Source: Candidatus Woesearchaeota archaeon | GTDB lineage: Archaea > Nanobdellota > Nanobdellia > Woesearchaeales > ARS49 | Direction of reading: 5' to 3' | Assembly: GCA_030750765.1 (NCBI GenBank) | Contig: JASMHM010000001.1 | Location: 334,696-398,695 of the forward strand | Length of the DNA stretch: 64,000 nt | Part shown: in pieces, positions 1-64,000 of the stretch | Layout: each line of letters opens with the position of its first letter | Position numbering within the stretch: the stretch's first letter is position 1 | Translations under genes and position numbers: made by a program | The notes under the pieces: model-generated | Told to the model about the DNA's origin: nothing | Seen by the model: only the letters and a program-made list of their open reading frames with translations | The model's database searches: none

Positions 1-669
1 CCACAAGAGCAAGTACACCACACAATAGAAGACAAACAACAATCCCAGATTGAATTTGGTGGCTAATGCCAAACCCGACACGACACCCAACCAAACCCAC
101 CACTTTTTGGTATCAAATTTCATGGCAAACGCAAACAACACCGCTCCTGCCGTGAAAAAAAAGCTCGTAGGCGCGTCCAAGCTCACAGTCTTGTGAAACT
201 GGACAAAGTTAGGTAATAGTATCAGAATCAGACTTGCTAATATTCCTGTAGACTGGCTGAAAAAGTACGCACAAAACAAGTACGCCAACACCACGGTGAG
301 GCCCGCAAGTAAGACGCTCGAATACCTTCCAGGATTGTACAATTCTCCTGGAAGCCTATACGGTTTCAAGCCTCCAGCAATGGTGACCTTACGCTCGTAC
401 TCACTCATGCTAAAGATGAAAGGAGCAAAAAACAAGGCGTGCAAGTATTTGCCTACCGCAGGGTGTTCCTTGAACATCACCCACCGTTCATAACTCCCAT
501 TCATCTCCGTAACACCCTCATACGTGTTCACGGCCAACCTTAGATAATTGTGCTCGTCAAACATGCCCCCTGCACCGTTCAGATCGTACAGTCGAGAACC
601 GACCATGAACAAAAATAGCAGAACAGCTAGGATAATATGGATTCGCTTCTTCGAAAGGGTGAGCTTCAC
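1..669 (-). CDS. GT-C fold membrane glycosyltransferase (PMT/ArnT-like), N-terminal part; gene runs off the left edge
   Basis: Minus-strand ORF open from position 1. Translation gives TM1 (KKRIHIILAVLLFLF) then a loop-1 acidic motif MFDEHNYL resembling the DE motif of PMT/ArnT GT-C enzymes, followed by further TM helices. Start assigned to GTG at 669 (alternative ATG 616). The ORF track omits it because it is incomplete. Confidence 0.45.
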   Translation of the reverse strand, partial: MKLTLSKKRIHIILAVLLFLFMVGSRLYDLNGAGGMFDEHNYLRLAVNTYEGVTEMNGSYERWVMFKEHPAVGKYLHALFFAPFIFSMSEYERKVTIAGGLKPYRLPGELYNPGRYSSVLLAGLTVVLAYLFCAYFFSQSTGILASLILILLPNFVQFHKTVSLDAPTSFFFTAGAVLFAFAMKFDTKKWWVWLGVVSGLALATKFNLGLLFVFYCVVYLLLW

Positions 670-720
670 GATAGATACCTGTTCCGTGGGCTTTATAAGG
701 ATTTCCTCACTTCCCCCGTC
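670..720. promoter_or_regulatory. divergent intergenic region with palindromic TATA-like box (ctttataagg, ~692-701) serving both flanking genes
   Basis: The TATA-like element lies 20-30 nt from both the GTG at 669 (minus) and the GTG at 721 (plus), the typical archaeal leaderless spacing. Confidence 0.35.
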
Positions 721-1710
721 GTGATTGTCTCACGTACACCGTTAAGGATAAGCTTCTTTGGAGGAGCTACAGACTTCCCAGGATACTTTGAAGAGCATGG
801 CGGCAAAGTGCTAAGCACCGCCATCTCACATTTTGCATACGTAACCGTACGTAAAGAAAAATTCTACGGCAAGACCATCCTGAACTATATGAAGAAAGAA
901 ACCGTAGAAAAAGTTGACGAAATCCAAAACGAAAGGTTGCGAGAATGCATGAAGTTAATAGATATCAACTTTCCTGTCGAACTATCCTTACAAAGTGACG
1001 TTCCCTCTACCGGCACAGGCCTAGGAGCAAGCTCAGCCTTCCTAGTAGGAAGCCTAAATGCTCTATGGTTTGCCAAACATGGCACATTACTCAGCAAGTA
1101 TGACCTTGCCAGCATGGCGTGTGATCTAGAAATAAACAAATTAGGAGAACCCATAGGCTGGCAAGACCAGTTTGCCTGCGCTTTTGGCGGAACAAACACC
1201 ATAGACTTCAACAAAGAAGGAGCAACCGTAGCACCCGTCAAAACAACCACGGAAAATCTAAAAATGCTCGAATCACAATTACTAGCCTTCTACACCAGCC
1301 GAGGAAGGCAGGCAGGAAACGTGCTTACCGAACAGAAAGAGAAAATAGGTGTGAACCTTTCAGCATTAGGCGAAATGAAGGCACAAGTAGCAAAAGGAGA
1401 ACAACATCTTAGAAACGGAGATATTGATTCCTTTGGTAGTTTGCTCCACGAAGGATGGCTGTTGAAAAAATCGTTAGCTTCTGGAATTTCTGACAAAGAC
1501 ATTGATGATCTGTATAACGACGCAAAAACTGCAGGAGCCACGGGCGGCAAGATCGCTGGAGCAGGCGGAGGCGGCTTCCTACTCCTCCACGTGCCTGTAG
1601 CACACCAAAATAGTGTCAGACAAGCCATGAGAGAAAAAAGTCTTAAAGAACTACCCATCAAGTTCGAAACAGAAGGAACAAAAATATATCACGTTGGAGA
1701 AACGTTCTAA
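721..1710 (+). CDS. GHMP-family sugar kinase (heptose-7-phosphate kinase HddA-like)
   Basis: N-terminal RTPLRISFFGGATD, GHMP motif PSTGTGLGASSAF, C-terminal GGKIAGAGGGGF. The track ORF begins at ATG 637 but that overlaps the divergent gene. GTG 721 gives the canonical N-terminus and sits 20-28 nt after the TATA. Confidence 0.75.
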   Translation: MIVSRTPLRISFFGGATDFPGYFEEHGGKVLSTAISHFAYVTVRKEKFYGKTILNYMKKETVEKVDEIQNERLRECMKLIDINFPVELSLQSDVPSTGTGLGASSAFLVGSLNALWFAKHGTLLSKYDLASMACDLEINKLGEPIGWQDQFACAFGGTNTIDFNKEGATVAPVKTTTENLKMLESQLLAFYTSRGRQAGNVLTEQKEKIGVNLSALGEMKAQVAKGEQHLRNGDIDSFGSLLHEGWLLKKSLASGISDKDIDDLYNDAKTAGATGGKIAGAGGGGFLLLHVPVAHQNSVRQAMREKSLKELPIKFETEGTKIYHVGETF

Positions 1711-2729
1711 GCAGGCATAGCGCCAGGAATTTCCTTAGCATCAACAACACTAGGATTCTTGTACAAGAACTTAATCAGTTCATACTGCTGTTGGTTAGCA
1801 AATACTGCAACATTAATCTTATCTGTTTTTTCGCTGCTAGCAATCAAGGTTTCGATATCACTACTCTCATCCCATTGATCTCCCTGTCCACATCTTACAA
1901 CGCAACCTGCATGTTGTGCAATCACAAATCCAGGAGAGTCGTAGGCTCCTTGCCCAAAGAGAATGTGGAAGTCGTGCGTCCCATCGGCAACCTTACAAGC
2001 CATTAGTGATGCACTTCCTGAACCTGGCTTGACATCACACGCGCCGTACGGTCGGGATTTGGATCCCACGGGGAAGGTGACCTCTCTAAAGAGTCCTTTC
2101 AAACGGTTGTTCACCTCAGGCATCCTTTCTCGGTCCGAAGAAGGCATATACGCACAACCATGCATATCTCCAAGGAAAGAAGTAATCGAAGGCGATAAAG
2201 CGAAACGAACTCGCTGCATAGAAGGCGGCGATCCTGCCGAGGTTGGGGAAGGAACAAGGACTGTTCTCTCTACGAAAGGCGCCCGGTCAAATTCATGGAT
2301 AAAGTGATCAAGGGTACCTGGCTGATACACACTAACAAACGGAACAGACGAATCTTCGGAGTGCACCAGAGCGACAACCGAACTCCAGTACCGACCGCCC
2401 AATTCTGCCACTGCCGTGCCATCCCTCGGATCTACAAGCCAGAAAGGACTGCCAGGTTTGTTTTCCAACTCTTCACCAACAAACCCGAAAGAGGGATTGA
2501 TTTGCCACAACTGTTCCCTTAGATCAGTTTCTATCGCAACATCGATGCTCGAACTGTAATTAGCCTCTGTGTCATGCAGGCCTCCAAACTGGCCCCAATA
2601 CTCTTTCACAACACACAGATGTCGTATCAGTGCCTCTTGGTTGATTTGTTGCATGGTTGTCATTAAACTGATCAAAGCACCGGAGGAATATAAAGGCGAT
2701 CCTCTACCTTTATAAGTAGAGATAGACAA
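1707..2729 (-). CDS. inositol monophosphatase/FBPase-family phosphatase
   Basis: IMPase signatures FVGEE and WLVDPRDGT (DPxDGT metal-binding motif), and a C-terminal WD-containing segment. Confidence 0.55.
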   Translation of the reverse strand: MSISTYKGRGSPLYSSGALISLMTTMQQINQEALIRHLCVVKEYWGQFGGLHDTEANYSSSIDVAIETDLREQLWQINPSFGFVGEELENKPGSPFWLVDPRDGTAVAELGGRYWSSVVALVHSEDSSVPFVSVYQPGTLDHFIHEFDRAPFVERTVLVPSPTSAGSPPSMQRVRFALSPSITSFLGDMHGCAYMPSSDRERMPEVNNRLKGLFREVTFPVGSKSRPYGACDVKPGSGSASLMACKVADGTHDFHILFGQGAYDSPGFVIAQHAGCVVRCGQGDQWDESSDIETLIASSEKTDKINVAVFANQQQYELIKFLYKNPSVVDAKEIPGAMPA

Positions 2730-2737
2730 ATAAACAC

Positions 2738-3934
2738 GTGAAAGCAGTCATTCTTTGTGCAGGAGAGGGGAGTAGAATGGGCCTTGTGGGAGAGCAGATT
2801 CCCAAGCCTTTACTCAAGCTTAATGGCAAATCCATGATCCATAGATGGTTTGATTATTTCAAAAAACACAGCATTAACGAGTTCTACATCAACACGTTTC
2901 ATCTCGCAGAAATGGTAGAGGAAGAGATCGGAGACGGCTCAAAATACGGAGTGAAGGTGCACTGGTACCGACAACCAGGAAAGATGGGCACCGCCAGCAT
3001 CCTCAAAGAGTTCAAGTTAGACGAACAGGACGAACCATTTGTTGTTGTGTTTGGGGACAGTCTAACAACACTTGATCTACAACCCATCCTTGACCATCAC
3101 AAAGAGAAAGGAGCAGACGTCACACTTCTAGGAAGAAAACACCACGAGCCATGGAGAAAAGGAGTTATCACAATTGATGGCGACCAAAGAATAACCCACA
3201 TGGTCGAAAAACCGGATCTAAAAGAGTTAGCGCCAAACCAATACTGCGTTTCTAGCATAGCCATAATCAACCCGGATATGATTAAGCATGTTGACAGCGA
3301 TCAAGAATGGTTAGGCATGGAGTTTTACCCTAAGCTTTTGGAAAGAAAATGCCATCTGACCTTCAAAGAACGCCCAAAGAACGATAACGCAGGCGATGTA
3401 AACAACACAGAAAACTTCTACAAACTAGACGCGTACCTAAGAGAAAAAGAAGGCAGCCCAAACGTGGAGGTAGCCATGATTGATAGAGATGGAACGCTCA
3501 ACGTTCGCTCCCCACAAGGAAGCTATGCCTTAGTTGACTTCCCCTTCAAACTCTTCCCCTTCGCCCTAGACAGCTTAAAAAAACTAAAGGAAGCCAAGAT
3601 CAAAAATTTACTGGTAACAAACCAAGCTTGCATTGGCAAGGGTTACCTCACGCGAGAAACCTTAGACAAGACCCACCAAGAAGCCTTTGGAGAATTGTTC
3701 GATGACTACTACGTGTGCGAACACATACACGGAACATGCACGTGCAGAAAACCCTGGCCAGACATGCTCAAAAAAGCCATCAAAGACCACAACATCGACA
3801 TCCAGAAAGCAGTCTTCATCGGCGACACCGAGTACGACGAAGCTGCTGCACTAGCGGTAGGCGTTAGATTCATCAAGGTGGACGACAAGTTTACGTTCGC
3901 GGACGCAGTTAACCAAATTCTTAGTGAAGATTAA
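2738..3934 (+). CDS. bifunctional sugar-1-phosphate nucleotidyltransferase (N-term) / GmhB-like HAD histidinol-phosphatase-family phosphatase (C-term)
   Basis: N-terminus MKAVILCAGEGSRM is a nucleotidyltransferase G-loop. C-terminal half has DRDGTLN and a Zn-binding CxH...CTCRKP motif typical of D,D-heptose-1,7-bisphosphate phosphatase GmhB. GTG start, TATA 22 nt upstream. Confidence 0.7.
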   Translation: MKAVILCAGEGSRMGLVGEQIPKPLLKLNGKSMIHRWFDYFKKHSINEFYINTFHLAEMVEEEIGDGSKYGVKVHWYRQPGKMGTASILKEFKLDEQDEPFVVVFGDSLTTLDLQPILDHHKEKGADVTLLGRKHHEPWRKGVITIDGDQRITHMVEKPDLKELAPNQYCVSSIAIINPDMIKHVDSDQEWLGMEFYPKLLERKCHLTFKERPKNDNAGDVNNTENFYKLDAYLREKEGSPNVEVAMIDRDGTLNVRSPQGSYALVDFPFKLFPFALDSLKKLKEAKIKNLLVTNQACIGKGYLTRETLDKTHQEAFGELFDDYYVCEHIHGTCTCRKPWPDMLKKAIKDHNIDIQKAVFIGDTEYDEAAALAVGVRFIKVDDKFTFADAVNQILSED

Positions 3935-3974
3935 TAAGCCATGCCCTACCTATTAGGAGATACATGATTTTTGT

Positions 3975-5108
3975 GTGAACGAAGCGTATGCAACCTTGCG
4001 TAGTGACAATAGCGTTCACGTGAGAATGGTCTTTCCTGACAACAAAGTAAAAGCAGACGGACTGCGTTTCAAGGCATGCCCTGACGTTGGCGTCCAAGTA
4101 CACGCAGATTTGCTTGCAAAACAAGGCACAGGCAAGGAAGGAAGAATTGCCTTCCCGCACTCACCCTTCAAACCTGCCAGCGCGGGTGGCGTTATTTTCC
4201 TGGACAAGGGAGATACTGCCCTAGGCAGTCTGAGAAACATCAGACCGAGATCTCACACCGTTTATCAATCATGGAATGGCGGCTTTCCTACCAAGGAAGA
4301 AGGCGTCTACAGCGCAGAAGCGTTGGCAATTACGGGCGAAAGAGAGTTCAACGAAGAGATAGTCCTTGTAACCAAAGACGGTGCATTGATTGTAAACAAG
4401 CACGACACTCGCGGATATGCACAACACCGAGCAAAAATGGCAGGTCTCGAATTTGGAGATCGCATTGTACAAGTAGAACCGCAATATGTAACCGTTGGCG
4501 ACACGCTAACTGTGGAAGACCAATCAGGAAGCCCCATCTACAGAACAAACGATTGGAACGTGGAATGGATGCTAGAACAAACAAGCAGCCTCAACTGCGT
4601 AAAGCTGGTCGTATACGATCTTCCTTCAGACGAAGTATTTCCTCTAGATTTAGAGGGTAAGGAAAGTCCTTACGAAAGATTCAACTTACCCGTTGTCCTA
4701 CTCAAACGAGAACAAGTAGACGGGGAGCGTTTTGGCGCAGTCCTTGAGGATTATGTAGCCTGGAACGCAGATCTCTCATCCGGCAAAGCAGAGTTTAGAC
4801 GCTATCAGATGCCTGAACCATGCGAAGGTCCCGATAGAACTCCAACAAAAGGAATGGTGTACGCACCAGAAGATGGATTGTCAAAAGCAATATGTAGCAT
4901 GGGCTGGAAAACGCGGACAGACAGGGGAACGCTAGACCATTGGCTAGAAGTCGAGCTTTGGAAAGAGGGGAAAATGCTCGAACAGCAGACCTGTGTGCTC
5001 ACCCAAAAAGACGTTCCCTTAGACGCACTTCTTTGCCCAGAAGCGAGCGTAGACACCACGCGAATGCAGGGTTGGGTACCTCGATGGCTCGAAGAGAGCC
5101 CCTACTGA
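3975..5108 (+). CDS. hypothetical protein (377 aa), no recognisable motifs
   Basis: Long ORF in coding-dense context with a GTG start. Embedded in the heptose gene cluster. Confidence 0.5.
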   Translation: MNEAYATLRSDNSVHVRMVFPDNKVKADGLRFKACPDVGVQVHADLLAKQGTGKEGRIAFPHSPFKPASAGGVIFLDKGDTALGSLRNIRPRSHTVYQSWNGGFPTKEEGVYSAEALAITGEREFNEEIVLVTKDGALIVNKHDTRGYAQHRAKMAGLEFGDRIVQVEPQYVTVGDTLTVEDQSGSPIYRTNDWNVEWMLEQTSSLNCVKLVVYDLPSDEVFPLDLEGKESPYERFNLPVVLLKREQVDGERFGAVLEDYVAWNADLSSGKAEFRRYQMPEPCEGPDRTPTKGMVYAPEDGLSKAICSMGWKTRTDRGTLDHWLEVELWKEGKMLEQQTCVLTQKDVPLDALLCPEASVDTTRMQGWVPRWLEESPY

Positions 5109-5147
5109 GTCCATAAACTTTAAAAACCAACCTCTTAGAATTTGCTT

Positions 5148-6146
5148 ATGAAATGCGTTGTTACAGGCGGGGCAGGATTCATCGGAAGTGCTATTGCTAA
5201 GCGATTAGAAAAAGACAATCATGACGTTGTCATCGTGGACGACTTCTCCGCAGGGTATGAAACCAACCTCAAAGGATTTTCCGGAGAGATAATCAAAGCA
5301 TCAGTCGTAGAAGCAGACAAGGTAGCTCCTGCAATTAAAGATGCAAACCTTATCTTCCATCTTGGAGCCATGAACGCCTTACCAGACTGCAGCAACGACA
5401 TGGTCGCAACCATGGAAGTAAATGTTAAGGGAACTGCTTCTTTGCTAGACATGGCAAGAAGAACCGCAGCAAAAGACTGCAGATTCGTCTTCACCTCTTC
5501 ATCCGCAGTGTACGAAGGAAGCGACAAGCTACCCAACACAGAAAGCGATCAACCAAACCCACACTTAGCATACGCAATATCCAAACTCCAAGGAGAATTC
5601 TTATGCAGAAGCTTCCACAAAAGTTTCGGACTACCCTACACTATAATCCGACCCTTCAACGTCTACGGCGAAGGCCAAGATTTTAGGCGCGAACAACCCC
5701 CAGTCATGTGCGCGCTAGCCATACCCTTACTGCAAGGCAAACAAGCAACCATTTATGGAGATGGCACCCAAGCAAGAGACTTTATCCATGTCGAGGACAT
5801 GGCAGAACTATTTGTCGTAGCAGCAACCCACCCAAAAGGAGCAGGACAAGCCTTCAACGGCGGCGTGGGAAAAAGTGTTAACATCAACGACATCTACAAA
5901 ATGATCTGCTCAGAACTCGGCACAGACAAAGAACCCATCTACGCACCAGCCCAAGGCTTGTTTGACAAGTATCCTGCATTGAAAGAAGGCAACTTTGTCT
6001 TCCGAGATGAAGCAGTAACGCACGAAAGCCTCAAAACAACCCAAGCAGACACCACAAAAACAAAAGACCTACTCGGCTGGGAACCCAAGATCAGCATGGA
6101 AGAAGGAGTTAAACGGAGTGTAGAGTACGTCAAACAGAACCTATGA
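5148..6146 (+). CDS. NAD-dependent epimerase/dehydratase (SDR extended family)
   Basis: MKCVVTGGAGFIGS Rossmann motif and a YxxxK-type segment. ATG 5148 preferred over the track's TTG 5142; TATA ~22 nt upstream. Confidence 0.8.
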   Translation: MKCVVTGGAGFIGSAIAKRLEKDNHDVVIVDDFSAGYETNLKGFSGEIIKASVVEADKVAPAIKDANLIFHLGAMNALPDCSNDMVATMEVNVKGTASLLDMARRTAAKDCRFVFTSSSAVYEGSDKLPNTESDQPNPHLAYAISKLQGEFLCRSFHKSFGLPYTIIRPFNVYGEGQDFRREQPPVMCALAIPLLQGKQATIYGDGTQARDFIHVEDMAELFVVAATHPKGAGQAFNGGVGKSVNINDIYKMICSELGTDKEPIYAPAQGLFDKYPALKEGNFVFRDEAVTHESLKTTQADTTKTKDLLGWEPKISMEEGVKRSVEYVKQNL

Positions 6147-6820
6147 TAACACTCGTCATCCCTGCATACAACGAACAAAATAGACTCCCAGACACGGTCA
6201 AGGCGTTTGCCAACTATTTTCCAAAAATAGACATCCTCATCGTGCCTAATGGTTGCACCGACAACACAGAAACCGTGGCACAAGAGCTAGCAACCAAGTA
6301 CAACAACGTAAGAACATGGGCAACCCCTACAGGAGGAAAAGGATTCGCAGTAAGAGAAGGATTCAAACGAGCCAAGCACGATCTGGTAGGCTTTGTGGAT
6401 GCAGACCTAGCAATAACACCCGAAGAGTTCGCCAAACTCCTCCCCTTTGCCAAAGAGAACGACGTCGTCATAAGCTCAAGATGGCTCAAAGACAGCAACG
6501 TAACCCAAAAAGAACCCGCCCAAGTACGCTTTGCCGGAAGGATTTTCAACCTCATGGTGCGAACCTGGTTCGGACTAAAAATATCAGACACCCAATGCGG
6601 AGCAAAAATATTCAAAACCGACTTAATGCGAAAAATCCTACCCAAATGCATTGTTAACAAAATGGCATTTGACGTAGAATTCTTGTACCACGCCAAAAAC
6701 TTCGGCGCAACCATAAAAGAAGTCCCCATCACCTGGAAGCACAACCCAGAAGAGTCCAAAACCGGCGTGTTTAAAACCGGAATAAAAATGATAGGACAAC
6801 TAGCAAGTATACGAAAATGA
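6143..6820 (+). CDS. glycosyltransferase family 2 (dolichyl-phosphate sugar synthase-like)
   Basis: VIPAYNE N-terminus, DxD (VDADL) and QCGAK motifs. Overlaps the upstream gene by 4 nt. Confidence 0.8.
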   Translation: MITLVIPAYNEQNRLPDTVKAFANYFPKIDILIVPNGCTDNTETVAQELATKYNNVRTWATPTGGKGFAVREGFKRAKHDLVGFVDADLAITPEEFAKLLPFAKENDVVISSRWLKDSNVTQKEPAQVRFAGRIFNLMVRTWFGLKISDTQCGAKIFKTDLMRKILPKCIVNKMAFDVEFLYHAKNFGATIKEVPITWKHNPEESKTGVFKTGIKMIGQLASIRK

Positions 6821-7809
6821 AAGCAGCAATAATTGGAGCAGGAAAGATGGGAGAAAAAAAGGCAGAAGCCTGCAAAGCCTGCGGCATAGACCTTGTCTAT
6901 GTAGACTCCATAAACGAAGACATGGTAGCCCAAATCTGCAAAGAACACAATGCCACGTCAAAACCATGGAGAGAATTCATCAACGAAGACATCGACCTAA
7001 TCTTTGTCTGCACCAGCCACGACGCACTCAAAGAAGCAACCGTGGCAGCATTAAATGCAGGCAAGCACGTATGCGTGGAAAAGCCAGCAGGAAGAAACTC
7101 CGCAGAAGTACAAGAAATCATCACCGCACACAATAACGCACTAGAAAAAAAATATGTAGGACTCAAAGTGAGTCTTAACCACCGCTTCCATCCCGCCATC
7201 TGGAAAGCAAAAGAACTAGCAGACAAAGGAGAGTTAGGCGAGCTCATGTTCATGACTGGAGAATACGGTCATGGAGGAAGAGACGGCATGGAAACCGAAT
7301 GGAGATGCGTCAAAAGTAAAGGCGGCGGCGGAGAACTCCTCGACCAAGGCTCACACATTATCGATCTTTACCAATGGTTCATAGGCCACCCAGACAGCGT
7401 CAACGGGTACGCACCCACGTACGCCTACAGAAACGAAAACGAACCTGTAGAGGACAATTGCTTCTTCAGAATGAGAACCGGAAAAAAATGCGGCCACTTC
7501 CATGTCAGCTGGACCATGTGGAAGAATGATTTCCGCCTAAAAATAGTCGGAGACAAGGGACTAGCCGTCATCAACGGACTCGGCAGGCACTACGGCAAAG
7601 AAACACTCACCATCTACAAACGAGGCGCCATGGGAAAGCCCTCAGAATCCTACGAATACCCGCCAGGGGATGACCCAGAACGGGACGAAAGCTTCATCGA
7701 CGAGCTCAAATACTTCCTCGAATGCATCGAAGAAGAAAAACAACCAGAAGGTAACATCAAAGAAGCTTTAGACAGCATGAAAATCGTGGAAAGCATATAT
7801 TCACAATGA
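6817..7809 (+). CDS. Gfo/Idh/MocA-family NAD(P)-dependent oxidoreductase
   Basis: MKAAIIGAGKMG Rossmann N-terminus and an EKP motif (VCVEKPA). Confidence 0.8.
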   Translation: MKAAIIGAGKMGEKKAEACKACGIDLVYVDSINEDMVAQICKEHNATSKPWREFINEDIDLIFVCTSHDALKEATVAALNAGKHVCVEKPAGRNSAEVQEIITAHNNALEKKYVGLKVSLNHRFHPAIWKAKELADKGELGELMFMTGEYGHGGRDGMETEWRCVKSKGGGGELLDQGSHIIDLYQWFIGHPDSVNGYAPTYAYRNENEPVEDNCFFRMRTGKKCGHFHVSWTMWKNDFRLKIVGDKGLAVINGLGRHYGKETLTIYKRGAMGKPSESYEYPPGDDPERDESFIDELKYFLECIEEEKQPEGNIKEALDSMKIVESIYSQ

Positions 7810-9011
7810 AAATAGGAATCCTAGGGGCATGGCATTTGGGAGCAGTGGTAGCCGCCGGACTCTGCGAGCACCACGACGTAAGCGTCCACGACCCTACGGT
7901 GGAGAGCCTCAAAGAAGGCGTTCCCGCAGTAGACGAGCCAGGAGTTGAAGAAAAATTAAAAGCAAACCTAGACAAAAGCCTGCACATCACCAGTGCAGAA
8001 GAGGCCATCAAAGACAAAGACTTTGTCATCATCGCCCATGATTCGCCTGTCAACGAAGACGACAGCGTCGACATAAGCCCCATCCTAGAAAGCGCTGCCC
8101 AGATCAAACAATACAGCAAAGAAACCATCATCGTTTGCATGAGCCAAGTACCAATAGGCACCTGCAAAAAAATAGAACAAGATCTTGGCATGCCAGTAGC
8201 GTACGTTCCTGAAAACCTACGCCTAGGAGAAGCGATGGACTGTTTCCTTAACCCGGACGTTGTTGTTATCGGAGCAGACAAAGACACAGCCAAACGAGTC
8301 AACGAACTCTACGCACCCGTCAAAGGAGAACGAGCATTCATGAGCGTGGAAAGCGCAGAGATGTGGAAGCATAGCATGAACTGCTATCTTGCGAGCATGA
8401 TAACGTTAGCCAACAACCTTGCAGACGTAGCACAAGCATACGGCGCAAACATCACAGACGTGATTGGCGGACTAAAAAAAGACCGAAGAGTCTCAGAAAA
8501 AGCCCCACTCGGACCAGGATTAGGATTCGGAGGAGGCACGCTCGGCAGAGACGTTAGCGTGCTGATAGATTTAGCAAAAGAAAAAAACATCAACGCTCCC
8601 ATGTTTAGCACCATCCTTGATTATAATCACACTCGACCTAACTTTGTGCTAGAAAAACTCAAACAAAAGGGAGCTAGCAAGATAGCAATACTAGGCCTAG
8701 CTTACAAACCAGGCACCAACACTCTCAGAAGAAGCATCGGCGTATGGCTTGCCAAAAAACTAAACGCCGTAGCCTTTGATCCAGCCATACCTACCGCAGA
8801 AGGCATAACCACCGCGTCAAGCGCAGAAGAAGCTTGCCAAGATGCTGACGCAATACTCATCGTGACTGCATGGCCAGAATTCAAGAACATAAAGTGGGAT
8901 GCTTTAAAGGTGAAGGAGAAATACATCTTGGATTGTAGAAACATGATGGACAAACAAGACCAAGAAAAAATAAGACAAGCAGGATTTGTCTACGAAGGAG
9001 TAGGCTTATGA
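7806..9011 (+). CDS. nucleotide-sugar dehydrogenase family protein (UDP-glucose/GDP-mannose DH-like) lacking the canonical catalytic Cys
   Basis: MKIGILGAWHLGAVVAAG N-terminus. The region aligning to the GGxCxxKD catalytic motif reads GFGGGTLGRD (Cys->Thr, Lys->Arg). Confidence 0.7.
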   Translation: MKIGILGAWHLGAVVAAGLCEHHDVSVHDPTVESLKEGVPAVDEPGVEEKLKANLDKSLHITSAEEAIKDKDFVIIAHDSPVNEDDSVDISPILESAAQIKQYSKETIIVCMSQVPIGTCKKIEQDLGMPVAYVPENLRLGEAMDCFLNPDVVVIGADKDTAKRVNELYAPVKGERAFMSVESAEMWKHSMNCYLASMITLANNLADVAQAYGANITDVIGGLKKDRRVSEKAPLGPGLGFGGGTLGRDVSVLIDLAKEKNINAPMFSTILDYNHTRPNFVLEKLKQKGASKIAILGLAYKPGTNTLRRSIGVWLAKKLNAVAFDPAIPTAEGITTASSAEEACQDADAILIVTAWPEFKNIKWDALKVKEKYILDCRNMMDKQDQEKIRQAGFVYEGVGL

Positions 9012-9799
9012 GCTTGCAAGGAAAAACCGCGGTAGTGACCGGAGCCGGCAGAGGCATCGGTAAAGCGGTAGCCAAAGCACTGGCAGCAGCAGGAGCCCAA
9101 GTCATGCTCGCGGCAAGAACCGAAAGTGAACTCAAAGAAACACAATCAGAAATTCCCGGAAGCAAATACGTCGTAACAGACGTTTCCCAACCTGAACAGG
9201 TAAAAAAACTCATCCAAGAAACCAAAGAAATATTCAAAAAGATAGACATACTCGTGACCTGCGCAGGCGTATATGGTCCTAAAGGTTTGTTCCACGAACA
9301 AAACTTACAAGAATGGAAGCAAGCACAAGACATCAATCTTTTAGGAACCGCAAACTGCATCCATGAAGCCCTGCCTGAAGTAGAAAGTATTGTTTGTGTA
9401 GCCGGAGCAGGCGTACCAAATCCCCTTCCAAGAGTGTCCAGCTACTCAGTATCGAAAGCAGCCATCGTCCAACTCGTCACCACCCTGGCTGCAGAATACC
9501 CAAAAGTGAAGATCAACGCCATCGCACCCGGACCGGTAGCCACAAAACTCATGCAAGAGGTGCTAGATGCAGGGCCAGAAGTTGTAGGAAAGGAATTCCA
9601 CGAAAAAAACAGCCTGTGGATGGAAGGAAAGGATCGAGTTGTCCCTCCAGAAGTGGCCGCAGACTTTATAGTAAAACTTTGTCAAGAAAGACCTTGCACA
9701 GGCAAGTATCTGAGCGCAGTATGGGACAAAGAATTGCAGGTCCCAGACGAAATGTTCACCCTGAAGCGAATTGACGGCAAAAATTTCGACAAAAAGTAA
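9008..9799 (+). CDS. short-chain dehydrogenase/reductase (SDR)
   Basis: TGAGRGIGKAVA cofactor motif and a YSVSKAA catalytic YxxxK motif. Confidence 0.8.
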   Translation: MSLQGKTAVVTGAGRGIGKAVAKALAAAGAQVMLAARTESELKETQSEIPGSKYVVTDVSQPEQVKKLIQETKEIFKKIDILVTCAGVYGPKGLFHEQNLQEWKQAQDINLLGTANCIHEALPEVESIVCVAGAGVPNPLPRVSSYSVSKAAIVQLVTTLAAEYPKVKINAIAPGPVATKLMQEVLDAGPEVVGKEFHEKNSLWMEGKDRVVPPEVAADFIVKLCQERPCTGKYLSAVWDKELQVPDEMFTLKRIDGKNFDKK

Positions 9800-9850
9800 T
9801 ATACACTGAGCCATACACAAGCTTTTAAGCCATCATCTGAAAGGCGCAAT

Positions 9851-10900
9851 ATGATTAGGACGAGAACACCGTTCCGCATCACGCTCGGCGGAGGAGGCAC
9901 AGACCTGGCATCCTACTACGAACAGCACGGAGGCATGTGCCTTGCCGCAGCCGTTTCTTTGAATCTAGATATTCTCTTAAAACCCGCATGGGAGCAAGAT
10001 GACATCCTCGCACACTACTCAGAAAGCGAAAGAGTGCAGAGCCTGGAAGAGCTCAAAAATGAAAGATTAAGAGAATGCCTACGATATGCAGGCATCACCA
10101 AAAGAATAGAAGTTGCAAGCTTTGCCAGCGTAGGACCCAAGACAGGATTAGGAAGCAGCTCCAGTTTTGTTGTGGGATTACTCAAATCACTCTACGCCAT
10201 CCAAAATATTCACATTGACAAAGAAGAATTAGCACGAGCAGCATGCGAAGTAGAAGTAAACATACTCAAAAAACCCATGGGCAAACAAGATCAATACGCA
10301 GCAGCCTTTGGCGGCATGCAAATGTTCACCTTCGACCCTAATGGTGACGTGCGAGTAGAGCACATCAGCATGCCACGAACAAAAAGACAAGAATTGGACG
10401 AAAGACTACTACTTTTCTGGACAGGCGTGAGCAGAGACAGCGAAAGCGTGCTCAAAGACCAAGTGGTTCGCTCCGAAGAGATGGACCAAGACATGATGGA
10501 AAACTTACACCGAGTAAAAGAACTAGGCTTTGACAGCAAAGCAGCACTCCACAAAGGAGATCTAGAAAGGTTCGGCCAACTAATGCACACCCACTGGGAA
10601 AACAAGATCAAAAGAAGCCCAAACATGACCACAGAGAGCATCAGCAAATGGTACAACACCGGCATGGCCAACGGCGCAGTGGGCGGCAAGCTCGTGGGTG
10701 CCGGCGGTGGCGGATTCCTAATGTTCCTCGCAGATGACTCAGAAAAATTACGCTTAGCAATGAAGCAAGAAGGATTACAAGAAATCAGTTTCAATTTTGA
10801 CTCCGAAGGTTCAAGGGTGGTAGAAGACGACCGAAACCACAAGGTTGAAGTAGTAGGAATACAAGACGGAGTTAAAATGAAGGAGTTACAATGGCCATAG
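9851..10900 (+). CDS. GHMP-family sugar kinase (second HddA-like copy)
   Basis: MIRTRTPFRITLGGGGTD, GPKTGLGSSSSF and GGKLVGAGGGGF motifs. Confidence 0.8.
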   Translation: MIRTRTPFRITLGGGGTDLASYYEQHGGMCLAAAVSLNLDILLKPAWEQDDILAHYSESERVQSLEELKNERLRECLRYAGITKRIEVASFASVGPKTGLGSSSSFVVGLLKSLYAIQNIHIDKEELARAACEVEVNILKKPMGKQDQYAAAFGGMQMFTFDPNGDVRVEHISMPRTKRQELDERLLLFWTGVSRDSESVLKDQVVRSEEMDQDMMENLHRVKELGFDSKAALHKGDLERFGQLMHTHWENKIKRSPNMTTESISKWYNTGMANGAVGGKLVGAGGGGFLMFLADDSEKLRLAMKQEGLQEISFNFDSEGSRVVEDDRNHKVEVVGIQDGVKMKELQWP

Positions 10901-11604
10901 AAGAAATCAACACAAACATATACCCAACAGAGGAAATCAGCGTGGAGCCACTAGCTCCAATAGAAGAAGCAGAAATAGACACGGACGTCTTTGTACGCAC
11001 CTTCCTAAGCGAAGGACTACAACATCTCGGCAGTTTAATGATGAGCGAAGCCAACAACCGAGGTCTAAGCCTAGCACTAAAAGCACTCGACAGGTGCAGA
11101 CGCGACAAAAAAAGAATATTTCTCATAGGAAACGGCGGCAGCGCAAGCACCGCACAACACCTAACCAGCGACCTAAACAAATGGGCCACAGGAGACGGAC
11201 AAGCACCCGTGAGAGCCATCTGCCTGAATGACAACATGTCCAGCATGACTGCGCTAACCAACGACGACGGCTGGGAAAACGTGTACGAAGCACAACTAAA
11301 AAATCTAGAAGCCGAAGCAGGCGACGTTATCATCGCAATATCCGTCCACGGCGGAAAGGGATCAGACGCTGCCGGCGTGTGGAGTCAGAATCTAACCAAA
11401 GCGATCGCCAATGTCAAAGAACATGGAGGTTATGCCGTAGGCATCACCGGCTTTGATGGTGGCGCAATGGCAGAATTATGCGACGCCCACATCAACGTAC
11501 CCGCAGAAAGCACACCGCATGTAGAAGGTCTGCACCTTGTAGTCACACACTGCATCGTTGACGGTCTTAGAGTGATGGCGATGGGCAACTACCAGGAAAA
11601 GTGA
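10891..11604 (+). CDS. SIS-domain sugar-phosphate isomerase (phosphoheptose isomerase GmhA-like) with acidic N-terminal extension
   Basis: SIS motif IGNGGSASTAQH, about 190 aa of SIS core plus a ~45 aa acidic leader. Confidence 0.65.
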   Translation: MAIEEINTNIYPTEEISVEPLAPIEEAEIDTDVFVRTFLSEGLQHLGSLMMSEANNRGLSLALKALDRCRRDKKRIFLIGNGGSASTAQHLTSDLNKWATGDGQAPVRAICLNDNMSSMTALTNDDGWENVYEAQLKNLEAEAGDVIIAISVHGGKGSDAAGVWSQNLTKAIANVKEHGGYAVGITGFDGGAMAELCDAHINVPAESTPHVEGLHLVVTHCIVDGLRVMAMGNYQEK

Positions 11605-12035
11605 AAATTTCCAGCCCAGAATTTGGTAACATGCAGGATATTCCTGCAAAATTTACCTGTCAAGGGGAAGACATCAACCCCCCTTTGAAAATCGAGGACG
11701 TTCCTGAGCATACTGAAAGCTTGGTTCTCATCATGGACGATCCTGACTCTCCCACAGGAACGTGGGATCATTGGGTGGTGTGGAACATTGCACCTTCAAC
11801 AAAAGAAATTCCAGAACATTCAAAGCCAGGCGTGGAGGGTATGAACACTTGGCCCAAGCTAGGCTATGGCGGACCGTGTCCTGCATCAGGAAAGCACCGC
11901 TACGTCTTCACCCTGTACGCTCTAGACACCACCTTAGATCTTCCGGCTACGTCCACAAAGAAAGACGTTGAAAGCGAGATGGAACACCACATTCTAGAAA
12001 AAACGGAACTTATTGGTTTGTTTGAGAAGAGCTAG
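11601..12035 (+). CDS. PEBP-family protein (YbhB/YbcL-like)
   Basis: DDPDSPTGTWDHW and GKHRYVFTLYALD motifs of phosphatidylethanolamine-binding proteins. GTG start. Confidence 0.7.
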   Translation: MKISSPEFGNMQDIPAKFTCQGEDINPPLKIEDVPEHTESLVLIMDDPDSPTGTWDHWVVWNIAPSTKEIPEHSKPGVEGMNTWPKLGYGGPCPASGKHRYVFTLYALDTTLDLPATSTKKDVESEMEHHILEKTELIGLFEKS

Positions 12036-12558
12036 TGCCAAGACTGGAAGCGATACGACACAAGTGACCTCGGAACTTGCGCATTAGATGAGTTTCTCCA
12101 ATAAACTTCACGTACGTTTGTAAAAAAGATTTCACATCGTCTCGAGAAATTTCGAGTATCTTTGTAGCTTCTCTCTCAGTTTTGTACGTTCTAAACAAAT
12201 GTAGTGCATCCTCCACCAGCCTAAATTCATAGTTCGTATTGTGTAGTCCATTTGTGAACCTTAAAAAATCATAGGCCGAATTATTGAAATCAGGTAAAGG
12301 TAACCCTCCGACCAACTCCTCAGCGTCCTCCAACTCCCCCTCCAAGTCATGATCGTGCTTGTAGGGCACGTCCGGTACCATTCCTTCCAACGAGGTAGGA
12401 ACGCCTATCTGCCTCTCGTACAGAGTGATCATTATTGGAAGCTTGGTAGTGTAAAGATAACCAATATTGTAGACCTGGCCATCGCACTCCAAGATAGTGT
12501 CTGAATGATTTCCTTCGAGAACAAATTGGAAACGCATGGCATGTGCACCGTCGCACAA
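12010..12558 (-). CDS. hypothetical protein (182 aa)
   Basis: ORF co-directional with and upstream of the GT2 gene. Overlaps the convergent PEBP gene by 26 nt. Confidence 0.4.
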   Translation of the reverse strand: MCDGAHAMRFQFVLEGNHSDTILECDGQVYNIGYLYTTKLPIMITLYERQIGVPTSLEGMVPDVPYKHDHDLEGELEDAEELVGGLPLPDFNNSAYDFLRFTNGLHNTNYEFRLVEDALHLFRTYKTEREATKILEISRDDVKSFLQTYVKFIGETHLMRKFRGHLCRIASSLGTSSSQTNQ

Positions 12559-12568
12559 CTCTTAAGGT

Positions 12569-13333
12569 TTAGTCTTTCTTGAAGCCCTGTTTGCGTTCGT
12601 AATACTTCAGATATTTGGCCACTTGGTAGAAGCCACTGCACAAGCTGTAGAAAAGTCCTCCAAAACCGCGTCGCCACAAGCCTCGGAACACGTACCAGTA
12701 TCCAAATTCTATCCAAGGTCTTACCGCAACCTGACCAATAAGACGCGGCATGTTGAGAGGGACGCTATCCGCCATTCTTCTCCCTTCAATGTTAGTATGA
12801 TGGTTAAACCGGTTGATGTAGTCCTCTGCATCAGCGATGCTATCATGGTAGAGCGTGCCTGCTAGTGTTCCTACTTGTCCATCCATATACACCTTCTCAT
12901 GTACTGCGTGCCTGAACTCTCCCTTGCTCTTCCGGTACAGGCGAAGAATAGGAATGGTATGCACATACGTGTTGAGGAAAGTGAAATCCTTACGATTTAT
13001 GTTGAATCCCACAAATTGTTCTTGGTTAATGGCATGACCTATCGCGTCAAACAATGTCTTATCAACATACTCATCCGAATCCAAAGAAAAGACCCAGTCA
13101 TGCTTGGCTTTGGCCACGGCAAGATTCTTGAGCTTTGCTCCAGTCACCGTACGGTTTTTGTCATCAAAGATAAACACCTTTTTCGTGTACTTTTTGGCTA
13201 TCTTGACCGTGCCATCCTTGCTCTGGCTATCCCACACGATGATGTCATCTGAAAGCTTCTTCACAGCTTCCAAACACTTCTTGATAGTGCGCTCTGAGTT
13301 CTTTGTTAAGATAACTATACTTACCGGCATCAT
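12569..13333 (-). CDS. glycosyltransferase family 2
   Basis: SIVILTKNSE N-terminus, DSQSKDGT and a DxD (LDSDE) motif. Confidence 0.8.
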   Translation of the reverse strand: MMPVSIVILTKNSERTIKKCLEAVKKLSDDIIVWDSQSKDGTVKIAKKYTKKVFIFDDKNRTVTGAKLKNLAVAKAKHDWVFSLDSDEYVDKTLFDAIGHAINQEQFVGFNINRKDFTFLNTYVHTIPILRLYRKSKGEFRHAVHEKVYMDGQVGTLAGTLYHDSIADAEDYINRFNHHTNIEGRRMADSVPLNMPRLIGQVAVRPWIEFGYWYVFRGLWRRGFGGLFYSLCSGFYQVAKYLKYYERKQGFKKD

Positions 13334-13412
13334 CCTACCCTTCGCAGACGGTTTTTAAAGCTGTTGGACTCGCTGTCCTCACGTTTATAAGGCTACTTTG
13401 AACAACCTCACC

Positions 13413-14015
13413 ATGCTTGTCCCTAAGCAATATGTGTATAGACGACTGCAATACTGGAACTTGGAACACTTCCGGCGTGGATACGGTCACCGTGCTGCGG
13501 CAGCCGTACAGGAAAAAATGGTGGCTCATTGCGCTGAACACGGCTGGCCAAGAGAGCACGGATCCGCCGAACACTGTGTGAACTATTTCAGCGCGGCATC
13601 CGCAGAAGCCAGAGTACACATGTTCTGGTACAAGGTAGAAAAATGGGAAATATATCGCGCACAACCGGACAAACACCCAATGGAAGTAGAGTACGGAGAG
13701 GCCTTCGTTGATGCCCACGTGCCCGCAATGGAGATGGCAGGAAAAGCAAGAACACACATCAATGAACGGTATCCTGACGATGCAACAGATGACGACCTTG
13801 ACCTCTGCTTCTTAGACGTGTTTGAGGGATGGCGAGGGTGGGCAGACATGCTAGTTACCCAATCTGAAAAATCCATAGCTGCTTTTAGCTTTACGAATGC
13901 GCGAGATGACGACCCCGTAACCCCCGAAGAGTTTGCTCGCATAATAGCACGTAGTGAGAGGATACGATACGGTCTGCCGCTCATGGCGGAAAAGATGTTT
14001 GGTAGGATTCATTGA
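13413..14015 (+). CDS. hypothetical protein (His/Glu-rich, ~200 aa)
   Basis: ATG 13413 lies 22 nt after TATA gtttataagg. The track's TTG 13398 is rejected. Confidence 0.45.
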   Translation: MLVPKQYVYRRLQYWNLEHFRRGYGHRAAAAVQEKMVAHCAEHGWPREHGSAEHCVNYFSAASAEARVHMFWYKVEKWEIYRAQPDKHPMEVEYGEAFVDAHVPAMEMAGKARTHINERYPDDATDDDLDLCFLDVFEGWRGWADMLVTQSEKSIAAFSFTNARDDDPVTPEEFARIIARSERIRYGLPLMAEKMFGRIH

Positions 14016-14050
14016 GCCAACTTTATATAGCGCGTCCTACAAGGAAATGA

Positions 14051-14719
14051 ATGGTCAAATACTACACCAGCGAAGAGATTCTCAAGAAAAAGGATGAGAT
14101 AACCGCTGCGCTGGCCAGAGAGAACTGCATTCGCGGCAAATTCTTCGAGATGATCCAAGCCAGGATCTCTGAGCTCCCAAAAACAGCCTCCATCCTAGAA
14201 CTAGGACCTGGAGCAGGATATGCTCTAGATGCCTTGAACCAAGCCGGATTCTCCAACCTCCACAACGTGGACATCGATGACTACCTGCAATTTAAGGAAT
14301 TCAAGAAACGTTTCAAAAAGTGCGATCTCAACACACAAAAACTGCCGTACAAAGACAACACCTTCGATTGCGTGCTAGCATTAGAAGTATTTGAGCACCT
14401 AGAGAACTTTCCTTTTGCATTGAGAGAATGCGCAAGAGTGCTCAAAAAAGGAGGGCTCTTAGTCTTTTCGCGACCCAACGGCTGGAGCATCTACAACAGA
14501 ATACGCTACCTCAAAGGAGCCAACACTACGGTGGTTACGCCAGGCAACAACCACATCAACGACATGAGCAGGAACCTTTTGATGAAACTTACTGAAAAAT
14601 ACTTCAAATTTGAAAGGATCATCGCAGAACCTGCAGTTGTCCCCTTAATACACATACCGATCAAAGGAAGAGTGTTGTTTTCTGACCATCTATGCTTTGT
14701 TTTCAAGAAAGCTTTTTAA
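14051..14719 (+). CDS. class I SAM-dependent methyltransferase
   Basis: Motif I ILELGPGAGY, post-I acidic residue, and VLKKGGLLVFSRPN. TATA ctttatatag 26 nt upstream. Confidence 0.75.
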   Translation: MVKYYTSEEILKKKDEITAALARENCIRGKFFEMIQARISELPKTASILELGPGAGYALDALNQAGFSNLHNVDIDDYLQFKEFKKRFKKCDLNTQKLPYKDNTFDCVLALEVFEHLENFPFALRECARVLKKGGLLVFSRPNGWSIYNRIRYLKGANTTVVTPGNNHINDMSRNLLMKLTEKYFKFERIIAEPAVVPLIHIPIKGRVLFSDHLCFVFKKAF

Positions 14720-14733
14720 GGGCTTGACAAACG

Positions 14734-16116
14734 ATGCAGGCAATGGATACTATCTTAGTCTTGTGTACTGAAGGCGCAAGCTATCGCAATTTTGTCAACG
14801 CAGGCGTAATTGATGAACTAAAAAAGAAAGCAAAGATAGTGCTCGTCTGTGCAGACTGGATGGAGGAACACCTCAGAAAAAAGTATCCGGATCTTGCTCT
14901 AGAAATCGTATACGAACCCGGAAAAGCAGAGAGCATTGCAGACCATATTCGAATGACCAAGACGATCTACCGCGCTTCTGTCTGGCCAGACATTCAGACA
15001 AGTACCTTCAAGATTATTCGAGGAAGAACCATCAAAGAGCAACCCATCAAGTTCTGGATACGAAGAGGAATGGCCATTGCCTCAAGACCTGCAATAATCC
15101 AGGCAGGTCTGCGAAAGATTGCATGGCTGTGGCCAAAAAAACCAGTCAAAGAATTGTTCCAAAAGTATGACATCACCAAAGTTTTTTCCACCAACGTCCT
15201 CTGTCTTGACCATGTTCCCTACGCCGAATACGCACTCTGGAAGAACATACCTCTTGTTGCTGCGGTGCTGAGTTGGGACAACATGACCAGCAAAGGAACG
15301 CCCATGTACCTACCTAACCGATTACTCATGTGGGGACCAAAACAAAAAAAAGAGTGTATAAATCTGCACAACCTTCCAGAAAATATCTTGAGGGAGTGCG
15401 GAGCAGCACAGTTCGACTGTTACTTCAAGAACGACATACCCACAAAGTCAGAAGTGTTCAGCAAACTCAAGATACCCAAAAACGCCAAAGTGATAACCTA
15501 CGTTGGAGGAATTCCTGCCAACGTCATGGGCATGACTGCAGAAAACGAAAAAGTCATCGTAGACACCATACTCCAAGGAATGGATGATGGAAGCCTTCCA
15601 AGTGAAGCCATTCTTGTTATCCGCCCACACCCTGGCGTCAAGGACTGGGAACAGTACCAGACCTTTGAAAAACATCCAAAAGTAAGAATGAACTATCCTG
15701 CATGGTTCTTGCAGGGCAAAGAACCACCAAAAAGTTGGAATCCCAACTGGGAAGACCACAAATTCATGGGAGCCTTGATGAAGTACAGTAGCGTGGCTAT
15801 AACCCCCGGAGGAAGTGCCACCCTTGATGCAGCCTGCTTTGACAATCCTGCGGTAAACGTGTACTTTGACACGCCACCAAGACCTTATCTCTTTAGCCTG
15901 AAGAGCCACTGTGACTTTGCTCATCTGATATACCTACGAGAGTTCAGAGCCACCCCCTTTGTGGAGAGCACCGACGAACTATTAGAAGAAGTCAAGGACG
16001 GCTTTGAAAAACCAGCCAAATACAAGGAAGGCAGGAAGAAAATGTTGGACTCCATTATAGGAGCGCAAGACGGAAAAAGTGCGGTTCGCACTGCAGAAGA
16101 AGTTCTGGACGCATAG
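14734..16116 (+). CDS. putative TagB/TagF-like glycerophosphotransferase-family or GT-B-like enzyme
   Basis: IRPHPG and YSSVAITPGG...FDNPAVNVYFD segments resemble the PF04464-type catalytic region. This is a weak by-eye call. Confidence 0.4.
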   Translation: MQAMDTILVLCTEGASYRNFVNAGVIDELKKKAKIVLVCADWMEEHLRKKYPDLALEIVYEPGKAESIADHIRMTKTIYRASVWPDIQTSTFKIIRGRTIKEQPIKFWIRRGMAIASRPAIIQAGLRKIAWLWPKKPVKELFQKYDITKVFSTNVLCLDHVPYAEYALWKNIPLVAAVLSWDNMTSKGTPMYLPNRLLMWGPKQKKECINLHNLPENILRECGAAQFDCYFKNDIPTKSEVFSKLKIPKNAKVITYVGGIPANVMGMTAENEKVIVDTILQGMDDGSLPSEAILVIRPHPGVKDWEQYQTFEKHPKVRMNYPAWFLQGKEPPKSWNPNWEDHKFMGALMKYSSVAITPGGSATLDAACFDNPAVNVYFDTPPRPYLFSLKSHCDFAHLIYLREFRATPFVESTDELLEEVKDGFEKPAKYKEGRKKMLDSIIGAQDGKSAVRTAEEVLDA

Positions 16117-16165
16117 ACTCCAAGTTCGGAAACCTTAATAAACGGCTTGCAGGTCCAACTGTAAA

Positions 16166-16897
16166 ATGATGCCAAGATTCTTTATCGACAGCAGCGACAT
16201 CAACGAGATTCGCACTGCCTATGAAACCGGTCTAGCCTTTGGTGTTACTACAAACCCACTAATCATTCTCAAGAACAATCCTGATCTAAGCATGCGCGAT
16301 GCCATACAAAAAATCTTAAGCACAGTACCAAACATCCCAATCAGTGTCCAAGTGACCGAGCAGGACCCAAGAAAGATGGTCCAGCAAGGCAAGGAATACC
16401 ATTCCTGGGGCCCAGAAAGGATCGTTGTCAAAATCCCTATGGGTGTTGTGCATAATGGAACGCCAAGCACGTATGCGATCAAAGAACTAGCAAGAGTGGG
16501 CATCCCTGTCAACGTGACAAGCTGTATGACCCGAGACCAAGCCTACGCCGGCATCGCTGCTGGAGCCCGCTACCTTTCCTTGTTCTGGTGCAGAATAAAA
16601 GATTCTGGCGGCAACCCAGAAGCAGAAACAAGAGCTACCAGAGAGATGATCCAAAAAGGCTTCCACTTCTCAGAACCACAACCCAAAGAAATCATTGTGG
16701 GCAGCTTAAGAGAGCCAGAAAACGTCTTCCAGGCCATGCAAGCAGGAGCACACATCATCACCATACCCTTCCTAAAGAAAGACGGTTCACCCCTGTTTGG
16801 CGCTGTCGTAGATCAGATGATCAACCACGAACGAACCGTAAGCACGAACGAAGAGTTCTTTGAAAAGGCAAAATCCATCCGCCAAGACGCAACTTAA
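16166..16897 (+). CDS. transaldolase/fructose-6-phosphate aldolase family (Fsa/TalC-like)
   Basis: FFIDSSDINEI, GVTTNP and VKIPMG motifs. Size matches the short transaldolase subfamily. Confidence 0.75.
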   Translation: MMPRFFIDSSDINEIRTAYETGLAFGVTTNPLIILKNNPDLSMRDAIQKILSTVPNIPISVQVTEQDPRKMVQQGKEYHSWGPERIVVKIPMGVVHNGTPSTYAIKELARVGIPVNVTSCMTRDQAYAGIAAGARYLSLFWCRIKDSGGNPEAETRATREMIQKGFHFSEPQPKEIIVGSLREPENVFQAMQAGAHIITIPFLKKDGSPLFGAVVDQMINHERTVSTNEEFFEKAKSIRQDAT

Positions 16898-16922
16898 TAA
16901 GTCTTCTCCTACCTACTATCCC

Positions 16923-17711
16923 ATGGCTAAAGTGCCCATAAGTATCTGTCTCGTAGCTCGCAATGAAGAAGAGTACATCGAGCGCTGCTTGAAGAGTGTC
17001 CATGGATGGGCAAACGAAATCATACTAGTAGACGGTCAGAGCACGGACAAAACTGCTAAAATAGCTCGCAAATACGCCAAAGTATTCGTAAAAGAGAACG
17101 ATCCTTCACATCACGTGAACAAACAATGGACCTTTACCAAAGCAAGAAACAAGTGGGTCTTCTCTTTAGATGCAGATGAAGAGTTAAGCCCTGAGTTGAA
17201 GAAAGAAATCGAAGAAATCATCAAGAACGACACACCCCATAACGGTTTTTACGTTCCTAGAGTCAACATACTGCATGGCGAGCCATTAAGATGGGATTGG
17301 CCAGGGAACATGTTACGCTTGTACAGAAAAGGAAAAGAATCCTTCAAGGGAGAACGATTGCACGAGTACATCCACATCGATGGCAGCGTTGGGCAACTAC
17401 AAGGAAAGCTCATCCACTTTGGCTGGTGGAGGGGAATGCACCAATACCTCTTCAAGATGAACAATTATACAACGTTTGACGCACAAAAACGAGTTGAGTT
17501 GGGACAAACCTACACGCCCTGGATGTTAATCAAGGGCTGTGCCAACCAGATCATCTATCTCGTTGCAAAAAAGATAGCCTTCAACAGGTTCCCGTACGGA
17601 CTCTTCTTTGTGGTAACAGACGTGTTCAACGAGTTTTCATTATTCTTCAAGTACCGCGAGTTCAAGAAGGTCAAAGGACAGCATACGAAAGCGGTGAACA
17701 AGTACGTTTAG
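16923..17711 (+). CDS. glycosyltransferase family 2
   Basis: ISICLVARNEE, DGQSTDKT and LDADEE motifs. ATG 16923 lies 22 nt after a TATA-like ttaataag. The track start 16860 overlaps the transaldolase gene. Confidence 0.75.
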   Translation: MAKVPISICLVARNEEEYIERCLKSVHGWANEIILVDGQSTDKTAKIARKYAKVFVKENDPSHHVNKQWTFTKARNKWVFSLDADEELSPELKKEIEEIIKNDTPHNGFYVPRVNILHGEPLRWDWPGNMLRLYRKGKESFKGERLHEYIHIDGSVGQLQGKLIHFGWWRGMHQYLFKMNNYTTFDAQKRVELGQTYTPWMLIKGCANQIIYLVAKKIAFNRFPYGLFFVVTDVFNEFSLFFKYREFKKVKGQHTKAVNKYV

Positions 17712-18124
17712 TATTCTTCTAACAACTCGACCTTGTCCTTTCTGTCAATCATTTCGTAGAAGCGTTTTGCATCGCATAATGGCAGACAAGGAAGTTTTAG
17801 ATTCTTCCAGTCCACCCAGCAAACCGTGTCTAACATGTTCAGTTCTGGCCGCGTGTCGTAGAAATTCACGTCAACCTCAACTCCCTCCACCTCAAAGGTT
17901 GCGTTGTAGGACTCTATCTCGGGGTTCTGTCGTGCCTCAACACCAAACGCTTTAGCAAACGCATCCACCCCTTCCTTGGTTGTGCAAATGTCAACATCCT
18001 TTGGTTGCACATCAATGTTTTGGACTAGAAGATTACATGAGCCGTCAAGACGCCAAAGAGCTGGAGCTTTTTCGGAGAGCTGTCGTAAGACCTCAAGAAG
18101 TGTTGTTTTGTTCATGATGTCCAA
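17708..18124 (-). CDS. minimal nucleotidyltransferase (Pol-beta superfamily) domain protein
   Basis: hG[GS]x9-13DhD signature: RLDGSCNLLVQNIDVQPKDVDI. 138 aa. Confidence 0.55.
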   Translation of the reverse strand: MDIMNKTTLLEVLRQLSEKAPALWRLDGSCNLLVQNIDVQPKDVDICTTKEGVDAFAKAFGVEARQNPEIESYNATFEVEGVEVDVNFYDTRPELNMLDTVCWVDWKNLKLPCLPLCDAKRFYEMIDRKDKVELLEEY

Positions 18125-18579
18125 AACTCAGTAGGCTGTGATGTAATCATCGAGCCAACGGAACTCATGGTTCCATCATATCTGGCGAAGGCACTTTCCG
18201 CCATGGAGCGGCGATCAGCAAGTGACATTCCTAACATTTGATCCTCTTCTTTCTCCCCAGGTGGCTCAGGCCCCATGCCCTTGGTAAGATACACTTCCAA
18301 CGCGTTTGATTGGCGAAGGAAATAGTTCGCGCGAATAGCTGCTTGCCTTGGAGGGGTAAGACTAAACTCACTGGTGCGTGCAACCAACAATCCATGCGCA
18401 ATCTTCCATGCATTAACGTGGACGTTAAATTCATCTACAGGGTTGCCTTCACGTTCAATACTTTTCTGCTGCATCTCGTGCGTAAATTGAACTAGATCCA
18501 AGTATGATTCTTCTTCCTCGTTTAAACCCATTGCGTTTACCAGAGATGGCAGAGTCACTTGAATGCGCAACGGAATCAT
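18112..18579 (-). CDS. hypothetical protein, predicted partner of the downstream nucleotidyltransferase
   Basis: Overlaps the NTase gene by 13 nt (operon). No clear Rx4-6H HEPN motif found. Confidence 0.4.
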   Translation of the reverse strand: MIPLRIQVTLPSLVNAMGLNEEEESYLDLVQFTHEMQQKSIEREGNPVDEFNVHVNAWKIAHGLLVARTSEFSLTPPRQAAIRANYFLRQSNALEVYLTKGMGPEPPGEKEEDQMLGMSLADRRSMAESAFARYDGTMSSVGSMITSQPTEFWTS

Positions 18580-18659
18580 GGTCCCGCAATCTCTTTTCAG
18601 TTTAAAAACCTGTACCCTGGTTCCTGAACCTTTAAAAAGGCGCTCGAAAGGATAAGTTA

Positions 18660-20078
18660 ATGAAATATTGGCAGTATCTTATTCCCGTCATAGCTCTCAT
18701 CCTGATGAGCTTGCCGACGATGTACCCTCAACCAGTGCTACAAACAGACGGCATCGCGTACTACGGTTTTGCCAAGACCTGGTCTGAAACAGGCTCGTTT
18801 GAGGCAGACGTGCCTGAATACTACCGGTTTGCGAGCGTCCAAGAAAGCAAAGTAGGACACTACACACCCTTCGTCACCGTAACATTAGGTATTTTACTCA
18901 AAATGGGCGGAGATGTATTGTGGTTGAATGGAATCTACTGTGGACTCTTGTTTGCGATGGCTGCATGGTTCATCTATTTGCTAAGCAACTACCTAAAAAT
19001 CAATCCTTTACTCGTTTTACCATTAGCGTTATTGAACATCCGACCCTACTTCACCGCATGGGTTGGATCACTAACTGCTTTCGCTGGCTTTGCCTTCAGC
19101 ATCCCTGCGGTCTACTACGCGATTAAGTTTTTTGACAGCAACGATTGGCAAGATGGCTTCTGGGCTCTTGCATTCCTGCTGCTTACCGGACTTTCTTACA
19201 TCCAATTTGTATTATACACGCTTACCTTGTTCGTCATCCTGTTTATAGCAAGACTGATGAAGAATATGGAGATCACCTGGCCAAAAGTGAGAGCAAAAAC
19301 TTTCAAAATCAAATGGAAGAGTGGATGGTTGGTCGTTGTTGGCGCAGCCATCACCGCCGTAATCATCAAAGTCTTCATGTTCGCAGCCTCTGGAAGGAAA
19401 GGCTACATTACTGATTATGTGAACTATCTCATGCAAAATGGTGTTGGATATCCAAGGATATGGGAGCTACCCGTACTAACAGACAACGCGATCGTTGTTG
19501 CTCTGGCCATTGGCGGGTTAGCGTACGCAATCTACAAACAAAGATGGTATCTGGTGGCGCTAGCAGCAGGAACTTTAGGCTGCCTACTGTCCGGACCATT
19601 ACTAGGATTGAGCAACGCCTGGATATTTACCTACGTACTAAGATTCTACACTTTAAACGCAGTCTTCCTAGCATTACTTGCAGGCTACCTGATCCAAAGA
19701 CTATGGAAGTACAAGCTCACCAAGATTGTTTTCGGTGTTGCGGTCGCAGCACAACTTGTCATGTTCATAGCCTTTGCTAGCATGGTACAACCGGCCATCA
19801 CGGCAGAAGAGATGCACGTCTCCAACCTTTTACAGAGCACCAACAAACCCATCACCTTTGTAGAAAACGTGGACTTTGGCAACAACTTTGCAGAGCCAGC
19901 ATGGATCATGGCCTTTGCCCAACCACAAGCCTTTGAAGTAGTCTTCGAAGTACCTGACTACCTCCCTGCAGGATTAGTATTAGTGGAAGACAAGACCGTT
20001 CTAACAAAAGACGAACTCAAACTATTAAGCTTCCGCAAGGTAGTGTACGAAGGCGAGAAGGTGCTGCTTGTAGAATAA
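18660..20078 (+). CDS. polytopic membrane protein, possible GT-C-fold glycosyltransferase/glycan polymerase
   Basis: About 10-12 predicted TM helices. The first loop, TDGIAYYGF, is DE-motif-like. Sits in the glycan cluster. Confidence 0.45.
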   Translation: MKYWQYLIPVIALILMSLPTMYPQPVLQTDGIAYYGFAKTWSETGSFEADVPEYYRFASVQESKVGHYTPFVTVTLGILLKMGGDVLWLNGIYCGLLFAMAAWFIYLLSNYLKINPLLVLPLALLNIRPYFTAWVGSLTAFAGFAFSIPAVYYAIKFFDSNDWQDGFWALAFLLLTGLSYIQFVLYTLTLFVILFIARLMKNMEITWPKVRAKTFKIKWKSGWLVVVGAAITAVIIKVFMFAASGRKGYITDYVNYLMQNGVGYPRIWELPVLTDNAIVVALAIGGLAYAIYKQRWYLVALAAGTLGCLLSGPLLGLSNAWIFTYVLRFYTLNAVFLALLAGYLIQRLWKYKLTKIVFGVAVAAQLVMFIAFASMVQPAITAEEMHVSNLLQSTNKPITFVENVDFGNNFAEPAWIMAFAQPQAFEVVFEVPDYLPAGLVLVEDKTVLTKDELKLLSFRKVVYEGEKVLLVE

Positions 20079-20108
20079 GCTTTTAAGCCCACACCTCAAG
20101 ACAAGATC

Positions 20109-22043
20109 ATGAAAATAGGAGACAAAGAAATTGGCTCACCCGTATTCATCATTGCAGAGATAGGCCTAAACCACGACGGCAGTGTTGACAAAGCAATAGA
20201 ACTTGTTGATGCAGCAAAAAAGGCAGGCGCACACGCAGTAAAGTTTCAAAAGCGAGATCTTGCGTCGTTATACCCGAGCGGCGTCATTGAAGGAAAGGAA
20301 AGCGCCGACCAAAGCGTAGAAACCTTAATCCCTGCGCTTATCAAATGCGAATTGTCAGAGGATGAACTGGACAAGATACGCCAGCACTGCGAAAGCACAG
20401 GAATAATGTTCTTCTTCACACCCTTTGATGAGAAGAGTGCAGACATCCTGGAAGGGAAAGTACCTTGTTACAAGATAGCAAGCGCCGACTGCGGCAATCT
20501 CTCCTTATTAGATTATGTTGCCAAGAAAGGAAAACCCCTCATCCTGAGCACAGGCATGACGCAGTTAGACCACGTCAAGAAAGTTGTTGCCTTCCTGCAA
20601 GAACGCAACGTCGAGTTCATGCTCAATCACTGCATCAGTGGCTATCCGCCCGGCACTGAAAGCTTGAATCTAAACTATTTGAAAGAACTACAAAAACTAG
20701 GCGTACCCATCGGGTACTCTGCGCACGAACTAGAACCAGAATATTCTTTGGTGGCTGTAGCCATGGGTGCTGTGGCCGTAGAAAAACACATCACCTATGA
20801 CCGGAGCGCCCCAGGACCCGACCACAAAGCAAGCCTTACACCCGAAGAGTTCGCAGAAGCCGTCCAACTAATCAAACAAAACATGAGCTATGAAGAAGTC
20901 CTTGAAAAGTATCCACACGTCAAAGAAAGTCTAGGTACAGGAGAACGCGTGCTAACACGAGAGGAAGAACTTTCAAAGATCCCACTACAAAAATCCATAT
21001 ACCTAAAGAAGGATGTTGCTGTAGGCAGCAAGCTCACAAAAGAAGACTTGTGGGTGCGCGGCCCTGGAGGCGGCATGAACCCTATTTGTTATTATGATGT
21101 TGTTGGCAAGACCTTGAAACGAGATGCAAAGCAAGGAGAGGCCCTACGAGAGGCACACTTTGAGGAAAAGAGCGACGATTGGCCCAGAGATTTCAAGCAA
21201 GATTGGGGATTTAAGCTGCGACCTGCAGAAGCCGAAGACTTCAGAGATGAAGACATGCCTCTTTTTGAGTTTCACATGAGCCCTGCAGACATCGTACGAC
21301 CTTTCAAGCCAGACAAAAAGTTCAAACAACGCTTAGTCGTGCACACCGCCGAAATATTACCTGAAGATCTAGGCTTTTCTGGCACCGACACGAGAAGCTA
21401 CGTAGACATGTGCAGCTCTGATGATGAAGTAAGAAAGGCAAGCGTTGAAATGATGAAGCGCACGATCAAAAAAACCAAAGAGATGGCCCCCTATTTTGAG
21501 GGCATACCTAAAGTGGTTATCCATGTGGGCGGCTACTCAACAACCAAAGATTTTGATGAAGAATTACGCGGAAAAATGTTTGCTCTAGGTGTTGACAGCT
21601 TTGCCCAGCTAGACAAGGAAGGAGTTATTCTCTTACCTGAAAACATGCCTCCCTTCCCTACTCACGCAAGTGCACGGTGTTATCAAGCGTTCTTTTCCAA
21701 AGCAGAAGATCTGGTGAAGTTTTGCCAAGCAACCAAACTAAAAGCGTGTTTTGACACCAGTCACGCGCAATTGTACTGCAACGCGTATGGTGGAACGTTG
21801 TTAGACTATGCAAAAAAGGTGCTGCCCTATACCGACCATTTGCACATCGCAGATAGCAGCGGTATTGATGGTGAAGGGTTGCAAATTGGCGAGGGCATGG
21901 TGGACTTCCCACCCATTTTCGAACTTTTCAAAGACAAAACGTTCACCTGGGTTGGAGAGATTACAAACGGTCATAAAGATGACTACGAAGGGTTTAAGGA
22001 AGCGAATAGACAACTAAAAAAGATTGCCAGCACTATTCTGTGA
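20109..22043 (+). CDS. N-acetylneuraminate/nonulosonate synthase (NeuB family, with SAF domain) fused to a C-terminal xylose-isomerase-like TIM-barrel (sugar phosphate isomerase/epimerase) domain
   Basis: N-terminus FIIAEIGLNHDGS...AVKFQKR (NeuB). SAF-like C-terminal segment. Then ~290 aa with HVGGY...FDTSHAQL...HLHIADS...GEG motifs of AP-endonuclease-2/xylose-isomerase-like barrels. Confidence 0.7.
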   Translation: MKIGDKEIGSPVFIIAEIGLNHDGSVDKAIELVDAAKKAGAHAVKFQKRDLASLYPSGVIEGKESADQSVETLIPALIKCELSEDELDKIRQHCESTGIMFFFTPFDEKSADILEGKVPCYKIASADCGNLSLLDYVAKKGKPLILSTGMTQLDHVKKVVAFLQERNVEFMLNHCISGYPPGTESLNLNYLKELQKLGVPIGYSAHELEPEYSLVAVAMGAVAVEKHITYDRSAPGPDHKASLTPEEFAEAVQLIKQNMSYEEVLEKYPHVKESLGTGERVLTREEELSKIPLQKSIYLKKDVAVGSKLTKEDLWVRGPGGGMNPICYYDVVGKTLKRDAKQGEALREAHFEEKSDDWPRDFKQDWGFKLRPAEAEDFRDEDMPLFEFHMSPADIVRPFKPDKKFKQRLVVHTAEILPEDLGFSGTDTRSYVDMCSSDDEVRKASVEMMKRTIKKTKEMAPYFEGIPKVVIHVGGYSTTKDFDEELRGKMFALGVDSFAQLDKEGVILLPENMPPFPTHASARCYQAFFSKAEDLVKFCQATKLKACFDTSHAQLYCNAYGGTLLDYAKKVLPYTDHLHIADSSGIDGEGLQIGEGMVDFPPIFELFKDKTFTWVGEITNGHKDDYEGFKEANRQLKKIASTIL

Positions 22044-22635
22044 TGTGGCTAACATCATTCACGTGTTTGACGCGCACGTGTCTGCCGTCGATGGTCACGA
22101 TGTTTAAGCAACAATTATCCTGTTCGTAGCGATAACGTAGGTTGTGTGGTATGTTCATGAAATGCCCGAGGATCACTGCGTTGAGGCTGCCGTGCGCGAT
22201 GAAAAGTATCTTACCCTTTGCTTCCTTTATGACATTCTCTATGAACGGTATCACACGGTTGTGGACGTCCTCCATGTTCTCACCATCAGGAGGACGAACA
22301 TCCTCCTCTCTTGCCCATCTTTCTTCGAGATCAGGGTGCTGAGCATGGACTTCATTCATGCGCATACCATCCCAGCCTCCCTTGCCTCGCTCTTTTAGTT
22401 CCTCAACCGGGATGATCTCTTGGTTGTGGTGTTTGTTTATTATCTCAGCAGTTGCCCGAGCCCTGCCTAGGGTGCTGGTGAAGATTTTCTCAAACTTCAC
22501 GTCCTTGAGTCGGAGGGCAAGCTGCTCTGCCTCCTTTTTCCCTTTTTCAGTGAGTCCAGAATCAGTCTGTCCTTGGGTTATCCCCGACTTGTTGCCTTCT
22601 GTCTCGCCGTGGCGTGCTAGGTAGAGTTCGATCAT
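22033..22635 (-). CDS. histidine phosphatase family (phosphoglycerate mutase-like) protein
   Basis: LYLARHGETEGN catalytic RHG motif. 200 aa. Confidence 0.75.
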   Translation of the reverse strand: MIELYLARHGETEGNKSGITQGQTDSGLTEKGKKEAEQLALRLKDVKFEKIFTSTLGRARATAEIINKHHNQEIIPVEELKERGKGGWDGMRMNEVHAQHPDLEERWAREEDVRPPDGENMEDVHNRVIPFIENVIKEAKGKILFIAHGSLNAVILGHFMNIPHNLRYRYEQDNCCLNIVTIDGRHVRVKHVNDVSHITE

Positions 22636-23324
22636 AGTAGGACCTCTGCGAATTTTAGGTCGTTAAGCGTGTCGATGTTGAGGCTTTCCTTCTCATCTAA
22701 CACCAGAGGCAGAATAGTGTCGCCAACAATGGAGTTTTTCTCTGTAAGCACGCTTGTACGGATGACGTTCACGGCACCATTATGCCTGTAGACCGTGTCC
22801 ATCCATTCTTTAGGGGCACGACCTGCGTCTTTGCCAGTCATACTTTCAGGCAGGAAGGGTTTGAGGTACTCTCCTTCCTTTTTCCATATTTTGAAGGGAT
22901 GGTCGTGGGTTTCGTGGACGCTCATAACGCTGTCTGTCTCAGGATGTTGGGTGAGCAGGTCTATACCCTTGTCAATGCTTTCTCCTGTGCGTAGAGGATT
23001 GGTTGGCTTGAGTTGGACGACAAGTTCTGGAATGTAACCTTCTTTTTTGAGTTCAGCTAGCGCGTGCTTCAACACCGGTAAGCTCTTTGCCTTGTCAGTT
23101 GCATGCTCTTCTGGCCGCAGGAAGGGCACCTCTGCGCCGTGTTGTTGTGCCACGTCGGCAATCTCCTGACTGTCAGTGCTTACGATGATTCGTGGTTTGT
23201 GTTTGCTGGACTTGGCAGCGTCGAGGGTCCACGCGATGAGTGGCTTGCCTGCTAAGGGAATGATATTTTTCTTAGGGATACGCTTACTTCCCCCTCTTGC
23301 TTGGATAACCACTAAGACGTCCAT
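22632..23324 (-). CDS. acylneuraminate cytidylyltransferase family (CMP-nonulosonate synthetase, NeuA-like)
   Basis: VIQARGGSKRIPKKN N-terminal motif typical of CMP-NeuAc/CMP-Kdo synthetases. Confidence 0.75.
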   Translation of the reverse strand: MDVLVVIQARGGSKRIPKKNIIPLAGKPLIAWTLDAAKSSKHKPRIIVSTDSQEIADVAQQHGAEVPFLRPEEHATDKAKSLPVLKHALAELKKEGYIPELVVQLKPTNPLRTGESIDKGIDLLTQHPETDSVMSVHETHDHPFKIWKKEGEYLKPFLPESMTGKDAGRAPKEWMDTVYRHNGAVNVIRTSVLTEKNSIVGDTILPLVLDEKESLNIDTLNDLKFAEVLL

Positions 23325-23365
23325 GATTTATAAAGCGTCTAGGAATTTATAAAGGTGCGCGATCA

Positions 23366-24448
23366 TTAGTACGGGCTGAAGATCTCATCTACCTTGACCG
23401 TTCTCCCTTCCTTGTTGGAGAGCGAGGCAGCCATGATGACCTTCATGGTTTCATAACCGCTTCTGAGATTGTACTCTAGAGGGGGTAGTTTGCCTTGCTG
23501 GATGCACTCTAAGAACAGTTTTTCTTCGTTGATAAACCATTGGTCTCGTTTTTCTTTCATAGAATGCACTTTTTCGTGTTTTACCTTCCCCTCGTCTACG
23601 CGCATCACGACAACGTCATTGTCACCCTGTCTATCCCACAGTATGGTGCCCTCTGTGCATCGTACTAAGAAGTGGGCGCGGCTTTGATTGCAAAAGAGAT
23701 CTGTGTGTGCGGTCCCATAGACACCATTCTTGAATTTGAGTATGAGCTCGGCGTTGTCATTGCTTGTCGTGGTGATGTCAGTAACCTTTCCGGTCATGCA
23801 CATCACGCTTTCTATACCCCCGCCGATGTGTAGTAACAGGTTGATGCCATGGCTGTCCTCGAGCATGGTGTCTCCTCCCATTTCTTTATGACCAATAAAC
23901 CAAGAGTCTGGAGGATGACCGAGATGCATGAGATTGGCGCTGTGGCTGTTCTCCGAGTGGAATGCCACAGGATCTCCGACCACTTTTTGTTCAATTAATT
24001 CCTTGATCTTCTTGACAGGTTCGCTGTGCCGGTTCATGTAGCCTATCATAGCGACTAACTTTTTCTCTTCGATGAGTTTGAAAAGGTCCTTAAGATTCTT
24101 TTGTTCTCTTTGTGTGCGTAGCTTTTGCTGGGCTGCGTCTTCCTTAGGATGGACTTCTTCGAAGTCTAAGCATAATGGCTTTTCGCAGAGGATGTGCAGG
24201 CCTTTTTTGGCACATTCTAGTGCGCACTCGATGTGGAAGCGTGCGGGTGTGCCTATGACTGCGGCTACGAAGTCTCCTTCCAATGCTTTGTGAAGGTCTT
24301 CATGAACGGGAATGCCTATTTCTTTTATTACTTCGTTGCGAACGTCCTCTTTGGGTTCTACGCCTTCTACCTCACAGCCTTGTGCTAGAAAGTTCTTCAT
24401 GTGACGTTGGCCTATACTTCCACCACCAACGACGAGTATCCTTGTCAT
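23366..24448 (-). CDS. Gfo/Idh/MocA-family oxidoreductase
   Basis: MTRILVVGGGSIGQRH Rossmann motif and EKP motif (LCEKPL). ATG at 24448 preferred over the track's GTG 24460. Confidence 0.75.
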   Translation of the reverse strand: MTRILVVGGGSIGQRHMKNFLAQGCEVEGVEPKEDVRNEVIKEIGIPVHEDLHKALEGDFVAAVIGTPARFHIECALECAKKGLHILCEKPLCLDFEEVHPKEDAAQQKLRTQREQKNLKDLFKLIEEKKLVAMIGYMNRHSEPVKKIKELIEQKVVGDPVAFHSENSHSANLMHLGHPPDSWFIGHKEMGGDTMLEDSHGINLLLHIGGGIESVMCMTGKVTDITTTSNDNAELILKFKNGVYGTAHTDLFCNQSRAHFLVRCTEGTILWDRQGDNDVVVMRVDEGKVKHEKVHSMKEKRDQWFINEEKLFLECIQQGKLPPLEYNLRSGYETMKVIMAASLSNKEGRTVKVDEIFSPY

Positions 24449-24471
24449 GTTTTCTTTCACAAGCGTTTTGC

Positions 24472-25572
24472 TTATAAACTTTCCTCCATCAAGAATCCAT
24501 AGTGTTCTACTGCGGTTAGTGCGTTGGGGAAGATGCGTTTGGGTAGCTTATCCAGCAGGCCCGGAAGTCTATCACCCTCATAGTAGTGCCTTCGTAGGCT
24601 TCTTAGCGAGCGCATGAGCTCCCATCGTACGATATATGGAACTAGACTTTGTAATTCTTCTGCAGAGAGCAGTCGTACGCTGTTGTATCCTGCAAGAAAG
24701 GCCCTTGTTGCTTCTTTGTAGCTGTCCCACACGCCTTGGTGGATGGCGTTGCCCACAAAATGCATGAGAGAGTTGGCCACGTCGTCAGCAAGTGGCGCCA
24801 CGGCAAGGTTGTCAAAGTCCAGCATGGCAACGATCTTTCCTTGTCTTACGAGCGTGTTGTTGGGGTGGAAGTCCATGTGGCAGATGCCTTGTTGGAGTGC
24901 TTTGGGATGTAAGTGTTGTTGGACAAACCGCATGAGCTTGTCAACGTGGGGAATGTTTCGTTTGAAGTATGCGCACACTTCTGGTTTGCTGCACGCGTGG
25001 CCTTCTGCGAGATCTTGTTTTAGCTGCTCCCACACGGGCACAGAATCTTCAAAGGGTTTGTCAAAGGGAATGTGTGTGGGAATCTCTTCATAAAGGTTGG
25101 GTTGGGCTTCTAGAAGGCGTAGGCCTACTTGGTGGAATTGCGCTAGCAATCTTCCTGCGTCCTCTAGCTCTGCCTTGGTTGTTGTGGCATGTTCCCCTAG
25201 TACGAAAGGATGTAAGGAGAAAAAATTCTGGTCCTCCACCGCGACATCTTTGGCCGGTAAGGGTACTGGCAATCCTTGTGACTGAAAATGGGCGGTGAGT
25301 TTTTCGATAAAGGCGTGTGCAGTGTGCGATGCCTGTTTTTCTTTTTCTGTTGTTGCCGGCCTCCACAACAAATGTTTGAGTAGGTACACAGTATCTTTGG
25401 TGTTCACACGGAATATCCTACTTACCGGCGTGGGCTCGTTGTATTGTGAGATGTGCTCGACGTCGTTTACACCAAAATGGGTTTGTAACACTTGGATAAG
25501 TTGCTTTTTCTCAGCTTCATCTATCGACGTGAAAGAGATAGCTTCTGTGGGCATGGCACCGATGGCTTGCAT
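24472..25572 (-). CDS. aminoglycoside-phosphotransferase (APH) family kinase
   Basis: Brenner motif ICHMDFHPNNTLV and downstream LDFDNLAV (DFD) motif. Confidence 0.6.
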   Translation of the reverse strand: MQAIGAMPTEAISFTSIDEAEKKQLIQVLQTHFGVNDVEHISQYNEPTPVSRIFRVNTKDTVYLLKHLLWRPATTEKEKQASHTAHAFIEKLTAHFQSQGLPVPLPAKDVAVEDQNFFSLHPFVLGEHATTTKAELEDAGRLLAQFHQVGLRLLEAQPNLYEEIPTHIPFDKPFEDSVPVWEQLKQDLAEGHACSKPEVCAYFKRNIPHVDKLMRFVQQHLHPKALQQGICHMDFHPNNTLVRQGKIVAMLDFDNLAVAPLADDVANSLMHFVGNAIHQGVWDSYKEATRAFLAGYNSVRLLSAEELQSLVPYIVRWELMRSLRSLRRHYYEGDRLPGLLDKLPKRIFPNALTAVEHYGFLMEESL

Positions 25573-25596
25573 GGTTTAAAAATCAAAAGAGGGCTT

Positions 25597-26550
25597 TTAA
25601 ACTTGCTGGACTGGAAGTTCTCTGATCCAAGTAATCATTTCCTTAAGACCCTCGTCGAAGTCTTTGGTTGGTTCCCAACCTAGAACGTCCTTTGATTTGG
25701 TGTTGTCTGGAACCCTTCTTCGGACGTCGTGCTTGAACTCTTGGACGTTCTTGACTTCTAAGGTTCCTTCTTGACCAGAAAGAGCAAAAATCTTATTTGC
25801 AAGATCAATCATGGTGATCTCGTGATTGCTTCCTATGTTAAAACTCTCGTTGACTGCTTTTTCTGACTCTGCTGCGAGGATGAATCCTCGGGCCATGTCG
25901 CTAACATGAGTGAAGCATCTTGTTTGCTCTCCATCCCCAAGCATTTCCATGGTGCCGCCAGCTAGTATTTTCCTGATAAAGTCAGGAATCACGTTAGCGT
26001 AGCCAACTTCTTGGTGTAAGTAAGAGTTCACACCATAACAGTTGAAAGGTCGGATGATGGTGTAGTTGACCCCAAACTCTTCGGAGTATGCTTTTGCGTA
26101 ATATTCTGTGACGAGTTTGGAAAAGCCGTAGATGTTTTTTGGAGGAGGGATCTCGCCAACATCAGATTCTTTGCTGGGAAATCGATCAGTATCTGCAAAG
26201 ACCATGCTGCTGCTTGCAACAACAACCCTTTTCGTGCCTGCCTTTTTTGCTGCCTCGAAGACTGCAGATAACAATTTTAAACTTCCATCAAGGATGGTGG
26301 CGGGTTTTTGACTCATATAGCCCACCCCTCCTACTTTTGCAGCCAAGTGCAGGCATACATCGATGCCTTCCATGGCCTTGTCCGCGTTTTCTTGTAGGGT
26401 TAGATCTCCGTTCAAGAATTCTACACCTTCAGGCTCTTGTCCGGTCTTGCTGAGGTTATCAGCTACGCGAACCGTATGACCTTTTGCGAGTAATTGTTTG
26501 CATACTTCGCGTCCGATAAATCCTGCTCCTCCGGTAACTAGAATGTTCAT
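25597..26550 (-). CDS. NAD-dependent epimerase/dehydratase
   Basis: MNILVTGGAGFIG N-terminus and a YxxxK (YAKAYSEE) motif. Confidence 0.8.
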   Translation of the reverse strand: MNILVTGGAGFIGREVCKQLLAKGHTVRVADNLSKTGQEPEGVEFLNGDLTLQENADKAMEGIDVCLHLAAKVGGVGYMSQKPATILDGSLKLLSAVFEAAKKAGTKRVVVASSSMVFADTDRFPSKESDVGEIPPPKNIYGFSKLVTEYYAKAYSEEFGVNYTIIRPFNCYGVNSYLHQEVGYANVIPDFIRKILAGGTMEMLGDGEQTRCFTHVSDMARGFILAAESEKAVNESFNIGSNHEITMIDLANKIFALSGQEGTLEVKNVQEFKHDVRRRVPDNTKSKDVLGWEPTKDFDEGLKEMITWIRELPVQQV

Positions 26551-28250
26551 AGCGGCACAAATCTCACATGAGGTAGTTTTTCGATGTCTTCTGAGCTTAC
26601 TCCCCAGCCGTCAAAGAGAAGTAATGGCTTTTCTGTTTTTTGGGCTAGCCGGAAAATGTCCAAGTCAGAATGTGAAGAATGGTTGTTCAAAAACAATACT
26701 GCATGCGCACCATCAAACCCTTCTTCAGGTGTTGTTGGCTTTACTCCAAACTCGTTGAGTTCTGTTGCGTCAACAACCGCATCGTAACCGTGCACGTTGG
26801 TAATTCCCGCAGCTTTTAGATGTGATAGTATGTCTAGCGTTGTGGAAAATCTGGTATCACTAGTTTCTGGTCTTCCTTTGAAGGCAAATCCTAGTAGAAA
26901 CACTTTCATTTGTTCTTTAGGAATGCCGTGTTCCTGACAAAAGGCTAGAACTCTTTCGGAAACGTAGTATGGCATGCTTTCGTTGGTCTTTCTGGTTATC
27001 GGAATTATTTGGGGTGTGAAGCCTGCCTTTTTTGCGCTGTGCATGAATAAGTAAGGATCCTTTCTTAGACAATACCCACCCACGCCTGGACTGGGTTGTG
27101 GCATGTTGCCTCGCGGATATCCTTCGTTTGCTCTTGCAATTATCTTGTTGGCTGATAGGTTCAAGCTGTTGCATGCTAGTGCGAATTCGTTGACAATACC
27201 AAACGTTGCATCTCTATACACGTTGTTTAGCAATTTTGCCATCTCGGCCTCCTCCAAGGAGTCCATGCTAACAATGAAGGGCGTTAACTCTCTAAAGATA
27301 TTGATGGCGATGTCTGTGCTTTGCTTGTTGTATCCGCCAACGATTTGGGGCAGCTCACGCAATTCCTGTAGTGCCTTCCCTTCTAGGGTGCGTTCGGGCA
27401 TGCTTGCAAAGTGGAACATTCCCGCCTTCATGCCTGATGCTTGTTGTAGAGCAGGCAGGACCACGCTTCTGCAGGTTCCTACAGGCACGGTACTTCGTAC
27501 GATGACAACGTCTCCTCTTTTCAGGACGTTGCCCACTGCGTTACTTGCAGCTTTGATATGTTCCAGGTTTGGCTCGTTGTTCGGCTGGACAGGTGTGCCC
27601 ACGCAAATAATGTAGACGTCTGCCTCTTCAGGCATGTTTGACTGGATGGTTAGGGTTCTGTTGAGTGTTCGCTCCAACACTTTTTGCAATCCTGTTTCGT
27701 GGAAGGGAGGATTTCCTTGATTAAGCATGTCTACGATTTCTTGGCTGATGTCTGTTCCTGTCACCTTGAGTCCAACGTCTGCCATGGTTGCGGCTAACGT
27801 TAACCCCACATAGCCCATGCCTACGATACACACATGTCTTGTTTTGGCTTCGCTTGCTCGCCAGATGTCATAAAAGTTCAGTATGTCTGACACTTTCTTT
27901 GGATGTTCGTGATACAGGAGCACTTGTCTGATGTTGAAGCCGGACTGTGGCTCCTTGCCGCGTGATCGTAACTCTTCCTCAATGCCTTTAACCAATTCAG
28001 GATAGCTTAAGGCGTCAGACATCACGATGGGTTCTGCGTTCATGATGTCTTTTATGGGAGAATCGAGCGTGGCCCCGCTTATCAGCCCCTTTCTGATGTC
28101 TCCATCGGTGACTATGCCTTGTAGTTGTTTGTCAGCGTCAACGACCAGGGCTATGCCTGCTTGGGCCCCTTTTCTTGGAGCCTCGTTAATCACGGTCAAT
28201 ACCTCTTTTATCGTGGCTGTGGAGGCCACATGTAGGTCTTCGATATTCAC
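26547..28250 (-). CDS. nucleotide-sugar dehydrogenase (UDP-ManNAc/UDP-GlcNAc 6-DH-like) with N-terminal CBS-domain pair
   Basis: N-terminal ~125 aa show CBS-like repeats (GIVTDGDIRK). Then CIVGMGYVGLTLA Rossmann motif and catalytic GGYCLRKD. Confidence 0.7.
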   Translation of the reverse strand: MNIEDLHVASTATIKEVLTVINEAPRKGAQAGIALVVDADKQLQGIVTDGDIRKGLISGATLDSPIKDIMNAEPIVMSDALSYPELVKGIEEELRSRGKEPQSGFNIRQVLLYHEHPKKVSDILNFYDIWRASEAKTRHVCIVGMGYVGLTLAATMADVGLKVTGTDISQEIVDMLNQGNPPFHETGLQKVLERTLNRTLTIQSNMPEEADVYIICVGTPVQPNNEPNLEHIKAASNAVGNVLKRGDVVIVRSTVPVGTCRSVVLPALQQASGMKAGMFHFASMPERTLEGKALQELRELPQIVGGYNKQSTDIAINIFRELTPFIVSMDSLEEAEMAKLLNNVYRDATFGIVNEFALACNSLNLSANKIIARANEGYPRGNMPQPSPGVGGYCLRKDPYLFMHSAKKAGFTPQIIPITRKTNESMPYYVSERVLAFCQEHGIPKEQMKVFLLGFAFKGRPETSDTRFSTTLDILSHLKAAGITNVHGYDAVVDATELNEFGVKPTTPEEGFDGAHAVLFLNNHSSHSDLDIFRLAQKTEKPLLLFDGWGVSSEDIEKLPHVRFVPL

Positions 28251-28281
28251 GACTAAAGACGCTGTGGAGCGTTTAAAAACA

Positions 28282-29925
28282 TTATGGACCAGGGTTACAG
28301 CGGAAGACCATGCCGGTTTCTACACCCTGAGAATAGAAGCTTGTCTCCTTTGTGCAGGTGTTTACGGCCTCCCATAGGGGTCCTTGCTTGTTTATAGGAG
28401 GGAAGTCCACCCACATGATGGTACCGCCCTTCTTGAACTCTGATTGTAGGTAGCCTGCATTGATGGAAGTATCATTAAAGAAGTCAAGATTTGTCTTTTC
28501 ATACTCATCCAAGTATAACTTTAGCGCCCAGTTCCTAAAAAAGTACAGGTGCTGGTCTGTGGGCGTGGTTTCTTTGACATAGTCAATAGTGTGCTTGGTC
28601 ACTTGGTTGATGTTAGGATGGGTTGTTCCATAAGCAAACTCTTCGATGAGGTAGACGTTCAACACTAAGCTGGTGGCTAACAACAGCGCAAGCGTGGTCT
28701 CCTTATGGGGCAGCACCCAATACGCTATAACCGCGAGTGACGCTATGATAAATGCTAGGGCGATGCTGGAAAAGCTTGCTAAGAAACCAATAGGCCCCGA
28801 GCCGCCATTGAAAGGTATCAAGAACTGCCAGTCCAAAGACATGGCACGTTGTACGTACGCTTCTTTAGGGTAGAAGGGGAGTTGTTCTTGGGTTTGGTTG
28901 GCCCCTACAACCATGACCAGCATTAAGATGGAGAAGAAGGCAAAGCTCTGCCACCATCCTTTAGGCTTTTTGACCGTGACCTTGCTTAACCCGATAAACA
29001 AGAAGGCAGGCATCAGCAGCGTGAAGTATCTATCAAAAGGACTGAAGTTGTCATTCACGAACAAGGTATAGAAAAGGATGAGCAACACCACCCAAACGTA
29101 CCATCTGAAGTGTGCTTTTTCGTATTTTTTTATTCCCATAATGAATAGGGCACCAAAAGGTAGAGCTACCCAAAGCAAAGCGTACAACAGTTGTACAACG
29201 TAGGGCATGATGTGAAATTCTTGGAGCGTTTTCATCGTCATGTTCGCCCCCCTTTCTATCGTGCTGTAGAAATGGTTGCTTTTGGTTGCAAACGAAAGAA
29301 TAGGGAAGATGGCAAAGATGGCGGTGGTGATGAGACCTGCGATAAGACATCGCTTGATGGCCAACTTCCAATCTTTATGATAATACCATTGATCAAGTAA
29401 GAGTAAGGGATAGAAAAGGAAGCATTCGTACCTGCTGAGCATGCCAATGCCGCCTGCGATACCAAAAATGTACAACCATTTCACGTCTTTGGTTTTGTCC
29501 AAGCTAATCATAGCGTACATAGCGAGTAAGAATGCGAACAACATGTTCACACCGTTTAATTCTACTGCTACCGAAGCCCACACGGCATAAACAGAGAAGG
29601 CAAACAATCCAGCAGCCCAGAGCCCTGCCTTCTCATCATACATTCGTTTGCCGATAAGGTACACTAACCAAATGTTGAGCATCCCGAACAGGAGGCTTGC
29701 CAGCCTTGTGGCTAACGTGGCATCAGGGATGAACGTACCAAACAGCTGGTTCATCCATGTTGGCAAGGGAGGCATCTCAAAGTTTTCTATCAAACCTATA
29801 TGGTTAGTAGGCATGGCTCCCGGCACAAACCGGTACTCATCCCCATACACTAAATGCGTAAGTGCAGGCAATCGCACTGCTAGTGCTAACAAGAGGATAA
29901 TCCATAAGACATGCTTTGCTTGCAT
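28282..29925 (-). CDS. GT-C fold membrane glycosyltransferase (ArnT/PMT-like, GT39/GT83-like)
   Basis: TM1 followed by YGDEYRF (DE motif), then more than 10 TM helices. 547 aa. Confidence 0.65.
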   Translation of the reverse strand: MQAKHVLWIILLLALAVRLPALTHLVYGDEYRFVPGAMPTNHIGLIENFEMPPLPTWMNQLFGTFIPDATLATRLASLLFGMLNIWLVYLIGKRMYDEKAGLWAAGLFAFSVYAVWASVAVELNGVNMLFAFLLAMYAMISLDKTKDVKWLYIFGIAGGIGMLSRYECFLFYPLLLLDQWYYHKDWKLAIKRCLIAGLITTAIFAIFPILSFATKSNHFYSTIERGANMTMKTLQEFHIMPYVVQLLYALLWVALPFGALFIMGIKKYEKAHFRWYVWVVLLILFYTLFVNDNFSPFDRYFTLLMPAFLFIGLSKVTVKKPKGWWQSFAFFSILMLVMVVGANQTQEQLPFYPKEAYVQRAMSLDWQFLIPFNGGSGPIGFLASFSSIALAFIIASLAVIAYWVLPHKETTLALLLATSLVLNVYLIEEFAYGTTHPNINQVTKHTIDYVKETTPTDQHLYFFRNWALKLYLDEYEKTNLDFFNDTSINAGYLQSEFKKGGTIMWVDFPPINKQGPLWEAVNTCTKETSFYSQGVETGMVFRCNPGP

Positions 29926-30010
29926 GCATTAAGAGTTAACTGTGCGGTTAAAAGGTTTCTGTAAACCCCCAATCCAATACCTTTTTAAGCGGCCAGCAAG
30001 GTGATAAGGG

Positions 30011-30661
30011 ATGGAGGCGACTAAGAAAGGCTGGGAAAAGCACTGGAAACGCTTGGACACGCCCAGTGCATTCAGCAAATTCGCCCAATTCTTCAGACTC
30101 AACTTCAGAGCTCGTGCAGTCAGACAGGCATTCCGCAAACACTTTCCTGCAACAGGAACGTTTGTGGAAACCGGCAGTGGAAGCTCACAAACAAGCTACA
30201 GAATTCCAAGAGAAGGAAAGACCTTAATCGCGGTTGACTACGCACAAAGACCCCTAGACATCGCCAAGCGCTTTGTGGACAAGACAGTCAAGGCAGACAT
30301 AAGAAAAATGCCCTTCAAGAAGGACAGCATTGATGGTATCTGGAATCTGGGCGTCATGGAACACTTTACAGCGAAGGAAAGAGCAGTCATCTTCAAAGAA
30401 TTTCGCCGAGTGTTGAAGCCCGGAGGCAGGATCGTACTCTTCTGGCCCACACCACACGCTTCTGACAGAATAGTCCTTTCCATGGTAAGTAGCGTGTACC
30501 GCTTCTTTGGTGTTGCGAAGACCTTCTTTCCTGATGAACCAGGAAGAATAACCCCCTGGCAAGCCAGGGCAGAGTTACAGCAGAACAAGTTCAAACCGCA
30601 AGCAGCCTACATGCCCTTTTGGGATTGTTGGACTGAGATGATTGTTGTGGGTGAAAAATGA
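30011..30661 (+). CDS. class I SAM-dependent methyltransferase
   Basis: Motif I VETGSGSS, and VLKPGGRIVLFWP. Confidence 0.65.
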   Translation: MEATKKGWEKHWKRLDTPSAFSKFAQFFRLNFRARAVRQAFRKHFPATGTFVETGSGSSQTSYRIPREGKTLIAVDYAQRPLDIAKRFVDKTVKADIRKMPFKKDSIDGIWNLGVMEHFTAKERAVIFKEFRRVLKPGGRIVLFWPTPHASDRIVLSMVSSVYRFFGVAKTFFPDEPGRITPWQARAELQQNKFKPQAAYMPFWDCWTEMIVVGEK

Positions 30662-31371
30662 AGTTGCGAGACAGGTTTCGTAAGGCACACAACTGGGTAC
30701 CGACTTGCGACAAACTTCTAGACATTGGTGGAGATAAGGGAGATGTTACGAACGAATACTTGCAAAAAGCAAAAGAAGTACACTTGCTAGAGATCAATGC
30801 TGAAGCAGTAAAACATTGCAAGAAACATTTCCCTAAAGTAAAAGCCAAGCAAGGAGAGGCTGAAAAACTTCCGTACTGTAACAACATGTTTGATGTAGTT
30901 GTGATGACCGAAACCTTGGAGCACGTGCAAGATGCGCAGAAAACGATCAGCGAAATCCATAGAGTGTTGAAAAAGGACGGAACCTTGATCATGAGCACAC
31001 CAAACACGGGCTTGTTTGAATTCATGGACGTATTCAACCTCAAATTTCGCTTTCCCTTCCTGTTTAGGATGGTAAAAGGAGAACAGGCTGCGAAGTCCTA
31101 CACGCAAGAGCCAGATTGGCACAGACATTACTCCTTGCAACAATACAAACGATTGCTCAAAGAAGATTTTGGCATACAGAAGGTGCACAGAGGAGGGTTC
31201 TTTGTGTGGCCACTACTCTGGTTTGTCCAAGACGGCATCCTGCACTTCCTTTTCGAAAAAAACCCAACATGGGTAGACGCCATCAAGAACACACTCATGG
31301 AGTTAGACTTTAGTATTGACTACGGATCGTTCGCCTTCAACATCATGATACGAGCGAAAAAGATTTCTTGA
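30658..31371 (+). CDS. class I SAM-dependent methyltransferase
   Basis: LLDIGGDKG, DVVVMTETLEH and VLKKDGTLIMSTPN motifs. Confidence 0.7.
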   Translation: MKLRDRFRKAHNWVPTCDKLLDIGGDKGDVTNEYLQKAKEVHLLEINAEAVKHCKKHFPKVKAKQGEAEKLPYCNNMFDVVVMTETLEHVQDAQKTISEIHRVLKKDGTLIMSTPNTGLFEFMDVFNLKFRFPFLFRMVKGEQAAKSYTQEPDWHRHYSLQQYKRLLKEDFGIQKVHRGGFFVWPLLWFVQDGILHFLFEKNPTWVDAIKNTLMELDFSIDYGSFAFNIMIRAKKIS

Positions 31372-32284
31372 ACAAGGGCAACGTTTTTGCCTTGGTAAAC
31401 CTACTAGCAATCTTTCTTGCCTTACGAGATAATTTGGTTTGGTTGAGAAGTACGAACTCATACGCCACTACAGTGTCTGCCACGGTGTTGACCACTAACC
31501 TTGGAGAGAGTTCTCTTACCGCTTCTTTGTAGCCACACTGCTCTGTTACGATAGGTGTGAAGCCTGCAGCCATTGCCTCTATGATGTTGATCCCTGCAGG
31601 TTCTAGGCGAGCAAGATTAGCGTACACCCCACACTTTTCCAAGATTTTCTCAGGGCGAGGAACCTTTCCTGTAACAATGATTCCTGCCTCTTGACTGATC
31701 CAGGATAACTCACGCGATAAAGTTCCAACCAAGTACAAGTCCAGGTCGTGCTTGCTTTGCAAGGCGGTTGCTAACGCCGCCAATCTGTCCACACCCTTTT
31801 TCATGTTAAGATGCGGCCCTATGAAACAAAGGTTCTTGTTCTTCGCTGGTTTGATCTTTGCGTATGGTGTCGTGTCTACATACGGAGGCACGATGGAACG
31901 GGAAGCCTTCCAAGCCACATGATCGTCCATGAACCCGCTAGTGCTTATGATATTGGTGACTAGCTTGCCCGCCATATCAAACAATCCACGCACTACAAAA
32001 TTCCACTGCGTTCTTTCGATGAAAAAGGGGTCAGAATTGATAGCCACGACCTTAAACTTTCCAAACAAACGCTTCAATAACAAACCCGAGACCATCATCG
32101 GACTCTCAATCAAGTAAACATCCGCCTTTGGCAGGAATAACCCCCTAATAAACACATAAGCATGCATGAGTATGCCTGTGTTCTTTGCCCAACGTGGGGC
32201 AAAGCTAACAAATTGGGCATGCTGGCTCTTTGCCCAAGCCTCATGCACAGGATGAGGATCAAAATACAAGAACACAACCTTCAT
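31343..32284 (-). CDS. glycosyltransferase family 4 (GT-B, group 1)
   Basis: C-terminal EPAGINIIEAMAAGFTPIV (E-x7-E-like region). ATG at 32284 (MKVVFLYF) chosen over the track's TTG at 32302. Confidence 0.7.
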   Translation of the reverse strand: MKVVFLYFDPHPVHEAWAKSQHAQFVSFAPRWAKNTGILMHAYVFIRGLFLPKADVYLIESPMMVSGLLLKRLFGKFKVVAINSDPFFIERTQWNFVVRGLFDMAGKLVTNIISTSGFMDDHVAWKASRSIVPPYVDTTPYAKIKPAKNKNLCFIGPHLNMKKGVDRLAALATALQSKHDLDLYLVGTLSRELSWISQEAGIIVTGKVPRPEKILEKCGVYANLARLEPAGINIIEAMAAGFTPIVTEQCGYKEAVRELSPRLVVNTVADTVVAYEFVLLNQTKLSRKARKIASRFTKAKTLPLFKKSFSLVS

Positions 32285-33741
32285 ACGTTCCTTACATCCC
32301 AAACCTTTAGTGACATCCTCCCAATCCTAAAGGACTGGGCTTCCAGTTAAAAACCTTTTGCTGGAGGGTTCCTGCTTCACAGACTGACTTACCCCGAGAG
32401 GTAGCGGTCCTGTCTCTACAGGCGTGAATTCGGGCAAGCCCTGCCCTACTGCTCTCTTCAATATTTCCAAAGCGGAATTGAAATCTCTATCCATAACAAA
32501 ACCACATTCACACTCGTGCGTTCTCTGTGATAACTCTTTCTTTTCTTTCCTTCCACATGCTGAGCACGTTTGTGTTGTTCCTCTGGGGTCTACTTTGATT
32601 ACTCGAGTGCCCGCACTTTCGGCCTTGTACTCAAGCATTCTAACAAAGCAAGCCCAAGAAGCATCCATAATATTCCTTGCATTAAACGATGAGCGAATCA
32701 TTCCATGTATGTTCAAGGCCTCAACAGCAATAAAAGTATATGTTTTTGCATACCCACGTGAAAGCTTGTGGAGAAAATCATTGCGCTGGTCAACGATTTT
32801 TTCGTGGACTCTCGCAACTCTCCTCTTTTGTTTTTCTCTGTTTCGAGAACCTTTTTTTGTTCTGGAGAGTCGTTTTTGTGCTCTTCTCAATCGCTTCAAA
32901 CTCTTTCCCAAAATTTTTGGACTGTCTTCCCGATGCCCATCGCTGTCAAACACGAAATTGGTTATGCCCAGATCAATACCGACAGCTTTCTCGTCACGAG
33001 CCGGCAGAGGTTTCGTAGTTGATTCTGCGGCAACAAATGCAAACCACCTCCCGCTCGCATGTTTTTTGATGGTGACTTGTTTAATCTTTCCTTCAATCTC
33101 ACGATGCATGATGAAGGGAATTTTGTCAATTTTGGAAAGATGGAGTAAGTCGTAGCGTGTGTTTCGTGGGATGATTTTGAATCCGGATTGGTTGTACGTG
33201 AAGGTTTTGAACCAGGCCTTGCCTTTGAATCTTAGCTTGCCTACCTTCATTCCCTTCCTCTTCAGACCAGACAGCACTCTTAGGTGAGCAAACAAACGAT
33301 AATTCTCATACTGTAAAACTTTTGAATATGCATCACACAATTCAGGATGTTTTCTTTTAATCTCTAAGATAAAATGTTGCAGATCCACCTGTTTAATCTT
33401 CTTTTTGCTAAATCGTTCCAGCAAGGCGTCGTACACAAAACGACACCTGTCAAGCGTCCACAATAATTTCTTCTCTTGAGGGGGTGTTGGGTACAACCGA
33501 AATTTATACGTTCTTATCATACAAACTTTAGCAAGATTTACACCCCTATATGCTTCACGCACGCATGTCCAGTGTCCAGTGACTCCGACGAGAAAAACCG
33601 GAAATCTTCCGGGAAAATAGCCTAAAGAATAGAGTAATCGACCGGTATGCCCTAACACAAACAACGAAGCAAAAGTAGGATTTATAAAAGTACGAATGAC
33701 CCACACCATACCTTTTTAAGGAACCGACGAGGTGTTGATGA
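32285..33741 (-). mobile_element. IS1341-type (solo tnpB) insertion; element ends not defined
   Basis: tnpB without an adjacent tnpA (no HuH motif ORF nearby). Inserted in the divergent intergenic region between the GT4 and methyltransferase genes. Confidence 0.35.
32327..33520 (-). CDS. tnpB: IS200/IS605-family TnpB (OrfB) RNA-guided endonuclease-like protein
   Basis: N-terminus MIRTYKFRLYPT is an OrfB_IS605 hallmark. RuvC-like region, and C-terminal zinc finger CSACG...CECG. The track's N-terminal extension (to 33709) is rejected. Confidence 0.8.
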   Translation of the reverse strand: MIRTYKFRLYPTPPQEKKLLWTLDRCRFVYDALLERFSKKKIKQVDLQHFILEIKRKHPELCDAYSKVLQYENYRLFAHLRVLSGLKRKGMKVGKLRFKGKAWFKTFTYNQSGFKIIPRNTRYDLLHLSKIDKIPFIMHREIEGKIKQVTIKKHASGRWFAFVAAESTTKPLPARDEKAVGIDLGITNFVFDSDGHREDSPKILGKSLKRLRRAQKRLSRTKKGSRNREKQKRRVARVHEKIVDQRNDFLHKLSRGYAKTYTFIAVEALNIHGMIRSSFNARNIMDASWACFVRMLEYKAESAGTRVIKVDPRGTTQTCSACGRKEKKELSQRTHECECGFVMDRDFNSALEILKRAVGQGLPEFTPVETGPLPLGVSQSVKQEPSSKRFLTGSPVL

Positions 33742-34410
33742 ATGAGGATATCGAAAGAGGAGCATTGGGAGCAACAGCAGCAAGAAGAGTTCAAAACAAG
33801 AAAGGAAGGAACCACGCTGGCACAAAGCAAGAAGGCAGCTTACTTTATTGATATTCTCAAGAAGCATCAAGCTAAGAAAGTGTTGGATCTTGGTTGCAAT
33901 GATGGCGGTTTTACCATGCGATTGGAGCAAGAAGGTTTTGAGGCCATAGGTATGGACCTGCCCGATGTCGTCAAACACGCACAACAAAGCTTTCCCAAGG
34001 GTCATTTTGTTGCTGGCAGCGGAGAGAAGAAGTTTCCCTTCAAAGATGGAAGCTTTGATGCCATTATTGCGTCCGAAATCATCGAGCACATCCAGGAAGA
34101 CAAGCAATTCATTGAAGAATGCAAACGCATACTCAAGAAAGGAGGGATGCTGATAATGGCCACCCCAAATCCAGAGTACGCCATCCATGTTTGGCTGCGC
34201 ATGCTAGGTTACAAATGGGACAAAGGTCAGGACATGCACGCCAGAGAGTACACCTGGGAAGAGTTCAAGACCTTGCTCTCCCCCCTTTCGAACGTCACCA
34301 TCAAAGGCATTCCGTTCTCATACATCGATCACAAGAGCAAAGTAGGCTGGATTGAACGCTTTCTTGCAGACAGACAGAAACATACCTTGGTTGCTGTTGG
34401 GGTGCGATAG
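33742..34410 (+). CDS. class I SAM-dependent methyltransferase
   Basis: VLDLGCNDGGFT, DAIIASEIIEH and ILKKGGMLIMATPN motifs. TATA tttataaaag ~55 nt upstream. Confidence 0.75.
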   Translation: MRISKEEHWEQQQQEEFKTRKEGTTLAQSKKAAYFIDILKKHQAKKVLDLGCNDGGFTMRLEQEGFEAIGMDLPDVVKHAQQSFPKGHFVAGSGEKKFPFKDGSFDAIIASEIIEHIQEDKQFIEECKRILKKGGMLIMATPNPEYAIHVWLRMLGYKWDKGQDMHAREYTWEEFKTLLSPLSNVTIKGIPFSYIDHKSKVGWIERFLADRQKHTLVAVGVR

Positions 34411-34440
34411 GTTTAAAAGACAGTCCTCTTTTGTAGTATT

Positions 34441-34650
34441 GTGAGTGGAGTAACTGAATTTATAGATAATCCGACTTATTTTGGTAGAGATACCGACGGC
34501 GTTTCACTGACCGACCATAGCGAGACTTTCGCCCTCAACGAAGAAGGCGATGTGGATTGGGAAAGTATTGTAGAAGACGCCAGTAGAGAAAGCGAGTCGC
34601 GCAGGACTCGAGATGTCAGAGCCGTGTATCAGCGAATCGTCTCGCAATAG
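34441..34650 (+). CDS. small acidic hypothetical protein (69 aa)
   Basis: GTG start 22 nt after the TATA-like tttaaaag. Very acidic (D/E-rich) composition. Ends immediately before the 5S promoter. Confidence 0.3.
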   Translation: MSGVTEFIDNPTYFGRDTDGVSLTDHSETFALNEEGDVDWESIVEDASRESESRRTRDVRAVYQRIVSQ

Positions 34651-34652
34651 GT

Positions 34653-34660
34653 TTATAAAG
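34653..34660 (+). promoter_or_regulatory. TATA box of 5S rRNA promoter
   Basis: tttataaa positioned ~20-27 nt upstream of the 5S 5-prime end. Confidence 0.45.
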
Positions 34661-34678
34661 GACGTTCTTGTAGATTGC

Positions 34679-34795
34679 TTAGACGGCCATAGGGAGTGGG
34701 TCCCACCCGGTCTCATTCGAACCCGGAAGTTAAACCACTTTCCGTACCGGTCTGTACTGCGCTTTAGGTGTGGGAAAACCGGTAAGCTGTCACCC
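34679..34795 (+). rRNA. rrf: 5S ribosomal RNA (archaeal type)
   Basis: GGCCATAGGGAG...CACCCGGTCTCATTCGAACCCGGAAGTTAAAC matches the universally conserved 5S loop C/helix III region (cf. Sulfolobus CACCCGGACTCATTTCGAACCCGGAAGTTAAG). Helix I pairing occurs between the ends. Followed by TTTTTT. Confidence 0.8.
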
Positions 34796-34799
34796 TTTT

Positions 34800-35108
34800 T
34801 TATATTGGATCTAGCAAAGGTGTCTTTGCAGGTGCATACTTTGAAGCTGCAGCCATCAAAACGTTTGTTGCAACGCCTGCGATGAGCACACTCGGATAGT
34901 ACATCACGTTGAGCGCGATACCAGATAGCGCACCAACAGCGTATCCCATTCTTTGGTACCATCGAGAACCACCTCTTGCAGAGCGCATTGCTGCTCCACC
35001 TACGGTGTATCTTCCAGTGAGAATCGTGGTAGCCGTTCCTAAGGCATCTAGCGTTGTAACCAATCCTTTACCTGCTGCCGCAAGTGTGTCGGGTAATCGT
35101 GGGCTCAT
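34800..35108 (-). CDS. small glycine-zipper-like membrane protein (~100 aa)
   Basis: Gly/Ala-rich hydrophobic C-terminal half (GYAVGALSGIAL...AGVATNVLMAAA). ATG ~25 nt from a palindromic TATA (cttataaatt) shared with the divergent pcm gene. Confidence 0.3.
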   Translation of the reverse strand: MSPRLPDTLAAAGKGLVTTLDALGTATTILTGRYTVGGAAMRSARGGSRWYQRMGYAVGALSGIALNVMYYPSVLIAGVATNVLMAAASKYAPAKTPLLDPI

Positions 35109-35159
35109 AGAGAGTAGTAGTGTACTCACCCTTATAAATTTAGTGCTGATTTTCTTGCT

Positions 35160-35843
35160 ATGCAGTTTTTGGGTGATTTCATGAAGCAATGTAGCCTTGT
35201 ACCCAGCAGTCGGACGTTTGAAAGCATGCATGAATTGGTTTCAGTCATGCGTGAAGTTAACGATCTGTTCAAAAAACCAGTATCAGAACCCGTTCTGGAC
35301 GCTGTTGAAAAGGTCGATAGAAAAATATACTCAGGCACCTACGACATGCGGCCTCCTGCCATACCTTGCGGTCAGACCATGACCGCTCCGTACTTGCATG
35401 CTGCGTACGCAGAGGTACTCTCACAGCACTTACCAAAAGCGTGCAAGATCTTAGAGGTGGGAAGCGGTACAGGCACTCAAGCAGCCATCTATGCTAAGGC
35501 AATGCCTGGTGCGATCGTTATAACTTCGGACGTTCATGAAAAACTTGTTGAAGAATCTAACAGACATTTCGGAAGGGAAGGGCTGAGCGCAAGCGCACTG
35601 CATGTTGCTCCTGGAAGCTTGGACAAGGCACGCATGTTTGCTCCCTTTGACGCTATTACGTTCGCGTGCAATATCTCAGAAGACCGAGTGAAGGAATACG
35701 CACCGATGGCAAAGACATGCCTGTTGGCCCCAGTCACTATGCCCGAACAAGGACCACACGTAGCGATGTTAACCTTGATGAACCCCACGGGGACCGTCAT
35801 GATGGAGTTGGGCGGCGCAATGTTTGTTCCCTTTCAAGAATAG
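35160..35843 (+). CDS. pcm: protein-L-isoaspartate O-methyltransferase (PIMT)
   Basis: CGQTMTAPYLHA and ILEVGSGTGTQAA motifs. TATA 20-27 nt upstream. Confidence 0.7.
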   Translation: MQFLGDFMKQCSLVPSSRTFESMHELVSVMREVNDLFKKPVSEPVLDAVEKVDRKIYSGTYDMRPPAIPCGQTMTAPYLHAAYAEVLSQHLPKACKILEVGSGTGTQAAIYAKAMPGAIVITSDVHEKLVEESNRHFGREGLSASALHVAPGSLDKARMFAPFDAITFACNISEDRVKEYAPMAKTCLLAPVTMPEQGPHVAMLTLMNPTGTVMMELGGAMFVPFQE

Positions 35844-36220
35844 CTAAAGTACAACAAGAGAATGTTTGCTAGGTAGATTGCTCCACACACCAAACAATAA
35901 TACTTCACTTTGGTGTGCATAACCCATGCTAGATAGAGGCTTCCTGCTACTGCCAACCAAGCAAGATAACGAACGTACAATGCTTGTTGGGCATGGACCA
36001 GGACAAGCACGAAGATATAGAAAACAACTCCCCACACAGGGTTCTTCACCCCAAACGTTTTGGAGTAAGGACTTGATAGAACTTTACTACAGCGCACCTT
36101 ACTAGAGATGTCACATACCGCCGGCCCTTTGGACGCCTTTCCCTCTACGTAGAAAGCGTACAATGATAATAGCAAGCCTGCGCTGGCAACAATGGTAAGC
36201 GGATCCATACCCAAACTCAC
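35834..36220 (-). CDS. vitamin K epoxide reductase (VKOR) family membrane protein
   Basis: Loop Cys pair CDISSKVRC and active-site CLVCGAIY (CxxC), with four TM segments. Confidence 0.65.
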   Translation of the reverse strand: MSLGMDPLTIVASAGLLLSLYAFYVEGKASKGPAVCDISSKVRCSKVLSSPYSKTFGVKNPVWGVVFYIFVLVLVHAQQALYVRYLAWLAVAGSLYLAWVMHTKVKYYCLVCGAIYLANILLLYFSYS

Positions 36221-37245
36221 TCCTCCAAGTATATAATAATTTCTTTGTTCTTCTCATCCACTTCTTTGAGCAAAGGTTTGGCGTTCTTCACAAACTCCTT
36301 CCAATGCGGTCCTTTGTATTGCTTTTGGACCTCTTTCAACAACCCGTCGACCTTTTGATAGTGTTCATACAAGATTTCTGCCTTGCGATGGTAGTCCTGC
36401 TCTTCCTTTTGCAATTCCTCCACGCGCTTTTCTTGCATCATAACTGCCTTTTCCATTTTTTTCTTGAATTTCTCTGCTTCTGGGTCCACGTCAGACTTTT
36501 TGAGCAACGGTCTCATAATGACATCAATGGCTTCGCTCATCGTGTCGTACGCATTGCCTCCTTCCACTGAAAAGAGCGTGATCAGTCCGTCTTTGACGTG
36601 AGGTTTGCTTTCCTCGAGCACGCCATGCAATGCTTTGAGTATGATCTCAGGATCTGCTTGGAGCGCGTGCGGGCTTACGTCTGCTCTTCTGCACACTTCT
36701 TCTGCATACCGCTTTCCTAGACCTAGTTGTGCTAGGGTTTTGCTGACCGGCTCACCTCCTAACTTGAGCTTTCTGATAGCGTACAGGTTCTCTCGTTCTG
36801 GAGGATCGTACTTCTCTCCTACACCAATGGTTCTTTGTTCAAAAGCTATGGAGAACTGTGCTGCCTTGATGACGTCCTCCACAAGCAAAATGTTTCCTTT
36901 TCCGTAGAGTTCTATGTATAATGCGGCATCTCGAAAGCTTATCTTGAGGATGCGTTCGCTGCCTATCTGCTCAATCTCTTCTATCCTGCGATTGTTCAAT
37001 AGTTTCCGTAATTGCGTACAAAAACCCCCCACTTTTTCTGGTGCCTCTTCTTTGTCCTTAGACAGCCATCCTACGTGGGGTAGGATGTGTAAGTATGCTT
37101 TCTTTCCTTTGCGTAGTTGGAAGAGGAGATGTTGGCGTTCGTACTGGTAGACGTTGTCTATGTACGCTCCGACAAAGGGTTGTAGCTCCTTCGCAAGCTG
37201 TCCTACCTCTATGGCGTTGAGCTGCAAAGTGAGGAGTGCTGTCAT
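36217..37245 (-). CDS. NFACT-N domain protein (RqcH/Tae2/FbpA-like), truncated form
   Basis: N-terminal NFACT-N-like region (QLNAIEVGQLAKEL...), an HhH-like segment, then a Lys/Glu-rich coiled coil. Only 342 aa versus ~600 aa for full-length NFACT proteins. Confidence 0.5.
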   Translation of the reverse strand: MTALLTLQLNAIEVGQLAKELQPFVGAYIDNVYQYERQHLLFQLRKGKKAYLHILPHVGWLSKDKEEAPEKVGGFCTQLRKLLNNRRIEEIEQIGSERILKISFRDAALYIELYGKGNILLVEDVIKAAQFSIAFEQRTIGVGEKYDPPERENLYAIRKLKLGGEPVSKTLAQLGLGKRYAEEVCRRADVSPHALQADPEIILKALHGVLEESKPHVKDGLITLFSVEGGNAYDTMSEAIDVIMRPLLKKSDVDPEAEKFKKKMEKAVMMQEKRVEELQKEEQDYHRKAEILYEHYQKVDGLLKEVQKQYKGPHWKEFVKNAKPLLKEVDEKNKEIIIYLEE

Positions 37246-37275
37246 GCTTGGTAGGAGATGTTGGTCTATAAAAAG

Positions 37276-37638
37276 CTACCAGCTAATCGCTATAACACCG
37301 TTGATGATGAGTGCTATGCCGATCCACTTAGTGATGTTCATTTTCTCTCCTAACAGTTTGGGGCTGAGCATGCACACCCAGACGTTTGCCAGGCTCGTCA
37401 CCGGGTACAACACAGAAACGTCACCGTGTTGTAACGCTAAGATAAAAGGAACCGTGCTTAACCCGTATAAAGCGCAGCCGCCAATCAAATAGTAGTTCTG
37501 GATGAGCTTGAGAGGTTGCAAGGATAGCTCCTTGCTGCCTTTCTTTAAGCAAATAGCACCAAACGTTCCGATAAGTGTTCCTAAAATTACCAATCCTATG
37601 GCGTAGAGGCTAGTCACGTTGACCTCCCTTGCCCACAA
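37276..37638 (-). CDS. SMR/EamA-like 4-TM small membrane transporter subunit
   Basis: 120 aa with four hydrophobic helices. Paired with the adjacent paralog. Confidence 0.55.
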   Translation of the reverse strand: MWAREVNVTSLYAIGLVILGTLIGTFGAICLKKGSKELSLQPLKLIQNYYLIGGCALYGLSTVPFILALQHGDVSVLYPVTSLANVWVCMLSPKLLGEKMNITKWIGIALIINGVIAISW

Positions 37639-37984
37639 AGGCGAGACCGGCGATGATGCTTGCTATGCCGACCCATTTGGTAACCGTTAGTGGCTCTTGG
37701 AAGAGAAAGAAGGCCAAGATATTTACCCAGATGTAACTCGTGGCAATAACCGGGTACAAAAGCGTTAGCTCTCCTCCGGTTAATGCATAGATAAGTATGG
37801 CTGCTCCTAATCCGTACATGGCCAACCCTACCGGGATGTGCCATGACAGTGTGGGTAAGAGGTCTGCTCCTGTTTTCCAGAAGATCTGCGCAGTACTTGT
37901 TACAAAAGTGCACAGAATAACAAGGCCTACTGCTTGGAGTTTACTCGGAGTCCTCATCCTTCGTAAACGCCTCCATGAACGCAC
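37610..37984 (-). CDS. SMR/EamA-like 4-TM small membrane transporter subunit
   Basis: 124 aa with four helices. Overlaps its paralog by 29 nt. Confidence 0.55.
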   Translation of the reverse strand: MRSWRRLRRMRTPSKLQAVGLVILCTFVTSTAQIFWKTGADLLPTLSWHIPVGLAMYGLGAAILIYALTGGELTLLYPVIATSYIWVNILAFFLFQEPLTVTKWVGIASIIAGLAFVGKGGQRD

Positions 37985-39653
37985 CGAATGCAGGTCTGGT
38001 GATTAGTACTCCTGCGCTCACGCCCAGGATGGTGGTGACAGCAAAGCCTTTGAGCATGCCTGCGCCTGCATACCACAAGGGTACCATGGCAACTAAAGTT
38101 GCAAAGTATGCTACAAAGATGATGAAGAATGCGTTTTTGAGGCGTTGCTTCCAGCTGGTTGCGTAGGAATTCTTTCCTCGCAGAACTTCGTCAATAATAA
38201 CAATCTGGTCGTCCACGCCGGTCCCTATAACGGCTATGATTCCTGCTACTGCCGCAAGATCGATGTTCCAGCCGATCAAGCTTGCGATGCCTAGCGTGAT
38301 GAGTATTTCAGATAGTGCGGTGATGATGACAGGTACCGCAATAACTATTCTTCTGTACACAACTCCCAGTACGATGATGACGGCTAGTAAGGATATGAGT
38401 GCCACCATGATTGCGTTCTTTGCAAAGGCAGCCCCCAGTAGTGGACTAATTGTGTCGATGCGCTCGATCCTCATCTTTGCTGGCAAACTTCCGGTAATCA
38501 GGATGGTTTGTAATCTTTTCATGTTTTGCAAGGTGTTGTCCACTGCTGCTTGCATGGTGACTCCTTGTCCACTGCCGCTGATGCTGATGTCAGTAGTGGG
38601 TCTACCACGTAGACCTGCGCTAATCTCTAGACGATCAACCTCTGCGTCGTCTAGGTAGAGTATGATGGGTTCGGAAAGGTATCTGCCGCCGCCATCTCGC
38701 ACCACTTCTTCCAAGTCTCTGGTGGCTGCTGCAAATCCTTTGGCTGCTGCCGCACTTAGACTTGTCTGGAAGGAAAAGCCGCAGGAGAATCCTCCGTCTA
38801 ACTGTCCACATGGTGAGTTGGGATCGATGCCCGAACATTGCGCAGTTCTGCAAACATAGGTGATGTCATCTCCGCCTTTGAAGACGGTGGTGTTGCTTAC
38901 TTTGGCTTCGAACTTTCCTTGTTTGCCTAGTAATTCTTTGACCTCTTCGTCTGTGACGCCAGCCATCTCGATAAGGATTAGCGTCTCTTGCTCTACTCCT
39001 GGAATGGGAAGGCCGCTTGTTACAGGTGCGATGGTGACGTCCGCTAGTCCGTAGACGTTCAATCGTTCTTGTAAGTTATCTATAATAGCAAGCATGATGT
39101 CTTCGTCAACTTCTTCTGCAGGAGCCATCAACACTCGGGTGCCTCCTTGGAGGTCCAACCCTTTACGGATGTTGTTCTTAGGAGCTTCTATCGCTCTAAC
39201 ACCCAAATCCTCTACTCCTAAGTGTTCTGTTCTTGTTTTCTGTACTGTCTTGGGAATGCTGACGTTTGTTCCGTTGCGTTCTTCGGTAACGAATATTGTT
39301 TCTGTTTGGTTGAGGGCAATCTCTGCCACCAACGGCCGTACGCGTAGCGTGTACGTTTGTTTGTTTGTTCGTATGCTCAAGGTCTGGTTGACAGAAAGAT
39401 CCCCTACCTCGGTGTAGTATGCTTCCAGGTCTTTTACAGTGACTCCGTTCACATGCGTTATGAGCTCTTTGGATCTTGGTTGGGTTCCCAGCTTGGGGCT
39501 CTGCATGCCTGCAGCTGCAGCACTGCTGTTCTTGGTGATGGCAGTGATGGCCACTCCTTCTGGGCTGCCGGGCTGGATTATCCAGACACTGCACACTAAG
39601 AAGAATATGAGGACGAGCACTCTTGGCTTCATGATGAGACTCTTAAGATTCAT
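37941..39653 (-). CDS. secD: protein-export membrane protein SecD
   Basis: Large periplasmic-type domain followed by six C-terminal TM helices (RND-like SecD/SecF core). Immediately upstream of secF with an 11 nt overlap. Confidence 0.75.
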   Translation of the reverse strand: MNLKSLIMKPRVLVLIFFLVCSVWIIQPGSPEGVAITAITKNSSAAAAGMQSPKLGTQPRSKELITHVNGVTVKDLEAYYTEVGDLSVNQTLSIRTNKQTYTLRVRPLVAEIALNQTETIFVTEERNGTNVSIPKTVQKTRTEHLGVEDLGVRAIEAPKNNIRKGLDLQGGTRVLMAPAEEVDEDIMLAIIDNLQERLNVYGLADVTIAPVTSGLPIPGVEQETLILIEMAGVTDEEVKELLGKQGKFEAKVSNTTVFKGGDDITYVCRTAQCSGIDPNSPCGQLDGGFSCGFSFQTSLSAAAAKGFAAATRDLEEVVRDGGGRYLSEPIILYLDDAEVDRLEISAGLRGRPTTDISISGSGQGVTMQAAVDNTLQNMKRLQTILITGSLPAKMRIERIDTISPLLGAAFAKNAIMVALISLLAVIIVLGVVYRRIVIAVPVIITALSEILITLGIASLIGWNIDLAAVAGIIAVIGTGVDDQIVIIDEVLRGKNSYATSWKQRLKNAFFIIFVAYFATLVAMVPLWYAGAGMLKGFAVTTILGVSAGVLITRPAFGAFMEAFTKDEDSE

Positions 39654-40518
39654 CTTTATGCTTCCTCTCTAGATACAAACGAAGTATGGTTGCATTCTGC
39701 AACCACGTATAGATAATGTCAAAGATAAGTCCGATGCTGATGACCAGCATGATCTGCTGTATGGTGTCGCTGCTGGAAAAGAAGTATGCCGCAAGCACGG
39801 CAGCTAATGACGTAAGACTCATCGTGAGTCCTGTTCTTGCTGCGTTGCCAATGCGTTCTTTAACCGTACCTTCTTTTCTTTTCAGCACTCTTGTAGTGAG
39901 TAAGATGTCTGTGTCTACTGAGTAACCAATCAACATCAGGAAGGCTGCGATGCCTGCTGTGCTAAGCTGGACTCCTAAAAAGCTGATTACGGCTAGCGTG
40001 CTAATAATGTCGGATGCTGCTGCAAGGATGACAAAGCTTGAGGCAACAACGTTTCTGAATGTGATGAATACCACCAGACTCATACCGATGAAGGCTACAA
40101 GGATCGCGATGAGTGTTTGTTGGTAGAACTTCTCTCCTAAGGTGCTGCCTAAGAATTCTGTGGTGTACGTGCCTTGTGCAGCCGTAACACCTGTAGCACG
40201 TATTTGGTCAAGCATGGAATCTTCTTCTTCTGATACGGACTCGAAAACGATGGCCCTTTGCTTGCCTCGTTCTTCTAGGGCGCGTACGTTAAACTCAGGT
40301 AGCGCGTTAGATAAGGCTTGGATGTCGTATTGCTTGTCTGCAAGCACTGTAATTGTCATGCCCCCCTTCAAAGAGACGCTTTGTTCGGCGAATTCTCCTG
40401 TTCTTGCATAGGTAACGCCAAGATAGAGTATGGATGTGAGTAGTATGACTATGCTGAGCACTAGCAGCTTTTTGTAGTTAGCGTGATAGAAAGTTGCTAT
40501 CATCTCCACACAAAACAA
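39643..40518 (-). CDS. secF: protein-export membrane protein SecF
   Basis: N-terminal TM, a small extracytoplasmic domain, and C-terminal TM helices similar to SecD. Confidence 0.75.
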   Translation of the reverse strand: MFCVEMIATFYHANYKKLLVLSIVILLTSILYLGVTYARTGEFAEQSVSLKGGMTITVLADKQYDIQALSNALPEFNVRALEERGKQRAIVFESVSEEEDSMLDQIRATGVTAAQGTYTTEFLGSTLGEKFYQQTLIAILVAFIGMSLVVFITFRNVVASSFVILAAASDIISTLAVISFLGVQLSTAGIAAFLMLIGYSVDTDILLTTRVLKRKEGTVKERIGNAARTGLTMSLTSLAAVLAAYFFSSSDTIQQIMLVISIGLIFDIIYTWLQNATILRLYLERKHKDES

Positions 40519-40536
40519 GGTAGGGGTTCTTAAAGG

Positions 40537-41514
40537 TTACCGTAGGGACGGATTCTTTTGAAAGGGATACAATACATATTTGTATTCCTTGAAGTTGGGA
40601 AGGAGCTCTGAGCCCAGAAATGCAGGCCCTAACAGTGAACGGAGACCCTGGATGAACTTTTGGAGTTCTTGTTGTTCCTCCACCTCAATGATGAGCTCAT
40701 AATCCCACTTACCCACGGTTTTAATCAGTATGGAAACGTTTTTGCTTTGCTGGCAATACACTTTGAGTTTGCGTTCGTCACTGGCAGTAAGATGGCTCGT
40801 GCTTAACAGAACGTTGAAAATAGATCTACCATAACTAATAGGACTTATCCAGGCAAAAAAACCATTGATGATGCCCAATGCTTGCAGAGCACGAATTCTC
40901 GAAGAGAGTGTGGAAATCGGAATCTTTGTCTTCTTTCCTAGCTCGGTCAGCGGCAGACGCGCATCTTGACTAAGATGGGTAAGAATCTTGTGGTCTATTT
41001 CGTCAAGAGATTCGTGGCTCACCGTTCCTCCAAATCCCGGAAGGGTAGATGCGGGGGTCTTGCCGAGATATGCTCGCGGAAAGTGACTCAATCCCACACG
41101 AGGGATGACTGTTTTTTCAACAATGAAAGCGGCAATCGGGTTTAGTAGGGCAGACATCATCGAATCTAAATGGTGCATATCGTACGCGAGAATGCTAATA
41201 ATAAAGTCATACGTTCCCCCATGTCTACCAAAGTATTGAACGTGATCGTGCTTTTTTACGCGGGCGATAAACTCCGCCTCTTGCTGAGGAGGCATATCCG
41301 CAGTGGTTATGTACAGCCCGTAGTCAGTGAAACCTAGGCGTGCGCAATCAACAAAGGTTAGCAGTGCGTGGATTACTTCCTTCTTCTGCAAGAGGTCCAG
41401 GCGGTACTTTACATTATCACTGCTACAACCTATTTTCTTACCCAACGACTTAAGCGAGGCGCGAGCATCCTGCTCCAACTCAAGAAGTAACTTCCTGTCC
41501 TTGATAGATAACAT
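40537..41514 (-). CDS. tandem-duplicated Lrp/AsnC-family transcriptional regulator
   Basis: Two HTH_AsnC-like N-terminal modules (DRKLLLELEQDARASLKSLGKKIG and DHKILTHLSQDARLPLTELGKKT), each followed by an RAM-like domain. Confidence 0.65.
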   Translation of the reverse strand: MLSIKDRKLLLELEQDARASLKSLGKKIGCSSDNVKYRLDLLQKKEVIHALLTFVDCARLGFTDYGLYITTADMPPQQEAEFIARVKKHDHVQYFGRHGGTYDFIISILAYDMHHLDSMMSALLNPIAAFIVEKTVIPRVGLSHFPRAYLGKTPASTLPGFGGTVSHESLDEIDHKILTHLSQDARLPLTELGKKTKIPISTLSSRIRALQALGIINGFFAWISPISYGRSIFNVLLSTSHLTASDERKLKVYCQQSKNVSILIKTVGKWDYELIIEVEEQQELQKFIQGLRSLLGPAFLGSELLPNFKEYKYVLYPFQKNPSLR

Positions 41515-41606
41515 ATGCGTATAAATGCAGTATTCTTTAATAATATTGCTAAAAAGCGTAACATTCGAGGAAAAGTTACTTTATTACCATTCATCTATAA
41601 GTTCTC

Positions 41607-42662
41607 ATGAGAAAAATACTGCTCTTGTTGTTGATGTTGGGATGCTCCACTGAGCCGGCAATAGAGATTGGTGTAGCCGTGGAATTGTCAGGGTTCGGTT
41701 CTTTCAGTGGCGAACGAATAGTCAGAGGGGCAGAACTTGCCCTGGAAGAGATCAACAACCAAGGCGGCATACACGGCGTACCACTTAAACTGGTGATCGA
41801 AGACACACGCACTAGCCCTTCGGAAGCGGCAAAGGTTTTTCACAAGATAAGTTCGCAAAACATTCCTGTAGTTATAAGCGGATGGACCGCTCAGAGCTCC
41901 GCCACGGCGCCCATCGCAGAATCCACGGAGACGGTATTGATCTCTGCTAGCGGAGGTGGAGAGGGAGGCGGCAGTCTAGGAAGATTTGTCTTCAGAACAT
42001 GGCCAGTGGATGCCCGAGAGGCAGCTGCAGCAGCCAAGTACATGCACAACCATGGAGCCAAGAAGGCAGCGGTTGTATACACCCAGGGTGTTTGGGAAGA
42101 GGGCATTCGCAAGGGCTTTGTTGATGCCTTCCCAGGAACAATCGTGGGCCAGTACACACAGACCGATCGTGTTGACTGGCGGACAGTCATCGCAAGAATC
42201 AAGGAACAGGCTCCTGAAGCCATATACCTGGCCATTGATGGCAATGCGATCCCCTCCTTCCTCAGACAGGCAAAAGAAGTAAACCTTCCCGCTCAGATCA
42301 TTGGAACTAGCTGGACAGACGACCCCGCAATCGTCAAGTCTTCAGGGGACGCACTAGAGGGTGTGATGTTTTCGCAGTACGCAGAGCCTTCAATTGCATT
42401 TGTTGCGTCGTACTCAAAAAAGTATGACATCGAACCCGCAACACCTGCAGATGTAGCCTATGACACGATCCACATACTCGCCAAAGTGATGAGCGACCAT
42501 GGAACAACGGCAGACGCCATCCGAAGTGGCCTGGCAGATGTCGAACACCATGGCGCCTCAGGAATCATTTCGTTTGACAAGCATGGTGACAGAATGAGCA
42601 GACCCATATCCGTCCACCAGTTTGTAAACGGAACACCGGTTAAACTTGCAGAGGACCTATAA
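41607..42662 (+). CDS. ABC transporter substrate-binding lipoprotein (type I periplasmic-binding fold, Liv/branched-chain amino-acid-like)
   Basis: Lipobox LLMLGC. PBP1-like sequence throughout. Confidence 0.7.
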   Translation: MRKILLLLLMLGCSTEPAIEIGVAVELSGFGSFSGERIVRGAELALEEINNQGGIHGVPLKLVIEDTRTSPSEAAKVFHKISSQNIPVVISGWTAQSSATAPIAESTETVLISASGGGEGGGSLGRFVFRTWPVDAREAAAAAKYMHNHGAKKAAVVYTQGVWEEGIRKGFVDAFPGTIVGQYTQTDRVDWRTVIARIKEQAPEAIYLAIDGNAIPSFLRQAKEVNLPAQIIGTSWTDDPAIVKSSGDALEGVMFSQYAEPSIAFVASYSKKYDIEPATPADVAYDTIHILAKVMSDHGTTADAIRSGLADVEHHGASGIISFDKHGDRMSRPISVHQFVNGTPVKLAEDL

Positions 42663-43181
42663 CATACGCAGCAAAGCACTCAGCACATGGCTACCATCAA
42701 AGCCAGGTATAGGTATCATGTTCAGCACGAACAAGAAGCCATTAACCTTCTTGGTAAGGGTCAACAACATGTAGTGCTTGCTTATGTGGGATTGCCCCAC
42801 ACTCTTCTTGAGCATGTGGCTGCTCACAAGGTAGAGAATGCCGTTTGTTGCCGGACCGGCCACTGAAATGACTAAGTTTTGCCAGGGCGCCATACTTCCT
42901 GCGATGCTGGCAAAGCCAGGAACAAAGAATACGAAAGGACTGCCTATGGCACGTAGCGCGATGCCTAGTCCTAGACCAAACATGCTAGCGTGGATGGTTG
43001 CTTGCAAGCCTACGAGGATAGCGACGAACTTGTGGGCTAGCTCATGACACACAATGGCAGGCCCTGTAACCATCATCATGGTCTTGTATGCAGGCCAGGT
43101 ACGTTCTGGTAAGAAGATGTAGCCCGTGGCTAGCACCATGATGATGATATCGATGATCTCAGCGATGGAAATGAGCGCCAT
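42657..43181 (-). CDS. site-2 protease family (M50) intramembrane metalloprotease
   Basis: HELAHKF (HExxH) in a TM helix. Multi-TM, 174 aa. Confidence 0.65.
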   Translation of the reverse strand: MALISIAEIIDIIIMVLATGYIFLPERTWPAYKTMMMVTGPAIVCHELAHKFVAILVGLQATIHASMFGLGLGIALRAIGSPFVFFVPGFASIAGSMAPWQNLVISVAGPATNGILYLVSSHMLKKSVGQSHISKHYMLLTLTKKVNGFLFVLNMIPIPGFDGSHVLSALLRML

Positions 43182-43235
43182 TATAGCATGAAAAGTAGGT
43201 TGTTAATATAGTTTTGTTAGAAATGAGAAAAAAAA

Positions 43236-43261
43236 ATGCTGCCTCTAGAAGGCAGAAAAAA
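43236..43261 (-). terminator. palindromic hairpin (ctgccttctagaggcag) flanked by A/T runs
   Basis: Perfect inverted repeat immediately 3-prime of the micro-ORF stop, followed by T-run on the minus strand. Confidence 0.4.
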
Positions 43262-43366
43262 TTACTTTCGCTTTCTCTTCTTTGAAGCCTTCTTGCGCTT
43301 CTTTCCTTTCTTCTTAGAAGCTTTCTTCTTTCGGGCTTTCTTTCTAGCTTTTTTCTTTTTTGCCAT
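43262..43366 (-). CDS. ultra-lysine-rich micro-protein (34 aa: MAKKKKARKKARKKKASKKKGKKRKKASKKRKRK)
   Basis: ATG preceded by GAGGTG 6 nt upstream. Clean stop followed directly by the hairpin terminator. The 77-aa track ORF in another frame reads through the hairpin. Confidence 0.4.
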   Translation of the reverse strand: MAKKKKARKKARKKKASKKKGKKRKKASKKRKRK

Positions 43367-43422
43367 AAGCACACCTCTTGTGTCGTGAGCAACCGTTTTG
43401 GTATTTAAATCTTGTGCTTGTA

Positions 43423-44301
43423 CTAGCTTAAGAAAAAGTTTTTTACCGAGTTATCAACAAAAGAAATCAATTCGTGCTTGTTTTCATTCGTTACTGGCTT
43501 GTTGAGCTGTGCTCCTGCTGCGAAGGCGTTGCCTCCACCACCCAAAACTTCTGCTAACTTAGCCATGCTTGTGCGATTGTGCTTGGATCGCCGGAAAATA
43601 ACGCTGCCATTGCGATACAGGAGCACGACAAAGTCTGCTCCGGAGTGTTCTAGAGCGTGTTCGCCTGCGTCTGCGCTCTGCAAAAGGTTCCTGCAAACGT
43701 AGAACGCAACGTTTTGGTCAACATAATTCTTGTCTAGCTTGTGCTTTTCCATCTCTTGCAGTGCTTCCTCACGCTTTCGTATGTAATCTTGGCGTGTTCT
43801 TTCCAATTCTTTGGTCCAGAAGACACCTTGGGAGAACAGCGAGACCAATTGTTTGGGATCCATGCCTGATGCGATGACATCTGAAAGCAATTGGCTTCGA
43901 TCGTCAACATTTTTGAATAGTTCTGCGTCTCTCGCGATCTTGGATAGGCTCACGCTCACGGAATCTTGCGGCATGAATCGTTCTTGGACAAGTTCTGCAC
44001 TGCATTGACTTGGTCGATCCAAAACATCGCTCATGGCACTTACTTCCTTTACAACATCATCGAACTTTGTTTTTTGGTGATAGCACCAGTATGCTATCTT
44101 GTTGTTCTTCGCTAGCTCTCTTACCGACTCTTCGCTTTCTGGTACTATGTCGAGTAAGAATAACACACTTTGTCGTACTGGTTCGAGTCCGTTTTGGAGA
44201 ATATGCAGCCGTATATCTTTCTGGCGGAGCCGCGCGTGCCTCATCAGTATGGCCGCGCTTGCCAAGCCGTCTAATCTGCTCGGAGCAAAAGCCACATACA
44301 T
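43423..44301 (-). CDS. degenerate DHH/DHHA1-family protein
   Basis: C-terminal GGGGNAFAAGAQ resembles the DHHA1 GGGHxxAAG motif. N-terminal SRLDGLASAAIL resembles DHH motif II. No intact DHH or DxD catalytic motifs. Confidence 0.45.
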   Translation of the reverse strand: MYVAFAPSRLDGLASAAILMRHARLRQKDIRLHILQNGLEPVRQSVLFLLDIVPESEESVRELAKNNKIAYWCYHQKTKFDDVVKEVSAMSDVLDRPSQCSAELVQERFMPQDSVSVSLSKIARDAELFKNVDDRSQLLSDVIASGMDPKQLVSLFSQGVFWTKELERTRQDYIRKREEALQEMEKHKLDKNYVDQNVAFYVCRNLLQSADAGEHALEHSGADFVVLLYRNGSVIFRRSKHNRTSMAKLAEVLGGGGNAFAAGAQLNKPVTNENKHELISFVDNSVKNFFLS

Positions 44302-44345
44302 TGCGTAGGAGTTAAGGAGGGAGAGTATAATAAATTGAGGGTAAA

Positions 44346-44945
44346 TCAGAGTTTGCTGATGTAAATTCTATATCCTGACTGGCGGCCCACAACACCAACA
44401 TTACCAAAGGCTGCTTCCATGATGGCTTCGTAGCTCTTCCCACCTTTGCTGTGGCGGGCAACGATTTGCAAGTTTCCTTTAGGGTTAAGATGTTCTTTGG
44501 CTTCTTCCAAGAGTTTCTTGCATAACGCTTTTCCTGCTGCTTGCGGCGGGTTGAAAAGGATGACATCGAACTTTCCTAGCTTCCCATAGCCGTCTGCTTG
44601 CTGTGCGGTGACCTCTACCTTGTTTCGCTTTGCGTTTTGTTTAGCAAGACCCACGGCACGATCGTTGATGTCGGTTAAGGTTACTTTCGTTTTGGGAAAC
44701 GCTTTCTTTATTGCTATACCCACAGGACCGTAGCCGCAACCAAGATCGAGAACAGAAGAATCATCATCCATCTCGCACTCGTTCACTAAGAGTGCGCTTC
44801 CAGGATCTACTCGTTTGGGAGAGAAGACGCTGCTTCCAGTAACAAAAGTAAGCTCGTTGCCTCGCAACGTAGAAGCTATGGCACGCTTGTTGATCTTGCT
44901 TACGGGTTTTTTTACAAAATACGTCATTCTATAATGCCATACCAC
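44346..44945 (-). CDS. small-domain class I methyltransferase (RsmC/MJ0882-like)
   Basis: VLDLGCGYGPVG motif I and FNPPQAAG motif IV (NPPx). ~200 aa, like M. jannaschii MJ0882. Confidence 0.65.
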   Translation of the reverse strand: MVWHYRMTYFVKKPVSKINKRAIASTLRGNELTFVTGSSVFSPKRVDPGSALLVNECEMDDDSSVLDLGCGYGPVGIAIKKAFPKTKVTLTDINDRAVGLAKQNAKRNKVEVTAQQADGYGKLGKFDVILFNPPQAAGKALCKKLLEEAKEHLNPKGNLQIVARHSKGGKSYEAIMEAAFGNVGVVGRQSGYRIYISKL

Positions 44946-45511
44946 GCGTACAACAATCGAGAGACTGCCTTACCCAACTCTTCTCCAGGGCCCTGTAGGG
45001 TGACGCACTCAGGCGTCGTGATGGTGATGGCAGGTTCATCCGCCTGTAGGACCTTGATCACGCTCTTTCCTTCTTCACAGCCCATGACCGGCCTTCCTTC
45101 GCAACCTGTTACGTTTGTGATGCATGCGTTGATCACATTCTTGTTCAACACTTGGTACAGATTGAAGTTGAGGTCTGCGCTTGCCACTGCTAGATGCTTC
45201 ATCTCTTCTGGACTTGCGTCTAGAGCGAAAGTGATATAGACCTCTTTACGTGCAGAAAACTCTTCACTAGGTTGGTAGCCAGTTATCTTTATGTCATCAA
45301 CATCTGCAGGATGGTACTTGAAAGCTATGTCATACAGATTAGGACCTTCCTGCCAGTTGGTGTGCCAGAATCCATCAATAAGTATGAACTCCCACAAGCC
45401 ATAGTTGTTTTCGGGTGGTTGTGGTGGCGTTACAACGCTAAACGTGAAGATAGCGATGAGAAAGCACACGAAAGCCACGGCCAGAATGGTTACAACGATT
45501 TGTTTGCTCAT
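44924..45511 (-). CDS. N-terminally membrane-anchored hypothetical protein (paralog A)
   Basis: Signal-anchor MSKQIVVTILAVAFVCFLIAIF. C-terminus ...YAWYGIIE shared with the paralog. Confidence 0.45.
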   Translation of the reverse strand: MSKQIVVTILAVAFVCFLIAIFTFSVVTPPQPPENNYGLWEFILIDGFWHTNWQEGPNLYDIAFKYHPADVDDIKITGYQPSEEFSARKEVYITFALDASPEEMKHLAVASADLNFNLYQVLNKNVINACITNVTGCEGRPVMGCEEGKSVIKVLQADEPAITITTPECVTLQGPGEELGKAVSRLLYAWYGIIE

Positions 45512-46050
45512 TCGATAACTCCCAGCATCGTGTAGAGTAGTGCTTCTGCTTGCGTTGCAAAGCCGTACGCATCAAAGCCGGTTATGGTTAGACAATTATC
45601 GATATAGGTTGAGGTGGCGTTCTCTGCTTGGTCAAACACAACCACCGGAGAGCTTGATGTGGCGTTCGCACACGTAAACAATGGCAGGCTTGAGCCATTA
45701 GTTACCGCTCTGATGATGAATACCGAGTCAGGCAACTTCAGCTCGAAGTCATACTGGAGTTGTGCGAAAGCAGGTGTTAGATCCACATCAGGGTTGTAGC
45801 TTACGGTCAACACCTTCTTGTCCTTGAAGGATGCTGCCTCAGGCGGCAAGCCTGTGAACGCTATGTTGCCTGGATAAAAATTAAACACCGTATTCTGCCC
45901 GTTGACCTTTGTTTGCCAACCCTGTGCTGTTTGGGTGAACTTGTACCCATTATAGGTTTGGACGCTGCCATCTCCAGTAAGCACGACACCCATACCGCCA
46001 GCTACCATGACTATGATGACAAACCACCCCATGACCTTACGCTTGTCCAT
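45508..46050 (-). CDS. N-terminally membrane-anchored hypothetical protein (paralog B)
   Basis: Signal-anchor WFVIIVMVAGGMGVVL. C-terminus ...YTMLGVIE. 4-nt overlap with paralog A. Confidence 0.45.
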   Translation of the reverse strand: MDKRKVMGWFVIIVMVAGGMGVVLTGDGSVQTYNGYKFTQTAQGWQTKVNGQNTVFNFYPGNIAFTGLPPEAASFKDKKVLTVSYNPDVDLTPAFAQLQYDFELKLPDSVFIIRAVTNGSSLPLFTCANATSSSPVVVFDQAENATSTYIDNCLTITGFDAYGFATQAEALLYTMLGVIE

Positions 46051-46100
46051 ACGCTTTTTAGAACGTCATCCTTTTAAAAGGGTTTGGTCTTGGCACATCC

Positions 46101-47285
46101 ATGCAAGTCGGCCTCGTTGGCAAACCCAGTTCGGGAAAATCAACAACGTTCAAAGCGTTGACCCTAGCAGAGGTAGAGACTGCTGCATACCCCTTTACCA
46201 CCATAGAACCCAACAAGGGCTTTGGCCATGTTCGCGTCCCTTGCGCAGAGACTGCCTTTGATACTACCTGCAACCCAAAACATGGCTATTGTGTGAAGGG
46301 AACACGATTTGTGCCAGTAGAGATGCTTGACGTTGCAGGCCTAGTGCCAGGAGCGCATGAAGGTAAGGGGTTGGGGAACAAGTTCTTGGATGATTTGCGG
46401 CAAGCAGATGCGCTAATCCATGTTATTGACGCTTCAGGAAGCACGAACGAAAAAGGAGAGGCGGTAGAAGAAGGCAGCCATGATCCACTTCAAGACGTAA
46501 TCTTCTTAGAGACCGAGATTGACCTTTGGTTCTTGAGCGTTCTCAAGAAAGGCTGGAGTAAACTAAGCCGAGAGGCGCAAGTGTCTGGTACCAAAGTGGA
46601 GGAATCTTTGGCAAAACAATTATCAGGGTTGGACGTGAAGGAAGAACACATCAAGGATGCCATTCGTGCACTTGAGTTAGATCCTGCCAAACCCGCAGAC
46701 TGGTCAGAAGACAAGTTGCTTGCGTTTGCTAAGCATCTCAGACAGCAAACAAAACCCATCGTCATCGCTGCAAACAAAATGGACCTTCCTACGTCAAAAG
46801 AAAACATCAAACGCTTGCAAGAGAAGCACAAGTTGGTAGTTCCGTGTAGTGCTGAGGCAGAGTTGACCTTGAAGTTGGCTGCAAAGCACGAACTCATTGA
46901 CTACATTCCTGGTCAGAAAACCTTTGAAGTGAAAGGAAATTTGAATGACAAACAAAAAGAAGGGTTGGACAAGGTGAAGGTATTGTTAGATGAGTACGGC
47001 AGCACAGGAGTGCAGCAAGCCATCGACACTGCAGTGTTCAAGTTGTTAGAATACATGGCCATCTTTCCTGGAGGCGTGGGAAAGTTGGAGGACAGCGATG
47101 GAAACAGGTTGCCTGACTGCTTTTTGATGAAGCCCGGCACGACTGCACTAGACTTTGCGTTCTATTTGCATACGGACTTTGGCAAGAATTTTATTCGTGC
47201 GGTAGATGTACGCACCAAAAGAACGATTGGTAAAGAACAAGCTCTAAAGCATGAAGATGTTATCGAGATCGTTAGCGGGAAATAG
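46101..47285 (+). CDS. Obg-family GTPase of the DRG type with C-terminal TGS domain
   Basis: G1 [10 protein letters not shown]3 DVAGLV, G4 NKMD. C-terminal TGS-like segment ([23 protein letters not shown]...IVS). Confidence 0.75.
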
Positions 47286-48185
47286 TTAGCGACCTAACTC
47301 TGAAGCTTTCTGCGTGTCTACCACCAAGTTCTTTCCGATGAGGACGTGTTGGATGATGCAGTTCTTTCCTTGTGCCTTTGCCTTGTAGACTGCTTTGTCT
47401 GCTTCTTCAAAAAGATCAGAATAGGTTACTTTTTCGTCCAGCTTGGTGGCTAACCCTATGGAAACCGTGCGTTCGCCGCTTTCGAGGCTTCGGCGTAGCT
47501 TTTCCATCTCCTCGTTGGCTTCCTTTGGCCCCATCATGAGATGTATGGCGAACTCCTCACCGCCATACCTGCCTACCGTGCCCTTTACCGAGCGTAACTT
47601 GTCTGCCACCTTTTGCAAGAGTTGGTCGCCGGCAGTATGCCCCTTAGTGTCATTGTATGTTTTGAAATTGTCAATATCTAGCATGGCTACGCTGACCTCT
47701 CCTTTCATCTTACTGGATACAACACTGGAAAAGTGTTGTCGGTTGTACAGTTTGGTTAGGGAGTCATGTGTTGCCTTTTCTTCCATATTGGTGTGGGCTT
47801 CCATGCCTGCCAGAGCTTTTTGCAGAACTTCCACGCTAAAGGTTAGTTCTTCTATGTACGCTTGGAGTGGCGTTGTTCCGTAGAGGAATACGGCACCAAT
47901 AAAACTTCGATCTTTAACAACAGGCACAGCGATGTAGTATCCTGCTAGTTCTTTGGGTGTGGGCCCTCCTTCGGCCATTTTTTGTTCGCGAAGCTTTTCT
48001 ACCATTTCCTTTTCGAACACTTTGTACTCTTTCTTGTCGTAAAGCTGCGTTCGATCTCCGGAAAGAATTATGGTGACGTTGCTTGCTTGGAAGGTATGCT
48101 GGAAGTGGTCTAATGCTTTTTGGATCACACTTTTTTTGTTGAGTATGCCTAGTAGTGCGACTGCTAGTTCATACCCCTTTCTCAT
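47286..48185 (-). CDS. GGDEF-domain diguanylate cyclase with N-terminal GAF-like sensor domain
   Basis: HDSLTKLYNRQHF, MLDIDNFKTYNDTKGHTAGDQLL, RYGGEEF (A-site, coordinates 47550-47564) and ADKAVYKAKAQGKN motifs. There is no RxxD I-site. Confidence 0.75.
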   Translation of the reverse strand: MRKGYELAVALLGILNKKSVIQKALDHFQHTFQASNVTIILSGDRTQLYDKKEYKVFEKEMVEKLREQKMAEGGPTPKELAGYYIAVPVVKDRSFIGAVFLYGTTPLQAYIEELTFSVEVLQKALAGMEAHTNMEEKATHDSLTKLYNRQHFSSVVSSKMKGEVSVAMLDIDNFKTYNDTKGHTAGDQLLQKVADKLRSVKGTVGRYGGEEFAIHLMMGPKEANEEMEKLRRSLESGERTVSIGLATKLDEKVTYSDLFEEADKAVYKAKAQGKNCIIQHVLIGKNLVVDTQKASELGR

Positions 48186-49251
48186 GCTTCACCCTTTTGA
48201 CTGCCTCTTTGAACTCTTCCCACTTATCCTTTCTTATGGTACCACCAGCCGCCATACGATGACCGCCTGCAACACCTTTTCCCTCGGCAGCTTCTGCTAG
48301 GATTTCATTACCAGGAATGTCTGCTTGCGTTCGCATGCTAATATGCACCTTATCTCCCCTAGTGTCGGCCACGATGAGCATTTTGTCTTTGTGTCGCTTG
48401 GAAAGAAGGCTTGCAACGGTTCCTTTGATGCCAAACTTGGGTTCTATCTCATAGAAAACAATTTCTCCCTCTTTGTCTGCCTTTTCATCGTACTCATCGA
48501 TCACTCTGTTGATCTCTTTGTTGATTATTTCTTCATACTGTGCGAGTTTGCTGTTTAGAACGTCATCAGGACCTTTGGCGTTGTACACGACGTCGTAGCA
48601 TTCTCCCACTTTTGTCTTGTCAAAGGCCTCTGCGCTTGAGATAACGATGGCACAATGCCCTAACACTGTTTCGAACCATTCATTGTTGGGGGCTATCTTC
48701 CATTTTTCGCACACTTTCTTGAGAAAGCCTTCCCATTTCTTTGTGGCAACGTCTCCAATCATGCCTACAGCGCACATCCAGTCTAGATCTTCCATGTCGA
48801 CCAAGACTGCAGCTACGTCGTACACGATCTGTGCGGCAGAATAACCGCTTGCGTCTTCAATATCGTATGCTAGCTGGGGTTTGTAGATGATTGCGTGCTC
48901 TGTGCTGCTTACCGGGTGATGGTCTAAGACCATGACATTTGCGAACTCGCTCATGCTCTTGAGGGTTGCAGCATCTCCATCACAGTTAAGATCGGTGATA
49001 ACAACTTTGGTTACGTTCTTTTGTTTAAGCATCTCCACGGTTGCTGGAAGGATGGTGACCTCGCCGCCTTCTTGGTTGTAGCGAACGTCGACAGGCTTGC
49101 CACGTATGCGTTCGACAAGTTTTGCGGCAAGAACACCACTCGTCACGCCATCCGGATCAGTATGATGGATGACTGCAACAACATCTTCTTTGGTTAAGGT
49201 TTTGAAGAAATCTTCTGTTGCTTTGATAAGTTCTGGATTTCTGACCTTCAT
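48169..49251 (-). CDS. DHH/DHHA1 phosphoesterase (NrnA/RecJ-core-like)
   Basis: HHTDPDGVTSG (motif I/II), LDHH (motif III) and GGHRMAAGG (DHHA1) motifs. TATA cttttaaagc ~22 nt upstream. Confidence 0.75.
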   Translation of the reverse strand: MKVRNPELIKATEDFFKTLTKEDVVAVIHHTDPDGVTSGVLAAKLVERIRGKPVDVRYNQEGGEVTILPATVEMLKQKNVTKVVITDLNCDGDAATLKSMSEFANVMVLDHHPVSSTEHAIIYKPQLAYDIEDASGYSAAQIVYDVAAVLVDMEDLDWMCAVGMIGDVATKKWEGFLKKVCEKWKIAPNNEWFETVLGHCAIVISSAEAFDKTKVGECYDVVYNAKGPDDVLNSKLAQYEEIINKEINRVIDEYDEKADKEGEIVFYEIEPKFGIKGTVASLLSKRHKDKMLIVADTRGDKVHISMRTQADIPGNEILAEAAEGKGVAGGHRMAAGGTIRKDKWEEFKEAVKRVKHEKGV

Positions 49252-49384
49252 GGTTTTTTGTTAGTGTTCTTGCTTTAAAAGGTTGAGGAAAAAAAGGTGA
49301 AGGCGCGTAGGGTTAGAACAGAGCATGTACGCACCTTCTAGGGGTTGTGAGTGAAAATTTATTGAAGCGCAAGGTACAGAGCAC

Positions 49385-49414
49385 TGCTGTCGAATTGCTC
49401 TAACAGCTTTTTTT
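49385..49414 (+). terminator. orphan hairpin (GCTGT...ACAGC) followed by T8
   Basis: Seen in the divergent intergenic region. No upstream CDS on this strand. Confidence 0.25.
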
Positions 49415-49577
49415 TGCCGGATTTCCCAGGCATTGTACTTCTCCCACACAACGCTTGCGCGCGGTGCGCTTCAATCTTCATAATGTACTATACCCCCCTG
49501 TGTTATTCATTAATTGCGTATGTAGAGTACGTACTTATCTCGATATTATTATATACTTTTAACGTGACTTTGGAGGT

Positions 49578-51230
49578 ATGGACCGTATTCCACTGCAAGT
49601 TCAAGAGTTGTTAGAGAACATCCGCAGAGTCTATAAGGTTACAGCGGACCAAACAAAAGCTTTGAAAGTTACTTTGGGTGAAACGGGCACGTTACTTCAA
49701 GCTATCCAAGATCTCAAAGGGGGGCTCTTTAGAAACAAAAAAGCAAAACTAGGTCTCTTGGCGCACCAAAATGCAATCAAATTATTGATGGTCAAAGCCC
49801 AGACACAAATGCAGAGGCTGAGAGTACTTGCTGATGCCAACTATTGGACTCAGCAAGAGGAGCGGCTCAGAACCCTACTCGAGGGAGATTTAGGGGAGGA
49901 GGATGTAAAGACTATCATCCAGATACTGTCCAAACAAAAAATGCTCATCTCTATGTCAGATGAACAACGCACCTTACTTGCCAGACGAATAAAGAAATGC
50001 GCACACTCCATACGGGCGATACTTGGCGGATATCCTCCCGATCTAGACGAAATGTGGGCACACACGAGTTCCCGACTTGCCGTTCTGACAGAAGCGGATT
50101 TCAAGCAGGCCCAAAAACTTGCTCTTGATTGCGTGGTCGATCTGGAGAGTGTTGCAACGAGTGTCAGGAGATTCACGCGTTTTCTTGAAGTTTCGATAAA
50201 CAAAGTAGATTCAGAACAGGCTGCCTCTCGCAAGTTGGTTGACGAATTTGAGTCAGAAATGGCATCAATGCGAGATATTGAGGTCAATGAAAATGACTTG
50301 AAAGAATTCCAGGAACTCGCCTTACGCGACAAGACTGTTTACGAATCAAAAAAACAGGCGGTCCTCAGAATGTTACCGCAGGTTAGGGGAATGAATGGAA
50401 CAATCTCGGAAGACCAATTAATACTGTGCAGAAGTATGGATTTTTTGCCAAAAAACGGTGTCGCACAAACCTCCTTTGCCAAAACAACGAGTGAGTACGG
50501 CGTTATGTGGTGTGGGACTCTCCACTTCTGCTTGAACGGCCCTGTCACCTCACATGGTTTTAGAGACATGCCCGACCAAAAATACGCCTTGCTCATTCCA
50601 CTCCCCCCAATAATGCACTTAGTTGTCAACATCACCCCTTACGATACCTATACGGTGGGACATGTTCCTCTTCCCACAGGAAGTGAGTTGCTCATTCCCT
50701 ACGAAGATTATAATGATCCTGAAAAAAGATCCGTGGCCGAGCGATCAGCAGGCAATGCTGAGGTCCTGTCGAAACATCAAGGAGAGACTAATGAACAGGC
50801 GATGAGACGCCGAGTTGTTGCGCGAGGGTACACACCTCTGAGGCATTCATCCAAGTATTCAAATCTCGAGGAAGATTCTGCTTTGCACAAAGAACAGATT
50901 AGTCCATTTGTCGATATTGGCAAAAAAAGCAAAAGTTGGGGTAAAGACTTCGGAAGACACTTTGACACCATTTGGACGGGCGTTGAACTAGGACTTGAAT
51001 CTGCTTTTGACACTCTGCAAAAAAAACCTTCCCCCGAATGGGCTTCAGAAGCTGGGCAAAGGTATGAACAAATGGATGCTTGCATAACAAGCATGATTGA
51101 GTATCATGAGCAATTCGGCGGAGATTGGGAAAGCTATGAACGGATGATAAAAACCGCAATACGATTTAAAGCAGCACTTAAGAAGCGAATCCAAAAGTTT
51201 GATCCTTCATTTGAAACCGCAGTAGCCTGA
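49578..51230 (+). CDS. hypothetical protein (550 aa), helical N-terminal half, no recognisable motifs
   Basis: Long ORF. ttatatac TATA ~26 nt upstream, GGAGGT directly abutting the ATG. Followed by a strong terminator hairpin. Confidence 0.55.
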   Translation: MDRIPLQVQELLENIRRVYKVTADQTKALKVTLGETGTLLQAIQDLKGGLFRNKKAKLGLLAHQNAIKLLMVKAQTQMQRLRVLADANYWTQQEERLRTLLEGDLGEEDVKTIIQILSKQKMLISMSDEQRTLLARRIKKCAHSIRAILGGYPPDLDEMWAHTSSRLAVLTEADFKQAQKLALDCVVDLESVATSVRRFTRFLEVSINKVDSEQAASRKLVDEFESEMASMRDIEVNENDLKEFQELALRDKTVYESKKQAVLRMLPQVRGMNGTISEDQLILCRSMDFLPKNGVAQTSFAKTTSEYGVMWCGTLHFCLNGPVTSHGFRDMPDQKYALLIPLPPIMHLVVNITPYDTYTVGHVPLPTGSELLIPYEDYNDPEKRSVAERSAGNAEVLSKHQGETNEQAMRRRVVARGYTPLRHSSKYSNLEEDSALHKEQISPFVDIGKKSKSWGKDFGRHFDTIWTGVELGLESAFDTLQKKPSPEWASEAGQRYEQMDACITSMIEYHEQFGGDWESYERMIKTAIRFKAALKKRIQKFDPSFETAVA

Positions 51231-51241
51231 GAATAAAAAGC

Positions 51242-51274
51242 GGCGCGTTTGGGAGTATGCGAACGCGCCTTTCC
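51242..51274 (+). terminator. GC-rich hairpin GGCGCGTT-N12-AACGCGCC followed by TTT
   Basis: Perfect 8-bp stem lying 12 nt after the stop codon of the 550-aa gene. Confidence 0.45.
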
Positions 51275-51492
51275 CTGTCTGACCGGTCAGTGTTGGGATT
51301 ACACTGGTGGTGCACGCGTTTTTTCTTGCGGTTGTTGAGTTTCTCGAACAACGTTCGTCGCTTTCTGCCGGATTGCCCAAGCATGTTTTTGCGTGCGTTG
51401 ACACCCGCCTTACGGGGGTGTCGTGATCGTTGGTTTGGAATCCCAAGCCAACAAATAAAGAATACATAAGCTTTTATATGTGAATATCGCAC

Positions 51493-52326
51493 TTGCAGTA
51501 CGTACTTATGGAAGTCAGAAAACTCGTTAAAGCAGGAAAGCACTCCCACAGCGTAAGCCTACCTAAGGGGTGGCTGACCCATCACGGTCTCAAGACTGGA
51601 GATAGCGTGTATATAATACAGGGAGACAAGGAAGTCACCGTAACACCATTCCCTACTGCACCTACGAACGAGGTCAAAGAGCGCACTATAGAGGTGGGAG
51701 AAAAAAGTTTAGAGTCAGTAAGACGAGAGGTTACCTCTGCGTACATCAACAACTTCACCGATATTCGCTTTAGTAAGGTACAAAACCATGATGATGTTTT
51801 ATCCGTCTTGCAAGACTTTGTTGCTTTGGAGGTTGTGGACCAGCAATCTACAACTATTGCAGTAAAGGACTTGCTAAATCTTTCTGAGATCAACGTGGAC
51901 CAATCCTTACGAAGGATGGACATGATCATTAGAACGTTATTCAAAGAGGCAGAACCAAGAGAGCAAGACTTGAACAAACTATACTTCTTACTTTACCGTT
52001 TGGTGAAGGGAGCCATGAAAGATCAGAAGATGGCTGATGCATTAAACATCAAGCAAGACAACCTTCTCCTTACGTGGTATCTTACCGTGAACCTGGAAGA
52101 TATTGGCGATATTCTTGAAAAAATGCCCAAGAAATCAGGGTTGAAAGATTTGGAGAGCAGCTATCTGGATGCTATGAAGGCATACTTCACCAACAACAAA
52201 GAGTTGGCAGAAGAAGTCATCAGTAATTGGCAATCCCAAAAGCCCAAGAAGGGCGATGCTGAGCAGGTCAAACAACTTGCCACCCACATCAACAACATCG
52301 CAAGAATTGTGTTAGATTTAGAATAG
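51493..52326 (+). CDS. phosphate-uptake-regulator-like protein: SpoVT/AbrB swapped-hairpin N-terminal domain + PhoU-like helical domains
   Basis: MEVRKLVKAGKHSHSVSLPKGWLTHHGLKTGDSVYI resembles AbrB. The C-terminal half consists of paired PhoU-like helical repeats. Confidence 0.7.
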   Translation: MQYVLMEVRKLVKAGKHSHSVSLPKGWLTHHGLKTGDSVYIIQGDKEVTVTPFPTAPTNEVKERTIEVGEKSLESVRREVTSAYINNFTDIRFSKVQNHDDVLSVLQDFVALEVVDQQSTTIAVKDLLNLSEINVDQSLRRMDMIIRTLFKEAEPREQDLNKLYFLLYRLVKGAMKDQKMADALNIKQDNLLLTWYLTVNLEDIGDILEKMPKKSGLKDLESSYLDAMKAYFTNNKELAEEVISNWQSQKPKKGDAEQVKQLATHINNIARIVLDLE

Positions 52327-52423
52327 TTAAAAAGGGTTAGCGAAATTTTATAAGTGCAGAAGGTTTTATGTTTGCATAAGTAACACCAGCGGAACGCACA
52401 ACATCGCACTTATTCCAGGAGAT

Positions 52424-53503
52424 TTGAATGGAATAACAGTCACGGATGCAGTTCTTAGGTTAAGCGACTCTTTGAATCCTTTCCTCAGCAAACCTCTTAG
52501 TCTAGAAATCTATCCTTACCGTATCGAATACTTTGAGGAAAACGATATTCAGGAACTAGGTGCGAAAGAACTGGGCGAGCTGGCCCAACATGATGCCATC
52601 TTCTTAGGAGCGGTGGGAGATCCACGAAGAAAACACGTTAAAGTAGAAACCGGCATTCTTCTGAGTATCCGCCAAACGTTTGACCAATACATTAATCTCA
52701 GACCGGTCGAACTGCCCGCGGGTGTGCCTTCTGTTTTGGCAAACAAAGGCTCTCAGGATATCGATTTTGTCATATGTAGAGAAAATACTGAAGGATTGTA
52801 TGCAGGCAGGGGAAGAATAGTTTCTCCCGGAACTGATTACAAATACGCAGTCCAAGAAATGGTGTGCAGTGACATGGGCGTGCGTCGTCTCGTAGAGTAT
52901 GCCACAAATTTAGCTATTGAGCGACCTGGCGAGTCACGCTTACACATCGTGTTCAAAAATAATGTCCTAAAATACGCAGCACAAATATGGGAACCCATCA
53001 TCGACGAATATCAACAAAGAACTGACGTGGATGTTCAATACATGCACGTTGACGCCTTTGTCGCAGCCATGATCACGCGACCAGAACAATTCCACGTAGT
53101 ATGCACAGAAAACATGTTTGGATATATTTGCACGGACCTGGGAGCAGTGCTCCAAGGTGGCATGAACGTTGCCGTATCCGGAAATCTGAATCCTACCCGG
53201 GAACACCCTTCAATGTTCGAACCCGTTCACGGCACGGCGCCGGACCTAGGGTATGATGATAACGGTCAACGGGACGAATCTCTTGTCCAAAGGATAAAGC
53301 CAGAAGCAGCCATGCTTTCATTTGCCATGATGTTAGAGCATCTTGGAGAATCGCGAGGAGCAGACGCACTGAAACATGCCGCCTTGTCTAACCTTCGCCA
53401 TCCTGACTATCAGGAAATGAAACTTGACGAGTTGACAGAAAGAGCAGGAAAGATTATTCTTACTTACGCTGAAAGCGGCGAAACGTTTCCGGCAAGTCAA
53501 TAA
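52424..53503 (+). CDS. isocitrate/3-isopropylmalate dehydrogenase family (LeuB-like)
   Basis: NLRPV, GDxxGxxV-type N-terminal strand, and NMFGYICTDLGA motifs. The conserved N-terminal segment IALIPGD lies upstream of any canonical start codon. Confidence 0.7.
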   Translation: MNGITVTDAVLRLSDSLNPFLSKPLSLEIYPYRIEYFEENDIQELGAKELGELAQHDAIFLGAVGDPRRKHVKVETGILLSIRQTFDQYINLRPVELPAGVPSVLANKGSQDIDFVICRENTEGLYAGRGRIVSPGTDYKYAVQEMVCSDMGVRRLVEYATNLAIERPGESRLHIVFKNNVLKYAAQIWEPIIDEYQQRTDVDVQYMHVDAFVAAMITRPEQFHVVCTENMFGYICTDLGAVLQGGMNVAVSGNLNPTREHPSMFEPVHGTAPDLGYDDNGQRDESLVQRIKPEAAMLSFAMMLEHLGESRGADALKHAALSNLRHPDYQEMKLDELTERAGKIILTYAESGETFPASQ

Positions 53504-53837
53504 TGTACTTGCCTTCTTCCAACCTGAATACCAATGGTTCGCCTTTAAACAACTGAATAAGGTCGATCTCGTATTTGCCCGGTGTCAATACTCTTATCGT
53601 TTCAAAATCTAGAATGACTGGCGCACCTGGATCTTTGTTGCCCACCATCTCGATGACGTCTTGTTCTATCTGGGTCTTGTCCTCATCGCTCAGCTTGCGC
53701 TCCACCAAAATCTTTGCGCTCTCAAGATTTTTCTTTTTCAGAAAGAAAAATAGCTTAGCGCCGCAAGTACATCCTTTGAGGATCTCCTCAGCCCCGTCGC
53801 CATAAACTTTTGCGCACCGAACACATTGATGTGGCAT
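53460..53837 (-). CDS. zinc-ribbon domain protein
   Basis: N-terminal CVRCAKVYGDG...CTCGAK (CxxC...CxC). Overlaps the convergent LeuB-like gene by 44 nt. Confidence 0.5.
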   Translation of the reverse strand: MPHQCVRCAKVYGDGAEEILKGCTCGAKLFFFLKKKNLESAKILVERKLSDEDKTQIEQDVIEMVGNKDPGAPVILDFETIRVLTPGKYEIDLIQLFKGEPLVFRLEEGKYIIDLPETFRRFQRK

Positions 53838-53925
53838 ACTCGTAGCGAGCGGTCACGACTTATAAGGTTTGTTGTGCTCGTGAACAAAGCAGGTTTATAT
53901 AGGCCACTTAAATGGGTTTTATAGT

Positions 53926-55281
53926 ATGAATAACGACCTAGTAAGCACTATCAACGAGAAATATCGAGGCAAACGATTAAAAGAGACAGCCCTCGCGCAC
54001 GTTAGGGAGGCAGGTATTGATACCAACCGATTTGTCTACTTTACTCCTTCCTTTGATGCAGATGAAGCTTTTGCCTTTGCTATGGGACGAGGCCAAAACG
54101 CCCGATTCGGACAGGCTTCTGAAGCGCGCAAACCACTCCAACTTTACATAGGAGACCAGTTTATGAACCTACTTTCGCGCATGACGCCCACAACGCTGAT
54201 TGATGCAAGCATGCTTGAAAAAGGATGGAAGGCACGCAAGACCAACACAAAGTGCTGGGCAAGAGATACGGACGTGCATGGAGGGCTTGATTTTGTCTTA
54301 AAATCCCCTCCAGATTCTATAACGCCACACAGGCACGAAACCACTATTGACGCAGCGTTCCTTGTCCAAGAAACGCCACTCATCTTAGAATCAGGCAACA
54401 CCAAGCATCGCGCCGAAAGCTTGTTTTCTGAAACGCCCTGGAAAAAACGAACAAGAGCATTGAACTTGGTTTACGAAAGCCGTGGTAAACGCCCGAAAAG
54501 ACTCATGATCTACTCTCGGAGTATGATTGCGAGCCTGCTGGGCGATGAGACAAGTCGAGAACAATTGCTTGCCCGCATGAAGTACAACAAAGGTTTGTAT
54601 TTCTTGCTACACCCTTGGAATCTTACCCAGCTTGATACACACGGTTCTGAGTTGGTCGCGAAATATCAGGATAAGAAGTCCGAAGATTGTATCGTTGAGA
54701 TCTGCCTAAGAGGCGGGGTCAATGAGAGGATGAAAAAATGGCAGAGCCACTTGCAAGACCTCTATGAAGAGTTTCGCACGCAATCTCCGGTATACCTAGC
54801 ACAGTATAACCCCGACCCCATAAGAGACCCGGTAGCGCGAGATGTCTACATAGAAGCTATGTCTCCCTTATTGAGGGCCATCCGGAATCAAAATAGTTGG
54901 GGTGCTTTTGAGTATACTGAATTTCTCATGCCGGTTAAAAGAATTCTGGGATTGATTGAGCAAAAGGTTCGTGAAGAAGATCAAGCGTTTGCGGTTGCTA
55001 GAGTTCTCAGACTCCCGGAATTCATCAGCGCTCTTCCAGTAGATGTTGCTGAAGATGAGCGATTCCCCATGCAACTACCTCACAAAAGGTTGGGTTACTT
55101 AGAAGGACATCTCAATCGATACGACCCTTATGGGAGAAAGTCTTTTGCCAAACACTGGGATGAGTTTGAGGGTTGGGCTAGAATGGCAAACAGACCCAAG
55201 GACATCATGGAGTATGGAACGCGATTGCCAGGATCTTATGACGGCTCAAATCGCGTTAGAGGAAAAAAGGTAGCGCAATAA
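53926..55281 (+). CDS. hypothetical protein (451 aa), Arg-rich, no recognisable motifs
   Basis: Long ORF with ATG start, in an intergenic context consistent with an independent transcript. Confidence 0.5.
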   Translation: MNNDLVSTINEKYRGKRLKETALAHVREAGIDTNRFVYFTPSFDADEAFAFAMGRGQNARFGQASEARKPLQLYIGDQFMNLLSRMTPTTLIDASMLEKGWKARKTNTKCWARDTDVHGGLDFVLKSPPDSITPHRHETTIDAAFLVQETPLILESGNTKHRAESLFSETPWKKRTRALNLVYESRGKRPKRLMIYSRSMIASLLGDETSREQLLARMKYNKGLYFLLHPWNLTQLDTHGSELVAKYQDKKSEDCIVEICLRGGVNERMKKWQSHLQDLYEEFRTQSPVYLAQYNPDPIRDPVARDVYIEAMSPLLRAIRNQNSWGAFEYTEFLMPVKRILGLIEQKVREEDQAFAVARVLRLPEFISALPVDVAEDERFPMQLPHKRLGYLEGHLNRYDPYGRKSFAKHWDEFEGWARMANRPKDIMEYGTRLPGSYDGSNRVRGKKVAQ

Positions 55282-55668
55282 TCACTTTTTCTTCTTTTTC
55301 TTGACATCCTTCGTAAGAAGTTCGATTTTGGAAGGATCGCGTTTGATTTTCTTGACCACATTCGCACTGCCGATGATGGTAATGCCGGTTTGCATGCCCA
55401 GAACTAACCCCATCATGTCGTACTTGAACTTTTGTAGGCCATCCTTGACTCTGTCTCTAGGATCTATGACTGCTAACTCTATCCCTTTGAATTCTTTGTT
55501 GATCTCTTCCATGGTCGCCTTGATGAGCTCTTTCTCCTCATCAGGTCTGAGCCTTCCTTGGAGAAGGATTATTTTGTTGTCTTTAGCAAGATTCAAGAGT
55601 TTTCGGATTCTTCCTAGGCTGGACAGCTTTTCTATCTCATGATAGCCCATTACGTGAAACGTTACCAT
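55282..55668 (-). CDS. conserved small protein co-transcribed with GTPase, poly-Lys C-terminus
   Basis: 128 aa. Starts 2 nt after the GTPase stop. Ends DVKKKKKK. Confidence 0.5.
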   Translation of the reverse strand: MVTFHVMGYHEIEKLSSLGRIRKLLNLAKDNKIILLQGRLRPDEEKELIKATMEEINKEFKGIELAVIDPRDRVKDGLQKFKYDMMGLVLGMQTGITIIGSANVVKKIKRDPSKIELLTKDVKKKKKK

Positions 55669-55669
55669 T

Positions 55670-56293
55670 CTATGCTCCTATTAGATCAAACACTTCTTCA
55701 TAGAAGTTATTAATATTTTTCCCATATTTAGCACTAATTCCCACAATGTTGTATTGCGGGAAGGCTGCCTGGATTTTCTTCATGTTTGCCTTTCGTAGAT
55801 CTACTTTGTTTGCGGCAATGGTTACGGGAATCTCTCGTGCTTGTAAGTTCCCAATAATTGTGATGTTTACTTGGCTGTATGGGTCTGTGGTGGCGTCGAG
55901 AACAACAACTACGGCATCCATGTCGTCCAACCACTTGATGCTGTCAATAACACCTTTTGTGGCTTCTTTTGCTCGTTTCTTGGCCTTCTTCTCTGGCATT
56001 CCTGCCTTAAGGAACTCTTCATAGTCCACTTTAGTTGCGATGCCTGGCGTGTCTACCAGGTTAAATTGTAGTTCTCGCCCGTCTTTGCTCTTGATGGTGA
56101 CGCTTTCCTTCATCTGGATCTCTCGGGTCTCGTGAGCCATCTTGCTCACTTTGCCTAATTCCTCGCCGAGCCAGTCCTTACAAATGCGGTTGGCGAGCGT
56201 TGTCTTGCCAGAATTAGGCGGACCGTAGAGACCTAGCTTAACATCCTGCTTAGCAAACAGCCTTCTAAACCATCGTTTTAGGAACCTTAACAT
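55670..56293 (-). CDS. small GTP-binding protein (archaeal MMR_HSR1-type GTPase)
   Basis: G1 GPPNSGKTT, G3 DTPG, G4 NKVD, G5 SAK. Confidence 0.75.
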   Translation of the reverse strand: MLRFLKRWFRRLFAKQDVKLGLYGPPNSGKTTLANRICKDWLGEELGKVSKMAHETREIQMKESVTIKSKDGRELQFNLVDTPGIATKVDYEEFLKAGMPEKKAKKRAKEATKGVIDSIKWLDDMDAVVVVLDATTDPYSQVNITIIGNLQAREIPVTIAANKVDLRKANMKKIQAAFPQYNIVGISAKYGKNINNFYEEVFDLIGA

Positions 56294-56373
56294 CGTACTC
56301 CCCGTTCACTACCGGAGCGTACTCTCTATTTTTATACTTTTCGGTGTTGTAAAAAATAGAAAAAAAATAGAAA

Positions 56374-56610
56374 TTACTTTTTCTTGCCACCGCGCACCAT
56401 TTTAGCACGGCTAATGTCGCCTTTCTTGTCGACAAAATAGAGGTAGCCAGAATCTTTCTTGATTCCTACCTTAGCAACTTTTTGTGTCTTACCTGCGCTC
56501 TTCTTACGGCCACGGGCCATCTTTGCTCGGCTGACGTCTCCGTTCTTATCTACGAAGTACAGGTAGCCACTTTCTTTCTCAACTCCAACTTTTTCAACTT
56601 TTTCTGCCAT
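56374..56610 (-). CDS. small basic protein with two tandem ~37-aa repeats (KVG-x-K-x-SGYLYFVDK-x-GD-x-SRAKM-x-RG-x-KK)
   Basis: Internal duplication clear at the protein level. ATG (MAEKVEK) preceded by GGGGGAT 7 nt upstream. The track's upstream M is rejected. Confidence 0.55.
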   Translation of the reverse strand: MAEKVEKVGVEKESGYLYFVDKNGDVSRAKMARGRKKSAGKTQKVAKVGIKKDSGYLYFVDKKGDISRAKMVRGGKKK

Positions 56611-56686
56611 TGTTAATCCCCCCAAAACGAGTTTTTCTCGTCGGTGTGTTTGAATGATAACACAAGTTCTTTATAAGTCTTACGTT

Positions 56687-56887
56687 TTATTTTCTTTTAG
56701 ATTTCTTCTTTTTGGATTGTTTTTTTAAGGCCGGCTCTCGCACCCACCAATCTTTTGTAAGTAGGTTTGAGACTTTGGAAAATTTGGTTAACGATTTTTT
56801 GTAGTATTCCTTTGGCTTCTTGACCGGCTCCTCTTCCTTCTCCAACCTTTTGGCTTCCTTGAGCGCTTTCTTCACACGTTTGTTCAT
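56687..56887 (-). CDS. possible small Lys-rich protein (66 aa)
   Basis: The C-terminal half of the 133-aa track ORF is strongly basic (…KKQSKKKKSKRK). The N-terminal half overlaps the herA-like start on the opposite strand and is rejected. Confidence 0.3.
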   Translation of the reverse strand: MNKRVKKALKEAKRLEKEEEPVKKPKEYYKKSLTKFSKVSNLLTKDWWVREPALKKQSKKKKSKRK

Positions 56888-56938
56888 GACCCGTCGAAAA
56901 CAGAGCAGGTTTATAAGAATTGCTCCATTGACGGCCGT

Positions 56939-58351
56939 ATGAAGGGTCTTGTTATCGGAGGAGAGTTCAACAACATTCTTGTTCGAGAGAAGGCCGATGC
57001 AAAGATAGAGCTTGGAGAAATCCTTGTAGTGGATAATCAATTCTTGCAAGTGGTTGATTTGGAGTACGGCTCTCAGCTTTCTCAGCAAGGGTTAGAGCTG
57101 GCAAGCGGTCTTACCCTGGAAGGTCAGGATGTTATCTTGATGGACTCCAACATTAGACACTATGTTCTTGCGCGGATGAAAAATTTGGTGAGCATGGTGG
57201 ACAACAAACCCGTAGCAAGCAAGCAACTTCCCACCTTCTTTTCTGAAGTGAGGACACTCGCCAAAGAAGATGTTTCCTTTCTCACCTTACCCCAGAATCC
57301 TTTGGTGCTGGGAAAGTTACGCTCAGGTTCTACAGTGTTGGACGTTCCTGTTGGTTTGGATGGAGGGCTAGCCCTCTCCCATCATATTCTTGTTTGCGGC
57401 TCCACAGGTAAAGGAAAAAGCAATCTCATGCGAAACTTGTTATGGGAAGCGCAGGACAAAGACTATTGTGGCATGCTTATTTTAGATCCGCACGATGAAT
57501 ACTACGGTCGAACGCATCACGGGTTGAAAGATCATACCTCGAAGCCTGCTTACTATTCTAAGAACGCCCCTCCTGGTGCCTTCACGCTCACCATCAGCAC
57601 CAAGACCTTACAACCTCACCATTTTGATGGCGTGGTGCACTGGAGCGACGCACAGCGACAAGCATTGCAATCCTTCAAGTACGAATACGGAGACGCGTGG
57701 GTTACTGCCGCTTTGCAAGGAAAGGAATTGAAAGCGAAATTTGTGGAGATGACGGTAGGGGTCGTCCAGCGAAGATTGCAGCAGTTGTTAAGCATCGACA
57801 GCCATCTTAACGCAAGGGGCTGTTTTGATTTGCAAGCAGGCAGCACCACGATCAATGACATGGTGCGAGGGATACAAGAAGGAAAGACCGTCATCGTGGA
57901 TACGAGCGAGGTCTCAGGCCCTACTGAGTTGTTGATTGGTAGTATCGTTGCTAGCGCCCTTCTACATGCCAACAAGGCAAAAGGGTTTGATGAGTTGAAA
58001 GAAGCTCCCACAGCTAGCATCGTGCTGGAAGAGGCACCCAGAGTCCTAGGAAAGGACGCACCGCCTAATGTGTTCTCTACCATAGCACGCGAAGGAAGAA
58101 AGTTTAAGGTGGGGTTAATTGCGATAACACAAGTACCGAGCTTGATCCCTCGAGAGATCTTGGCAAACATGAACACGAAAATCATTCTCGGCATGGAGAG
58201 CAAGATTGAGCGTCAGGCAGTGATTGATTCTGCACCTCAAGATTTGAGTACAGACGAGAGAACGATAGCTTCGTTTGACAAGGGAGAGGCTTTAGTGACG
58301 AGTTCGTTCATCCCCTTCCCGTTTCCCATCAAGATTCCAGAATTTACTTGA
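56939..58351 (+). CDS. HerA-like ATPase (HAS-barrel + FtsK/HerA RecA-like P-loop domain; DUF87-type)
   Basis: N-terminal HAS-barrel-like MKGLVIGGEF...GEILVVD. Walker A GSTGKGKSN, DPHDEYY box, Walker B TVIVDTSE. Confidence 0.7.
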   Translation: MKGLVIGGEFNNILVREKADAKIELGEILVVDNQFLQVVDLEYGSQLSQQGLELASGLTLEGQDVILMDSNIRHYVLARMKNLVSMVDNKPVASKQLPTFFSEVRTLAKEDVSFLTLPQNPLVLGKLRSGSTVLDVPVGLDGGLALSHHILVCGSTGKGKSNLMRNLLWEAQDKDYCGMLILDPHDEYYGRTHHGLKDHTSKPAYYSKNAPPGAFTLTISTKTLQPHHFDGVVHWSDAQRQALQSFKYEYGDAWVTAALQGKELKAKFVEMTVGVVQRRLQQLLSIDSHLNARGCFDLQAGSTTINDMVRGIQEGKTVIVDTSEVSGPTELLIGSIVASALLHANKAKGFDELKEAPTASIVLEEAPRVLGKDAPPNVFSTIAREGRKFKVGLIAITQVPSLIPREILANMNTKIILGMESKIERQAVIDSAPQDLSTDERTIASFDKGEALVTSSFIPFPFPIKIPEFT

Positions 58352-60116
58352 TGTAACCGCCCTTCTGAAGATTCCACAACTTCTTGTACAATCCTTTCTG
58401 TTTGATGAGCTGGTTGTGCCTGCCCATCTGGACTATTTTTCCCTTATCCAACACAACAATCTTGTCTGCTTGCATGATGGTAGACAATCTGTGTGCTATG
58501 ATGATCGCGGTTCTTCCTTTCATCAACCTTTGGAGATCCTTTTGGATGTCGCTTTCTGTTTGCGAGTCTAGGGCAGATGTGGCCTCGTCTAGCACCAATA
58601 TCTTCTTGTCTGCCAGGATGGCTCGAGCTATCGAAACGCGCTGCTTTTCGCCTCCAGAAAGACGCACACCCCTCTCTCCAACGATGGTGCGTTCCTTTTG
58701 TGGCAGGGTAGCCACTACTTTGTCTAGTTGCGAAAATTTGAGAGCGCGGGCTACATTTGCAGGGCTGGATCTAGGGCTAGAGAAACGAACGTTGTTGTAT
58801 AAGGTATCATCAAACAGCACGCATTCTTGAGGAACCACGCTAAGTTCCTCTCGAAGACTTTGTTGCTTGAATTCTAAGGTGCTCTTACCATCTATCAACA
58901 CGGCACCGTGGTTCACGTCGTACAACCGGTAGAGTAGCTTGATGAGTGTAGACTTTCCTGAGCCAGAAGGTCCTACAAGCGCGACCTTTTCTCCAGGTTT
59001 GATGGTGAAGTTGAAGTTCTTGAGCAAAGGCTTGCCGTGATAGGCAAACGTCACATCTCTGAACTCAACTCCGCCTTCTCGGATGCGTATGTTCTTTGCT
59101 CCGGAGATGTCCTTCACCTCATTTTCTACCTTGAAATAGCTAAAGATGCTTTGGAAGTCTGCCATAACGTCATAGAAGTTTCTAATTCCGTGAACAAACC
59201 CGAACATATCGTGGACAATGCCGCCAAAGATGGTGTAGATGAACACGACAGTGCCTATCGTGATCTCACCATTGACAAAACTGCGTAGGGAAAAGTAGAG
59301 AAGTGCTATCGTTCCCACCCCTAAGATGAAGAAGTGGCCTGCATCAGAGATACGATGGTAATCCCAGAATAACAGCATTTTTCTGCATGTCACATGGATT
59401 ATTTTTTTGAAGCGCCGCATGACGTTTTGTTCTTTACCAAAATACTTGATGGAATCAATATTGGTGAATAGGTCACTAATCTGTCCTTTTTCGTAATCCT
59501 CTGAAGCGATGGCTGCGATGTTGGCTCTTTGCTGATACCTCTGCAACACCAAGCTATGCGCGACAAAAATCACGAAAACCAACAAAACAATGATTGCGGG
59601 TTCGAGGCTAAAGTACATCAAAGAACTCACGCTCACCGCGATCTGGATGATCATGGGTGCAACGTTGAACCCTAAGAGGTCTGTCATTTTCTCCATCGCC
59701 CTTCCGCCTCGGGTTATTTTGGAGATCAACGTCCCTGTCCTGTGGGAGGTGTGGAAATGGTGGGACAATCCTATGACGTGATTGAAGAGAGATTCCTTAA
59801 GGTCAAAAGTGAGTCTTATGGCAAGTCGGTTGATGCAGGAAACAAAGAACCATTTTCCTATGACCCGCACTACCACCACTGCAGCGAATACTGCTAAGGC
59901 GATGAGCAGCGAGGACATCAGAGCGCTTTTGGTTATTGTCTCTGCCACCCACTCGTTACCGCGGTCAACGATAAGTTTGAAGGCTAGTTTCTCAAATAGA
60001 GCTGCAATCTCGGTGAAAAAAACAGCGAGAAACATTCCAAAGGCAACCCATTTGTGCTTACGCAGGTAGCCCCAGTAAATCTTCAGATTCCTACCAAACT
60101 CGATTTTTTGACTCAT
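58344..60116 (-). CDS. ABC transporter, fused permease/ATP-binding exporter (MsbA/multidrug type)
   Basis: Six N-terminal TM helices. Walker A GPSGSGKST, signature LSGGEKQR, Walker B ILVLDEATSALD. Confidence 0.8.
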   Translation of the reverse strand: MSQKIEFGRNLKIYWGYLRKHKWVAFGMFLAVFFTEIAALFEKLAFKLIVDRGNEWVAETITKSALMSSLLIALAVFAAVVVVRVIGKWFFVSCINRLAIRLTFDLKESLFNHVIGLSHHFHTSHRTGTLISKITRGGRAMEKMTDLLGFNVAPMIIQIAVSVSSLMYFSLEPAIIVLLVFVIFVAHSLVLQRYQQRANIAAIASEDYEKGQISDLFTNIDSIKYFGKEQNVMRRFKKIIHVTCRKMLLFWDYHRISDAGHFFILGVGTIALLYFSLRSFVNGEITIGTVVFIYTIFGGIVHDMFGFVHGIRNFYDVMADFQSIFSYFKVENEVKDISGAKNIRIREGGVEFRDVTFAYHGKPLLKNFNFTIKPGEKVALVGPSGSGKSTLIKLLYRLYDVNHGAVLIDGKSTLEFKQQSLREELSVVPQECVLFDDTLYNNVRFSSPRSSPANVARALKFSQLDKVVATLPQKERTIVGERGVRLSGGEKQRVSIARAILADKKILVLDEATSALDSQTESDIQKDLQRLMKGRTAIIIAHRLSTIMQADKIVVLDKGKIVQMGRHNQLIKQKGLYKKLWNLQKGGYIK

Positions 60117-60326
60117 CGTCCATTACCCTCATATATCTCATTTTTTTGAGAGGAATAGATGCCAGGAACAAGACAAGCAGCACGAAATTTTAAGAAGTAC
60201 CCAGATGATGATATTCTTTCCGAAGACGATGAGTGATGCATTTTGCCACCTTATCGGGTAAGGAGATCCACCTCTTTATAAGCGTTTAGTCCGCAATTTT
60301 ATAAACCGTCCATCACCGGCGGTTAC

Positions 60327-61517
60327 ATGAAATTCGCCCATCTCGCGGACTGTCATCTTGGAGCTTGGCGAGACGAATCCTTGCGTGAGGCGAACGTTGC
60401 CTGCTTTGAAGGAGTGATAGCACAGTGCATCACAGACAAGGTAGATTTTGTTCTAATCAGTGGGGACTTGTTCAACAATCCTTTTCCTCCGTTAGAAATC
60501 ATGAAGCGCGCGGCTAGATGTTTTCGCTCGTTGCAACAAGCTTCCATTCGTGTGTATGTCATTCCAGGAAGCCATGACCTTACCGTAGGGGGAAAGACCA
60601 TGCTTGACGTGTTTGATGACGCAGGGTTAGTGGTGAACGTTGCAAAGGATGGCGAGCTTCGCGTTGCTAAAGATCCTACAGGAGTGAGCATTGCTGGCGT
60701 GATGGGCTTGCGTGGAGGTCTTGACAAGCATACATACGAAACGTTAGATCGCGCAGCCTTAGAAGCCATTCCTTCACCAAAAATCTTCATGTTCCATGCG
60801 TTGTTGGCAGAATTGAAAACCATCAACGTGGAGGGCATGCCCATGTCTTTGCTTCCTAAAGGTTTTGATTACTATGCAGGAGGCCACGTGCACGACAGCC
60901 AGATCAAAGACAACATTGTATACCCTGGTCCCTTGTTTCCCAATAGTATCTCCGAGTTAGAGCAAACCCAGCATGGTTCGTACATGTTGGTGGACGACTT
61001 TGTTGCTAAGAAAGTACAATTACCAAACAACGTGGTAAAGTTGCGTGTTGGGTGTGATGGCTTTCTTCCTGAAGAAGTCAATCAAAAAATGTTGGACTTG
61101 GTTGGTGGCAGCATGCAAGATGCCATCGTGTGTTTACGGTTGGAGGGCGTGATGGATAACCCTTCCAAAGTAAAGTTTCAAGCGTTTGTGGACGCGTGCA
61201 AAGAAGCAGGTGCTCGCGCTGTGCTAAAGAACACGAGTAAGTTGGAGAGCAAGAATCTGGCTGAGTTCAAGATGCCTGACAATGCAGACATTGAAGGGAG
61301 TCTGCTCAAAGAAAAAGCGTCAGACCCTGCTCTTGCACGGAAATGGCTGGATGCGCTTTCTGTTGAGATGATTGAAGGGGAGACCAAAACTGCGTACGAA
61401 GCGAGGGTGTTGGCAGAGTCAAAAAAGTTAGCGAGTGACGGTGTAGATCATTCCAAGGATGCCCGCCCCGATAATCATGGGGAGCAGGGAGATGAAAACC
61501 CATCCGCACACAACTAA
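60327..61517 (+). CDS. Mre11/SbcD-family calcineurin-like metallophosphoesterase nuclease
   Basis: Motifs HLADCHLG (I), ISGDLFN (II), GSHD (III), FMFHALL (IV), GGHVHD (V). TATA ttttataaac 25 nt upstream. Confidence 0.7.
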   Translation: MKFAHLADCHLGAWRDESLREANVACFEGVIAQCITDKVDFVLISGDLFNNPFPPLEIMKRAARCFRSLQQASIRVYVIPGSHDLTVGGKTMLDVFDDAGLVVNVAKDGELRVAKDPTGVSIAGVMGLRGGLDKHTYETLDRAALEAIPSPKIFMFHALLAELKTINVEGMPMSLLPKGFDYYAGGHVHDSQIKDNIVYPGPLFPNSISELEQTQHGSYMLVDDFVAKKVQLPNNVVKLRVGCDGFLPEEVNQKMLDLVGGSMQDAIVCLRLEGVMDNPSKVKFQAFVDACKEAGARAVLKNTSKLESKNLAEFKMPDNADIEGSLLKEKASDPALARKWLDALSVEMIEGETKTAYEARVLAESKKLASDGVDHSKDARPDNHGEQGDENPSAHN

Positions 61518-61546
61518 GAGAACGACCATCGCTATCTTGAACAGAC

Positions 61547-62917
61547 TCATTTGATTTTTTCCTCTAAAAGTTTTCTGACAACGTCGGGCAACGCTTTGCC
61601 TTTTGTTTTTCGCATGATCTGTCCCATGAGGAATTCGAAAGCCTTGGCCTCGCCTTGTTTGAAGTCTTGCAAGGCTTGCGGGTTCTCGGATAATGTTTCA
61701 TCCACCGCCGTCCCGATCTCGCCAGTATCCGATACTGCGGTGAGTCCTTCCTTTTGGACGCGTTCTGCCACATCAAAGGGTTCTTCGGCGAGCTCCCGGA
61801 TAAGTTTTTGTCCCACCCTATCCGTTATTTGTTTGTTTTCTATGAGCTTGAATAAGGGTATGACATGATGTGCACGTAGTGGTGTGTCTTTTAGCTTCTT
61901 TCCTTGGGTGTTGAGGCTTCTCAATAATTCTCTGCGAACCCAGCGAGCGGCTAGCACAGGGCTGACTTGTTTGCTGCTTTCTTCATACAATGCGGCAACG
62001 TCTGGTTCGGCCGCTATGATGCGGGCGTCGATGGCGTCTAGCTTGTGTTCTTTGACAAAGCGTGCTGTCTTCTCTTCTGGCAGCTCTGGTAAGGTTTTTT
62101 GTATGCTTTCTACAAAAGCAGGTTCTATGGGCCGCACGACAAGGTCTGGATCTGTGATATAGCCGTAGTCTTCTTCGCTTTCCTTGAGACGTAGCGATCG
62201 TGTTCTTCCTAGTTCTGCGTTCCAGGCGCGTGTCTCTTTTACTACAGTGTCTGTTTGCTGTCGCTTGACCTCGTACTCGACACAGCGTTCGATCTCTTTG
62301 AAACCGGTCACATTTTTTACTTCTACTCGTTCAAATCCTGAACTTTTGACTGAGACATTCACATCTGCTTTGATGATGCCATCAGAAGCAAAGATGTCTA
62401 AGTACGCGAGTATGCTTTGTAATTTTTTCATGAACTCTCTTGCTTGCTCAGGACTGATCATGTCCGGTTCGGTGACCACTTCAATCAGGGGAATGCCCGA
62501 CCTATTGTAGTCCACAAGACTTAGTCCTTCCTCGTGTACCATGCCTGCAGGGTCTTCCTCCACATGCAATCGTTTTATCCTTACCTTTGTCCCATCAGAC
62601 AACACCACGGTGCCGTTCTCTGCTAGCGGTGTTTCGTATTGTGTTATTTGGTAGTTCTTGCCCATGTCTGGGTAGAAGTATGTTTTTCTGGAGAAAACTA
62701 GTTGGCTTGCGATGGTGGACTGTAGGGCCAGAGCCATTTTGGTGGCGTACTCTATAGCACGTTTGTTCAACGTGGGCCTGCTTCCTGGATGCCCTAGACA
62801 TACCGGACACGTCCGCGTGTTGGGCTGGGCGTTCTCTATCTTGCATCCGCAAAACAACTTTGTGTTGGTGTTTAGCTGGATGTGGACTTCCATGCCGATA
62901 ATCATATCACTCTGCAT
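61547..62917 (-). CDS. gatB: aspartyl/glutamyl-tRNA amidotransferase subunit B
   Basis: N-terminus IIGMEVHIQLNT...KLFCGC and overall GatB/GatE-like sequence. 456 aa. Confidence 0.8.
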   Translation of the reverse strand: MQSDMIIGMEVHIQLNTNTKLFCGCKIENAQPNTRTCPVCLGHPGSRPTLNKRAIEYATKMALALQSTIASQLVFSRKTYFYPDMGKNYQITQYETPLAENGTVVLSDGTKVRIKRLHVEEDPAGMVHEEGLSLVDYNRSGIPLIEVVTEPDMISPEQAREFMKKLQSILAYLDIFASDGIIKADVNVSVKSSGFERVEVKNVTGFKEIERCVEYEVKRQQTDTVVKETRAWNAELGRTRSLRLKESEEDYGYITDPDLVVRPIEPAFVESIQKTLPELPEEKTARFVKEHKLDAIDARIIAAEPDVAALYEESSKQVSPVLAARWVRRELLRSLNTQGKKLKDTPLRAHHVIPLFKLIENKQITDRVGQKLIRELAEEPFDVAERVQKEGLTAVSDTGEIGTAVDETLSENPQALQDFKQGEAKAFEFLMGQIMRKTKGKALPDVVRKLLEEKIK

Positions 62918-64000
62918 GGGTTCTGAATAGTTCCTCCTCTTTGAAATGGTCAGCTATGAACATGATGCCTGCTTTGCCTGCGGGTACAGAAACGTGTGGT
63001 AGTCCTGCTAAGTTAGGCCCTACAGTGAGCACGTCGCACATTAAATGTTGTAGTGGTGTGAGGTTGTGGGCTTCTGTTTGCTTGGGTGGAAGGATGGGCA
63101 TTGTGGGCGAGCTCAGCACGTCGCAAGCTTTGAATGCCTGTTTGTATTCTTGGATTATTTTTGTTCGCACCTTGAGCGCTTTGTTGTAGAAGGCGTCTCG
63201 GTAGCCTGCCATTCTGGCAAAGGTTCCGATGAGGACTCTTCTTTTTGCTTCCTCTCCCATGTGGTGGGTTCGTATTTTGGTGAAGTACTCATCAAAGGAG
63301 GTGTTCATGCTGCCACTTTGGCCGTAGCGCATCCCGCAATATTTTGCTAGGTTGGTGCTTGCCTCGCTGAGGGCGATGGTGAAGTAGGTTGCGATTCCTT
63401 CTTTGAGGGAAGGTAAAGACACTTCCCTTACGGTGGCCCCTTGCTTTTCTAGCTCGGTGAGCTTTTCGTGGACTGAGTTTTTTATGGATTCGTCCACGCC
63501 TTCTGCAAAGGCTTCTTTGATCTTAGCAATGCGCAATCCCTTTATGTTGCCAAGGCTTGCTGCGTAGTCTGGAACCGGTTCTTGGCTGCTGGTCTCGTCT
63601 TTTTTGTCATGACCTGCTATCACTTGGAGTATGGTAGCTGCTTCAGGGAGTGTTTTGGTGAGCGGTCCGATCTTGTCCAGGCTCGTTCCATAATCTAATA
63701 GTCCATACCTGGAGACTCTGCTGTACGTGGGACACAATCCTACCACACCACAGAAAGCTGCTGGCGCTTCTATACTTCCTCCAGTGCTCTCTCCGAGGCT
63801 GGCGTGTGCTCCTGGAATTTTTTTGGTAAAGCCCCCGCCTCCGGAGCTGCTTCCTCCGCAGCATAATTCTGGATCGTCAGGATGTTTGGGGGCTTGAAAG
63901 CCCTTGCCTTGGGTGATGCCTAGGGCACCAAAACCAAACTCGTCTTGGACAGTCTTTCCTATGAAAATGGCACCTGCATCGATCATTCTTTGGACTGCTG
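62907..64000 (-). CDS. gatA: aspartyl/glutamyl-tRNA amidotransferase subunit A (amidase), C-terminal ~360 aa; N-terminus beyond window
   Basis: Amidase signature GGSSSGG...GTD-region. Overlaps gatB by 11 nt. ORF open to the window edge. Confidence 0.75.
   Translation of the reverse strand, partial: AVQRMIDAGAIFIGKTVQDEFGFGALGITQGKGFQAPKHPDDPELCCGGSSSGGGGFTKKIPGAHASLGESTGGSIEAPAAFCGVVGLCPTYSRVSRYGLLDYGTSLDKIGPLTKTLPEAATILQVIAGHDKKDETSSQEPVPDYAASLGNIKGLRIAKIKEAFAEGVDESIKNSVHEKLTELEKQGATVREVSLPSLKEGIATYFTIALSEASTNLAKYCGMRYGQSGSMNTSFDEYFTKIRTHHMGEEAKRRVLIGTFARMAGYRDAFYNKALKVRTKIIQEYKQAFKACDVLSSPTMPILPPKQTEAHNLTPLQHLMCDVLTVGPNLAGLPHVSVPAGKAGIMFIADHFKEEELFRTHAE

What the first reader, a model, noticed from the sequence alone, without database searches (positions are those of the whole stretch)
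637..17711. Candidate NDP-D-glycero-D-manno-heptose pathway with archaeal gene fusions and a transaldolase feeder
A SIS isomerase (GmhA-like), two GHMP kinases (HddA-like), a fused nucleotidyltransferase+GmhB-type phosphatase (HddC-GmhB) and a short-type transaldolase are co-clustered. The transaldolase could supply sedoheptulose-7-P, the GmhA substrate. Established knowledge: the Aneurinibacillus S-layer pathway to GDP-D-glycero-alpha-D-manno-heptose uses GmhA, HddA, GmhB and HddC. Inference: this locus makes an activated heptose. It may then be tailored by the neighbouring epimerase, Gfo/Idh/MocA and SDR oxidoreductases and the Cys-less dehydrogenase, for a surface or N-glycan. An IMPase-family phosphatase sits antisense at the start.
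Basis: partly seen in the sequence, partly recalled or inferred. Interest (0 to 1): 0.6.

Follow-up and report, generated by a model that had tools for sequence, protein, structure and literature searches.

The report
Transaldolase-linked higher-sugar nucleotide pathway, archaeal
The genes are real, but they belong to a widespread, undescribed nine-gene set whose enzyme list matches the eight-carbon sugar (octose) route of the antibiotic lincomycin better than the ordinary heptose pathway; which sugar is made is still untested.

Summary
The SIS, kinase and phosphatase parts are closest to GmhA, HddA and GmhB. Public pipelines already give them heptose names.

The plain heptose reading fits poorly:
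- **Transaldolase (TAL).** It is not a casual feeder. In related loci from many phyla, 17 of 18 with the SIS gene also carry a TAL.
- **Nine-gene set.** TAL, SIS, GHMP kinase, HAD phosphatase, nucleotidyltransferase, epimerase, Cys-to-Thr sugar dehydrogenase, SDR and Gfo/Idh/MocA often lie within about 9 kb on one strand.
- **TAL lineage.** Cassette TALs fall outside the housekeeping clade and differ at positions invariant there.
- **SIS subfamily.** It has Asp for the GmhA Glu, Glu for Gln, Val for Thr, and an inserted phosphate loop.

This enzyme list equals the lincosamide GDP-octose set (LmbR/N/P/K/O/M/L/Z), with an SDR in place of the aminotransferase. My best reading is an NDP-octose-type sugar for a surface glycan (0.5). 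A canonical heptose pathway remains a live rival (about 0.27). Lmb sequences could not be obtained, so direct orthology is untested. The window TAL also lacks the catalytic Glu (Gln-Thr-Phe triad), which is unexplained.

The parts
637..1710 (+). GHMP sugar kinase 1, a divergent HddA-like paralogue specific to this clade
   Evidence: Pfam PF00288/PF08544. NCBIfam HddA model scores 145 bits against a cut-off of 600. 34% identical to kinase 2. Related loci have only one such kinase.
1707..2663 (-). IMPase/FBPase-superfamily phosphatase-like protein (318 aa as called; the ORF runs to 2729). Specific to this clade.
   Evidence: Pfam Inositol_P 31.5 bits, 1.6e-7. GEE and DPRDGT motifs are visible in the translation. 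JGI names it 'fructose-1,6-bisphosphatase/inositol monophosphatase family'. Found in 0 of 80 related loci.
2738..3934 (+). Fusion of a sugar-1-phosphate nucleotidyltransferase (residues 1-~205) with a GmhB-type HAD-IIIA phosphatase (residues ~240-398). These correspond to LmbO/HddC and LmbK/GmhB.
   Evidence: Pfam hits. NCBIfam HAD-IIIA TIGR01662 scores 68 bits, above its 44.6 cut-off, and the protein hits GmhB models. PDB: GmhB entries 4PNH/2GMW, HddC 5XHW at 2.5e-11, UTP-G1P uridylyltransferase 8X7S at 2.3e-24. The two parts are separate genes in all other loci.
3975..5108 (+). Orphan 377-aa protein of unknown function, specific to this clade
   Evidence: No Pfam or NCBIfam hit. Named hypothetical in all sources. 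Found in 0 of 80 related loci. The AF2 single-sequence model has pLDDT 34.7 and is unusable.
5142..6146 (+). Extended-SDR NDP-sugar epimerase/reductase (LmbM-like role)
   Evidence: PF01370 2.2e-55. Scores are similar on the GalE, HldD and RmlB models and all fall below cut-off. A YxxxK motif is present and there is no dehydratase D-E pair. A homologue is present in 24 of 25 long related loci.
6143..6820 (+). GT2 glycosyltransferase (DPM1-like size)
   Evidence: PF00535 8.9e-27. Overlaps both neighbouring genes by 4 bases.
6817..7809 (+). Gfo/Idh/MocA NAD(P) oxidoreductase (LmbZ-like role)
   Evidence: Pfam hits. PDB matches are sugar 2- and 3-dehydrogenases. Present in 23 of 25 long related loci, normally adjacent to the Thr-type dehydrogenase and the SDR.
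7806..9011 (+). Nucleotide-sugar dehydrogenase homologue with Thr for the catalytic Cys (LmbL-like role). Predicted to perform a single two-electron oxidation.
   Evidence: Three UDPG_MGDP_dh domains. TIGR03026 scores 258.7 bits, above its 189.8 cut-off. The motif is GFGGGTLGRD, and all 120 best database relatives also have Thr. The window's second UGDH (26547-28250) keeps Cys.
9008..9799 (+). Classical SDR ketoreductase
   Evidence: adh_short 2.8e-43. Present in 24 of 25 long related loci.
9851..10900 (+). GHMP sugar kinase 2, the cassette kinase (HddA/WcbL/LmbP-type)
   Evidence: Pfam hits. HddA model scores 164 bits against a cut-off of 600. PDB: 3K85 at 1.8e-44, 4N3O at 1.4e-37, WcbL at 8e-37. 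41-42% identical to cassette kinases of L007, L009 and L012.
10891..11604 (+). SIS ketose-phosphate isomerase, the 'type A' subfamily related to GmhA (LmbN-like role)
   Evidence: SIS_2 32.8 bits. gmhA TIGR00441 scores 86.9 bits against a cut-off of 209. Alignment to B. pseudomallei GmhA gives E68->D, Q175->E and STSGKSPN->SVHGGKGSDAAGVWSQN. All 120 best relatives share the loop insertion.
11601..12035 (+). PEBP/YbhB-family protein, translationally coupled to the SIS gene. Specific to this clade; role unknown.
   Evidence: PF01161 4.4e-43. Found in 0 of 80 related loci.
12569..13333 (-). GT2 glycosyltransferase
   Evidence: PF00535 4.4e-17.
14051..14719 (+). Class I SAM methyltransferase
   Evidence: PF08241 1.1e-19.
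14734..16116 (+). 460-aa protein with only faint glycosyl/glycerophosphotransferase similarity
   Evidence: PF04464 19.6 bits, below cut-off. BFO_1060 glycosyltransferase domain 40 bits against a cut-off of 200. No PDB sequence hit.
16166..16897 (+). Short transaldolase-family protein of a cassette-linked lineage (LmbR-like role), with an atypical Gln62-Thr118-Phe140 triad
   Evidence: TAL_FSA 99 bits. PDB alignments show SVQV aligned to SAEV. Gln occurs only in this clade, in 5 of 121 sequences. Nearest relatives are cassette-linked. In the NJ tree it lies outside the housekeeping clade.
16923..17711 (+). GT2 glycosyltransferase (the ORF could start at 16860)
   Evidence: PF00535 8.2e-18. Gene callers start it at the position equivalent to 16923.

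Best explanation
The locus is the marine Woesearchaeota version of a widespread, tightly linked sugar-nucleotide module. The module builds an NDP-activated higher-carbon aldose from a ketose phosphate that its own transaldolase makes.

**Proposed steps (all inferred)**
1. The TAL (16166-16897) transfers a C3 unit from fructose-6-P or sedoheptulose-7-P onto an aldose phosphate. The acceptor is most probably ribose-5-P, which would give octulose-8-P, as LmbR does.
2. The GmhA-related but distinct SIS isomerase (10891-11604) converts the ketose phosphate to the aldose phosphate.
3. The HddA-type GHMP kinase (9851-10900) phosphorylates C1.
4. The GmhB-type HAD domain (C-terminal half of 2738-3934) removes the distal phosphate.
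5. The fused nucleotidyltransferase (N-terminal half of 2738-3934) makes the NDP-sugar.
6. The epimerase (5142-6146), the Cys-less (Thr) nucleotide-sugar dehydrogenase (7806-9011), Gfo/Idh/MocA (6817-7809) and the SDR (9008-9799) then tailor the side chain. The chemistry would be of the oxidation, dehydration and reduction type that LmbM/LmbL/LmbZ perform, ending in a ketoreduction instead of a transamination.
7. The GT2 and other transferases of the island put the sugar on a surface or protein glycan.

**What is shown and what is inferred**
- Shown: the gene families, their active-site differences from GmhA and from housekeeping TAL, and their conserved co-occurrence.
- Inferred: the substrates, the carbon number and the tailoring chemistry.
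For: 1. **Gene families.** Confirmed.
2. **TAL neighbours.** The closest relatives of the window TAL outside its own clade sit in NTP-transferase/GHMP/SIS/HAD/TAL operons. These come from Polyangiaceae (L007, L009), Pendulispora (L008), Chloroflexota (L012), other archaea (L089, L173) and a cultured Curtobacterium (L175).
3. **Control.** Of 80 GTDB loci with short TAL homologues, only the 2 that rank among the most similar to the window TAL carry the cassette. The other 78 do not.
4. **Metagenome survey.** The scan was started from the Thr-type dehydrogenase. In the 25 loci of at least 12 kb, homologues were counted as follows: EPI 24, SDR 24, GFO 23, GHMP 20, SIS 18, TAL 17, NTP 17, HAD 16. 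Of the 18 loci with SIS, 17 also have TAL. The nine genes are often contiguous on one strand within about 9 kb, in shuffled order (L109, L138, L150, L164).
5. **TAL lineage.** Cassette TALs lie outside the single clade formed by 75 housekeeping short TALs. They differ at positions that are 96-100% invariant there: L119, F121, P139, D145, G151, H186, and G227->T in 35 of 35.
6. **SIS subfamily.** Both cassette SIS subtypes replace the GmhA Glu68 by Asp and Gln175 by Glu, and carry a 6-9 residue insertion in the phosphate loop. The canonical GmhA encoded next to the cassette in L008 keeps the GmhA pattern.
7. **Match to the lincosamide pathway.** The conserved enzyme list equals the published octose pathway: R transaldolase, N isomerase, P kinase, K phosphatase, O nucleotidyltransferase, M epimerase, L dehydrogenase, Z oxidoreductase (PMC12945683; PMC4351081). 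LmbR makes octulose-8-P from ribose-5-P plus F6P or S7P (PMC5854111).
8. **Nearest non-lincosamide homologues.** Those reported for CcbN and CcbP are from Sorangium, the order where TAL cassettes are common.
9. **Cys-less dehydrogenase.** It suits oxidation of a secondary C6-OH, which only heptoses and longer sugars have (inference).
Against: - No Lmb or Ccb sequence could be obtained, so orthology to LmbR, LmbN and LmbL is untested.
- The best curated profile and PDB matches are heptose enzymes (GmhA, HddA/WcbL, GmhB). Public pipelines name the genes accordingly.
- Two GT9 (heptosyltransferase-family) genes lie 8-10 kb upstream of the window.
- A DPANN archaeon with a reduced pentose-phosphate pathway might truly need a TAL to obtain sedoheptulose-7-P.
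- No aminotransferase (LmbS equivalent) is conserved.
- As far as I know, and in the library searched, octoses have not been reported from cell-surface glycans.
- The window TAL has Gln for the catalytic Glu and no compensating Tyr, so its activity is uncertain.
- The TAL tree is a simple neighbour-joining tree without support values.
Confidence: 0.5

Rival explanations
1. This is a canonical NDP-D-glycero-D-manno-heptose pathway, as the first reader and public annotation say. The SIS is a divergent GmhA acting on sedoheptulose-7-P. The kinase, phosphatase and nucleotidyltransferase act as HddA, GmhB and HddC. The TAL only boosts or provides sedoheptulose-7-P. The dehydrogenase, Gfo and SDR enzymes remodel C6/C7 of the heptose.
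For: - Best NCBIfam and PDB matches are GmhA, HddA/WcbL and GmhB.
- JGI names agree with the heptose reading.
- GT9 genes lie upstream.
- Heptoses are common in surface glycans, whereas octoses are not known there (own knowledge).
- A DPANN genome may lack another route to S7P (inference).
Against: - All equivalog cut-offs are missed by wide margins.
- The SIS lacks the residues reported as fully conserved or catalytic in GmhA.
- Characterised GDP-heptose clusters, which use GHMP-type kinases, have canonical GmhA and no TAL (PDB 1TK9; M. tuberculosis GmhA in PMC7705670; own knowledge).
- The TAL is near-obligate in the cassette, including in Myxococcota. GTDB loci of other members of that phylum carry ordinary housekeeping-type TALs without a cassette (L028, L030, L044, L054), though not shown for the same genomes. 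Pendulispora has a complete ADP-heptose set with its own GmhA right beside the cassette.
- Cassette TALs differ at positions invariant in housekeeping TALs, which is unexpected if they catalyse the same reaction.
Confidence: 0.27
2. The pathway has the same architecture, but the TAL uses another acceptor. The product would then be neither D-glycero-D-manno-heptose nor the lincosamide-type octose. It could be a heptose of other configuration, a deoxy or amino higher sugar, or a nonose.
For: - The TAL and SIS active sites are remodelled relative to the known enzymes.
- Two SIS subtypes and several deep TAL lineages exist, which leaves room for different substrates.
- The tailoring sets vary between loci.
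Against: There is no positive evidence for any specific alternative. The only characterised TAL-dependent pathway of this architecture gives an octose.
Confidence: 0.15
3. In this archaeon the TAL no longer takes part, either because it is inactive (Glu->Gln) or because it is a bystander. The ketose phosphate would come from elsewhere, for example from an aldolase plus the IMPase/FBPase-like bisphosphatase at 1707-2663.
For: - The Gln-Thr-Phe triad lacks both known acid/base residues.
- In the window the TAL lies 4.5 kb from the SIS gene, behind genes on the opposite strand.
- A clade-specific FBPase-family phosphatase and a second kinase are present.
Against: - The TAL keeps the Schiff-base Lys, Asp8, Thr118, and Arg143/Arg182 (the residues I expect to bind the phosphate). 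It is conserved at 64-100% identity within the clade, so it is under selection.
- It stays inside the island in every contig seen.
Confidence: 0.08

Closest known systems
Lincosamide (lincomycin/celesticetin) GDP-octose pathway: LmbR, LmbN (isomerase domain), LmbP, LmbK, LmbO, then LmbM, LmbL, LmbZ/CcbZ, LmbS
   Same: The list of enzyme families is the same: a short transaldolase, a GmhA-like SIS isomerase, a GHMP kinase, a GmhB-like HAD phosphatase, a nucleotidyltransferase, a GalE-like epimerase, a nucleotide-sugar dehydrogenase homologue and an NAD(P) oxidoreductase, all in one cluster. The transaldolase is a dedicated pathway member in both.
   Different: - No aminotransferase is present; a classical SDR is conserved instead.
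- The product goes to a glycan (GT2 and flippase genes) rather than to an antibiotic. There are no LmbT/V/C/D-type genes.
- The host is an archaeon.
- NTP-transferase and HAD are fused here.
- Sequence-level orthology is untested.
- That LmbZ belongs to Gfo/Idh/MocA, and whether LmbL has Cys or Thr, could not be checked here.
[quoted passage not shown]
   Same: The four core families and the order of reactions are the same. The kinases are closest to HddA/WcbL, and the HAD domain has the GmhB zinc-loop motif.
   Different: - The SIS lacks the GmhA Glu/Gln/Thr pattern and has a loop insertion.
- A dedicated TAL is linked.
- Tailoring is by a Cys-less dehydrogenase, Gfo and an SDR. The known heptose tailoring uses 4,6-dehydratases, cupin epimerases and C4 reductases (own knowledge; PMC10680097 was listed but not read).
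Short (subfamily 4) transaldolases and fructose-6-phosphate aldolase (TacTal, B. subtilis Tal, T. maritima Tal, E. coli FSA)
   Same: The fold family and size are the same. The Schiff-base Lys, Asp, Thr and the two Arg conserved across short TALs (expected phosphate binders) are kept.
   Different: Cassette TALs differ at about 29 positions that are conserved (at least 80%) in housekeeping enzymes. The window clade additionally has a Gln-Thr-Phe triad, which is neither the transaldolase pattern (Glu-Thr-Phe) nor the FSA pattern (Gln-Thr-Tyr).
UDP-glucose 6-dehydrogenase family
   Same: The three-domain architecture is the same, and the protein passes the NDP-sugar dehydrogenase subfamily model.
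   Different: The catalytic Cys is Thr in the window protein and in all 120 nearest relatives. The four-electron oxidation to a uronic acid is therefore not expected.

Membership tests
GmhA (D-sedoheptulose-7-phosphate isomerase) | Reaches a curated equivalog score (TIGR00441 209 bits; PRK13936 276 bits) | tested here: not met
   The window SIS scores 86.9 and 100.3 bits. Cassette SIS proteins of other loci score 51-108 bits. The canonical GmhA domain of L008 scores 203-220 bits.
GmhA (D-sedoheptulose-7-phosphate isomerase) | Catalytic and Zn-binding Glu66/68 and Gln173/175, plus phosphate-loop Ser-Thr-Ser...Ser, with Thr122 and Gln173 reported as fully conserved (PMC7705670) | tested here: not met
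   Glu->Asp, Gln->Glu and Thr->Val, with an 8-9 residue insertion in the loop. The two His residues are kept.
GmhA (D-sedoheptulose-7-phosphate isomerase) | Closer to GmhA than to KpsF/GutQ, GlmS or PHI-type SIS proteins | tested here: met
   Only GmhA and DiaA models and structures are hit.
HddA/WcbL D-glycero-D-manno-heptose-7-phosphate kinase | GHMP kinase closest to the heptokinase clade | tested here: met
   PDB: 3K85 at 1.8e-44, 4N3O (C. jejuni) at 1.4e-37, WcbL at 8e-37, against fucokinase and galactokinase at about 1e-15. The best NCBIfam model for both kinases is HddA.
HddA/WcbL D-glycero-D-manno-heptose-7-phosphate kinase | Reaches the HddA equivalog cut-off (600 bits) | tested here: not met
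   The two kinases score 145 and 164 bits. Cassette kinases elsewhere score 151-185 bits.
GmhB-type HAD-IIIA phosphatase | HAD-IIIA core motifs and the Cys/His zinc loop, with similarity to GmhB | tested here: met
   TIGR01662 scores 68.1 bits, above its 44.6 cut-off. The protein hits GmhB models and PDB entries 4PNH, 2GMW and 3L8E. DRDGT, TNQ and CEH...CTCRKP are visible in the sequence. The GmhB equivalog cut-offs are not reached.
HddC (heptose-1-phosphate guanylyltransferase) | Specific similarity to HddC rather than to other sugar-1-P nucleotidyltransferases | tested here: inconclusive
   The HddC model scores 47.6 bits against a cut-off of 300. UTP-G1P, ManC and MurU-type models and structures score better. 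The nucleotide used cannot be told.
Lincosamide-type NDP-octose pathway | A dedicated transaldolase encoded with the isomerase, kinase, phosphatase and nucleotidyltransferase | tested here: met
   This holds in the window. It also holds in 17 of 18 related loci with SIS and in L007, L008, L009, L012, L089, L092, L173 and L175.
Lincosamide-type NDP-octose pathway | Tailoring set of epimerase (M), nucleotide-sugar dehydrogenase homologue (L) and NAD(P) oxidoreductase (Z) | tested here: met
   The genes are at 5142-6146, 7806-9011 and 6817-7809. They are conserved together in 23-24 of 25 long loci. This is a match at family level only.
Lincosamide-type NDP-octose pathway | C6 aminotransferase (LmbS/CcbS) | tested here: not met
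   There is no aminotransferase in 637-17711 and none among the families conserved across 32 loci.
Lincosamide-type NDP-octose pathway | Sequence orthology to LmbR, LmbN, LmbL and the others (ABX00607-ABX00615) | not testable with these tools
   No Lmb or Ccb sequence could be retrieved. The papers hold none. None was recognised among the best hits.
Lincosamide-type NDP-octose pathway | The TAL makes octulose-8-P from ribose-5-P, and the product is an eight-carbon sugar nucleotide | not testable with these tools
   This needs enzyme assays or glycan analysis.
Transaldolase (EC 2.2.1.2), short type | Schiff-base Lys together with the Glu-Thr-Phe catalytic-water triad | tested here: not met
   Lys89, Thr118 and Phe140 are present, but the Glu is Gln62. 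Tyr, the FSA alternative, is absent.
UDP-glucose/GDP-mannose 6-dehydrogenase | Catalytic Cys that forms the thiohemiacetal/thioester | tested here: not met
   The residue is Thr245 (GGGTLGRD). The same holds in 120 of 120 nearest relatives.

The most novel reading that the evidence does not exclude
Eight-carbon aldoses (octoses, perhaps 8-deoxy or 6-modified forms) activated as NDP-sugars may be common building blocks of cell-surface glycans. The candidate hosts are DPANN and Nitrososphaerota archaea, Chloroflexota, Myxococcota and Actinobacteria; the tailoring dehydrogenase subfamily also occurs in CPR bacteria, where its gene neighbourhood was not examined. They would be made by a conserved TAL-SIS-GHMP-HAD-NTP cassette plus a module of Thr-type dehydrogenase, SDR and Gfo. 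The lincomycin sugar pathway would then be a specialised offshoot of this primary-metabolism module.
Probability: 0.4. Interest if true: 0.78.

Novelty: new variant of a known kind. Interest (0 to 1): 0.6.

Why it matters
If the cassette makes an octose-type sugar nucleotide, three things follow:
- A sugar class known only from a few antibiotics would turn out to be a widespread surface component of uncultivated archaea and bacteria.
- The lincosamide sugar pathway would gain an evolutionary source.
- Thousands of genes now auto-annotated as 'sedoheptulose-7-phosphate isomerase', 'heptose kinase', 'transaldolase' and 'UDP-glucose 6-dehydrogenase' would need new names.

Even if the product is a heptose, the work defines three unrecognised enzyme subfamilies:
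- cassette TALs;
- SIS types A and B with an Asp/Glu active site;
- Cys-to-Thr nucleotide-sugar dehydrogenases.

It also defines a conserved nine-gene module. This module can be tested in cultured hosts: Curtobacterium sp. BRD11 (locus L175) and Pendulispora rubella (locus L008).

Tried and rejected
**Attempts to obtain Lmb/Ccb protein sequences for direct comparison**
- The key JACS and PNAS papers are not held.
- The PLoS One supplements give only accessions, percent identities and primers.
- The single genome-contig scan returned mostly housekeeping TALs and no Streptomyces.
- A profile search of 1.84 billion representatives with cassette TALs, followed by picking actinobacterial-looking hits, did not find LmbR. 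It did find a myxobacterial-type cassette fragment (L174) and the Curtobacterium cassette (L175).

**Other searches that led nowhere**
- PDB holds no LmbR, LmbN or CcbZ catalytic domain, as judged from hits to the window proteins.
- tblastn of a cassette TAL against plasmids listed hits annotated as fsa/tal or unannotated; their neighbourhoods were not examined.
- AlphaFold2 of the orphan 377-aa protein without an alignment gave pLDDT 34.7, so no fold search was run.
- Literature searches for TAL-linked octose or higher-sugar glycan clusters found nothing beyond lincosamides.

**Readings considered and rejected**
- The SIS as KpsF, GlmS or PHI: there are no such hits.
- The kinases as mevalonate kinases or galactokinases: those matches are much weaker.
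- The 7806-9011 protein as a true UDP-glucose 6-dehydrogenase: it has no Cys.
- The TAL as an ordinary housekeeping enzyme: context, tree position and signature residues all argue against it.

Full report
**Observation**

- Two GHMP kinases lie at 637-1710 and 9851-10900.
- An NTP_transferase+HAD fusion lies at 2738-3934.
- An extended-SDR epimerase lies at 5142-6146, a GT2 at 6143-6820 and a Gfo/Idh/MocA oxidoreductase at 6817-7809.
- A three-domain UDP-glucose/GDP-mannose dehydrogenase homologue lies at 7806-9011 and a classical SDR at 9008-9799.
- A SIS protein lies at 10891-11604 and a PEBP protein at 11601-12035.
- Further GT2 genes, a methyltransferase and a short TAL/FSA-family protein (16166-16897) follow.
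- On the minus strand at 1707-2663 is a weak IMPase/FBPase-family gene.

The genes from 2738 to 12035 abut or overlap by 4 bases, so they look like one operon. The identical locus is present in at least 23 public contigs from marine metagenomes and MAGs. NCBI assigns the proteins to Candidatus Woesearchaeota archaeon. The glycan island is larger than the finding.
- Upstream of the window are two GT9 genes, a flippase, another nucleotidyltransferase, an epimerase-methyltransferase fusion, a Gfo gene and a PMT gene.
- Downstream to about 32.3 kb lie a NeuB-SAF-xylose-isomerase-like fusion, a CMP-transferase and a second, Cys-containing UGDH, among other genes.

**Family-level identity of the core**

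- The SIS protein hits only GmhA and DiaA models and structures.
- Both kinases hit the HddA model best. Kinase 2 matches heptokinase structures (3K85 at 1.8e-44, C. jejuni 4N3O, B. pseudomallei WcbL) far better than fucokinases or galactokinases.
- The HAD domain has the GmhB motifs and matches GmhB structures.

JGI's pipeline already calls these genes sedoheptulose-7-phosphate isomerase, heptose-7-phosphate kinase, heptose-1,7-bisphosphate phosphatase and transaldolase. The heptose reading is therefore the default annotation rather than a discovery.

**Why the default reading is unsatisfactory**

*The transaldolase.* Outside its own marine clade (64-100% identity), its best relatives in 5.8 billion proteins are transaldolase-family proteins at or below about 42% identity, most of them about 219 residues long. 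Nearly every genomic context I opened held the same cassette of nucleotidyltransferase, GHMP kinase, SIS_2, HAD and TAL.
- The loci are L007 and L009 (Polyangiaceae), L008 (Pendulispora rubella), L012 (Chloroflexota) and L089 (another archaeon).
- One further TAL sits in a Wzz/Wzy polysaccharide cluster on a contig that ends too early to judge.

As a control, 80 loci from GTDB species genomes that encode short TAL homologues were screened with the window proteins. Only the two cassette loci, ranked 1 and 4 by similarity to the window TAL, have GHMP, SIS and NTP genes nearby. The other 78 do not.

A neighbour-joining tree puts 75 housekeeping-type TALs in one clade. The 35 cassette-linked ones, including the window clade, fall outside it in several deep lineages. 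The tree has no support values.

Cassette TALs also differ at positions that are 96-100% invariant in the housekeeping set, in window numbering: Leu119, Phe121, Pro139, Asp145, Gly151, His186, and Gly227->Thr in 35 of 35. An enzyme that merely made more sedoheptulose-7-P would not be expected to change these.

*The SIS protein.* Aligned with B. pseudomallei GmhA and with the canonical GmhA domain that Pendulispora encodes right beside its cassette, the cassette SIS proteins fall into two subtypes, A and B. The window protein is type A. The Pendulispora cassette copy is type B, and the Curtobacterium cassette copy looks type-B-like by motif.
- Both subtypes have Asp for Glu68 and Glu for Gln175.
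- Both carry a 6-9 residue insertion in the phosphate-binding loop. In the window, STSGKSPN becomes SVHGGKGSDAAGVWSQN.
- PMC7705670 describes Glu66/68 and Gln173/175 as the Zn-bound acid/base pair. It reports Thr122, Ser126 and Gln173 as fully conserved in GmhA orthologues.
- In the window protein, Thr122 is Val and Gln173 is Glu.
- All 120 best relatives of the window SIS share the loop insertion. They include proteins from Nanoarchaeota and Nitrososphaerota.
- One Nitrososphaerota context (L173) again shows SIS-HAD-TAL together with GHMP, NTP and two epimerases.
- Cassette SIS proteins score 51-108 bits on the gmhA equivalog model, whose cut-off is 209. The canonical L008 domain scores 203.

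*The 'Cys-less dehydrogenase'.* The window protein has Thr at the catalytic Cys position, as do all 120 nearest relatives (GGTLxRD). The second UGDH in the window keeps Cys.

A metagenome scan with an alignment of this Thr-type subfamily returned 80 loci. In the 25 loci of at least 12 kb, tblastn with the window proteins found the following:

| Gene | Loci with a homologue (of 25) |
|---|---|
| Epimerase | 24 |
| SDR | 24 |
| Gfo/Idh/MocA | 23 |
| GHMP kinase | 20 |
| SIS | 18 |
| TAL | 17 |
| Nucleotidyltransferase | 17 |
| HAD | 16 |

- Of the 18 loci with SIS, 17 also have TAL.
- In many loci the nine genes are contiguous on one strand within about 9 kb, in varying order (L109, L138, L150, L164). 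L092 is another full example.
- De novo clustering of all ORFs from 32 loci recovered the same families and no conserved aminotransferase.
- The second kinase, the IMPase-like gene, the 377-aa orphan, PEBP and the NTP+HAD fusion are peculiar to the window clade.

**Comparison with known systems**

The conserved enzyme list is, family for family, the sugar branch of lincosamide biosynthesis.
- The members are LmbR transaldolase, LmbN isomerase domain, LmbP kinase, LmbK phosphatase, LmbO nucleotidyltransferase, LmbM epimerase, LmbL dehydrogenase and LmbZ oxidoreductase (PMC12945683; PMC4351081).
- LmbR makes octulose-8-phosphate from ribose-5-P with F6P or S7P as donor (PMC5854111).
- LmbM, LmbL, CcbZ and CcbS convert GDP-octose to GDP-lincosamide. 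From memory of the 2020 PNAS paper, they do this by 6-epimerisation, 6,8-dehydration, 4-epimerisation and 6-transamination.
- The archaeal module lacks the aminotransferase and instead keeps an SDR. This would fit reduction of a keto intermediate instead of amination (inference).
- A dehydrogenase without the Cys can only perform a two-electron oxidation. That suits a secondary C6-OH, which exists only in heptoses and longer sugars (inference).
- The PLoS One supplement lists Sorangium proteins as the nearest non-lincosamide homologues of CcbN and CcbP. Sorangium belongs to the order in which TAL cassettes abound.

This is indirect. I could not obtain any Lmb or Ccb sequence, so orthology is untested.

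**Weighing the readings**

Two points favour a pathway distinct from the canonical heptose pathway. The TAL-SIS coupling is near-obligate across phyla that can be expected to have an ordinary pentose-phosphate pathway. Both enzymes also have remodelled active sites. The lincosamide precedent makes octulose-8-P the most economical guess.

Several points favour heptose:
- The best curated matches are heptose enzymes.
- GT9 genes lie upstream. They are weakly WaaC-like and are not part of the module elsewhere.
- A reduced DPANN metabolism might need a TAL to obtain S7P.
- No octose is known from surface glycans.

My estimates are as follows:

| Reading | Probability |
|---|---|
| Octose-type pathway | about 0.5 |
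| Canonical heptose pathway | about 0.27 |
| Another higher sugar | about 0.15 |
| TAL non-participating in this archaeon | about 0.08 |

**Unexplained**

The window-clade TAL has Gln62 where all 116 other relatives and all solved transaldolases have the catalytic Glu. It retains Phe where FSA has its catalytic Tyr. This Gln-Thr-Phe triad matches neither known solution (PMC13259622). The Schiff-base Lys, Asp, Thr and two conserved Arg (expected phosphate binders) are kept. The protein is conserved within the clade, so it is probably functional, but its chemistry is open.

**Verdict**

The heptose interpretation is only partly supported. The locus is best described as a new variant of the GmhA/HddA/GmhB/HddC-Lmb type of higher-sugar nucleotide pathway, and it belongs to a widespread nine-gene module that I did not find described. 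Cultured carriers exist for testing: Curtobacterium sp. BRD11 (L175: epimerase-TAL-GHMP-HAD-SIS-carbamoyltransferase-GT2, then Gfo, SDR and epimerase) and Pendulispora rubella (L008).

Noticed in passing
window 20109-28250: A second sugar pathway lies next to the finding. It comprises a 644-aa NeuB + SAF + xylose-isomerase-like TIM barrel (AP_endonuc_2) fusion, a histidine phosphatase, a CMP-sugar-type cytidylyltransferase, a Gfo/Idh/MocA gene, an APH-family kinase, an epimerase and a CBS + UDP-glucose dehydrogenase fusion that keeps its Cys. It looks like a nonulosonic or ulosonic acid route with unusual fusions.
   Followed up: partly
window 32327-33709 (-) and 34679-34795 (+): A TnpB/IS605 OrfB-type gene (OrfB_IS605 + Cas12f1-like TNB) sits at the end of the glycan island. 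About 1 kb beyond it is a solitary 5S rRNA gene (Rfam 73.6 bits). There are no tRNA genes in the 64 kb.
   Followed up: no
window 16166-16897: The transaldolase-family protein has a Gln62-Thr118-Phe140 triad, a hybrid of the transaldolase and FSA patterns. The triad is confined to this marine Woesearchaeota clade.
   Followed up: partly
L090 1-2218 (8-10 kb upstream of window position 1): Two GT9 (LPS heptosyltransferase family) genes occur in an archaeal genome, beside a flippase and a 762-aa epimerase + C-methyltransferase-like fusion. GT9 is unusual in archaea.
   Followed up: partly
window 7806-9011 and loci L093-L172: The Cys-to-Thr 'UDP-glucose dehydrogenase' subfamily also has an invariant G-x-W-H-L-G in place of the usual NAD-binding GxGxxG. 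It has an invariant YKPGTNTLRRS motif as well.
   Followed up: partly
L008 1-3732: Pendulispora rubella encodes a canonical ADP-heptose set directly next to its TAL cassette. The set comprises GT9, a PfkB kinase, HAD and a GmhA fused to an HldE-type adenylyltransferase. This GmhA-adenylyltransferase fusion is itself uncommon.
   Followed up: no
window 1-22000: There is a strong excess of A over T on the coding (+) strand. AT skew is 0.19-0.39 where genes are on +, and near 0 or negative where they are on -.
   Followed up: no
window 3975-5108, 18660-20078, 49578-51230, 53926-55281: Several large ORFs (377-550 aa) have no Pfam hit. The 377-aa protein has a degenerate Nudix-like stretch (GEREFNEEI), noted by eye only.
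   Followed up: partly

What the first reader, a model, noticed from the sequence alone, without database searches (positions are those of the whole stretch)
2738..3934. Single-polypeptide fusion of sugar-1-P nucleotidyltransferase and GmhB-type phosphatase
The N-terminal GlmU/RmlA-type G-loop and the C-terminal DRDGTLN plus Zn-finger CxH..CTCRKP of histidinol-phosphatase-family heptose bisphosphate phosphatases lie in one ORF. Fusing the dephosphorylation and nucleotidylation steps would channel heptose-1-P. I do not recall this arrangement as a standard characterised enzyme.
Basis: partly seen in the sequence, partly recalled or inferred. Interest (0 to 1): 0.5.

Follow-up and report, generated by a model that had tools for sequence, protein, structure and literature searches.

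The report
Fused heptose phosphatase–nucleotidyltransferase enzyme gene
One archaeal gene joins two consecutive enzymes of activated seven-carbon-sugar (NDP-heptose) synthesis into a single protein; the fusion is real, but the same arrangement occurs in hundreds of sequenced bacteria, so it is fairly ordinary although I found no biochemical study of it.

Summary
Window 2738-3934 (+) is one uninterrupted 398-aa ORF. Residues 1-238 are an RmlA/ManC-type sugar-1-phosphate nucleotidyltransferase. Residues 243-398 are a HAD-IIIA phosphatase with all four HAD motifs and the GmhB/HisB-N zinc loop (C327-x-H329...C334-x-C336-RKP). The identical protein occurs in several Woesearchaeota MAGs, and 65-69% relatives keep the single frame, so it is not a frameshift artefact.

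The heptose interpretation rests mainly on context. The gene heads a co-directional cluster that contains an HddA-like GHMP kinase and a GmhA-like isomerase. In 80 bacterial genomes with the same fusion, 65 have the kinase and 58 the isomerase within 8 kb, often directly adjacent. E. coli GmhB is the closest solved structure to the C-domain.

The arrangement is not rare. At least 575 species genomes and more than 200 protein clusters carry it. Reversed-order and triple fusions also exist, which points to repeated independent fusion. Databases name only the phosphatase half, and no paper describing the fusion turned up in the searched literature.

Nucleotide specificity, anomer preference and substrate channelling remain untested. 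Verdict: a divergent archaeal member of a widespread, uncharacterised fused HddC-GmhB family. Interest is low to moderate.

The parts
2738..3934 (+). Whole fusion ORF, 398 aa, GTG start (stop codon included)
   Evidence: The identical protein P0001 is NCBI MDP6293924.1 and others, 'HAD-IIIA family hydrolase [Ca. Woesearchaeota archaeon]'. AF2 model: pLDDT 92.9, pTM 0.90.
2738..3451 (+). N-terminal sugar-1-phosphate nucleotidyltransferase domain (residues 1-238), RmlA/ManC/HddC fold. Key residues: G-loop G9-x-G11-x-R13, K23, D107, E157-K158-P159, D220
3464..3931 (+). C-terminal HAD-IIIA phosphatase domain (residues 243-398), GmhB/HisB-N type
3482..3502 (+). HAD motif I, D249-R-D251-G-T-L-N (Asp nucleophile and Asp+2 acid/base)
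   Evidence: D249, D251 and G252 are invariant in 55 fused homologues.
3716..3754 (+). Zinc-binding loop and motif III: C327-E-H329-IHGT-C334-T-C336-R337-K338-P339. This is the short-loop version.
   Evidence: Aligned to CPH...CxCRKP of solved GmhB and HisB-N chains. C327, C334, C336, R337, K338 and P339 are invariant, and H329 is conserved in at least 90%.
2709..2715 (+). TTTATAA, a TATA-box-like element 23 nt upstream of the GTG start; no Shine-Dalgarno-like sequence lies between. A leaderless archaeal transcript is possible (inference only).
   Evidence: Read directly from the sequence. Not tested statistically.
9851..10900 (+). HddA-like GHMP sugar kinase, same strand and same cluster. Presumed heptose-7-P 1-kinase that supplies the bisphosphate substrate.
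   Evidence: Pfam GHMP_kinases_N/C. The best NCBIfam hit is the HddA model NF049969: 164.2 bits, E 5e-48, below the cut-off of 600.
10891..11604 (+). GmhA-like SIS-domain sedoheptulose-7-P isomerase; overlaps the kinase stop
   Evidence: Pfam SIS_2/SIS. NCBIfam phosphoheptose isomerase models at 100.3 and 86.9 bits, below cut-offs.
637..1710 (+). Second HddA-like GHMP kinase, a paralogue about 33% identical to 9851-10900
   Evidence: A GHMP kinase occupies the same position in relatives L086.
1707..2729 (-). Inositol-monophosphatase-family gene, divergently transcribed from the fusion gene. The true start is probably about 25 codons inside the listed ORF.
   Evidence: Pfam Inositol_P, partial. 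The same divergent neighbour is found in L086 and L087.
3975..5108 (+). Orphan 377-aa protein immediately downstream, conserved in synteny. Possibly a degenerate Nudix fold.
5142..9799 (+). Five overlapping or abutting sugar-modification genes: SDR epimerase/dehydratase 5142-6146, GT2 (AglJ/Dpm1-like) 6143-6820, GFO/IDH/MocA oxidoreductase 6817-7809, NDP-sugar dehydrogenase 7806-9011, and SDR 9008-9799
   Evidence: The same gene order is found in relative L089.

Best explanation
The gene encodes a bifunctional enzyme for the last two steps of the 'alpha' (HddA/GmhB/HddC-type) NDP-heptose pathway. GmhA (10891-11604) isomerises sedoheptulose-7-P to D-glycero-D-manno-heptose-7-P. An HddA-like GHMP kinase (9851-10900, possibly also 637-1710) phosphorylates C1 to give the alpha-1,7-bisphosphate. 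The C-terminal HAD-IIIA domain of the fusion then removes the 7-phosphate. In that domain D249 is the nucleophile, D251 the acid/base, T294 and K338 bind phosphate, D363 and D367 bind Mg2+, and the Zn loop C327/H329/C334/C336 acts as the substrate-specificity cap. [quoted passage not shown] GTP is expected by analogy with HddC, but the nucleotide is undetermined. The downstream epimerase/dehydratase, oxidoreductases, NDP-sugar dehydrogenase and a dolichol-phosphate-type GT2 then use or modify the product for a cell-surface glycan. What is shown: domain identity, intact catalytic residues, fold, a single ORF, and conserved linkage to the kinase and isomerase genes. What is inferred: the substrate (heptose), the anomer, the nucleotide, and any kinetic advantage or channelling from the fusion.
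Against: The protein fails every curated equivalog cut-off for GmhB (76.2 against 178; 63.9 against 149.6; 56.1 against 250) and for HddC (47.6 against 300). The N-domain scores higher against generic, GlmU-N, MurU and ManC models (86-91 bits) than against HddC. The kinase and isomerase neighbours are also below their equivalog cut-offs. The cluster has a second kinase and an IMPase-like phosphatase whose roles are unexplained. About 15-20% of bacterial loci show no kinase or isomerase within the flank. No biochemical data exist for any fused member in the literature searched.
Confidence: 0.75

Rival explanations
1. Same bifunctional chemistry (sugar-bisphosphate phosphatase plus sugar-1-P nucleotidyltransferase), but on a different sugar. 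Examples would be a hexose-1,6-bisphosphate or a modified heptose or octose made by the second GHMP kinase (637-1710). The product would then be an NDP-hexose or another NDP-sugar rather than NDP-glycero-manno-heptose.
For: The N-domain scores best against ManC, UGPase, MurU and GlmU-N type models rather than HddC. GmhB and HddC equivalog cut-offs are not met. Two paralogous kinases are present. The cluster carries an NDP-sugar dehydrogenase and oxidoreductases typical of hexose pathways.
Against: Linkage of this fusion family with GmhA-like isomerase genes is conserved and often immediately adjacent (58/80 loci), and a GmhA-like gene lies in the same window cluster. GmhA has no role in hexose activation. 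GmhB is the closest solved structure to the phosphatase domain.
Confidence: 0.12
2. Only one half is catalytically relevant. The other domain would be a regulatory or scaffolding remnant, or the HAD domain would be a general housekeeping or histidinol-phosphate phosphatase unrelated to the NTase reaction.
Against: All catalytic residues of both domains are intact in the window protein and invariant in 55 homologues. Recurrent independent fusions of the same two domains in both orders are hard to explain without coupled function. No histidine-biosynthesis genes are nearby.
Confidence: 0.05
3. The single ORF is an assembly or sequencing artefact (frameshift, chimeric contig) that joins two separate genes.
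For: A 53%-identical relative (P0004, 248 aa) encodes the NTase half alone with its own stop codon.
Against: The identical 398-aa protein was recovered from several independent assemblies and sources. P0002 and P0003 (65-69% identity) keep the junction in frame with a conserved junction sequence. Hundreds of bacterial genomes, including cultured isolates, carry the same architecture. The AF2 model packs the two domains confidently (pTM 0.90).
Confidence: 0.01

Closest known systems
GmhB, D-glycero-D-manno-heptose-1,7-bisphosphate 7-phosphatase (HAD-IIIA; e.g. E. coli GmhB, PDB 2gmw/3l8e; 4pnh; Bordetella 3l8h)
   Different: Here it is a C-terminal domain of a 398-aa protein rather than a free 180-190-aa enzyme. 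It is below all curated GmhB HMM cut-offs. The zinc loop is short (4 residues between His and the first Cys), like the 4pnh, 3l8h and HisB-N forms, whereas most bacterial fused proteins have the long E. coli-type loop. Anomer preference is unknown.
[quoted passage not shown] Yersinia pseudotuberculosis HddC, PDB 6jq8/5xhw; C. jejuni Cj1423)
   Different: Identity is only 22%. The HddC equivalog model scores 47.6 bits against a cut-off of 300, and ManC, UGPase, MurU and GlmU-N models score higher. Nucleotide specificity cannot be read from the sequence. The domain is fused to the phosphatase.
Bacterial NTP_transferase-HAD-IIIA fusion proteins of 400-445 aa (e.g. Holdemanella biformis DSM 3989, Alicyclobacillus mengziensis, Sphingobium olei, Acetatifactor, Treponema, Schleiferiaceae). 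They are annotated 'HAD-IIIA family hydrolase' or 'heptose 1,7-bisphosphate 7-phosphatase' and are uncharacterised.
   Same: The domain order, the catalytic residues and the neighbourhood with a GHMP kinase and a SIS isomerase are the same.
   Different: Identity is only 25-32%. The window's clade lacks the bacterial 'HPNSHPYDS' and 'YVKDMGTPER' signatures and has the short zinc loop. Its N-half is closer to stand-alone NTases (P0148, 141 bits) than to any bacterial fused N-half (at most 122 bits), so the archaeal fusion may have arisen separately.
HldE (bifunctional heptose-7-P kinase / heptose-1-P adenylyltransferase) and the HldE-type 'HENase' fusions of the beta-pathway (Tang et al. 2024, summarised in PMC11461863)
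   Same: It is another case where non-adjacent or consecutive steps of NDP-heptose synthesis are fused in one polypeptide. The pathway logic is the same (isomerase, kinase, phosphatase, NTase), and homologues are reported in archaea.
   Different: The folds are unrelated (ribokinase plus cytidylyltransferase-like, with the (F/L)xxGxSTT motif). The fusion partners differ (kinase plus NTase, not phosphatase plus NTase). It acts on the beta-anomer and makes ADP/CDP/UDP-heptose. The commentary lists NTase alone, kinase-NTase and isomerase/kinase-NTase, but no phosphatase-NTase fusion.

Membership tests
Pfam PF00483 NTP_transferase (sugar-1-P nucleotidyltransferases, RmlA fold) | Score above the gathering threshold; G-loop GxGxR, catalytic Lys, Mg-binding Asp residues, EKP motif | tested here: met
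   [not shown]
HAD-IIIA subfamily (TIGR01662) | Score above the curated cut-off; four HAD motifs; no inserted cap domain | tested here: met
   68.1 bits against 44.6. Motifs I-IV are present.
Histidinol-phosphatase-like domain (TIGR01656; shared by GmhB and HisB-N) | Score above the curated cut-off | tested here: not met
   79.6 bits against a cut-off of 84.15, a narrow miss. Bacterial fused relatives pass easily at 115-133 bits.
GmhB (heptose-1,7-bisphosphate 7-phosphatase) | Zinc-binding loop CxH...CxC immediately preceding the RKP motif-III lysine | tested here: met
   C327, H329, C334 and C336-R-K-P align with the solved GmhB chains and are conserved in the fused family.
GmhB (heptose-1,7-bisphosphate 7-phosphatase) | Curated equivalog or subfamily HMM cut-offs (NF006506, TIGR00213, NF050049) | tested here: not met
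   76.2 against 178; 63.9 against 149.6; 56.1 against 250.
GmhB (heptose-1,7-bisphosphate 7-phosphatase) | Genomic association with gmhA and a heptose-7-P kinase | tested here: met
   GmhA-like and HddA-like genes lie in the same cluster. The association is conserved in 55-65 of 80 related loci.
GmhB (heptose-1,7-bisphosphate 7-phosphatase) | Selective hydrolysis of the 7-phosphate of D-glycero-D-manno-heptose-1,7-bisphosphate; anomer preference | not testable with these tools
   Requires an enzyme assay.
HddC (heptose-1-P guanylyltransferase) | Curated equivalog HMM cut-off (NF049965) | tested here: not met
   47.6 bits against 300. Other NTase models score higher.
HddC (heptose-1-P guanylyltransferase) | Single-domain RmlA-fold NTase of about 220-240 aa encoded with hddA, gmhA and gmhB | tested here: met
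   Fold match to 6jq8 over 218/225 residues. Context. The nearest outgroup NTase, P0148, lies in an unfused kinase/HAD/SIS cassette.
HddC (heptose-1-P guanylyltransferase) | GTP specificity and alpha-heptose-1-P specificity | not testable with these tools
   No reliable sequence determinants were applied. Needs an assay with ATP, CTP, GTP, UTP and dTTP.
HldE/HldC-type heptose nucleotidyltransferases (beta pathway) | Cytidylyltransferase-like fold with the (F/L)xxGxSTT motif; ribokinase-type kinase partner | tested here: not met
   The N-domain is RmlA-fold. The kinases in the window are GHMP-type. The motif is as described in PMC11461863.

The most novel reading that the evidence does not exclude
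The Woesearchaeota clade may represent an independent, archaeal fusion event. Its N-half is closer to stand-alone NTases of unfused cassettes than to bacterial fused proteins. A 53% relative still has the NTase alone. It could make an alpha-linked NDP-heptose, possibly not GDP-linked, that feeds a lineage-specific modification pathway. That pathway includes an orphan, possibly Nudix-fold, protein and an IMPase-like phosphatase. This would be the first HddA/HddC-type heptose glycan pathway described in DPANN archaea, with true intramolecular channelling of heptose-1-P between the tightly packed domains.
Probability: 0.15. Interest if true: 0.45.

Novelty: new member of a known kind. Interest (0 to 1): 0.25.

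Why it matters
The practical value is mostly in annotation. Automatic pipelines name this protein and hundreds of relatives after only the phosphatase half ('HAD-IIIA family hydrolase', 'heptose bisphosphate phosphatase'). The nucleotidyltransferase step of the pathway then appears to be missing from these genomes. Recognising the fusion closes the NDP-heptose pathway in this Woesearchaeota genome and in many gut Clostridia, Bacteroidota and spirochaetes. The recurrent fusions (both domain orders, plus triple fusions with GmhA, an SDR or a uridine-kinase-like domain) are a clean 'Rosetta stone' confirmation that these steps work together. They also offer compact enzymes for chemo-enzymatic NDP-heptose synthesis. 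NDP-heptoses are of current interest as innate-immune agonists (PMC11461863), so knowing which nucleotide these abundant gut-bacterial fusions use would have some relevance. For archaeal biology, it suggests a heptose-containing surface glycan in a DPANN lineage. None of this overturns existing understanding.

Tried and rejected
(1) Frameshift or artefact was rejected. The identical protein is found in independent assemblies, and the junction is conserved in 65-69% relatives.

(2) An unrelated HAD subfamily for the C-half was rejected. The zinc loop, the HAD-IIIA model and the GmhB structure as best match all agree.

(4) Looking for a curated family spanning both domains found none in NCBIfam, even for bacterial members.

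(5) Eight literature searches and three look-ups of the 2010 GmhB papers found no description of the fusion. The 2010 Biochemistry papers and the 2002 Valvano/Messner/Kosma nomenclature review are not held. A brief mention there cannot be excluded.

(6) The archaeal distribution could not be established. The single genome-contig scan used peptide patterns from the bacterial consensus, which the window's clade does not match, so it returned only bacteria. No second scan was allowed.

(7) The afdb50 fold library was unavailable.

(8) An attempt to infer nucleotide specificity from downstream enzymes was inconclusive. The SDR scores similarly against dTDP-glucose dehydratase, ADP-heptose epimerase, LegB and GalE models.

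(10) Paralogues of either half were sought elsewhere in the window; none were found.

Full report
**Observation**

The window contains a single uninterrupted ORF at 2738-3934 (+) of 398 codons, starting with GTG (sequence read). Its first residues, MKAVILCAGEGSRMG, match the conserved N-terminus of all homologues. The next in-frame Met would remove the nucleotide-binding G-loop, so the GTG start is right.

- Pfam places NTP_transferase on residues 2-185 (E 1.9e-28). It places HAD-type models (Hydrolase, HAD_2, Hydrolase_like) on residues 245-382.
- NCBIfam gives many sugar-1-P nucleotidyltransferase models for the N-half. For the C-half it gives the HAD-IIIA domain model TIGR01662 (68.1 bits against a cut-off of 44.6), the histidinol-phosphatase-like domain (79.6 against 84.15) and three GmhB models (56-76 bits, all below cut-off).
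DRDGTLN is D249-N255. C327-E-H329-IHGT-C334-T-C336-RKP is the zinc loop joined to the motif-III lysine.
- Motifs II (T294-N-Q) and IV (G362-D363-x3-D367) are present. So are the NTase residues G9, G11, R13, K23, D107, E157-K158-P159 and D220.

**Not an artefact**

The identical protein is in NCBI under four accessions as 'HAD-IIIA family hydrolase [Candidatus Woesearchaeota archaeon]'. It also occurs in JGI, ENA and Logan assemblies on contigs up to 655 kb. Relatives at 69% and 65% identity (P0002, P0003) keep one frame through a conserved junction.

An AlphaFold2 model built on 55 fused homologues has mean pLDDT 92.9 and pTM 0.90. The NTase core runs to about residue 238 and the HAD domain starts at about 243, so there is essentially no linker and the inter-domain packing is confidently predicted.

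**Fold-level identity**

- No PDB chain covers both domains. Foldseek TMq is at most 0.56.
- Sequence alignments to solved GmhB chains show the zinc ligands and catalytic residues in register.

**Context in the window**

The gene is the first of a co-directional run from 2738 to 12035 in which most neighbours overlap by 4-10 nt. The run is, in order:

- the fusion gene
- an orphan 377-aa protein
- an SDR epimerase/dehydratase
- a GT2 of the AglJ/dolichol-phosphate type
- a GFO/IDH/MocA oxidoreductase
- an NDP-sugar dehydrogenase (passes TIGR03026)
- an SDR
- a GHMP kinase whose best NCBIfam hit is HddA (164 bits)
- a SIS protein whose best hits are phosphoheptose isomerase models
- a PEBP protein

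Upstream on the opposite strand is an inositol-monophosphatase-family gene. Beyond it lies a second HddA-like kinase, 33% identical to the first. No other NTase or HAD-IIIA gene is present in the 64 kb.

All four activities of the GmhA, HddA, GmhB, HddC route are therefore present in one cluster, with the last two on one polypeptide. That route is described with separate enzymes for C. jejuni in PMC10680097. A TTTATAA element lies 23 nt upstream of the GTG, with no Shine-Dalgarno-like sequence. This is compatible with a leaderless archaeal transcript but was not tested.

**How common is the fusion?**

It is very common.

- A word-indexed search returned 657 proteins at E up to 1e-5. Nearly all of the best 120 have both Pfam domains and lengths of 400-445 aa.
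- An exhaustive HMMER scan of 1.84 billion cluster representatives gave 71 hits at E up to 1e-30 and 6349 at up to 1e-10. Most of the top 150 align in one stretch over residues 1 to about 380.
The best 80 all cover both domains.
- Those 80 come from Clostridia, Lachnospiraceae, Oscillospiraceae, Erysipelotrichaceae, Bacteroidota, Spirochaetota, Sphingobium, Alicyclobacillus, Phycisphaerales and Nitrospirota. They include cultured strains such as Holdemanella biformis DSM 3989, Acetatifactor aquisgranensis DSM 110981, Alicyclobacillus mengziensis S30H14 and Sphingobium olei DSM 18999.

I classified all 271 retrieved proteins with the two halves as separate queries:

| Architecture | Count |
|---|---|
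| NTase-HAD | 203 |
| NTase-HAD plus a C-terminal extension | 34 |
| N-terminal extension | 4 |
| Reversed order, HAD-NTase (e.g. P0165) | 8 |
| NTase only | 22 |

The C-terminal extension is uridine-kinase-like in P0035. The N-terminal extensions include P0149 (GmhA-NTase-HAD) and P0174 (SDR-NTase-HAD). Both domain orders and several triple fusions imply repeated, independent fusion of these pathway steps.

**Context of the relatives**

I searched the 80 GTDB loci with the window's own kinase and isomerase proteins by tblastn.

- 65 loci have an HddA-like kinase, 58 a GmhA-like gene and 55 both within the 8-kb flanks.
- The kinase lies within 300 bp of the fusion gene in 35 loci and the isomerase in 37.
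- Among the 58 loci with at least 3 kb on both sides, 50 have the kinase, 46 the isomerase and 45 both.

Loci with called genes show GHMP kinase-fusion-SIS with overlapping stops (L001, L002) and fusion-GHMP-SIS (L004). This conserved three-gene cassette is the strongest argument that the family handles heptose phosphates, because GmhA has no role in hexose activation.

The bacterial members' C-domains do pass the curated GmhB cut-offs (P0014: 178.4 against 178, and 152.2 against 149.6). That is why PGAP sometimes names them heptose bisphosphate phosphatase. No NCBIfam model spans both domains, so the NTase half goes unnamed.

**Position of the window's protein within the family**

It is divergent: 25-32% identical to bacterial or CPR fused proteins. 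It lacks their 'HPNSHPYDS' and 'YVKDMGTPER' signatures. It has the short zinc loop seen in 4pnh, 3l8h and HisB-N rather than the long E. coli-type loop of most bacterial fusions.

Outside its own small clade, the N-half scores best against stand-alone NTases (P0148 141 bits, P0162 133 bits) rather than any fused protein (at most 122 bits). The best C-half matches are in other fused proteins whose N-halves match poorly.

P0148 lies in an unfused cassette NTase-GHMP kinase-HAD(188 aa)-SDR with a SIS gene nearby (L090). That HAD is 30% identical to the window's C-half and also has a short zinc loop. A 53%-identical relative (P0004) encodes the NTase alone with its own stop.

These data fit an independent or recent fusion in this archaeal lineage, but no tree was built. 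Close relatives keep the local synteny:

- kinase ... IMPase-like(-)/fusion(+) in L086 and L087
- fusion-orphan in L088
- orphan-SDR-GT2-GFO-dehydrogenase-SDR in L089

.

**Mechanism proposed**

[quoted passage not shown] D251 is the acid/base, Mg2+ sits on D363 and D367, and K338 and T294 hold the phosphate. The zinc loop acts as the small cap that shapes the substrate pocket.

The NTase domain then attacks the alpha-phosphate of an NTP with the anomeric phosphate of heptose-1-P. The G-loop, K23 and K158 are involved, and Mg2+ sits on D107 and D220. The products are NDP-heptose and PPi.

The alpha-anomer is inferred from the GHMP-type (HddA-like) kinase and the RmlA-fold NTase. GTP is inferred only by analogy with HddC. 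The fusion would guarantee 1:1 stoichiometry and could favour hand-over of heptose-1-P, but channelling is untested. I put this explanation at 0.75.

**Rivals**

- Another sugar bisphosphate as substrate: 0.12. The generic NTase scores and the second kinase favour it. The GmhA linkage opposes it.
- One inactive or unrelated half: 0.05. All catalytic residues are intact, which opposes it.
- Artefact: 0.01.

**Comparison with what is known**

The two domains are ordinary members of the RmlA-fold NTase and HAD-IIIA/GmhB-like families. The protein fails the curated equivalog cut-offs for both GmhB and HddC. I therefore file it as 'works like GmhB plus HddC' on motif, fold and context evidence, not as a certified equivalog.

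The known bifunctional heptose enzyme HldE and the HldE-type fusions surveyed across kingdoms use unrelated folds and fuse kinase and/or isomerase to the NTase, not the phosphatase (PMC11461863).

Eight full-text searches found no paper describing a GmhB-HddC fusion. Key subscription papers could not be read, so a passing mention elsewhere cannot be excluded.

**Verdict**

The arrangement is not unusual. It is a widespread, automatically (and incompletely) annotated, biochemically uncharacterised architecture, of which this is a divergent archaeal member.

- Novelty: new member of a known kind.
- Interest: 0.25. The value lies mainly in annotation, in the pathway completeness of a DPANN archaeon, and in a tidy example of recurrent fusion of pathway neighbours.

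Noticed in passing
[not shown]
   Followed up: partly
window 1707-2729 (-) and 637-1710 (+); L086, L087: An inositol-monophosphatase-family gene is divergently paired with the fusion gene, with a second HddA-like GHMP kinase beyond it. This layout is conserved in 65%-identity relatives. The roles are unexplained. Speculatively, the phosphatase could be a sedoheptulose/fructose-bisphosphatase-type enzyme supplying sedoheptulose-7-P, or the pair could form a second sugar-activation branch.
   Followed up: partly
P0035, P0011, P0017 and about 30 other proteins of 600-650 aa (locus L004: 5249-7123): These are triple fusions, NTase-HAD-(uridine kinase/PRK-like P-loop domain). In L004 they still sit next to a GHMP kinase and a SIS isomerase, with a small NUDIX gene just upstream. 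The role of the third domain is unknown; nucleotide supply is one possibility.
   Followed up: partly
P0149 (665 aa), P0174 (736 aa), P0165 (429 aa): Other architectures exist: GmhA-NTase-HAD, SDR epimerase-NTase-HAD, and reversed-order HAD-NTase proteins. They indicate repeated independent fusions of heptose-pathway steps.
   Followed up: partly
P0124 (401 aa): This fused homologue has a HAD domain that lost the zinc-ligand cysteines and histidine (...IDACTASDNTDRRRKPNPGML). It is a zinc-free variant of the phosphatase domain.
   Followed up: no
L085: 1040-1786 (P0004): A 53%-identical relative encodes only the NTase half (248 aa) with its own stop codon 25 nt before the contig end, preceded by a methyltransferase gene. 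This is either a split version of the gene or the state before fusion.
   Followed up: partly
L003: 1-1005 and 4916-6805; L090: 4-1035 and 5493-7031: B12-binding radical-SAM genes sit inside heptose cassettes, both fused and unfused. This suggests C-methylation or another radical modification of the NDP-heptose in some bacteria.
   Followed up: no
window 34679-34795 (+): A lone 5S rRNA gene (Rfam RF00001, 73.6 bits) is present. ARAGORN finds no tRNA gene in the whole 64 kb, and no other rRNA was found.
   Followed up: no
window 2709-2715: A TTTATAA element lies 23 nt upstream of the GTG start, in a divergent intergenic region of about 75 nt shared with the IMPase-like gene. No Shine-Dalgarno-like sequence is present. 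This fits a leaderless archaeal mRNA that starts with GUG.
   Followed up: no
P0001 / P0270 (database records of the window protein): Public annotation covers only half of the protein ('HAD-IIIA family hydrolase'; JGI: 'heptose 1,7-bisphosphate phosphatase'). One source calls the gene from M14 (385 aa), which removes the NTase G-loop.
   Followed up: yes

What the first reader, a model, noticed from the sequence alone, without database searches (positions are those of the whole stretch)
20109..22043. NeuB-type nonulosonate synthase fused to a xylose-isomerase-like TIM-barrel domain
The first ~350 aa look like NeuB/PseI/LegI (AEIGLNHDG, KFQ, SAF domain). The last ~290 aa carry AP-endonuclease-2/sugar-phosphate-isomerase-like motifs (HVGGY, FDTSHAQL, HLHIADS). 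This fusion suggests a coupled isomerisation or epimerisation of the hexose precursor before or after condensation with PEP. Canonical sialic, legionaminic and pseudaminic pathways do not contain this coupling.
Basis: partly seen in the sequence, partly recalled or inferred. Interest (0 to 1): 0.55.

Follow-up and report, generated by a model that had tools for sequence, protein, structure and literature searches.

The report
Sialic-acid-type synthase fused to metalloenzyme barrel

Summary
Window 20109..22043 (+) is one uninterrupted 644-aa ORF carrying NeuB, SAF and AP_endonuc_2 (xylose-isomerase-like TIM barrel) domains.

- **Distribution.** The fusion is not a local oddity. At least 503 species genomes encode this C-domain family. 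In 78 of 81 loci examined it lies in the same ORF as NeuB. Rare cases have two adjacent genes in the same order.
- **Context.** The only strongly conserved neighbour is a CMP-sugar cytidylyltransferase (57 of 81 loci; window 22632..23324).
- **N-domain.** All NeuB catalytic residues are kept. It carries the marks of phosphosugar-using synthases: KFQKR, SGHE, E134D and loss of R314, as in the Man-6-P-specific Prymnesium Kdn-9-P synthase and eukaryotic NanS.
- **C-domain.** By sequence profile it is closest to MJ1311 and endonuclease IV, not to sugar epimerases. Seven of the nine Endo IV metal ligands are conserved.
- **Best reading (about 45%).** The protein is a nonulosonate-9-phosphate synthase with a fused Endo IV-like phosphatase. 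Together with the cytidylyltransferase it forms a two-gene route to a CMP-nonulosonate.

I found no publication on this architecture.

The parts
20109..22043 (+). Whole fusion gene, 644 aa plus stop codon
   Evidence: Single ORF. Three Pfam domains. Full-length AlphaFold model has pLDDT 90.9 and pTM 0.85.
20142..20879 (+). NeuB-type PEP-condensing (aldolase-like) TIM-barrel domain, aa 12-257
   Evidence: PF03102 at 229 bits. TIGR03569 matches aa 12-345 but scores below its equivalog cut-off. N. meningitidis NeuB 1xuu matches at E 3e-47. The equivalents of E25, K53, Q55, K129, S132, S154, Y186, S213, H215, E234 and H236 are invariant in 189 fusion proteins. E134 is D in 189/189 and H57 is R in 189/189.
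20994..21164 (+). SAF (antifreeze-like) domain, aa 296-352
   Evidence: PF08666 at 26.4 bits against a cut-off of 21. It aligns to the AFP domain of 1xuu. The R314 equivalent is G, S or A in all 189 sequences.
21180..22040 (+). Endo IV / MJ1311-like metal-binding TIM barrel (AP_endonuc_2), aa 358-644
22632..23324 (-). CMP-nonulosonate/Kdo-type cytidylyltransferase; the conserved partner gene
   Evidence: PF02348 at E 2.4e-29. The best NCBIfam match is PseF, below cut-off. Members of the same cluster occur in 57 of 81 fusion loci, and are adjacent in 32.
22033..22635 (-). Histidine-phosphatase family gene, convergent with the fusion and overlapping its 3' end by 11 nt; specific to this window, role uncertain
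   Evidence: PF00300 at E 2e-57. It is absent from the syntenic relative L006 and from the other 80 loci.
23366..24460 (-). Gfo/Idh/MocA oxidoreductase; a recurrent accessory neighbour
   Evidence: Pfam. Its cluster is present in 18 of 81 loci. It lies directly beside the fusion in L001, L006, L021 and L054.
14734..16116 (+). 460-aa protein of a recurrent, weakly TagF-like family; candidate transferase for the CMP-sugar
   Evidence: Weak PF04464 match. Its cluster is present in 19 of 81 fusion loci, within two genes in 10.
25597..28250 (-). NAD-dependent SDR epimerase/dehydratase (25597-26550) and CBS-fused NDP-sugar dehydrogenase (26547-28250); accessory, shared with locus L001
   Evidence: The SDR partners across loci belong to several different subfamilies, so this is not one conserved orthologue.

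Best explanation
**Proposal.** The gene encodes a bifunctional enzyme of a CMP-nonulosonic-acid (sialic-acid-like sugar) pathway.

- **Step 1, inferred from sequence signature.** The N-terminal NeuB+SAF module condenses phosphoenolpyruvate with a 6-phosphorylated hexose, of the Man-6-P or ManNAc-6-P type. The product is a nonulosonate 9-phosphate, as made by animal NanS and by algal and Bacteroides Kdn-9-P synthases.
- **Step 2, inferred.** The fused C-terminal TIM barrel belongs to the endonuclease IV / MJ1311 branch of the xylose-isomerase-like superfamily and keeps a multi-metal His/His/Glu + Glu/Asp/His/Glu centre. It hydrolyses the 9-phosphate. In this it replaces the HAD-type phosphatase (NANP, Kdn-9-P phosphatase) used by the known pathways.
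- **Step 3, supported by gene context.** The cytidylyltransferase at 22632..23324 activates the free sugar acid to its CMP form. Glycosyltransferases of the surrounding glycan island then use it.

**Shown:** one intact ORF; three domains; intact NeuB catalytic residues; metal ligands conserved; fusion conserved across phyla; cytidylyltransferase linkage.

**Inferred:** the phosphosugar substrate, the phosphatase activity and the identity of the sugar.
For: 1. **Architecture.** There is one ORF with three domains. The same architecture occurs in all 120 listed homologues and in 78 of 81 genome loci from many phyla. Split adjacent genes in the same order occur in L086 and L087. Family size is 267 clusters at 50% identity with E<=1e-30.
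2. **Minimal module.** CTP_transf_3 is the only strongly conserved neighbour (57 of 81 loci, 32 adjacent). NeuC, aminotransferase and acetyltransferase genes are not conserved. The SDR partners are heterogeneous.
3. **N-domain signature.** In 189 fusion proteins, E134 is D in 189/189, R314 is G/S/A in 189/189, and the NmNeuB T56/H57 positions read K (170/189) and R (189/189), giving 'KFQKR'. NmNeuB 'SDHT' reads 'S[GSA]H[ED]'.
   - The experimentally Man-6-P-specific P. parvum Kdn-9-P synthase has KFQKR and SGHH (PMC6200933).
   - PMC8208679 reports E134D and loss of R314 in eukaryotic ManNAc-6-P-using NanS, and places E134 near the 6-phosphate.
4. **Internal control in the same loci.**
   - NeuB paralogues with KFQT/SDH/R314 sit next to NeuC (L001, L054, L082).
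   - SAF-less paralogues with KFQKR/SGHE sit directly after CTP_transf_3-HAD phosphatase fusion genes (L043, L051, L073).
   - The cytidylyltransferases beside the fusion are 143-272 aa and have no HAD domain.
5. **No other phosphatase.** HAD and histidine phosphatases are absent from 76 of 81 fusion loci.
6. **C-domain affinity.** The profile hits MJ1311 at 5e-17 and Endo IV at 8e-7 to 7e-3, against 0.04-0.12 for UlaE and D-tagatose 3-epimerase.
7. **Metal ligands.** E. coli Nfo ligands H69, H109, E145, D179, H182, H216 and E261 map to H412, H472, E511, D549, H552, H579 and E617. Five of these are invariant; H472 and E511 are conserved in 176 of 189.
8. **Precedent.** The superfamily contains a small-molecule phosphoesterase, CbiR (PMC7733943). 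From general knowledge, Endo IV also has 3'-phosphatase activity, and synthase-phosphatase fusions are common in sugar-phosphate pathways such as trehalose-6-P and sucrose-6-P.
Against: - No enzyme of the AP_endonuc_2 superfamily is known to be a sugar-phosphate monoesterase.
- The two Endo IV ligands of the third metal site (D229, H231) are not conserved in register. The fusion has D-G-E-G where MJ1311 has D-D-E-H.
- A 13-member CBS-containing subfamily has N and Q at the H109 and E145 positions.
- BLAST identity of the N-domain to NmNeuB and to the Kdn-9-P synthase is about equal, near 32%. The phosphosugar assignment therefore rests on a few signature positions and a small number of characterised references.
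- This window has a separate histidine-phosphatase gene next door.
- One locus (L073) places a different, UlaE-like TIM barrel beside a phosphosugar-type NeuB that already has a HAD phosphatase. TIM-barrel sugar-phosphate epimerases can therefore take part in such pathways.
Confidence: 0.45

Rival explanations
1. The TIM barrel is a metal-dependent sugar(-phosphate) isomerase or epimerase, or a dehydratase. It would either make the correct aldose for the NeuB domain (for example ketose-6-P to Man-6-P-like aldose) or re-configure the nine-carbon product. The fusion would pull an unfavourable equilibrium through the irreversible PEP condensation.
For: - PF01261 is dominated by sugar isomerases, epimerases and dehydratases.
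- The E-D-H-E tetrad used by the epimerases is present (E511, D549, H579, E617).
- Invariant H552, D582 and E589 could form a xylose-isomerase-like second metal site.
- Gfo/Idh/MocA oxidoreductases, frequent partners of such TIM barrels, are in 18 of 81 loci.
- L073 has a UlaE-like TIM barrel beside a phosphosugar-type NeuB.
- The window has its own His phosphatase, which could do the dephosphorylation.
Against: - Sequence-profile similarity to epimerases is marginal (E 0.04-0.12), against 5e-17 and 8e-7 for MJ1311 and Endo IV.
- H412 and H472 occupy the Endo IV H69 and H109 positions. These positions are not metal ligands in ketose 3-epimerases (my knowledge of the PcDTE and AtDPE structures).
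- If the substrate is a phosphosugar, the pathway would lack a phosphatase in 76 of 81 loci.
- The His phosphatase is missing even in the closest relative, L006.
- Gfo is absent from most loci.
Confidence: 0.25
2. The TIM barrel is a phosphodiesterase that acts before the synthase. It would release a free sugar from a nucleotide sugar (GDP-Man, UDP-GlcNAc or a modified NDP-sugar) and so replace the hydrolysing epimerase NeuC/LegG or the hydrolase PseG.
For: - The active site is Endo IV-like, and Endo IV and CbiR are phosphodiesterases.
- No NeuC or PseG is linked to the fusion.
- NDP-sugar-modifying SDRs lie within two genes in 24 of 81 loci, and an NDP-sugar dehydrogenase is present in the window and in L001.
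Against: - The N-domain lacks the R314 and E134 features of free-sugar NeuBs and carries the phosphosugar-type signature.
- The SDR partners are a mixture of unrelated subfamilies and are absent from most loci.
- Simple pyrophosphatase cleavage would give a sugar-1-phosphate, which cannot act as the aldehyde substrate.
Confidence: 0.1
3. The C-domain is not catalytic in this particular archaeal protein. It would be a structural or oligomerisation module, or a decayed enzyme. The neighbouring histidine phosphatase would have taken over its job.
For: - The Woesearchaeota subgroup (the window, P0001-P0003 and L006) has lost W518, W524 and W619, which are conserved in more than 165 of 189 relatives (W518 185, W524 166, W619 184), and also differs in the 'HAPE' and 'PEIW' motifs.
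- A His phosphatase gene abuts the fusion here only.
Against: - All metal-ligand positions (H412, H472, E511, D549, H552, H579, D582, E589, E617) are intact in the window protein.
- The domain is confidently folded (pLDDT 93).
- The close relative L006 keeps the same divergent C-domain without any His phosphatase.
Confidence: 0.05

Closest known systems
Kdn-9-phosphate pathway of Bacteroides thetaiotaomicron and Prymnesium parvum (Kdn-9-P synthase, Kdn-9-P phosphatase, CMP-Kdn synthetase)
   Same: - It uses a NeuB-family synthase that condenses PEP with a hexose 6-phosphate.
- The signature residues KFQKR and SGH[HE] are shared with the P. parvum enzyme.
- A phosphatase step and then a CTP_transf_3-type activation follow. 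A cytidylyltransferase is genetically linked here too.
   Different: - The known phosphatase is a separate HAD-family enzyme. Here no HAD is present and an Endo IV-like TIM barrel is fused to the synthase.
- The P. parvum synthase lacks a SAF domain, whereas the fusion keeps one.
- Overall identity is only about 30%.
- The substrate and product of the fusion have not been tested.
Animal sialic acid synthase NANS (NanS) plus Neu5Ac-9-P phosphatase NANP
   Same: The domain layout is NeuB + SAF. The E134D change and the loss of R314, reported for eukaryotic NanS (PMC8208679), are both present in all 189 fusion proteins.
   Different: NANS has no third domain, and NANP is a separate HAD enzyme. 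The fusion is prokaryotic and falls below the NCBIfam NeuB and PseI equivalog cut-offs.
Bacterial NeuB (N. meningitidis SiaC, PDB 1xuu/1xuz), LegI and PseI
   Same: It is the best solved-structure match for aa 2-349 (E 3e-47). All PEP, metal and catalytic positions are conserved.
   Different: The free-sugar enzymes have E134, R314, KxQT[HF] and SDH[TS], and they are linked to NeuC-type genes. The fusion differs at each of these points.
MJ1311 of Methanocaldococcus jannaschii (PDB 3wqo, 'D-tagatose 3-epimerase-like protein', function unknown) and endonuclease IV (Nfo, PDB 1qtw/5zhz/2x7v)
   Different: - The D229 and H231 equivalents are not conserved in register.
- I made no test for a DNA-binding groove.
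- The domain is always tied to a sugar synthase, so DNA is an unlikely substrate.
- Identity is only 16-21%.
CbiR cobamide phosphodiesterase (AP endonuclease 2 superfamily)
   Same: It is a precedent for an Endo IV-superfamily TIM barrel that hydrolyses a small-molecule phosphoester (PMC7733943). There is a weak NCBIfam hit (E 0.05).
   Different: It is a diesterase acting on cobamides. It is not fused to a synthase. The similarity is far below cut-off.

Membership tests
NeuB family (PF03102) nonulosonate/sialic acid synthases | Profile match above the curated threshold | tested here: met
   229 bits against a cut-off of 22.1, aa 32-257.
NeuB family (PF03102) nonulosonate/sialic acid synthases | Catalytic, metal and PEP-binding residues (NmNeuB E25, K53, Q55, K129, S132, S154, Y186, S213, H215, E234, H236) | tested here: met
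   All are present in the window protein and invariant in 189 fusion proteins.
Bacterial N-acetylneuraminate synthase NeuB (TIGR03569 equivalog) | Score at or above the equivalog cut-off (399.65 bits) | tested here: not met
   275.9 bits.
Pseudaminic acid synthase PseI (TIGR03586 equivalog) | Score at or above the equivalog cut-off (340.25 bits) | tested here: not met
   206.3 bits.
Free-sugar NeuB/LegI/PseI type | Glu at NmNeuB 134 and Arg at 314 (SAF domain arginine contacting the N-acyl group) | tested here: not met
   D127 and G318 in the window protein. D in 189/189 and G/S/A in 189/189 across the family.
Phosphosugar-using synthases (NanS / Kdn-9-P synthase type) | Sequence marks reported or seen in characterised members: E134D, loss of R314, KFQK[RS], SGH[EH] | tested here: met
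   with reference sequences and statements from PMC6200933 and PMC8208679.
Phosphosugar-using synthases (NanS / Kdn-9-P synthase type) | Activity with hexose 6-phosphate and not with the free hexose | not testable with these tools
   This needs an enzyme assay.
SAF domain (PF08666) | Profile match above threshold, C-terminal to the NeuB barrel | tested here: met
   26.4 bits against 21, aa 296-352. It aligns to the AFP domain of 1xuu.
Xylose isomerase-like TIM barrel (PF01261, AP_endonuc_2) | Profile match above threshold and a (beta/alpha)8 fold | tested here: met
Endonuclease IV (Nfo) | Nine ligands of the trinuclear metal site (H69, H109, E145, D179, H182, H216, D229, H231, E261) | tested here: inconclusive
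   Seven are conserved (H412, H472, E511, D549, H552, H579, E617). D229 and H231 are not in register.
Endonuclease IV (Nfo) | DNA-binding groove and action on abasic DNA | not tested
Genomic context argues for a sugar substrate.
Ketose 3-epimerases / sugar isomerases of the same superfamily (DTE, DPE, UlaE, XI) | E-D-H-E metal and catalytic tetrad | tested here: met
   E511, D549, H579 and E617. The tetrad is shared with Endo IV, so it does not discriminate.
Ketose 3-epimerases / sugar isomerases of the same superfamily (DTE, DPE, UlaE, XI) | Significant sequence-profile relationship to characterised members | tested here: inconclusive
   E 0.04 (UlaE) and 0.12 (DTE) with the family profile. 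The folds are similar.
HAD-type NulO-9-P / Kdo-8-P phosphatases (NANP, BT1713, KdsC) | HAD (Hydrolase_3) domain | tested here: not met
   There is no HAD match in the fusion. HAD domains occur only in 4 of 81 loci, three of them in CTP_transf_3-HAD genes that accompany other NeuB paralogues. Any phosphatase role would be by analogy, not homology.

The most novel reading that the evidence does not exclude
The Endo IV/MJ1311-like barrel is a new kind of small-molecule enzyme, and its activity was the reason for the fusion. The evidence leaves two versions open.

1. It is the first sugar-phosphate monoesterase of this superfamily. In that case the fusion plus a cytidylyltransferase is a self-contained two-gene route from a central hexose phosphate to a CMP-nonulosonate.
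2. More radically, it re-models the nine-carbon acid itself by epimerisation or dehydration. The module would then make an as yet undescribed ulosonic acid.

In either version the product would be used on Desulfobacterota flagellins, in sulfated Chloroflexota polymers, in cyanobacterial polysialic-like polymers and on DPANN archaeal glycans.
Probability: 0.2. Interest if true: 0.8.

Novelty: new variant of a known kind. Interest (0 to 1): 0.58.

Why it matters
Nonulosonic acids (sialic, legionaminic, pseudaminic acids and Kdn) shape the surfaces of microbes. Surveys find them throughout environmental communities, but the genes are usually assigned by homology to a few pathogen pathways.

This fusion marks a widespread pathway variant that current annotation labels simply 'N-acetylneuraminate synthase family'.
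- It occurs in at least 503 species genomes across Chloroflexota, Acidobacteriota, Desulfobacterota, Planctomycetota, Cyanobacteria, Patescibacteria, Bacillaceae and DPANN archaea.
- If the phosphatase reading is right, a DNA-repair-type metal barrel has been recruited as a sugar-phosphate phosphatase.
- It would also mean that the 'eukaryote-like' phosphorylated route to sialic-acid-type sugars is common in prokaryotes.
- It gives a compact two-gene cassette (fusion plus cytidylyltransferase) for making a CMP-nonulosonate, which is directly testable and potentially useful for glyco-engineering.
- It offers a first functional lead for the orphan structure MJ1311.

Tried and rejected
1. **Frameshift or two genes.** Rejected. 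The ORF is continuous, and the one-ORF form is seen in 78 of 81 loci. Rare split forms exist (L086, L087) but keep the same gene order.
3. **Whole-domain BLAST of the N-domain against NmNeuB and P. parvum Kdn-9-P synthase.** The two are about equidistant, near 32%. Only signature positions discriminate.
4. **A single conserved NDP-sugar-modifying partner.** Rejected. The 'SDR epimerase' cluster mixes GMD-like, UXS-like, tyvelose-epimerase-like and other subfamilies.
5. **The neighbouring His phosphatase as an integral pathway member.** Rejected as a general feature. It is absent from the syntenic relative L006 and from all other loci.
6. **The APH-family kinase at 24472..25572 as a sugar 6-kinase feeding the synthase.** Not pursued. 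No such kinase recurs in other loci.
7. **Literature.** Searches for NeuB or nonulosonic with xylose isomerase, AP endonuclease or sugar phosphate isomerase found no paper on the fusion. The large NulO-synthase phylogeny (PMC8208679) does not mention it. The MJ1311 structure paper is not held. My statement that it reports Endo IV's nine ligands as conserved comes from memory, although eight of them are visible in the alignment.
Full report
**1. Observation**

Window 20109..22043 (+) is a single ATG-initiated ORF of 644 aa with no internal stop.

Pfam gives three domains:
- NeuB, aa 32-257, 7.6e-68
- SAF, aa 296-352, 1e-5
- AP_endonuc_2, the 'xylose isomerase-like TIM barrel', aa 386-613, 1.8e-22

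NCBIfam matches NeuB_NnaB (276 bits) and PseI (206 bits), but both score below their equivalog cut-offs of 400 and 340. Against solved structures, aa 2-349 match N. meningitidis NeuB (E 3e-47), and the C-terminal part weakly matches MJ1311. AlphaFold models are confident:
- C-domain alone: pLDDT 93, pTM 0.92
- Full length: pLDDT 90.9, pTM 0.85

The high full-length pTM suggests a fixed arrangement of the domains.

**2. How common is the fusion?**

All 120 best homologues in the 5.8-billion-protein collection are 620-680 aa with the same three domains. The nearest, at 94% identity, is from a Candidatus Woesearchaeota MAG. The rest are about 40% identical and come from Acidobacteriota, Chloroflexota, Desulfobacterota and others. 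Sources name them only 'N-acetylneuraminate synthase family protein' or 'sialic acid synthase SpsE/sugar phosphate isomerase/epimerase'.

They span many phyla. Cultured carriers include Thalassobacillus devorans, Pseudalkalibacillus caeni, Ningiella ruwaisensis and Leptothermofonsia.

An exhaustive HMMER search of 1.84 billion representatives found 267 clusters at 50% identity with E<=1e-30.

In 81 loci analysed, 78 carry the C-domain in the same ORF as NeuB+SAF. The other three look like split or truncated genes. Genuine two-gene versions exist, with NeuB+SAF directly followed by the TIM barrel (L086 and L087). I saw three variants:
- A roughly 750-aa form with an N-terminal CBS domain.
- A 962-aa Woesearchaeota form with an additional C-terminal methyltransferase.
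- The Woesearchaeota subgroup that includes the window. It has lost three tryptophans that are conserved elsewhere.

The window is syntenic with the Woesearchaeota contig L006 at 80-86% nucleotide identity.

**3. Genomic context**

The window gene sits in a large glycan-biosynthesis island. I clustered all ORFs of the 81 loci. The only strongly conserved neighbour is a CTP_transf_3 cytidylyltransferase, found in 57 of 81 loci and adjacent in 32. The commonest order is cytidylyltransferase then fusion. In the window it lies at 22632..23324.

Other recurrent neighbours are lineage-specific:
- Heterogeneous NAD-dependent SDRs (32 of 81 loci, several unrelated subfamilies).
- A weakly TagF-like 460-aa protein (19 of 81; window 14734..16116).
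- Gfo/Idh/MocA oxidoreductases (18 of 81).
- adh_short dehydrogenases (17 of 81).
- KpsC/KpsS-like 'Capsule_synth' proteins, PAPS synthase and sulfotransferases in Chloroflexota.
- An HTH-methyltransferase-like protein, a small GT1 and radical-SAM enzymes beside flagellin genes in Desulfobacterota.
- GT38 polysialyltransferase-like genes in cyanobacteria.

The GT38-like and KpsC/KpsS-like neighbours belong to families that use CMP-sialic acid or CMP-Kdo donors. NeuC, aminotransferases and acetyltransferases are not conserved partners. In L001 a canonical NeuA-NeuB-NeuC set sits next to the fusion module, so the fusion is not simply a replacement for NeuB there. The core is therefore the fusion plus a cytidylyltransferase. 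This implies that the substrate is a common metabolite.

**4. The NeuB domain**

All catalytic, metal and PEP-binding positions of NmNeuB are invariant in 189 non-identical fusion proteins. Four positions differ systematically from free-sugar NeuBs:

| NmNeuB position | State in the 189 fusion proteins |
|---|---|
| E134 | D in 189/189 |
| R314 | G, S or A in 189/189 |
| 'KHQTH' (E. coli-type 'KFQT[HF]') | 'KFQKR' (K in 170/189, R in 189/189) |
| 'SDHT' | 'S[GSA]H[ED]' |

I translated the P. parvum Kdn-9-P synthase from the paper's supplement. That enzyme was shown experimentally to accept only Man-6-P (PMC6200933). It has KFQKR and SGHH. PMC8208679 reports E134D and loss of R314 as the distinguishing changes of eukaryotic, ManNAc-6-P-using NanS, and places residue 134 near the 6-phosphate.

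The same loci provide an internal control.
- NeuB paralogues with the free-sugar marks lie next to NeuC (L001, L054, L082).
- SAF-less paralogues with the KFQKR/SGHE marks lie immediately after genes that fuse CTP_transf_3 to a HAD (Hydrolase_3) phosphatase (L043, L051, L073). That gene set is the classical synthase, phosphatase and activation set.

Whole-domain identity does not discriminate, being about 32% to both reference enzymes. I infer, but cannot show, that the fusion's synthase uses a 6-phosphosugar and makes a 9-phosphorylated product.

**5. The TIM-barrel domain**

Foldseek gives the same mixture. Fold does not decide the function.

Sequence does better. The family profile matches the following:
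- MJ1311 at E 5e-17
- Endo IV enzymes at 8e-7 to 7e-3
- UlaE at 0.04
- D-tagatose 3-epimerase at 0.12

MJ1311 is listed as the Endo IV homologue of M. jannaschii in PMC2770678. I confirmed that my E. coli Nfo sequence is identical to 1qtw. I then mapped its ligands through the family HMM and the 5zhz alignment:
- H69 to H412
- H109 to H472
- E145 to E511
- D179 to D549
- H182 to H552
- H216 to H579
- E261 to E617

Five of the seven are invariant in 189 sequences. H472 and E511 are conserved in 176 of 189. The 13 exceptions are the CBS-containing subfamily, which has N and Q at those positions.

The remaining two ligands (D229, H231) are not conserved in register. The fusion has D-G-E-G where MJ1311 has D-D-E-H, although E589 is invariant.

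The E-D-H-E tetrad is common to all family members. The additional His/His pair is, to my knowledge of the DTE and DPE structures, characteristic of the Endo IV-type multi-metal phosphoesterase site and not of the epimerases. CbiR shows that this superfamily also contains small-molecule phosphoesterases (PMC7733943).

**6. Synthesis**

The most economical model is a bifunctional nonulosonate-9-phosphate synthase/phosphatase. The N-domain makes the 9-phosphate. The fused barrel removes it, standing in for the HAD phosphatase of the known pathways. The adjacent cytidylyltransferase then activates the product.

Supporting points:
- HAD and histidine phosphatases are absent from 76 of 81 fusion loci.
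- The cytidylyltransferases next to the fusion lack the HAD domain found next to the other phosphosugar-type paralogues.

Caveats:
- No member of this superfamily is a proven sugar-phosphate monoesterase.
- The third metal site is altered.
- The window has its own His phosphatase next door, although the closest relative L006 does not.
- L073 shows a UlaE-like barrel next to a phosphosugar-type NeuB that already has a HAD partner.

I put the phosphatase model at about 0.45. The other readings are:
- An upstream NDP-sugar phosphodiesterase, about 0.10.
- A non-catalytic domain in this archaeal subgroup, about 0.05.

The identity of the sugar is open. It may be Kdn-like or Neu5Ac-like, or methylated or sulfated derivatives, as suggested by the fused or neighbouring methyltransferases and the PAPS genes.

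**7. Comparison with the known, and novelty**

The protein is a member of the NeuB, SAF and AP_endonuc_2 Pfam families. It is not an equivalog of bacterial NeuB or PseI, and it lacks two defining residues of the free-sugar enzymes. It would work like the NanS/NANP or Kdn-9-P synthase/phosphatase pairs, but with a non-homologous, fused second enzyme.

Searches of 8 million full texts found no paper that mentions NeuB or nonulosonic acids together with xylose-isomerase or AP-endonuclease domains. The large NulO-synthase phylogeny does not mention the architecture either.

The fusion is therefore visible in databases but uncharacterised. I rate it a new variant of a known kind. It is of moderate to high interest to glycobiologists and enzymologists, and the proposal is directly testable.

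Noticed in passing
L086:509-2391 and L087:584-2506: Two-gene versions of the same system. NeuB+SAF (349 and 344 aa) is followed directly by a free-standing C-domain homologue (278 and 276 aa). The genes overlap by 4 nt in L086 and are separated by 57 nt in L087. The two halves can therefore function as separate polypeptides.
   Followed up: partly
L021:5816-8704: Another Woesearchaeota genome encodes a 962-aa triple fusion of NeuB, SAF, TIM barrel and a class I SAM methyltransferase. This hints that the product sugar is methylated. Methyltransferase genes are also frequent neighbours elsewhere.
   Followed up: partly
L049:8588-10852 and 12 similar loci (L035, L038, L042, L044, L058, L062, L065, L070, L072, L080, L083, L085): A roughly 750-aa subfamily occurs in cyanobacteria, Bacillaceae, Ningiella, Sphingomonas and others. 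It has an extra N-terminal CBS domain and KFQ[ML]R instead of KFQKR. It has Asn and Gln at the Endo IV H109 and E145 positions of the barrel. In cyanobacteria it sits beside a GT38 polysialyltransferase-like gene and an ABC (Wzm/Wzt-like) exporter.
   Followed up: partly
L043:6639-8842, L051:2678-4814, L073:444-2668: Genes that fuse a CTP_transf_3 cytidylyltransferase to a HAD (Hydrolase_3) phosphatase are followed immediately by a SAF-less NeuB of about 290 aa carrying the KFQKR/SGHE marks. This looks like a compact Kdn-type pathway. In L043 it lies directly upstream of the fusion; in L051 and L073 it lies several genes upstream.
   Followed up: partly
L073:2721-3641: A different, UlaE/SgbU-like AP_endonuc_2 protein (307 aa, not a member of the fusion's C-domain family) lies directly after a SAF-less phosphosugar-type NeuB and before Gfo/Idh/MocA and SDR genes.
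   Followed up: partly
window 22033-22635 (-): A histidine-phosphatase (His_Phos_1) gene converges on the fusion and overlaps its 3' end by 11 nt. No such gene is found in the other 80 loci. The syntenic relative L006 has an unrelated 295-aa ORF there and an extra Gfo/Idh/MocA gene upstream of the fusion.
   Followed up: yes
window 26547-28250 (-): An NDP-sugar dehydrogenase (closest to UDP-ManNAc dehydrogenase, below cut-off) carries an N-terminal CBS extension of about 135 aa resembling the CBS part of KpsF/GutQ.
   Followed up: no
window 2738-3934, 9851-11604, 16166-16897: A gene set that looks like an NDP-heptose pathway: an NTP_transferase-HAD fusion, a GHMP kinase, a SIS-domain isomerase and a fructose-6-phosphate aldolase/transaldolase-like gene. 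A second GHMP kinase lies at 637-1710.
   Followed up: no
window 32327-33709 (-) and 34679-34795 (+): An IS605 OrfB/TnpB-like gene (OrfB_IS605 plus a Cas12f1-like TNB domain) lies at the edge of the glycan island, about 1 kb from a 5S rRNA gene. No tRNA genes were found in the 64-kb window.
   Followed up: no
L001, L003, L043, L051, L063, L069, L071, L074, L078, L079, L084: In Chloroflexota/Anaerolineae the fusion module is embedded with a bifunctional ATP-sulfurylase/APS-kinase gene, and sulfotransferase genes are annotated or clustered in several of these loci (L001, L003, L051, L071, L084; also L012). KpsC/KpsS-like genes accompany it in L003, L043, L051, L063, L071, L079 and L084. This suggests a sulfated ulosonic-acid polymer and fits reports that sialylation and sulfation co-occur in granular-sludge EPS (PMC10483923).
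   Followed up: partly
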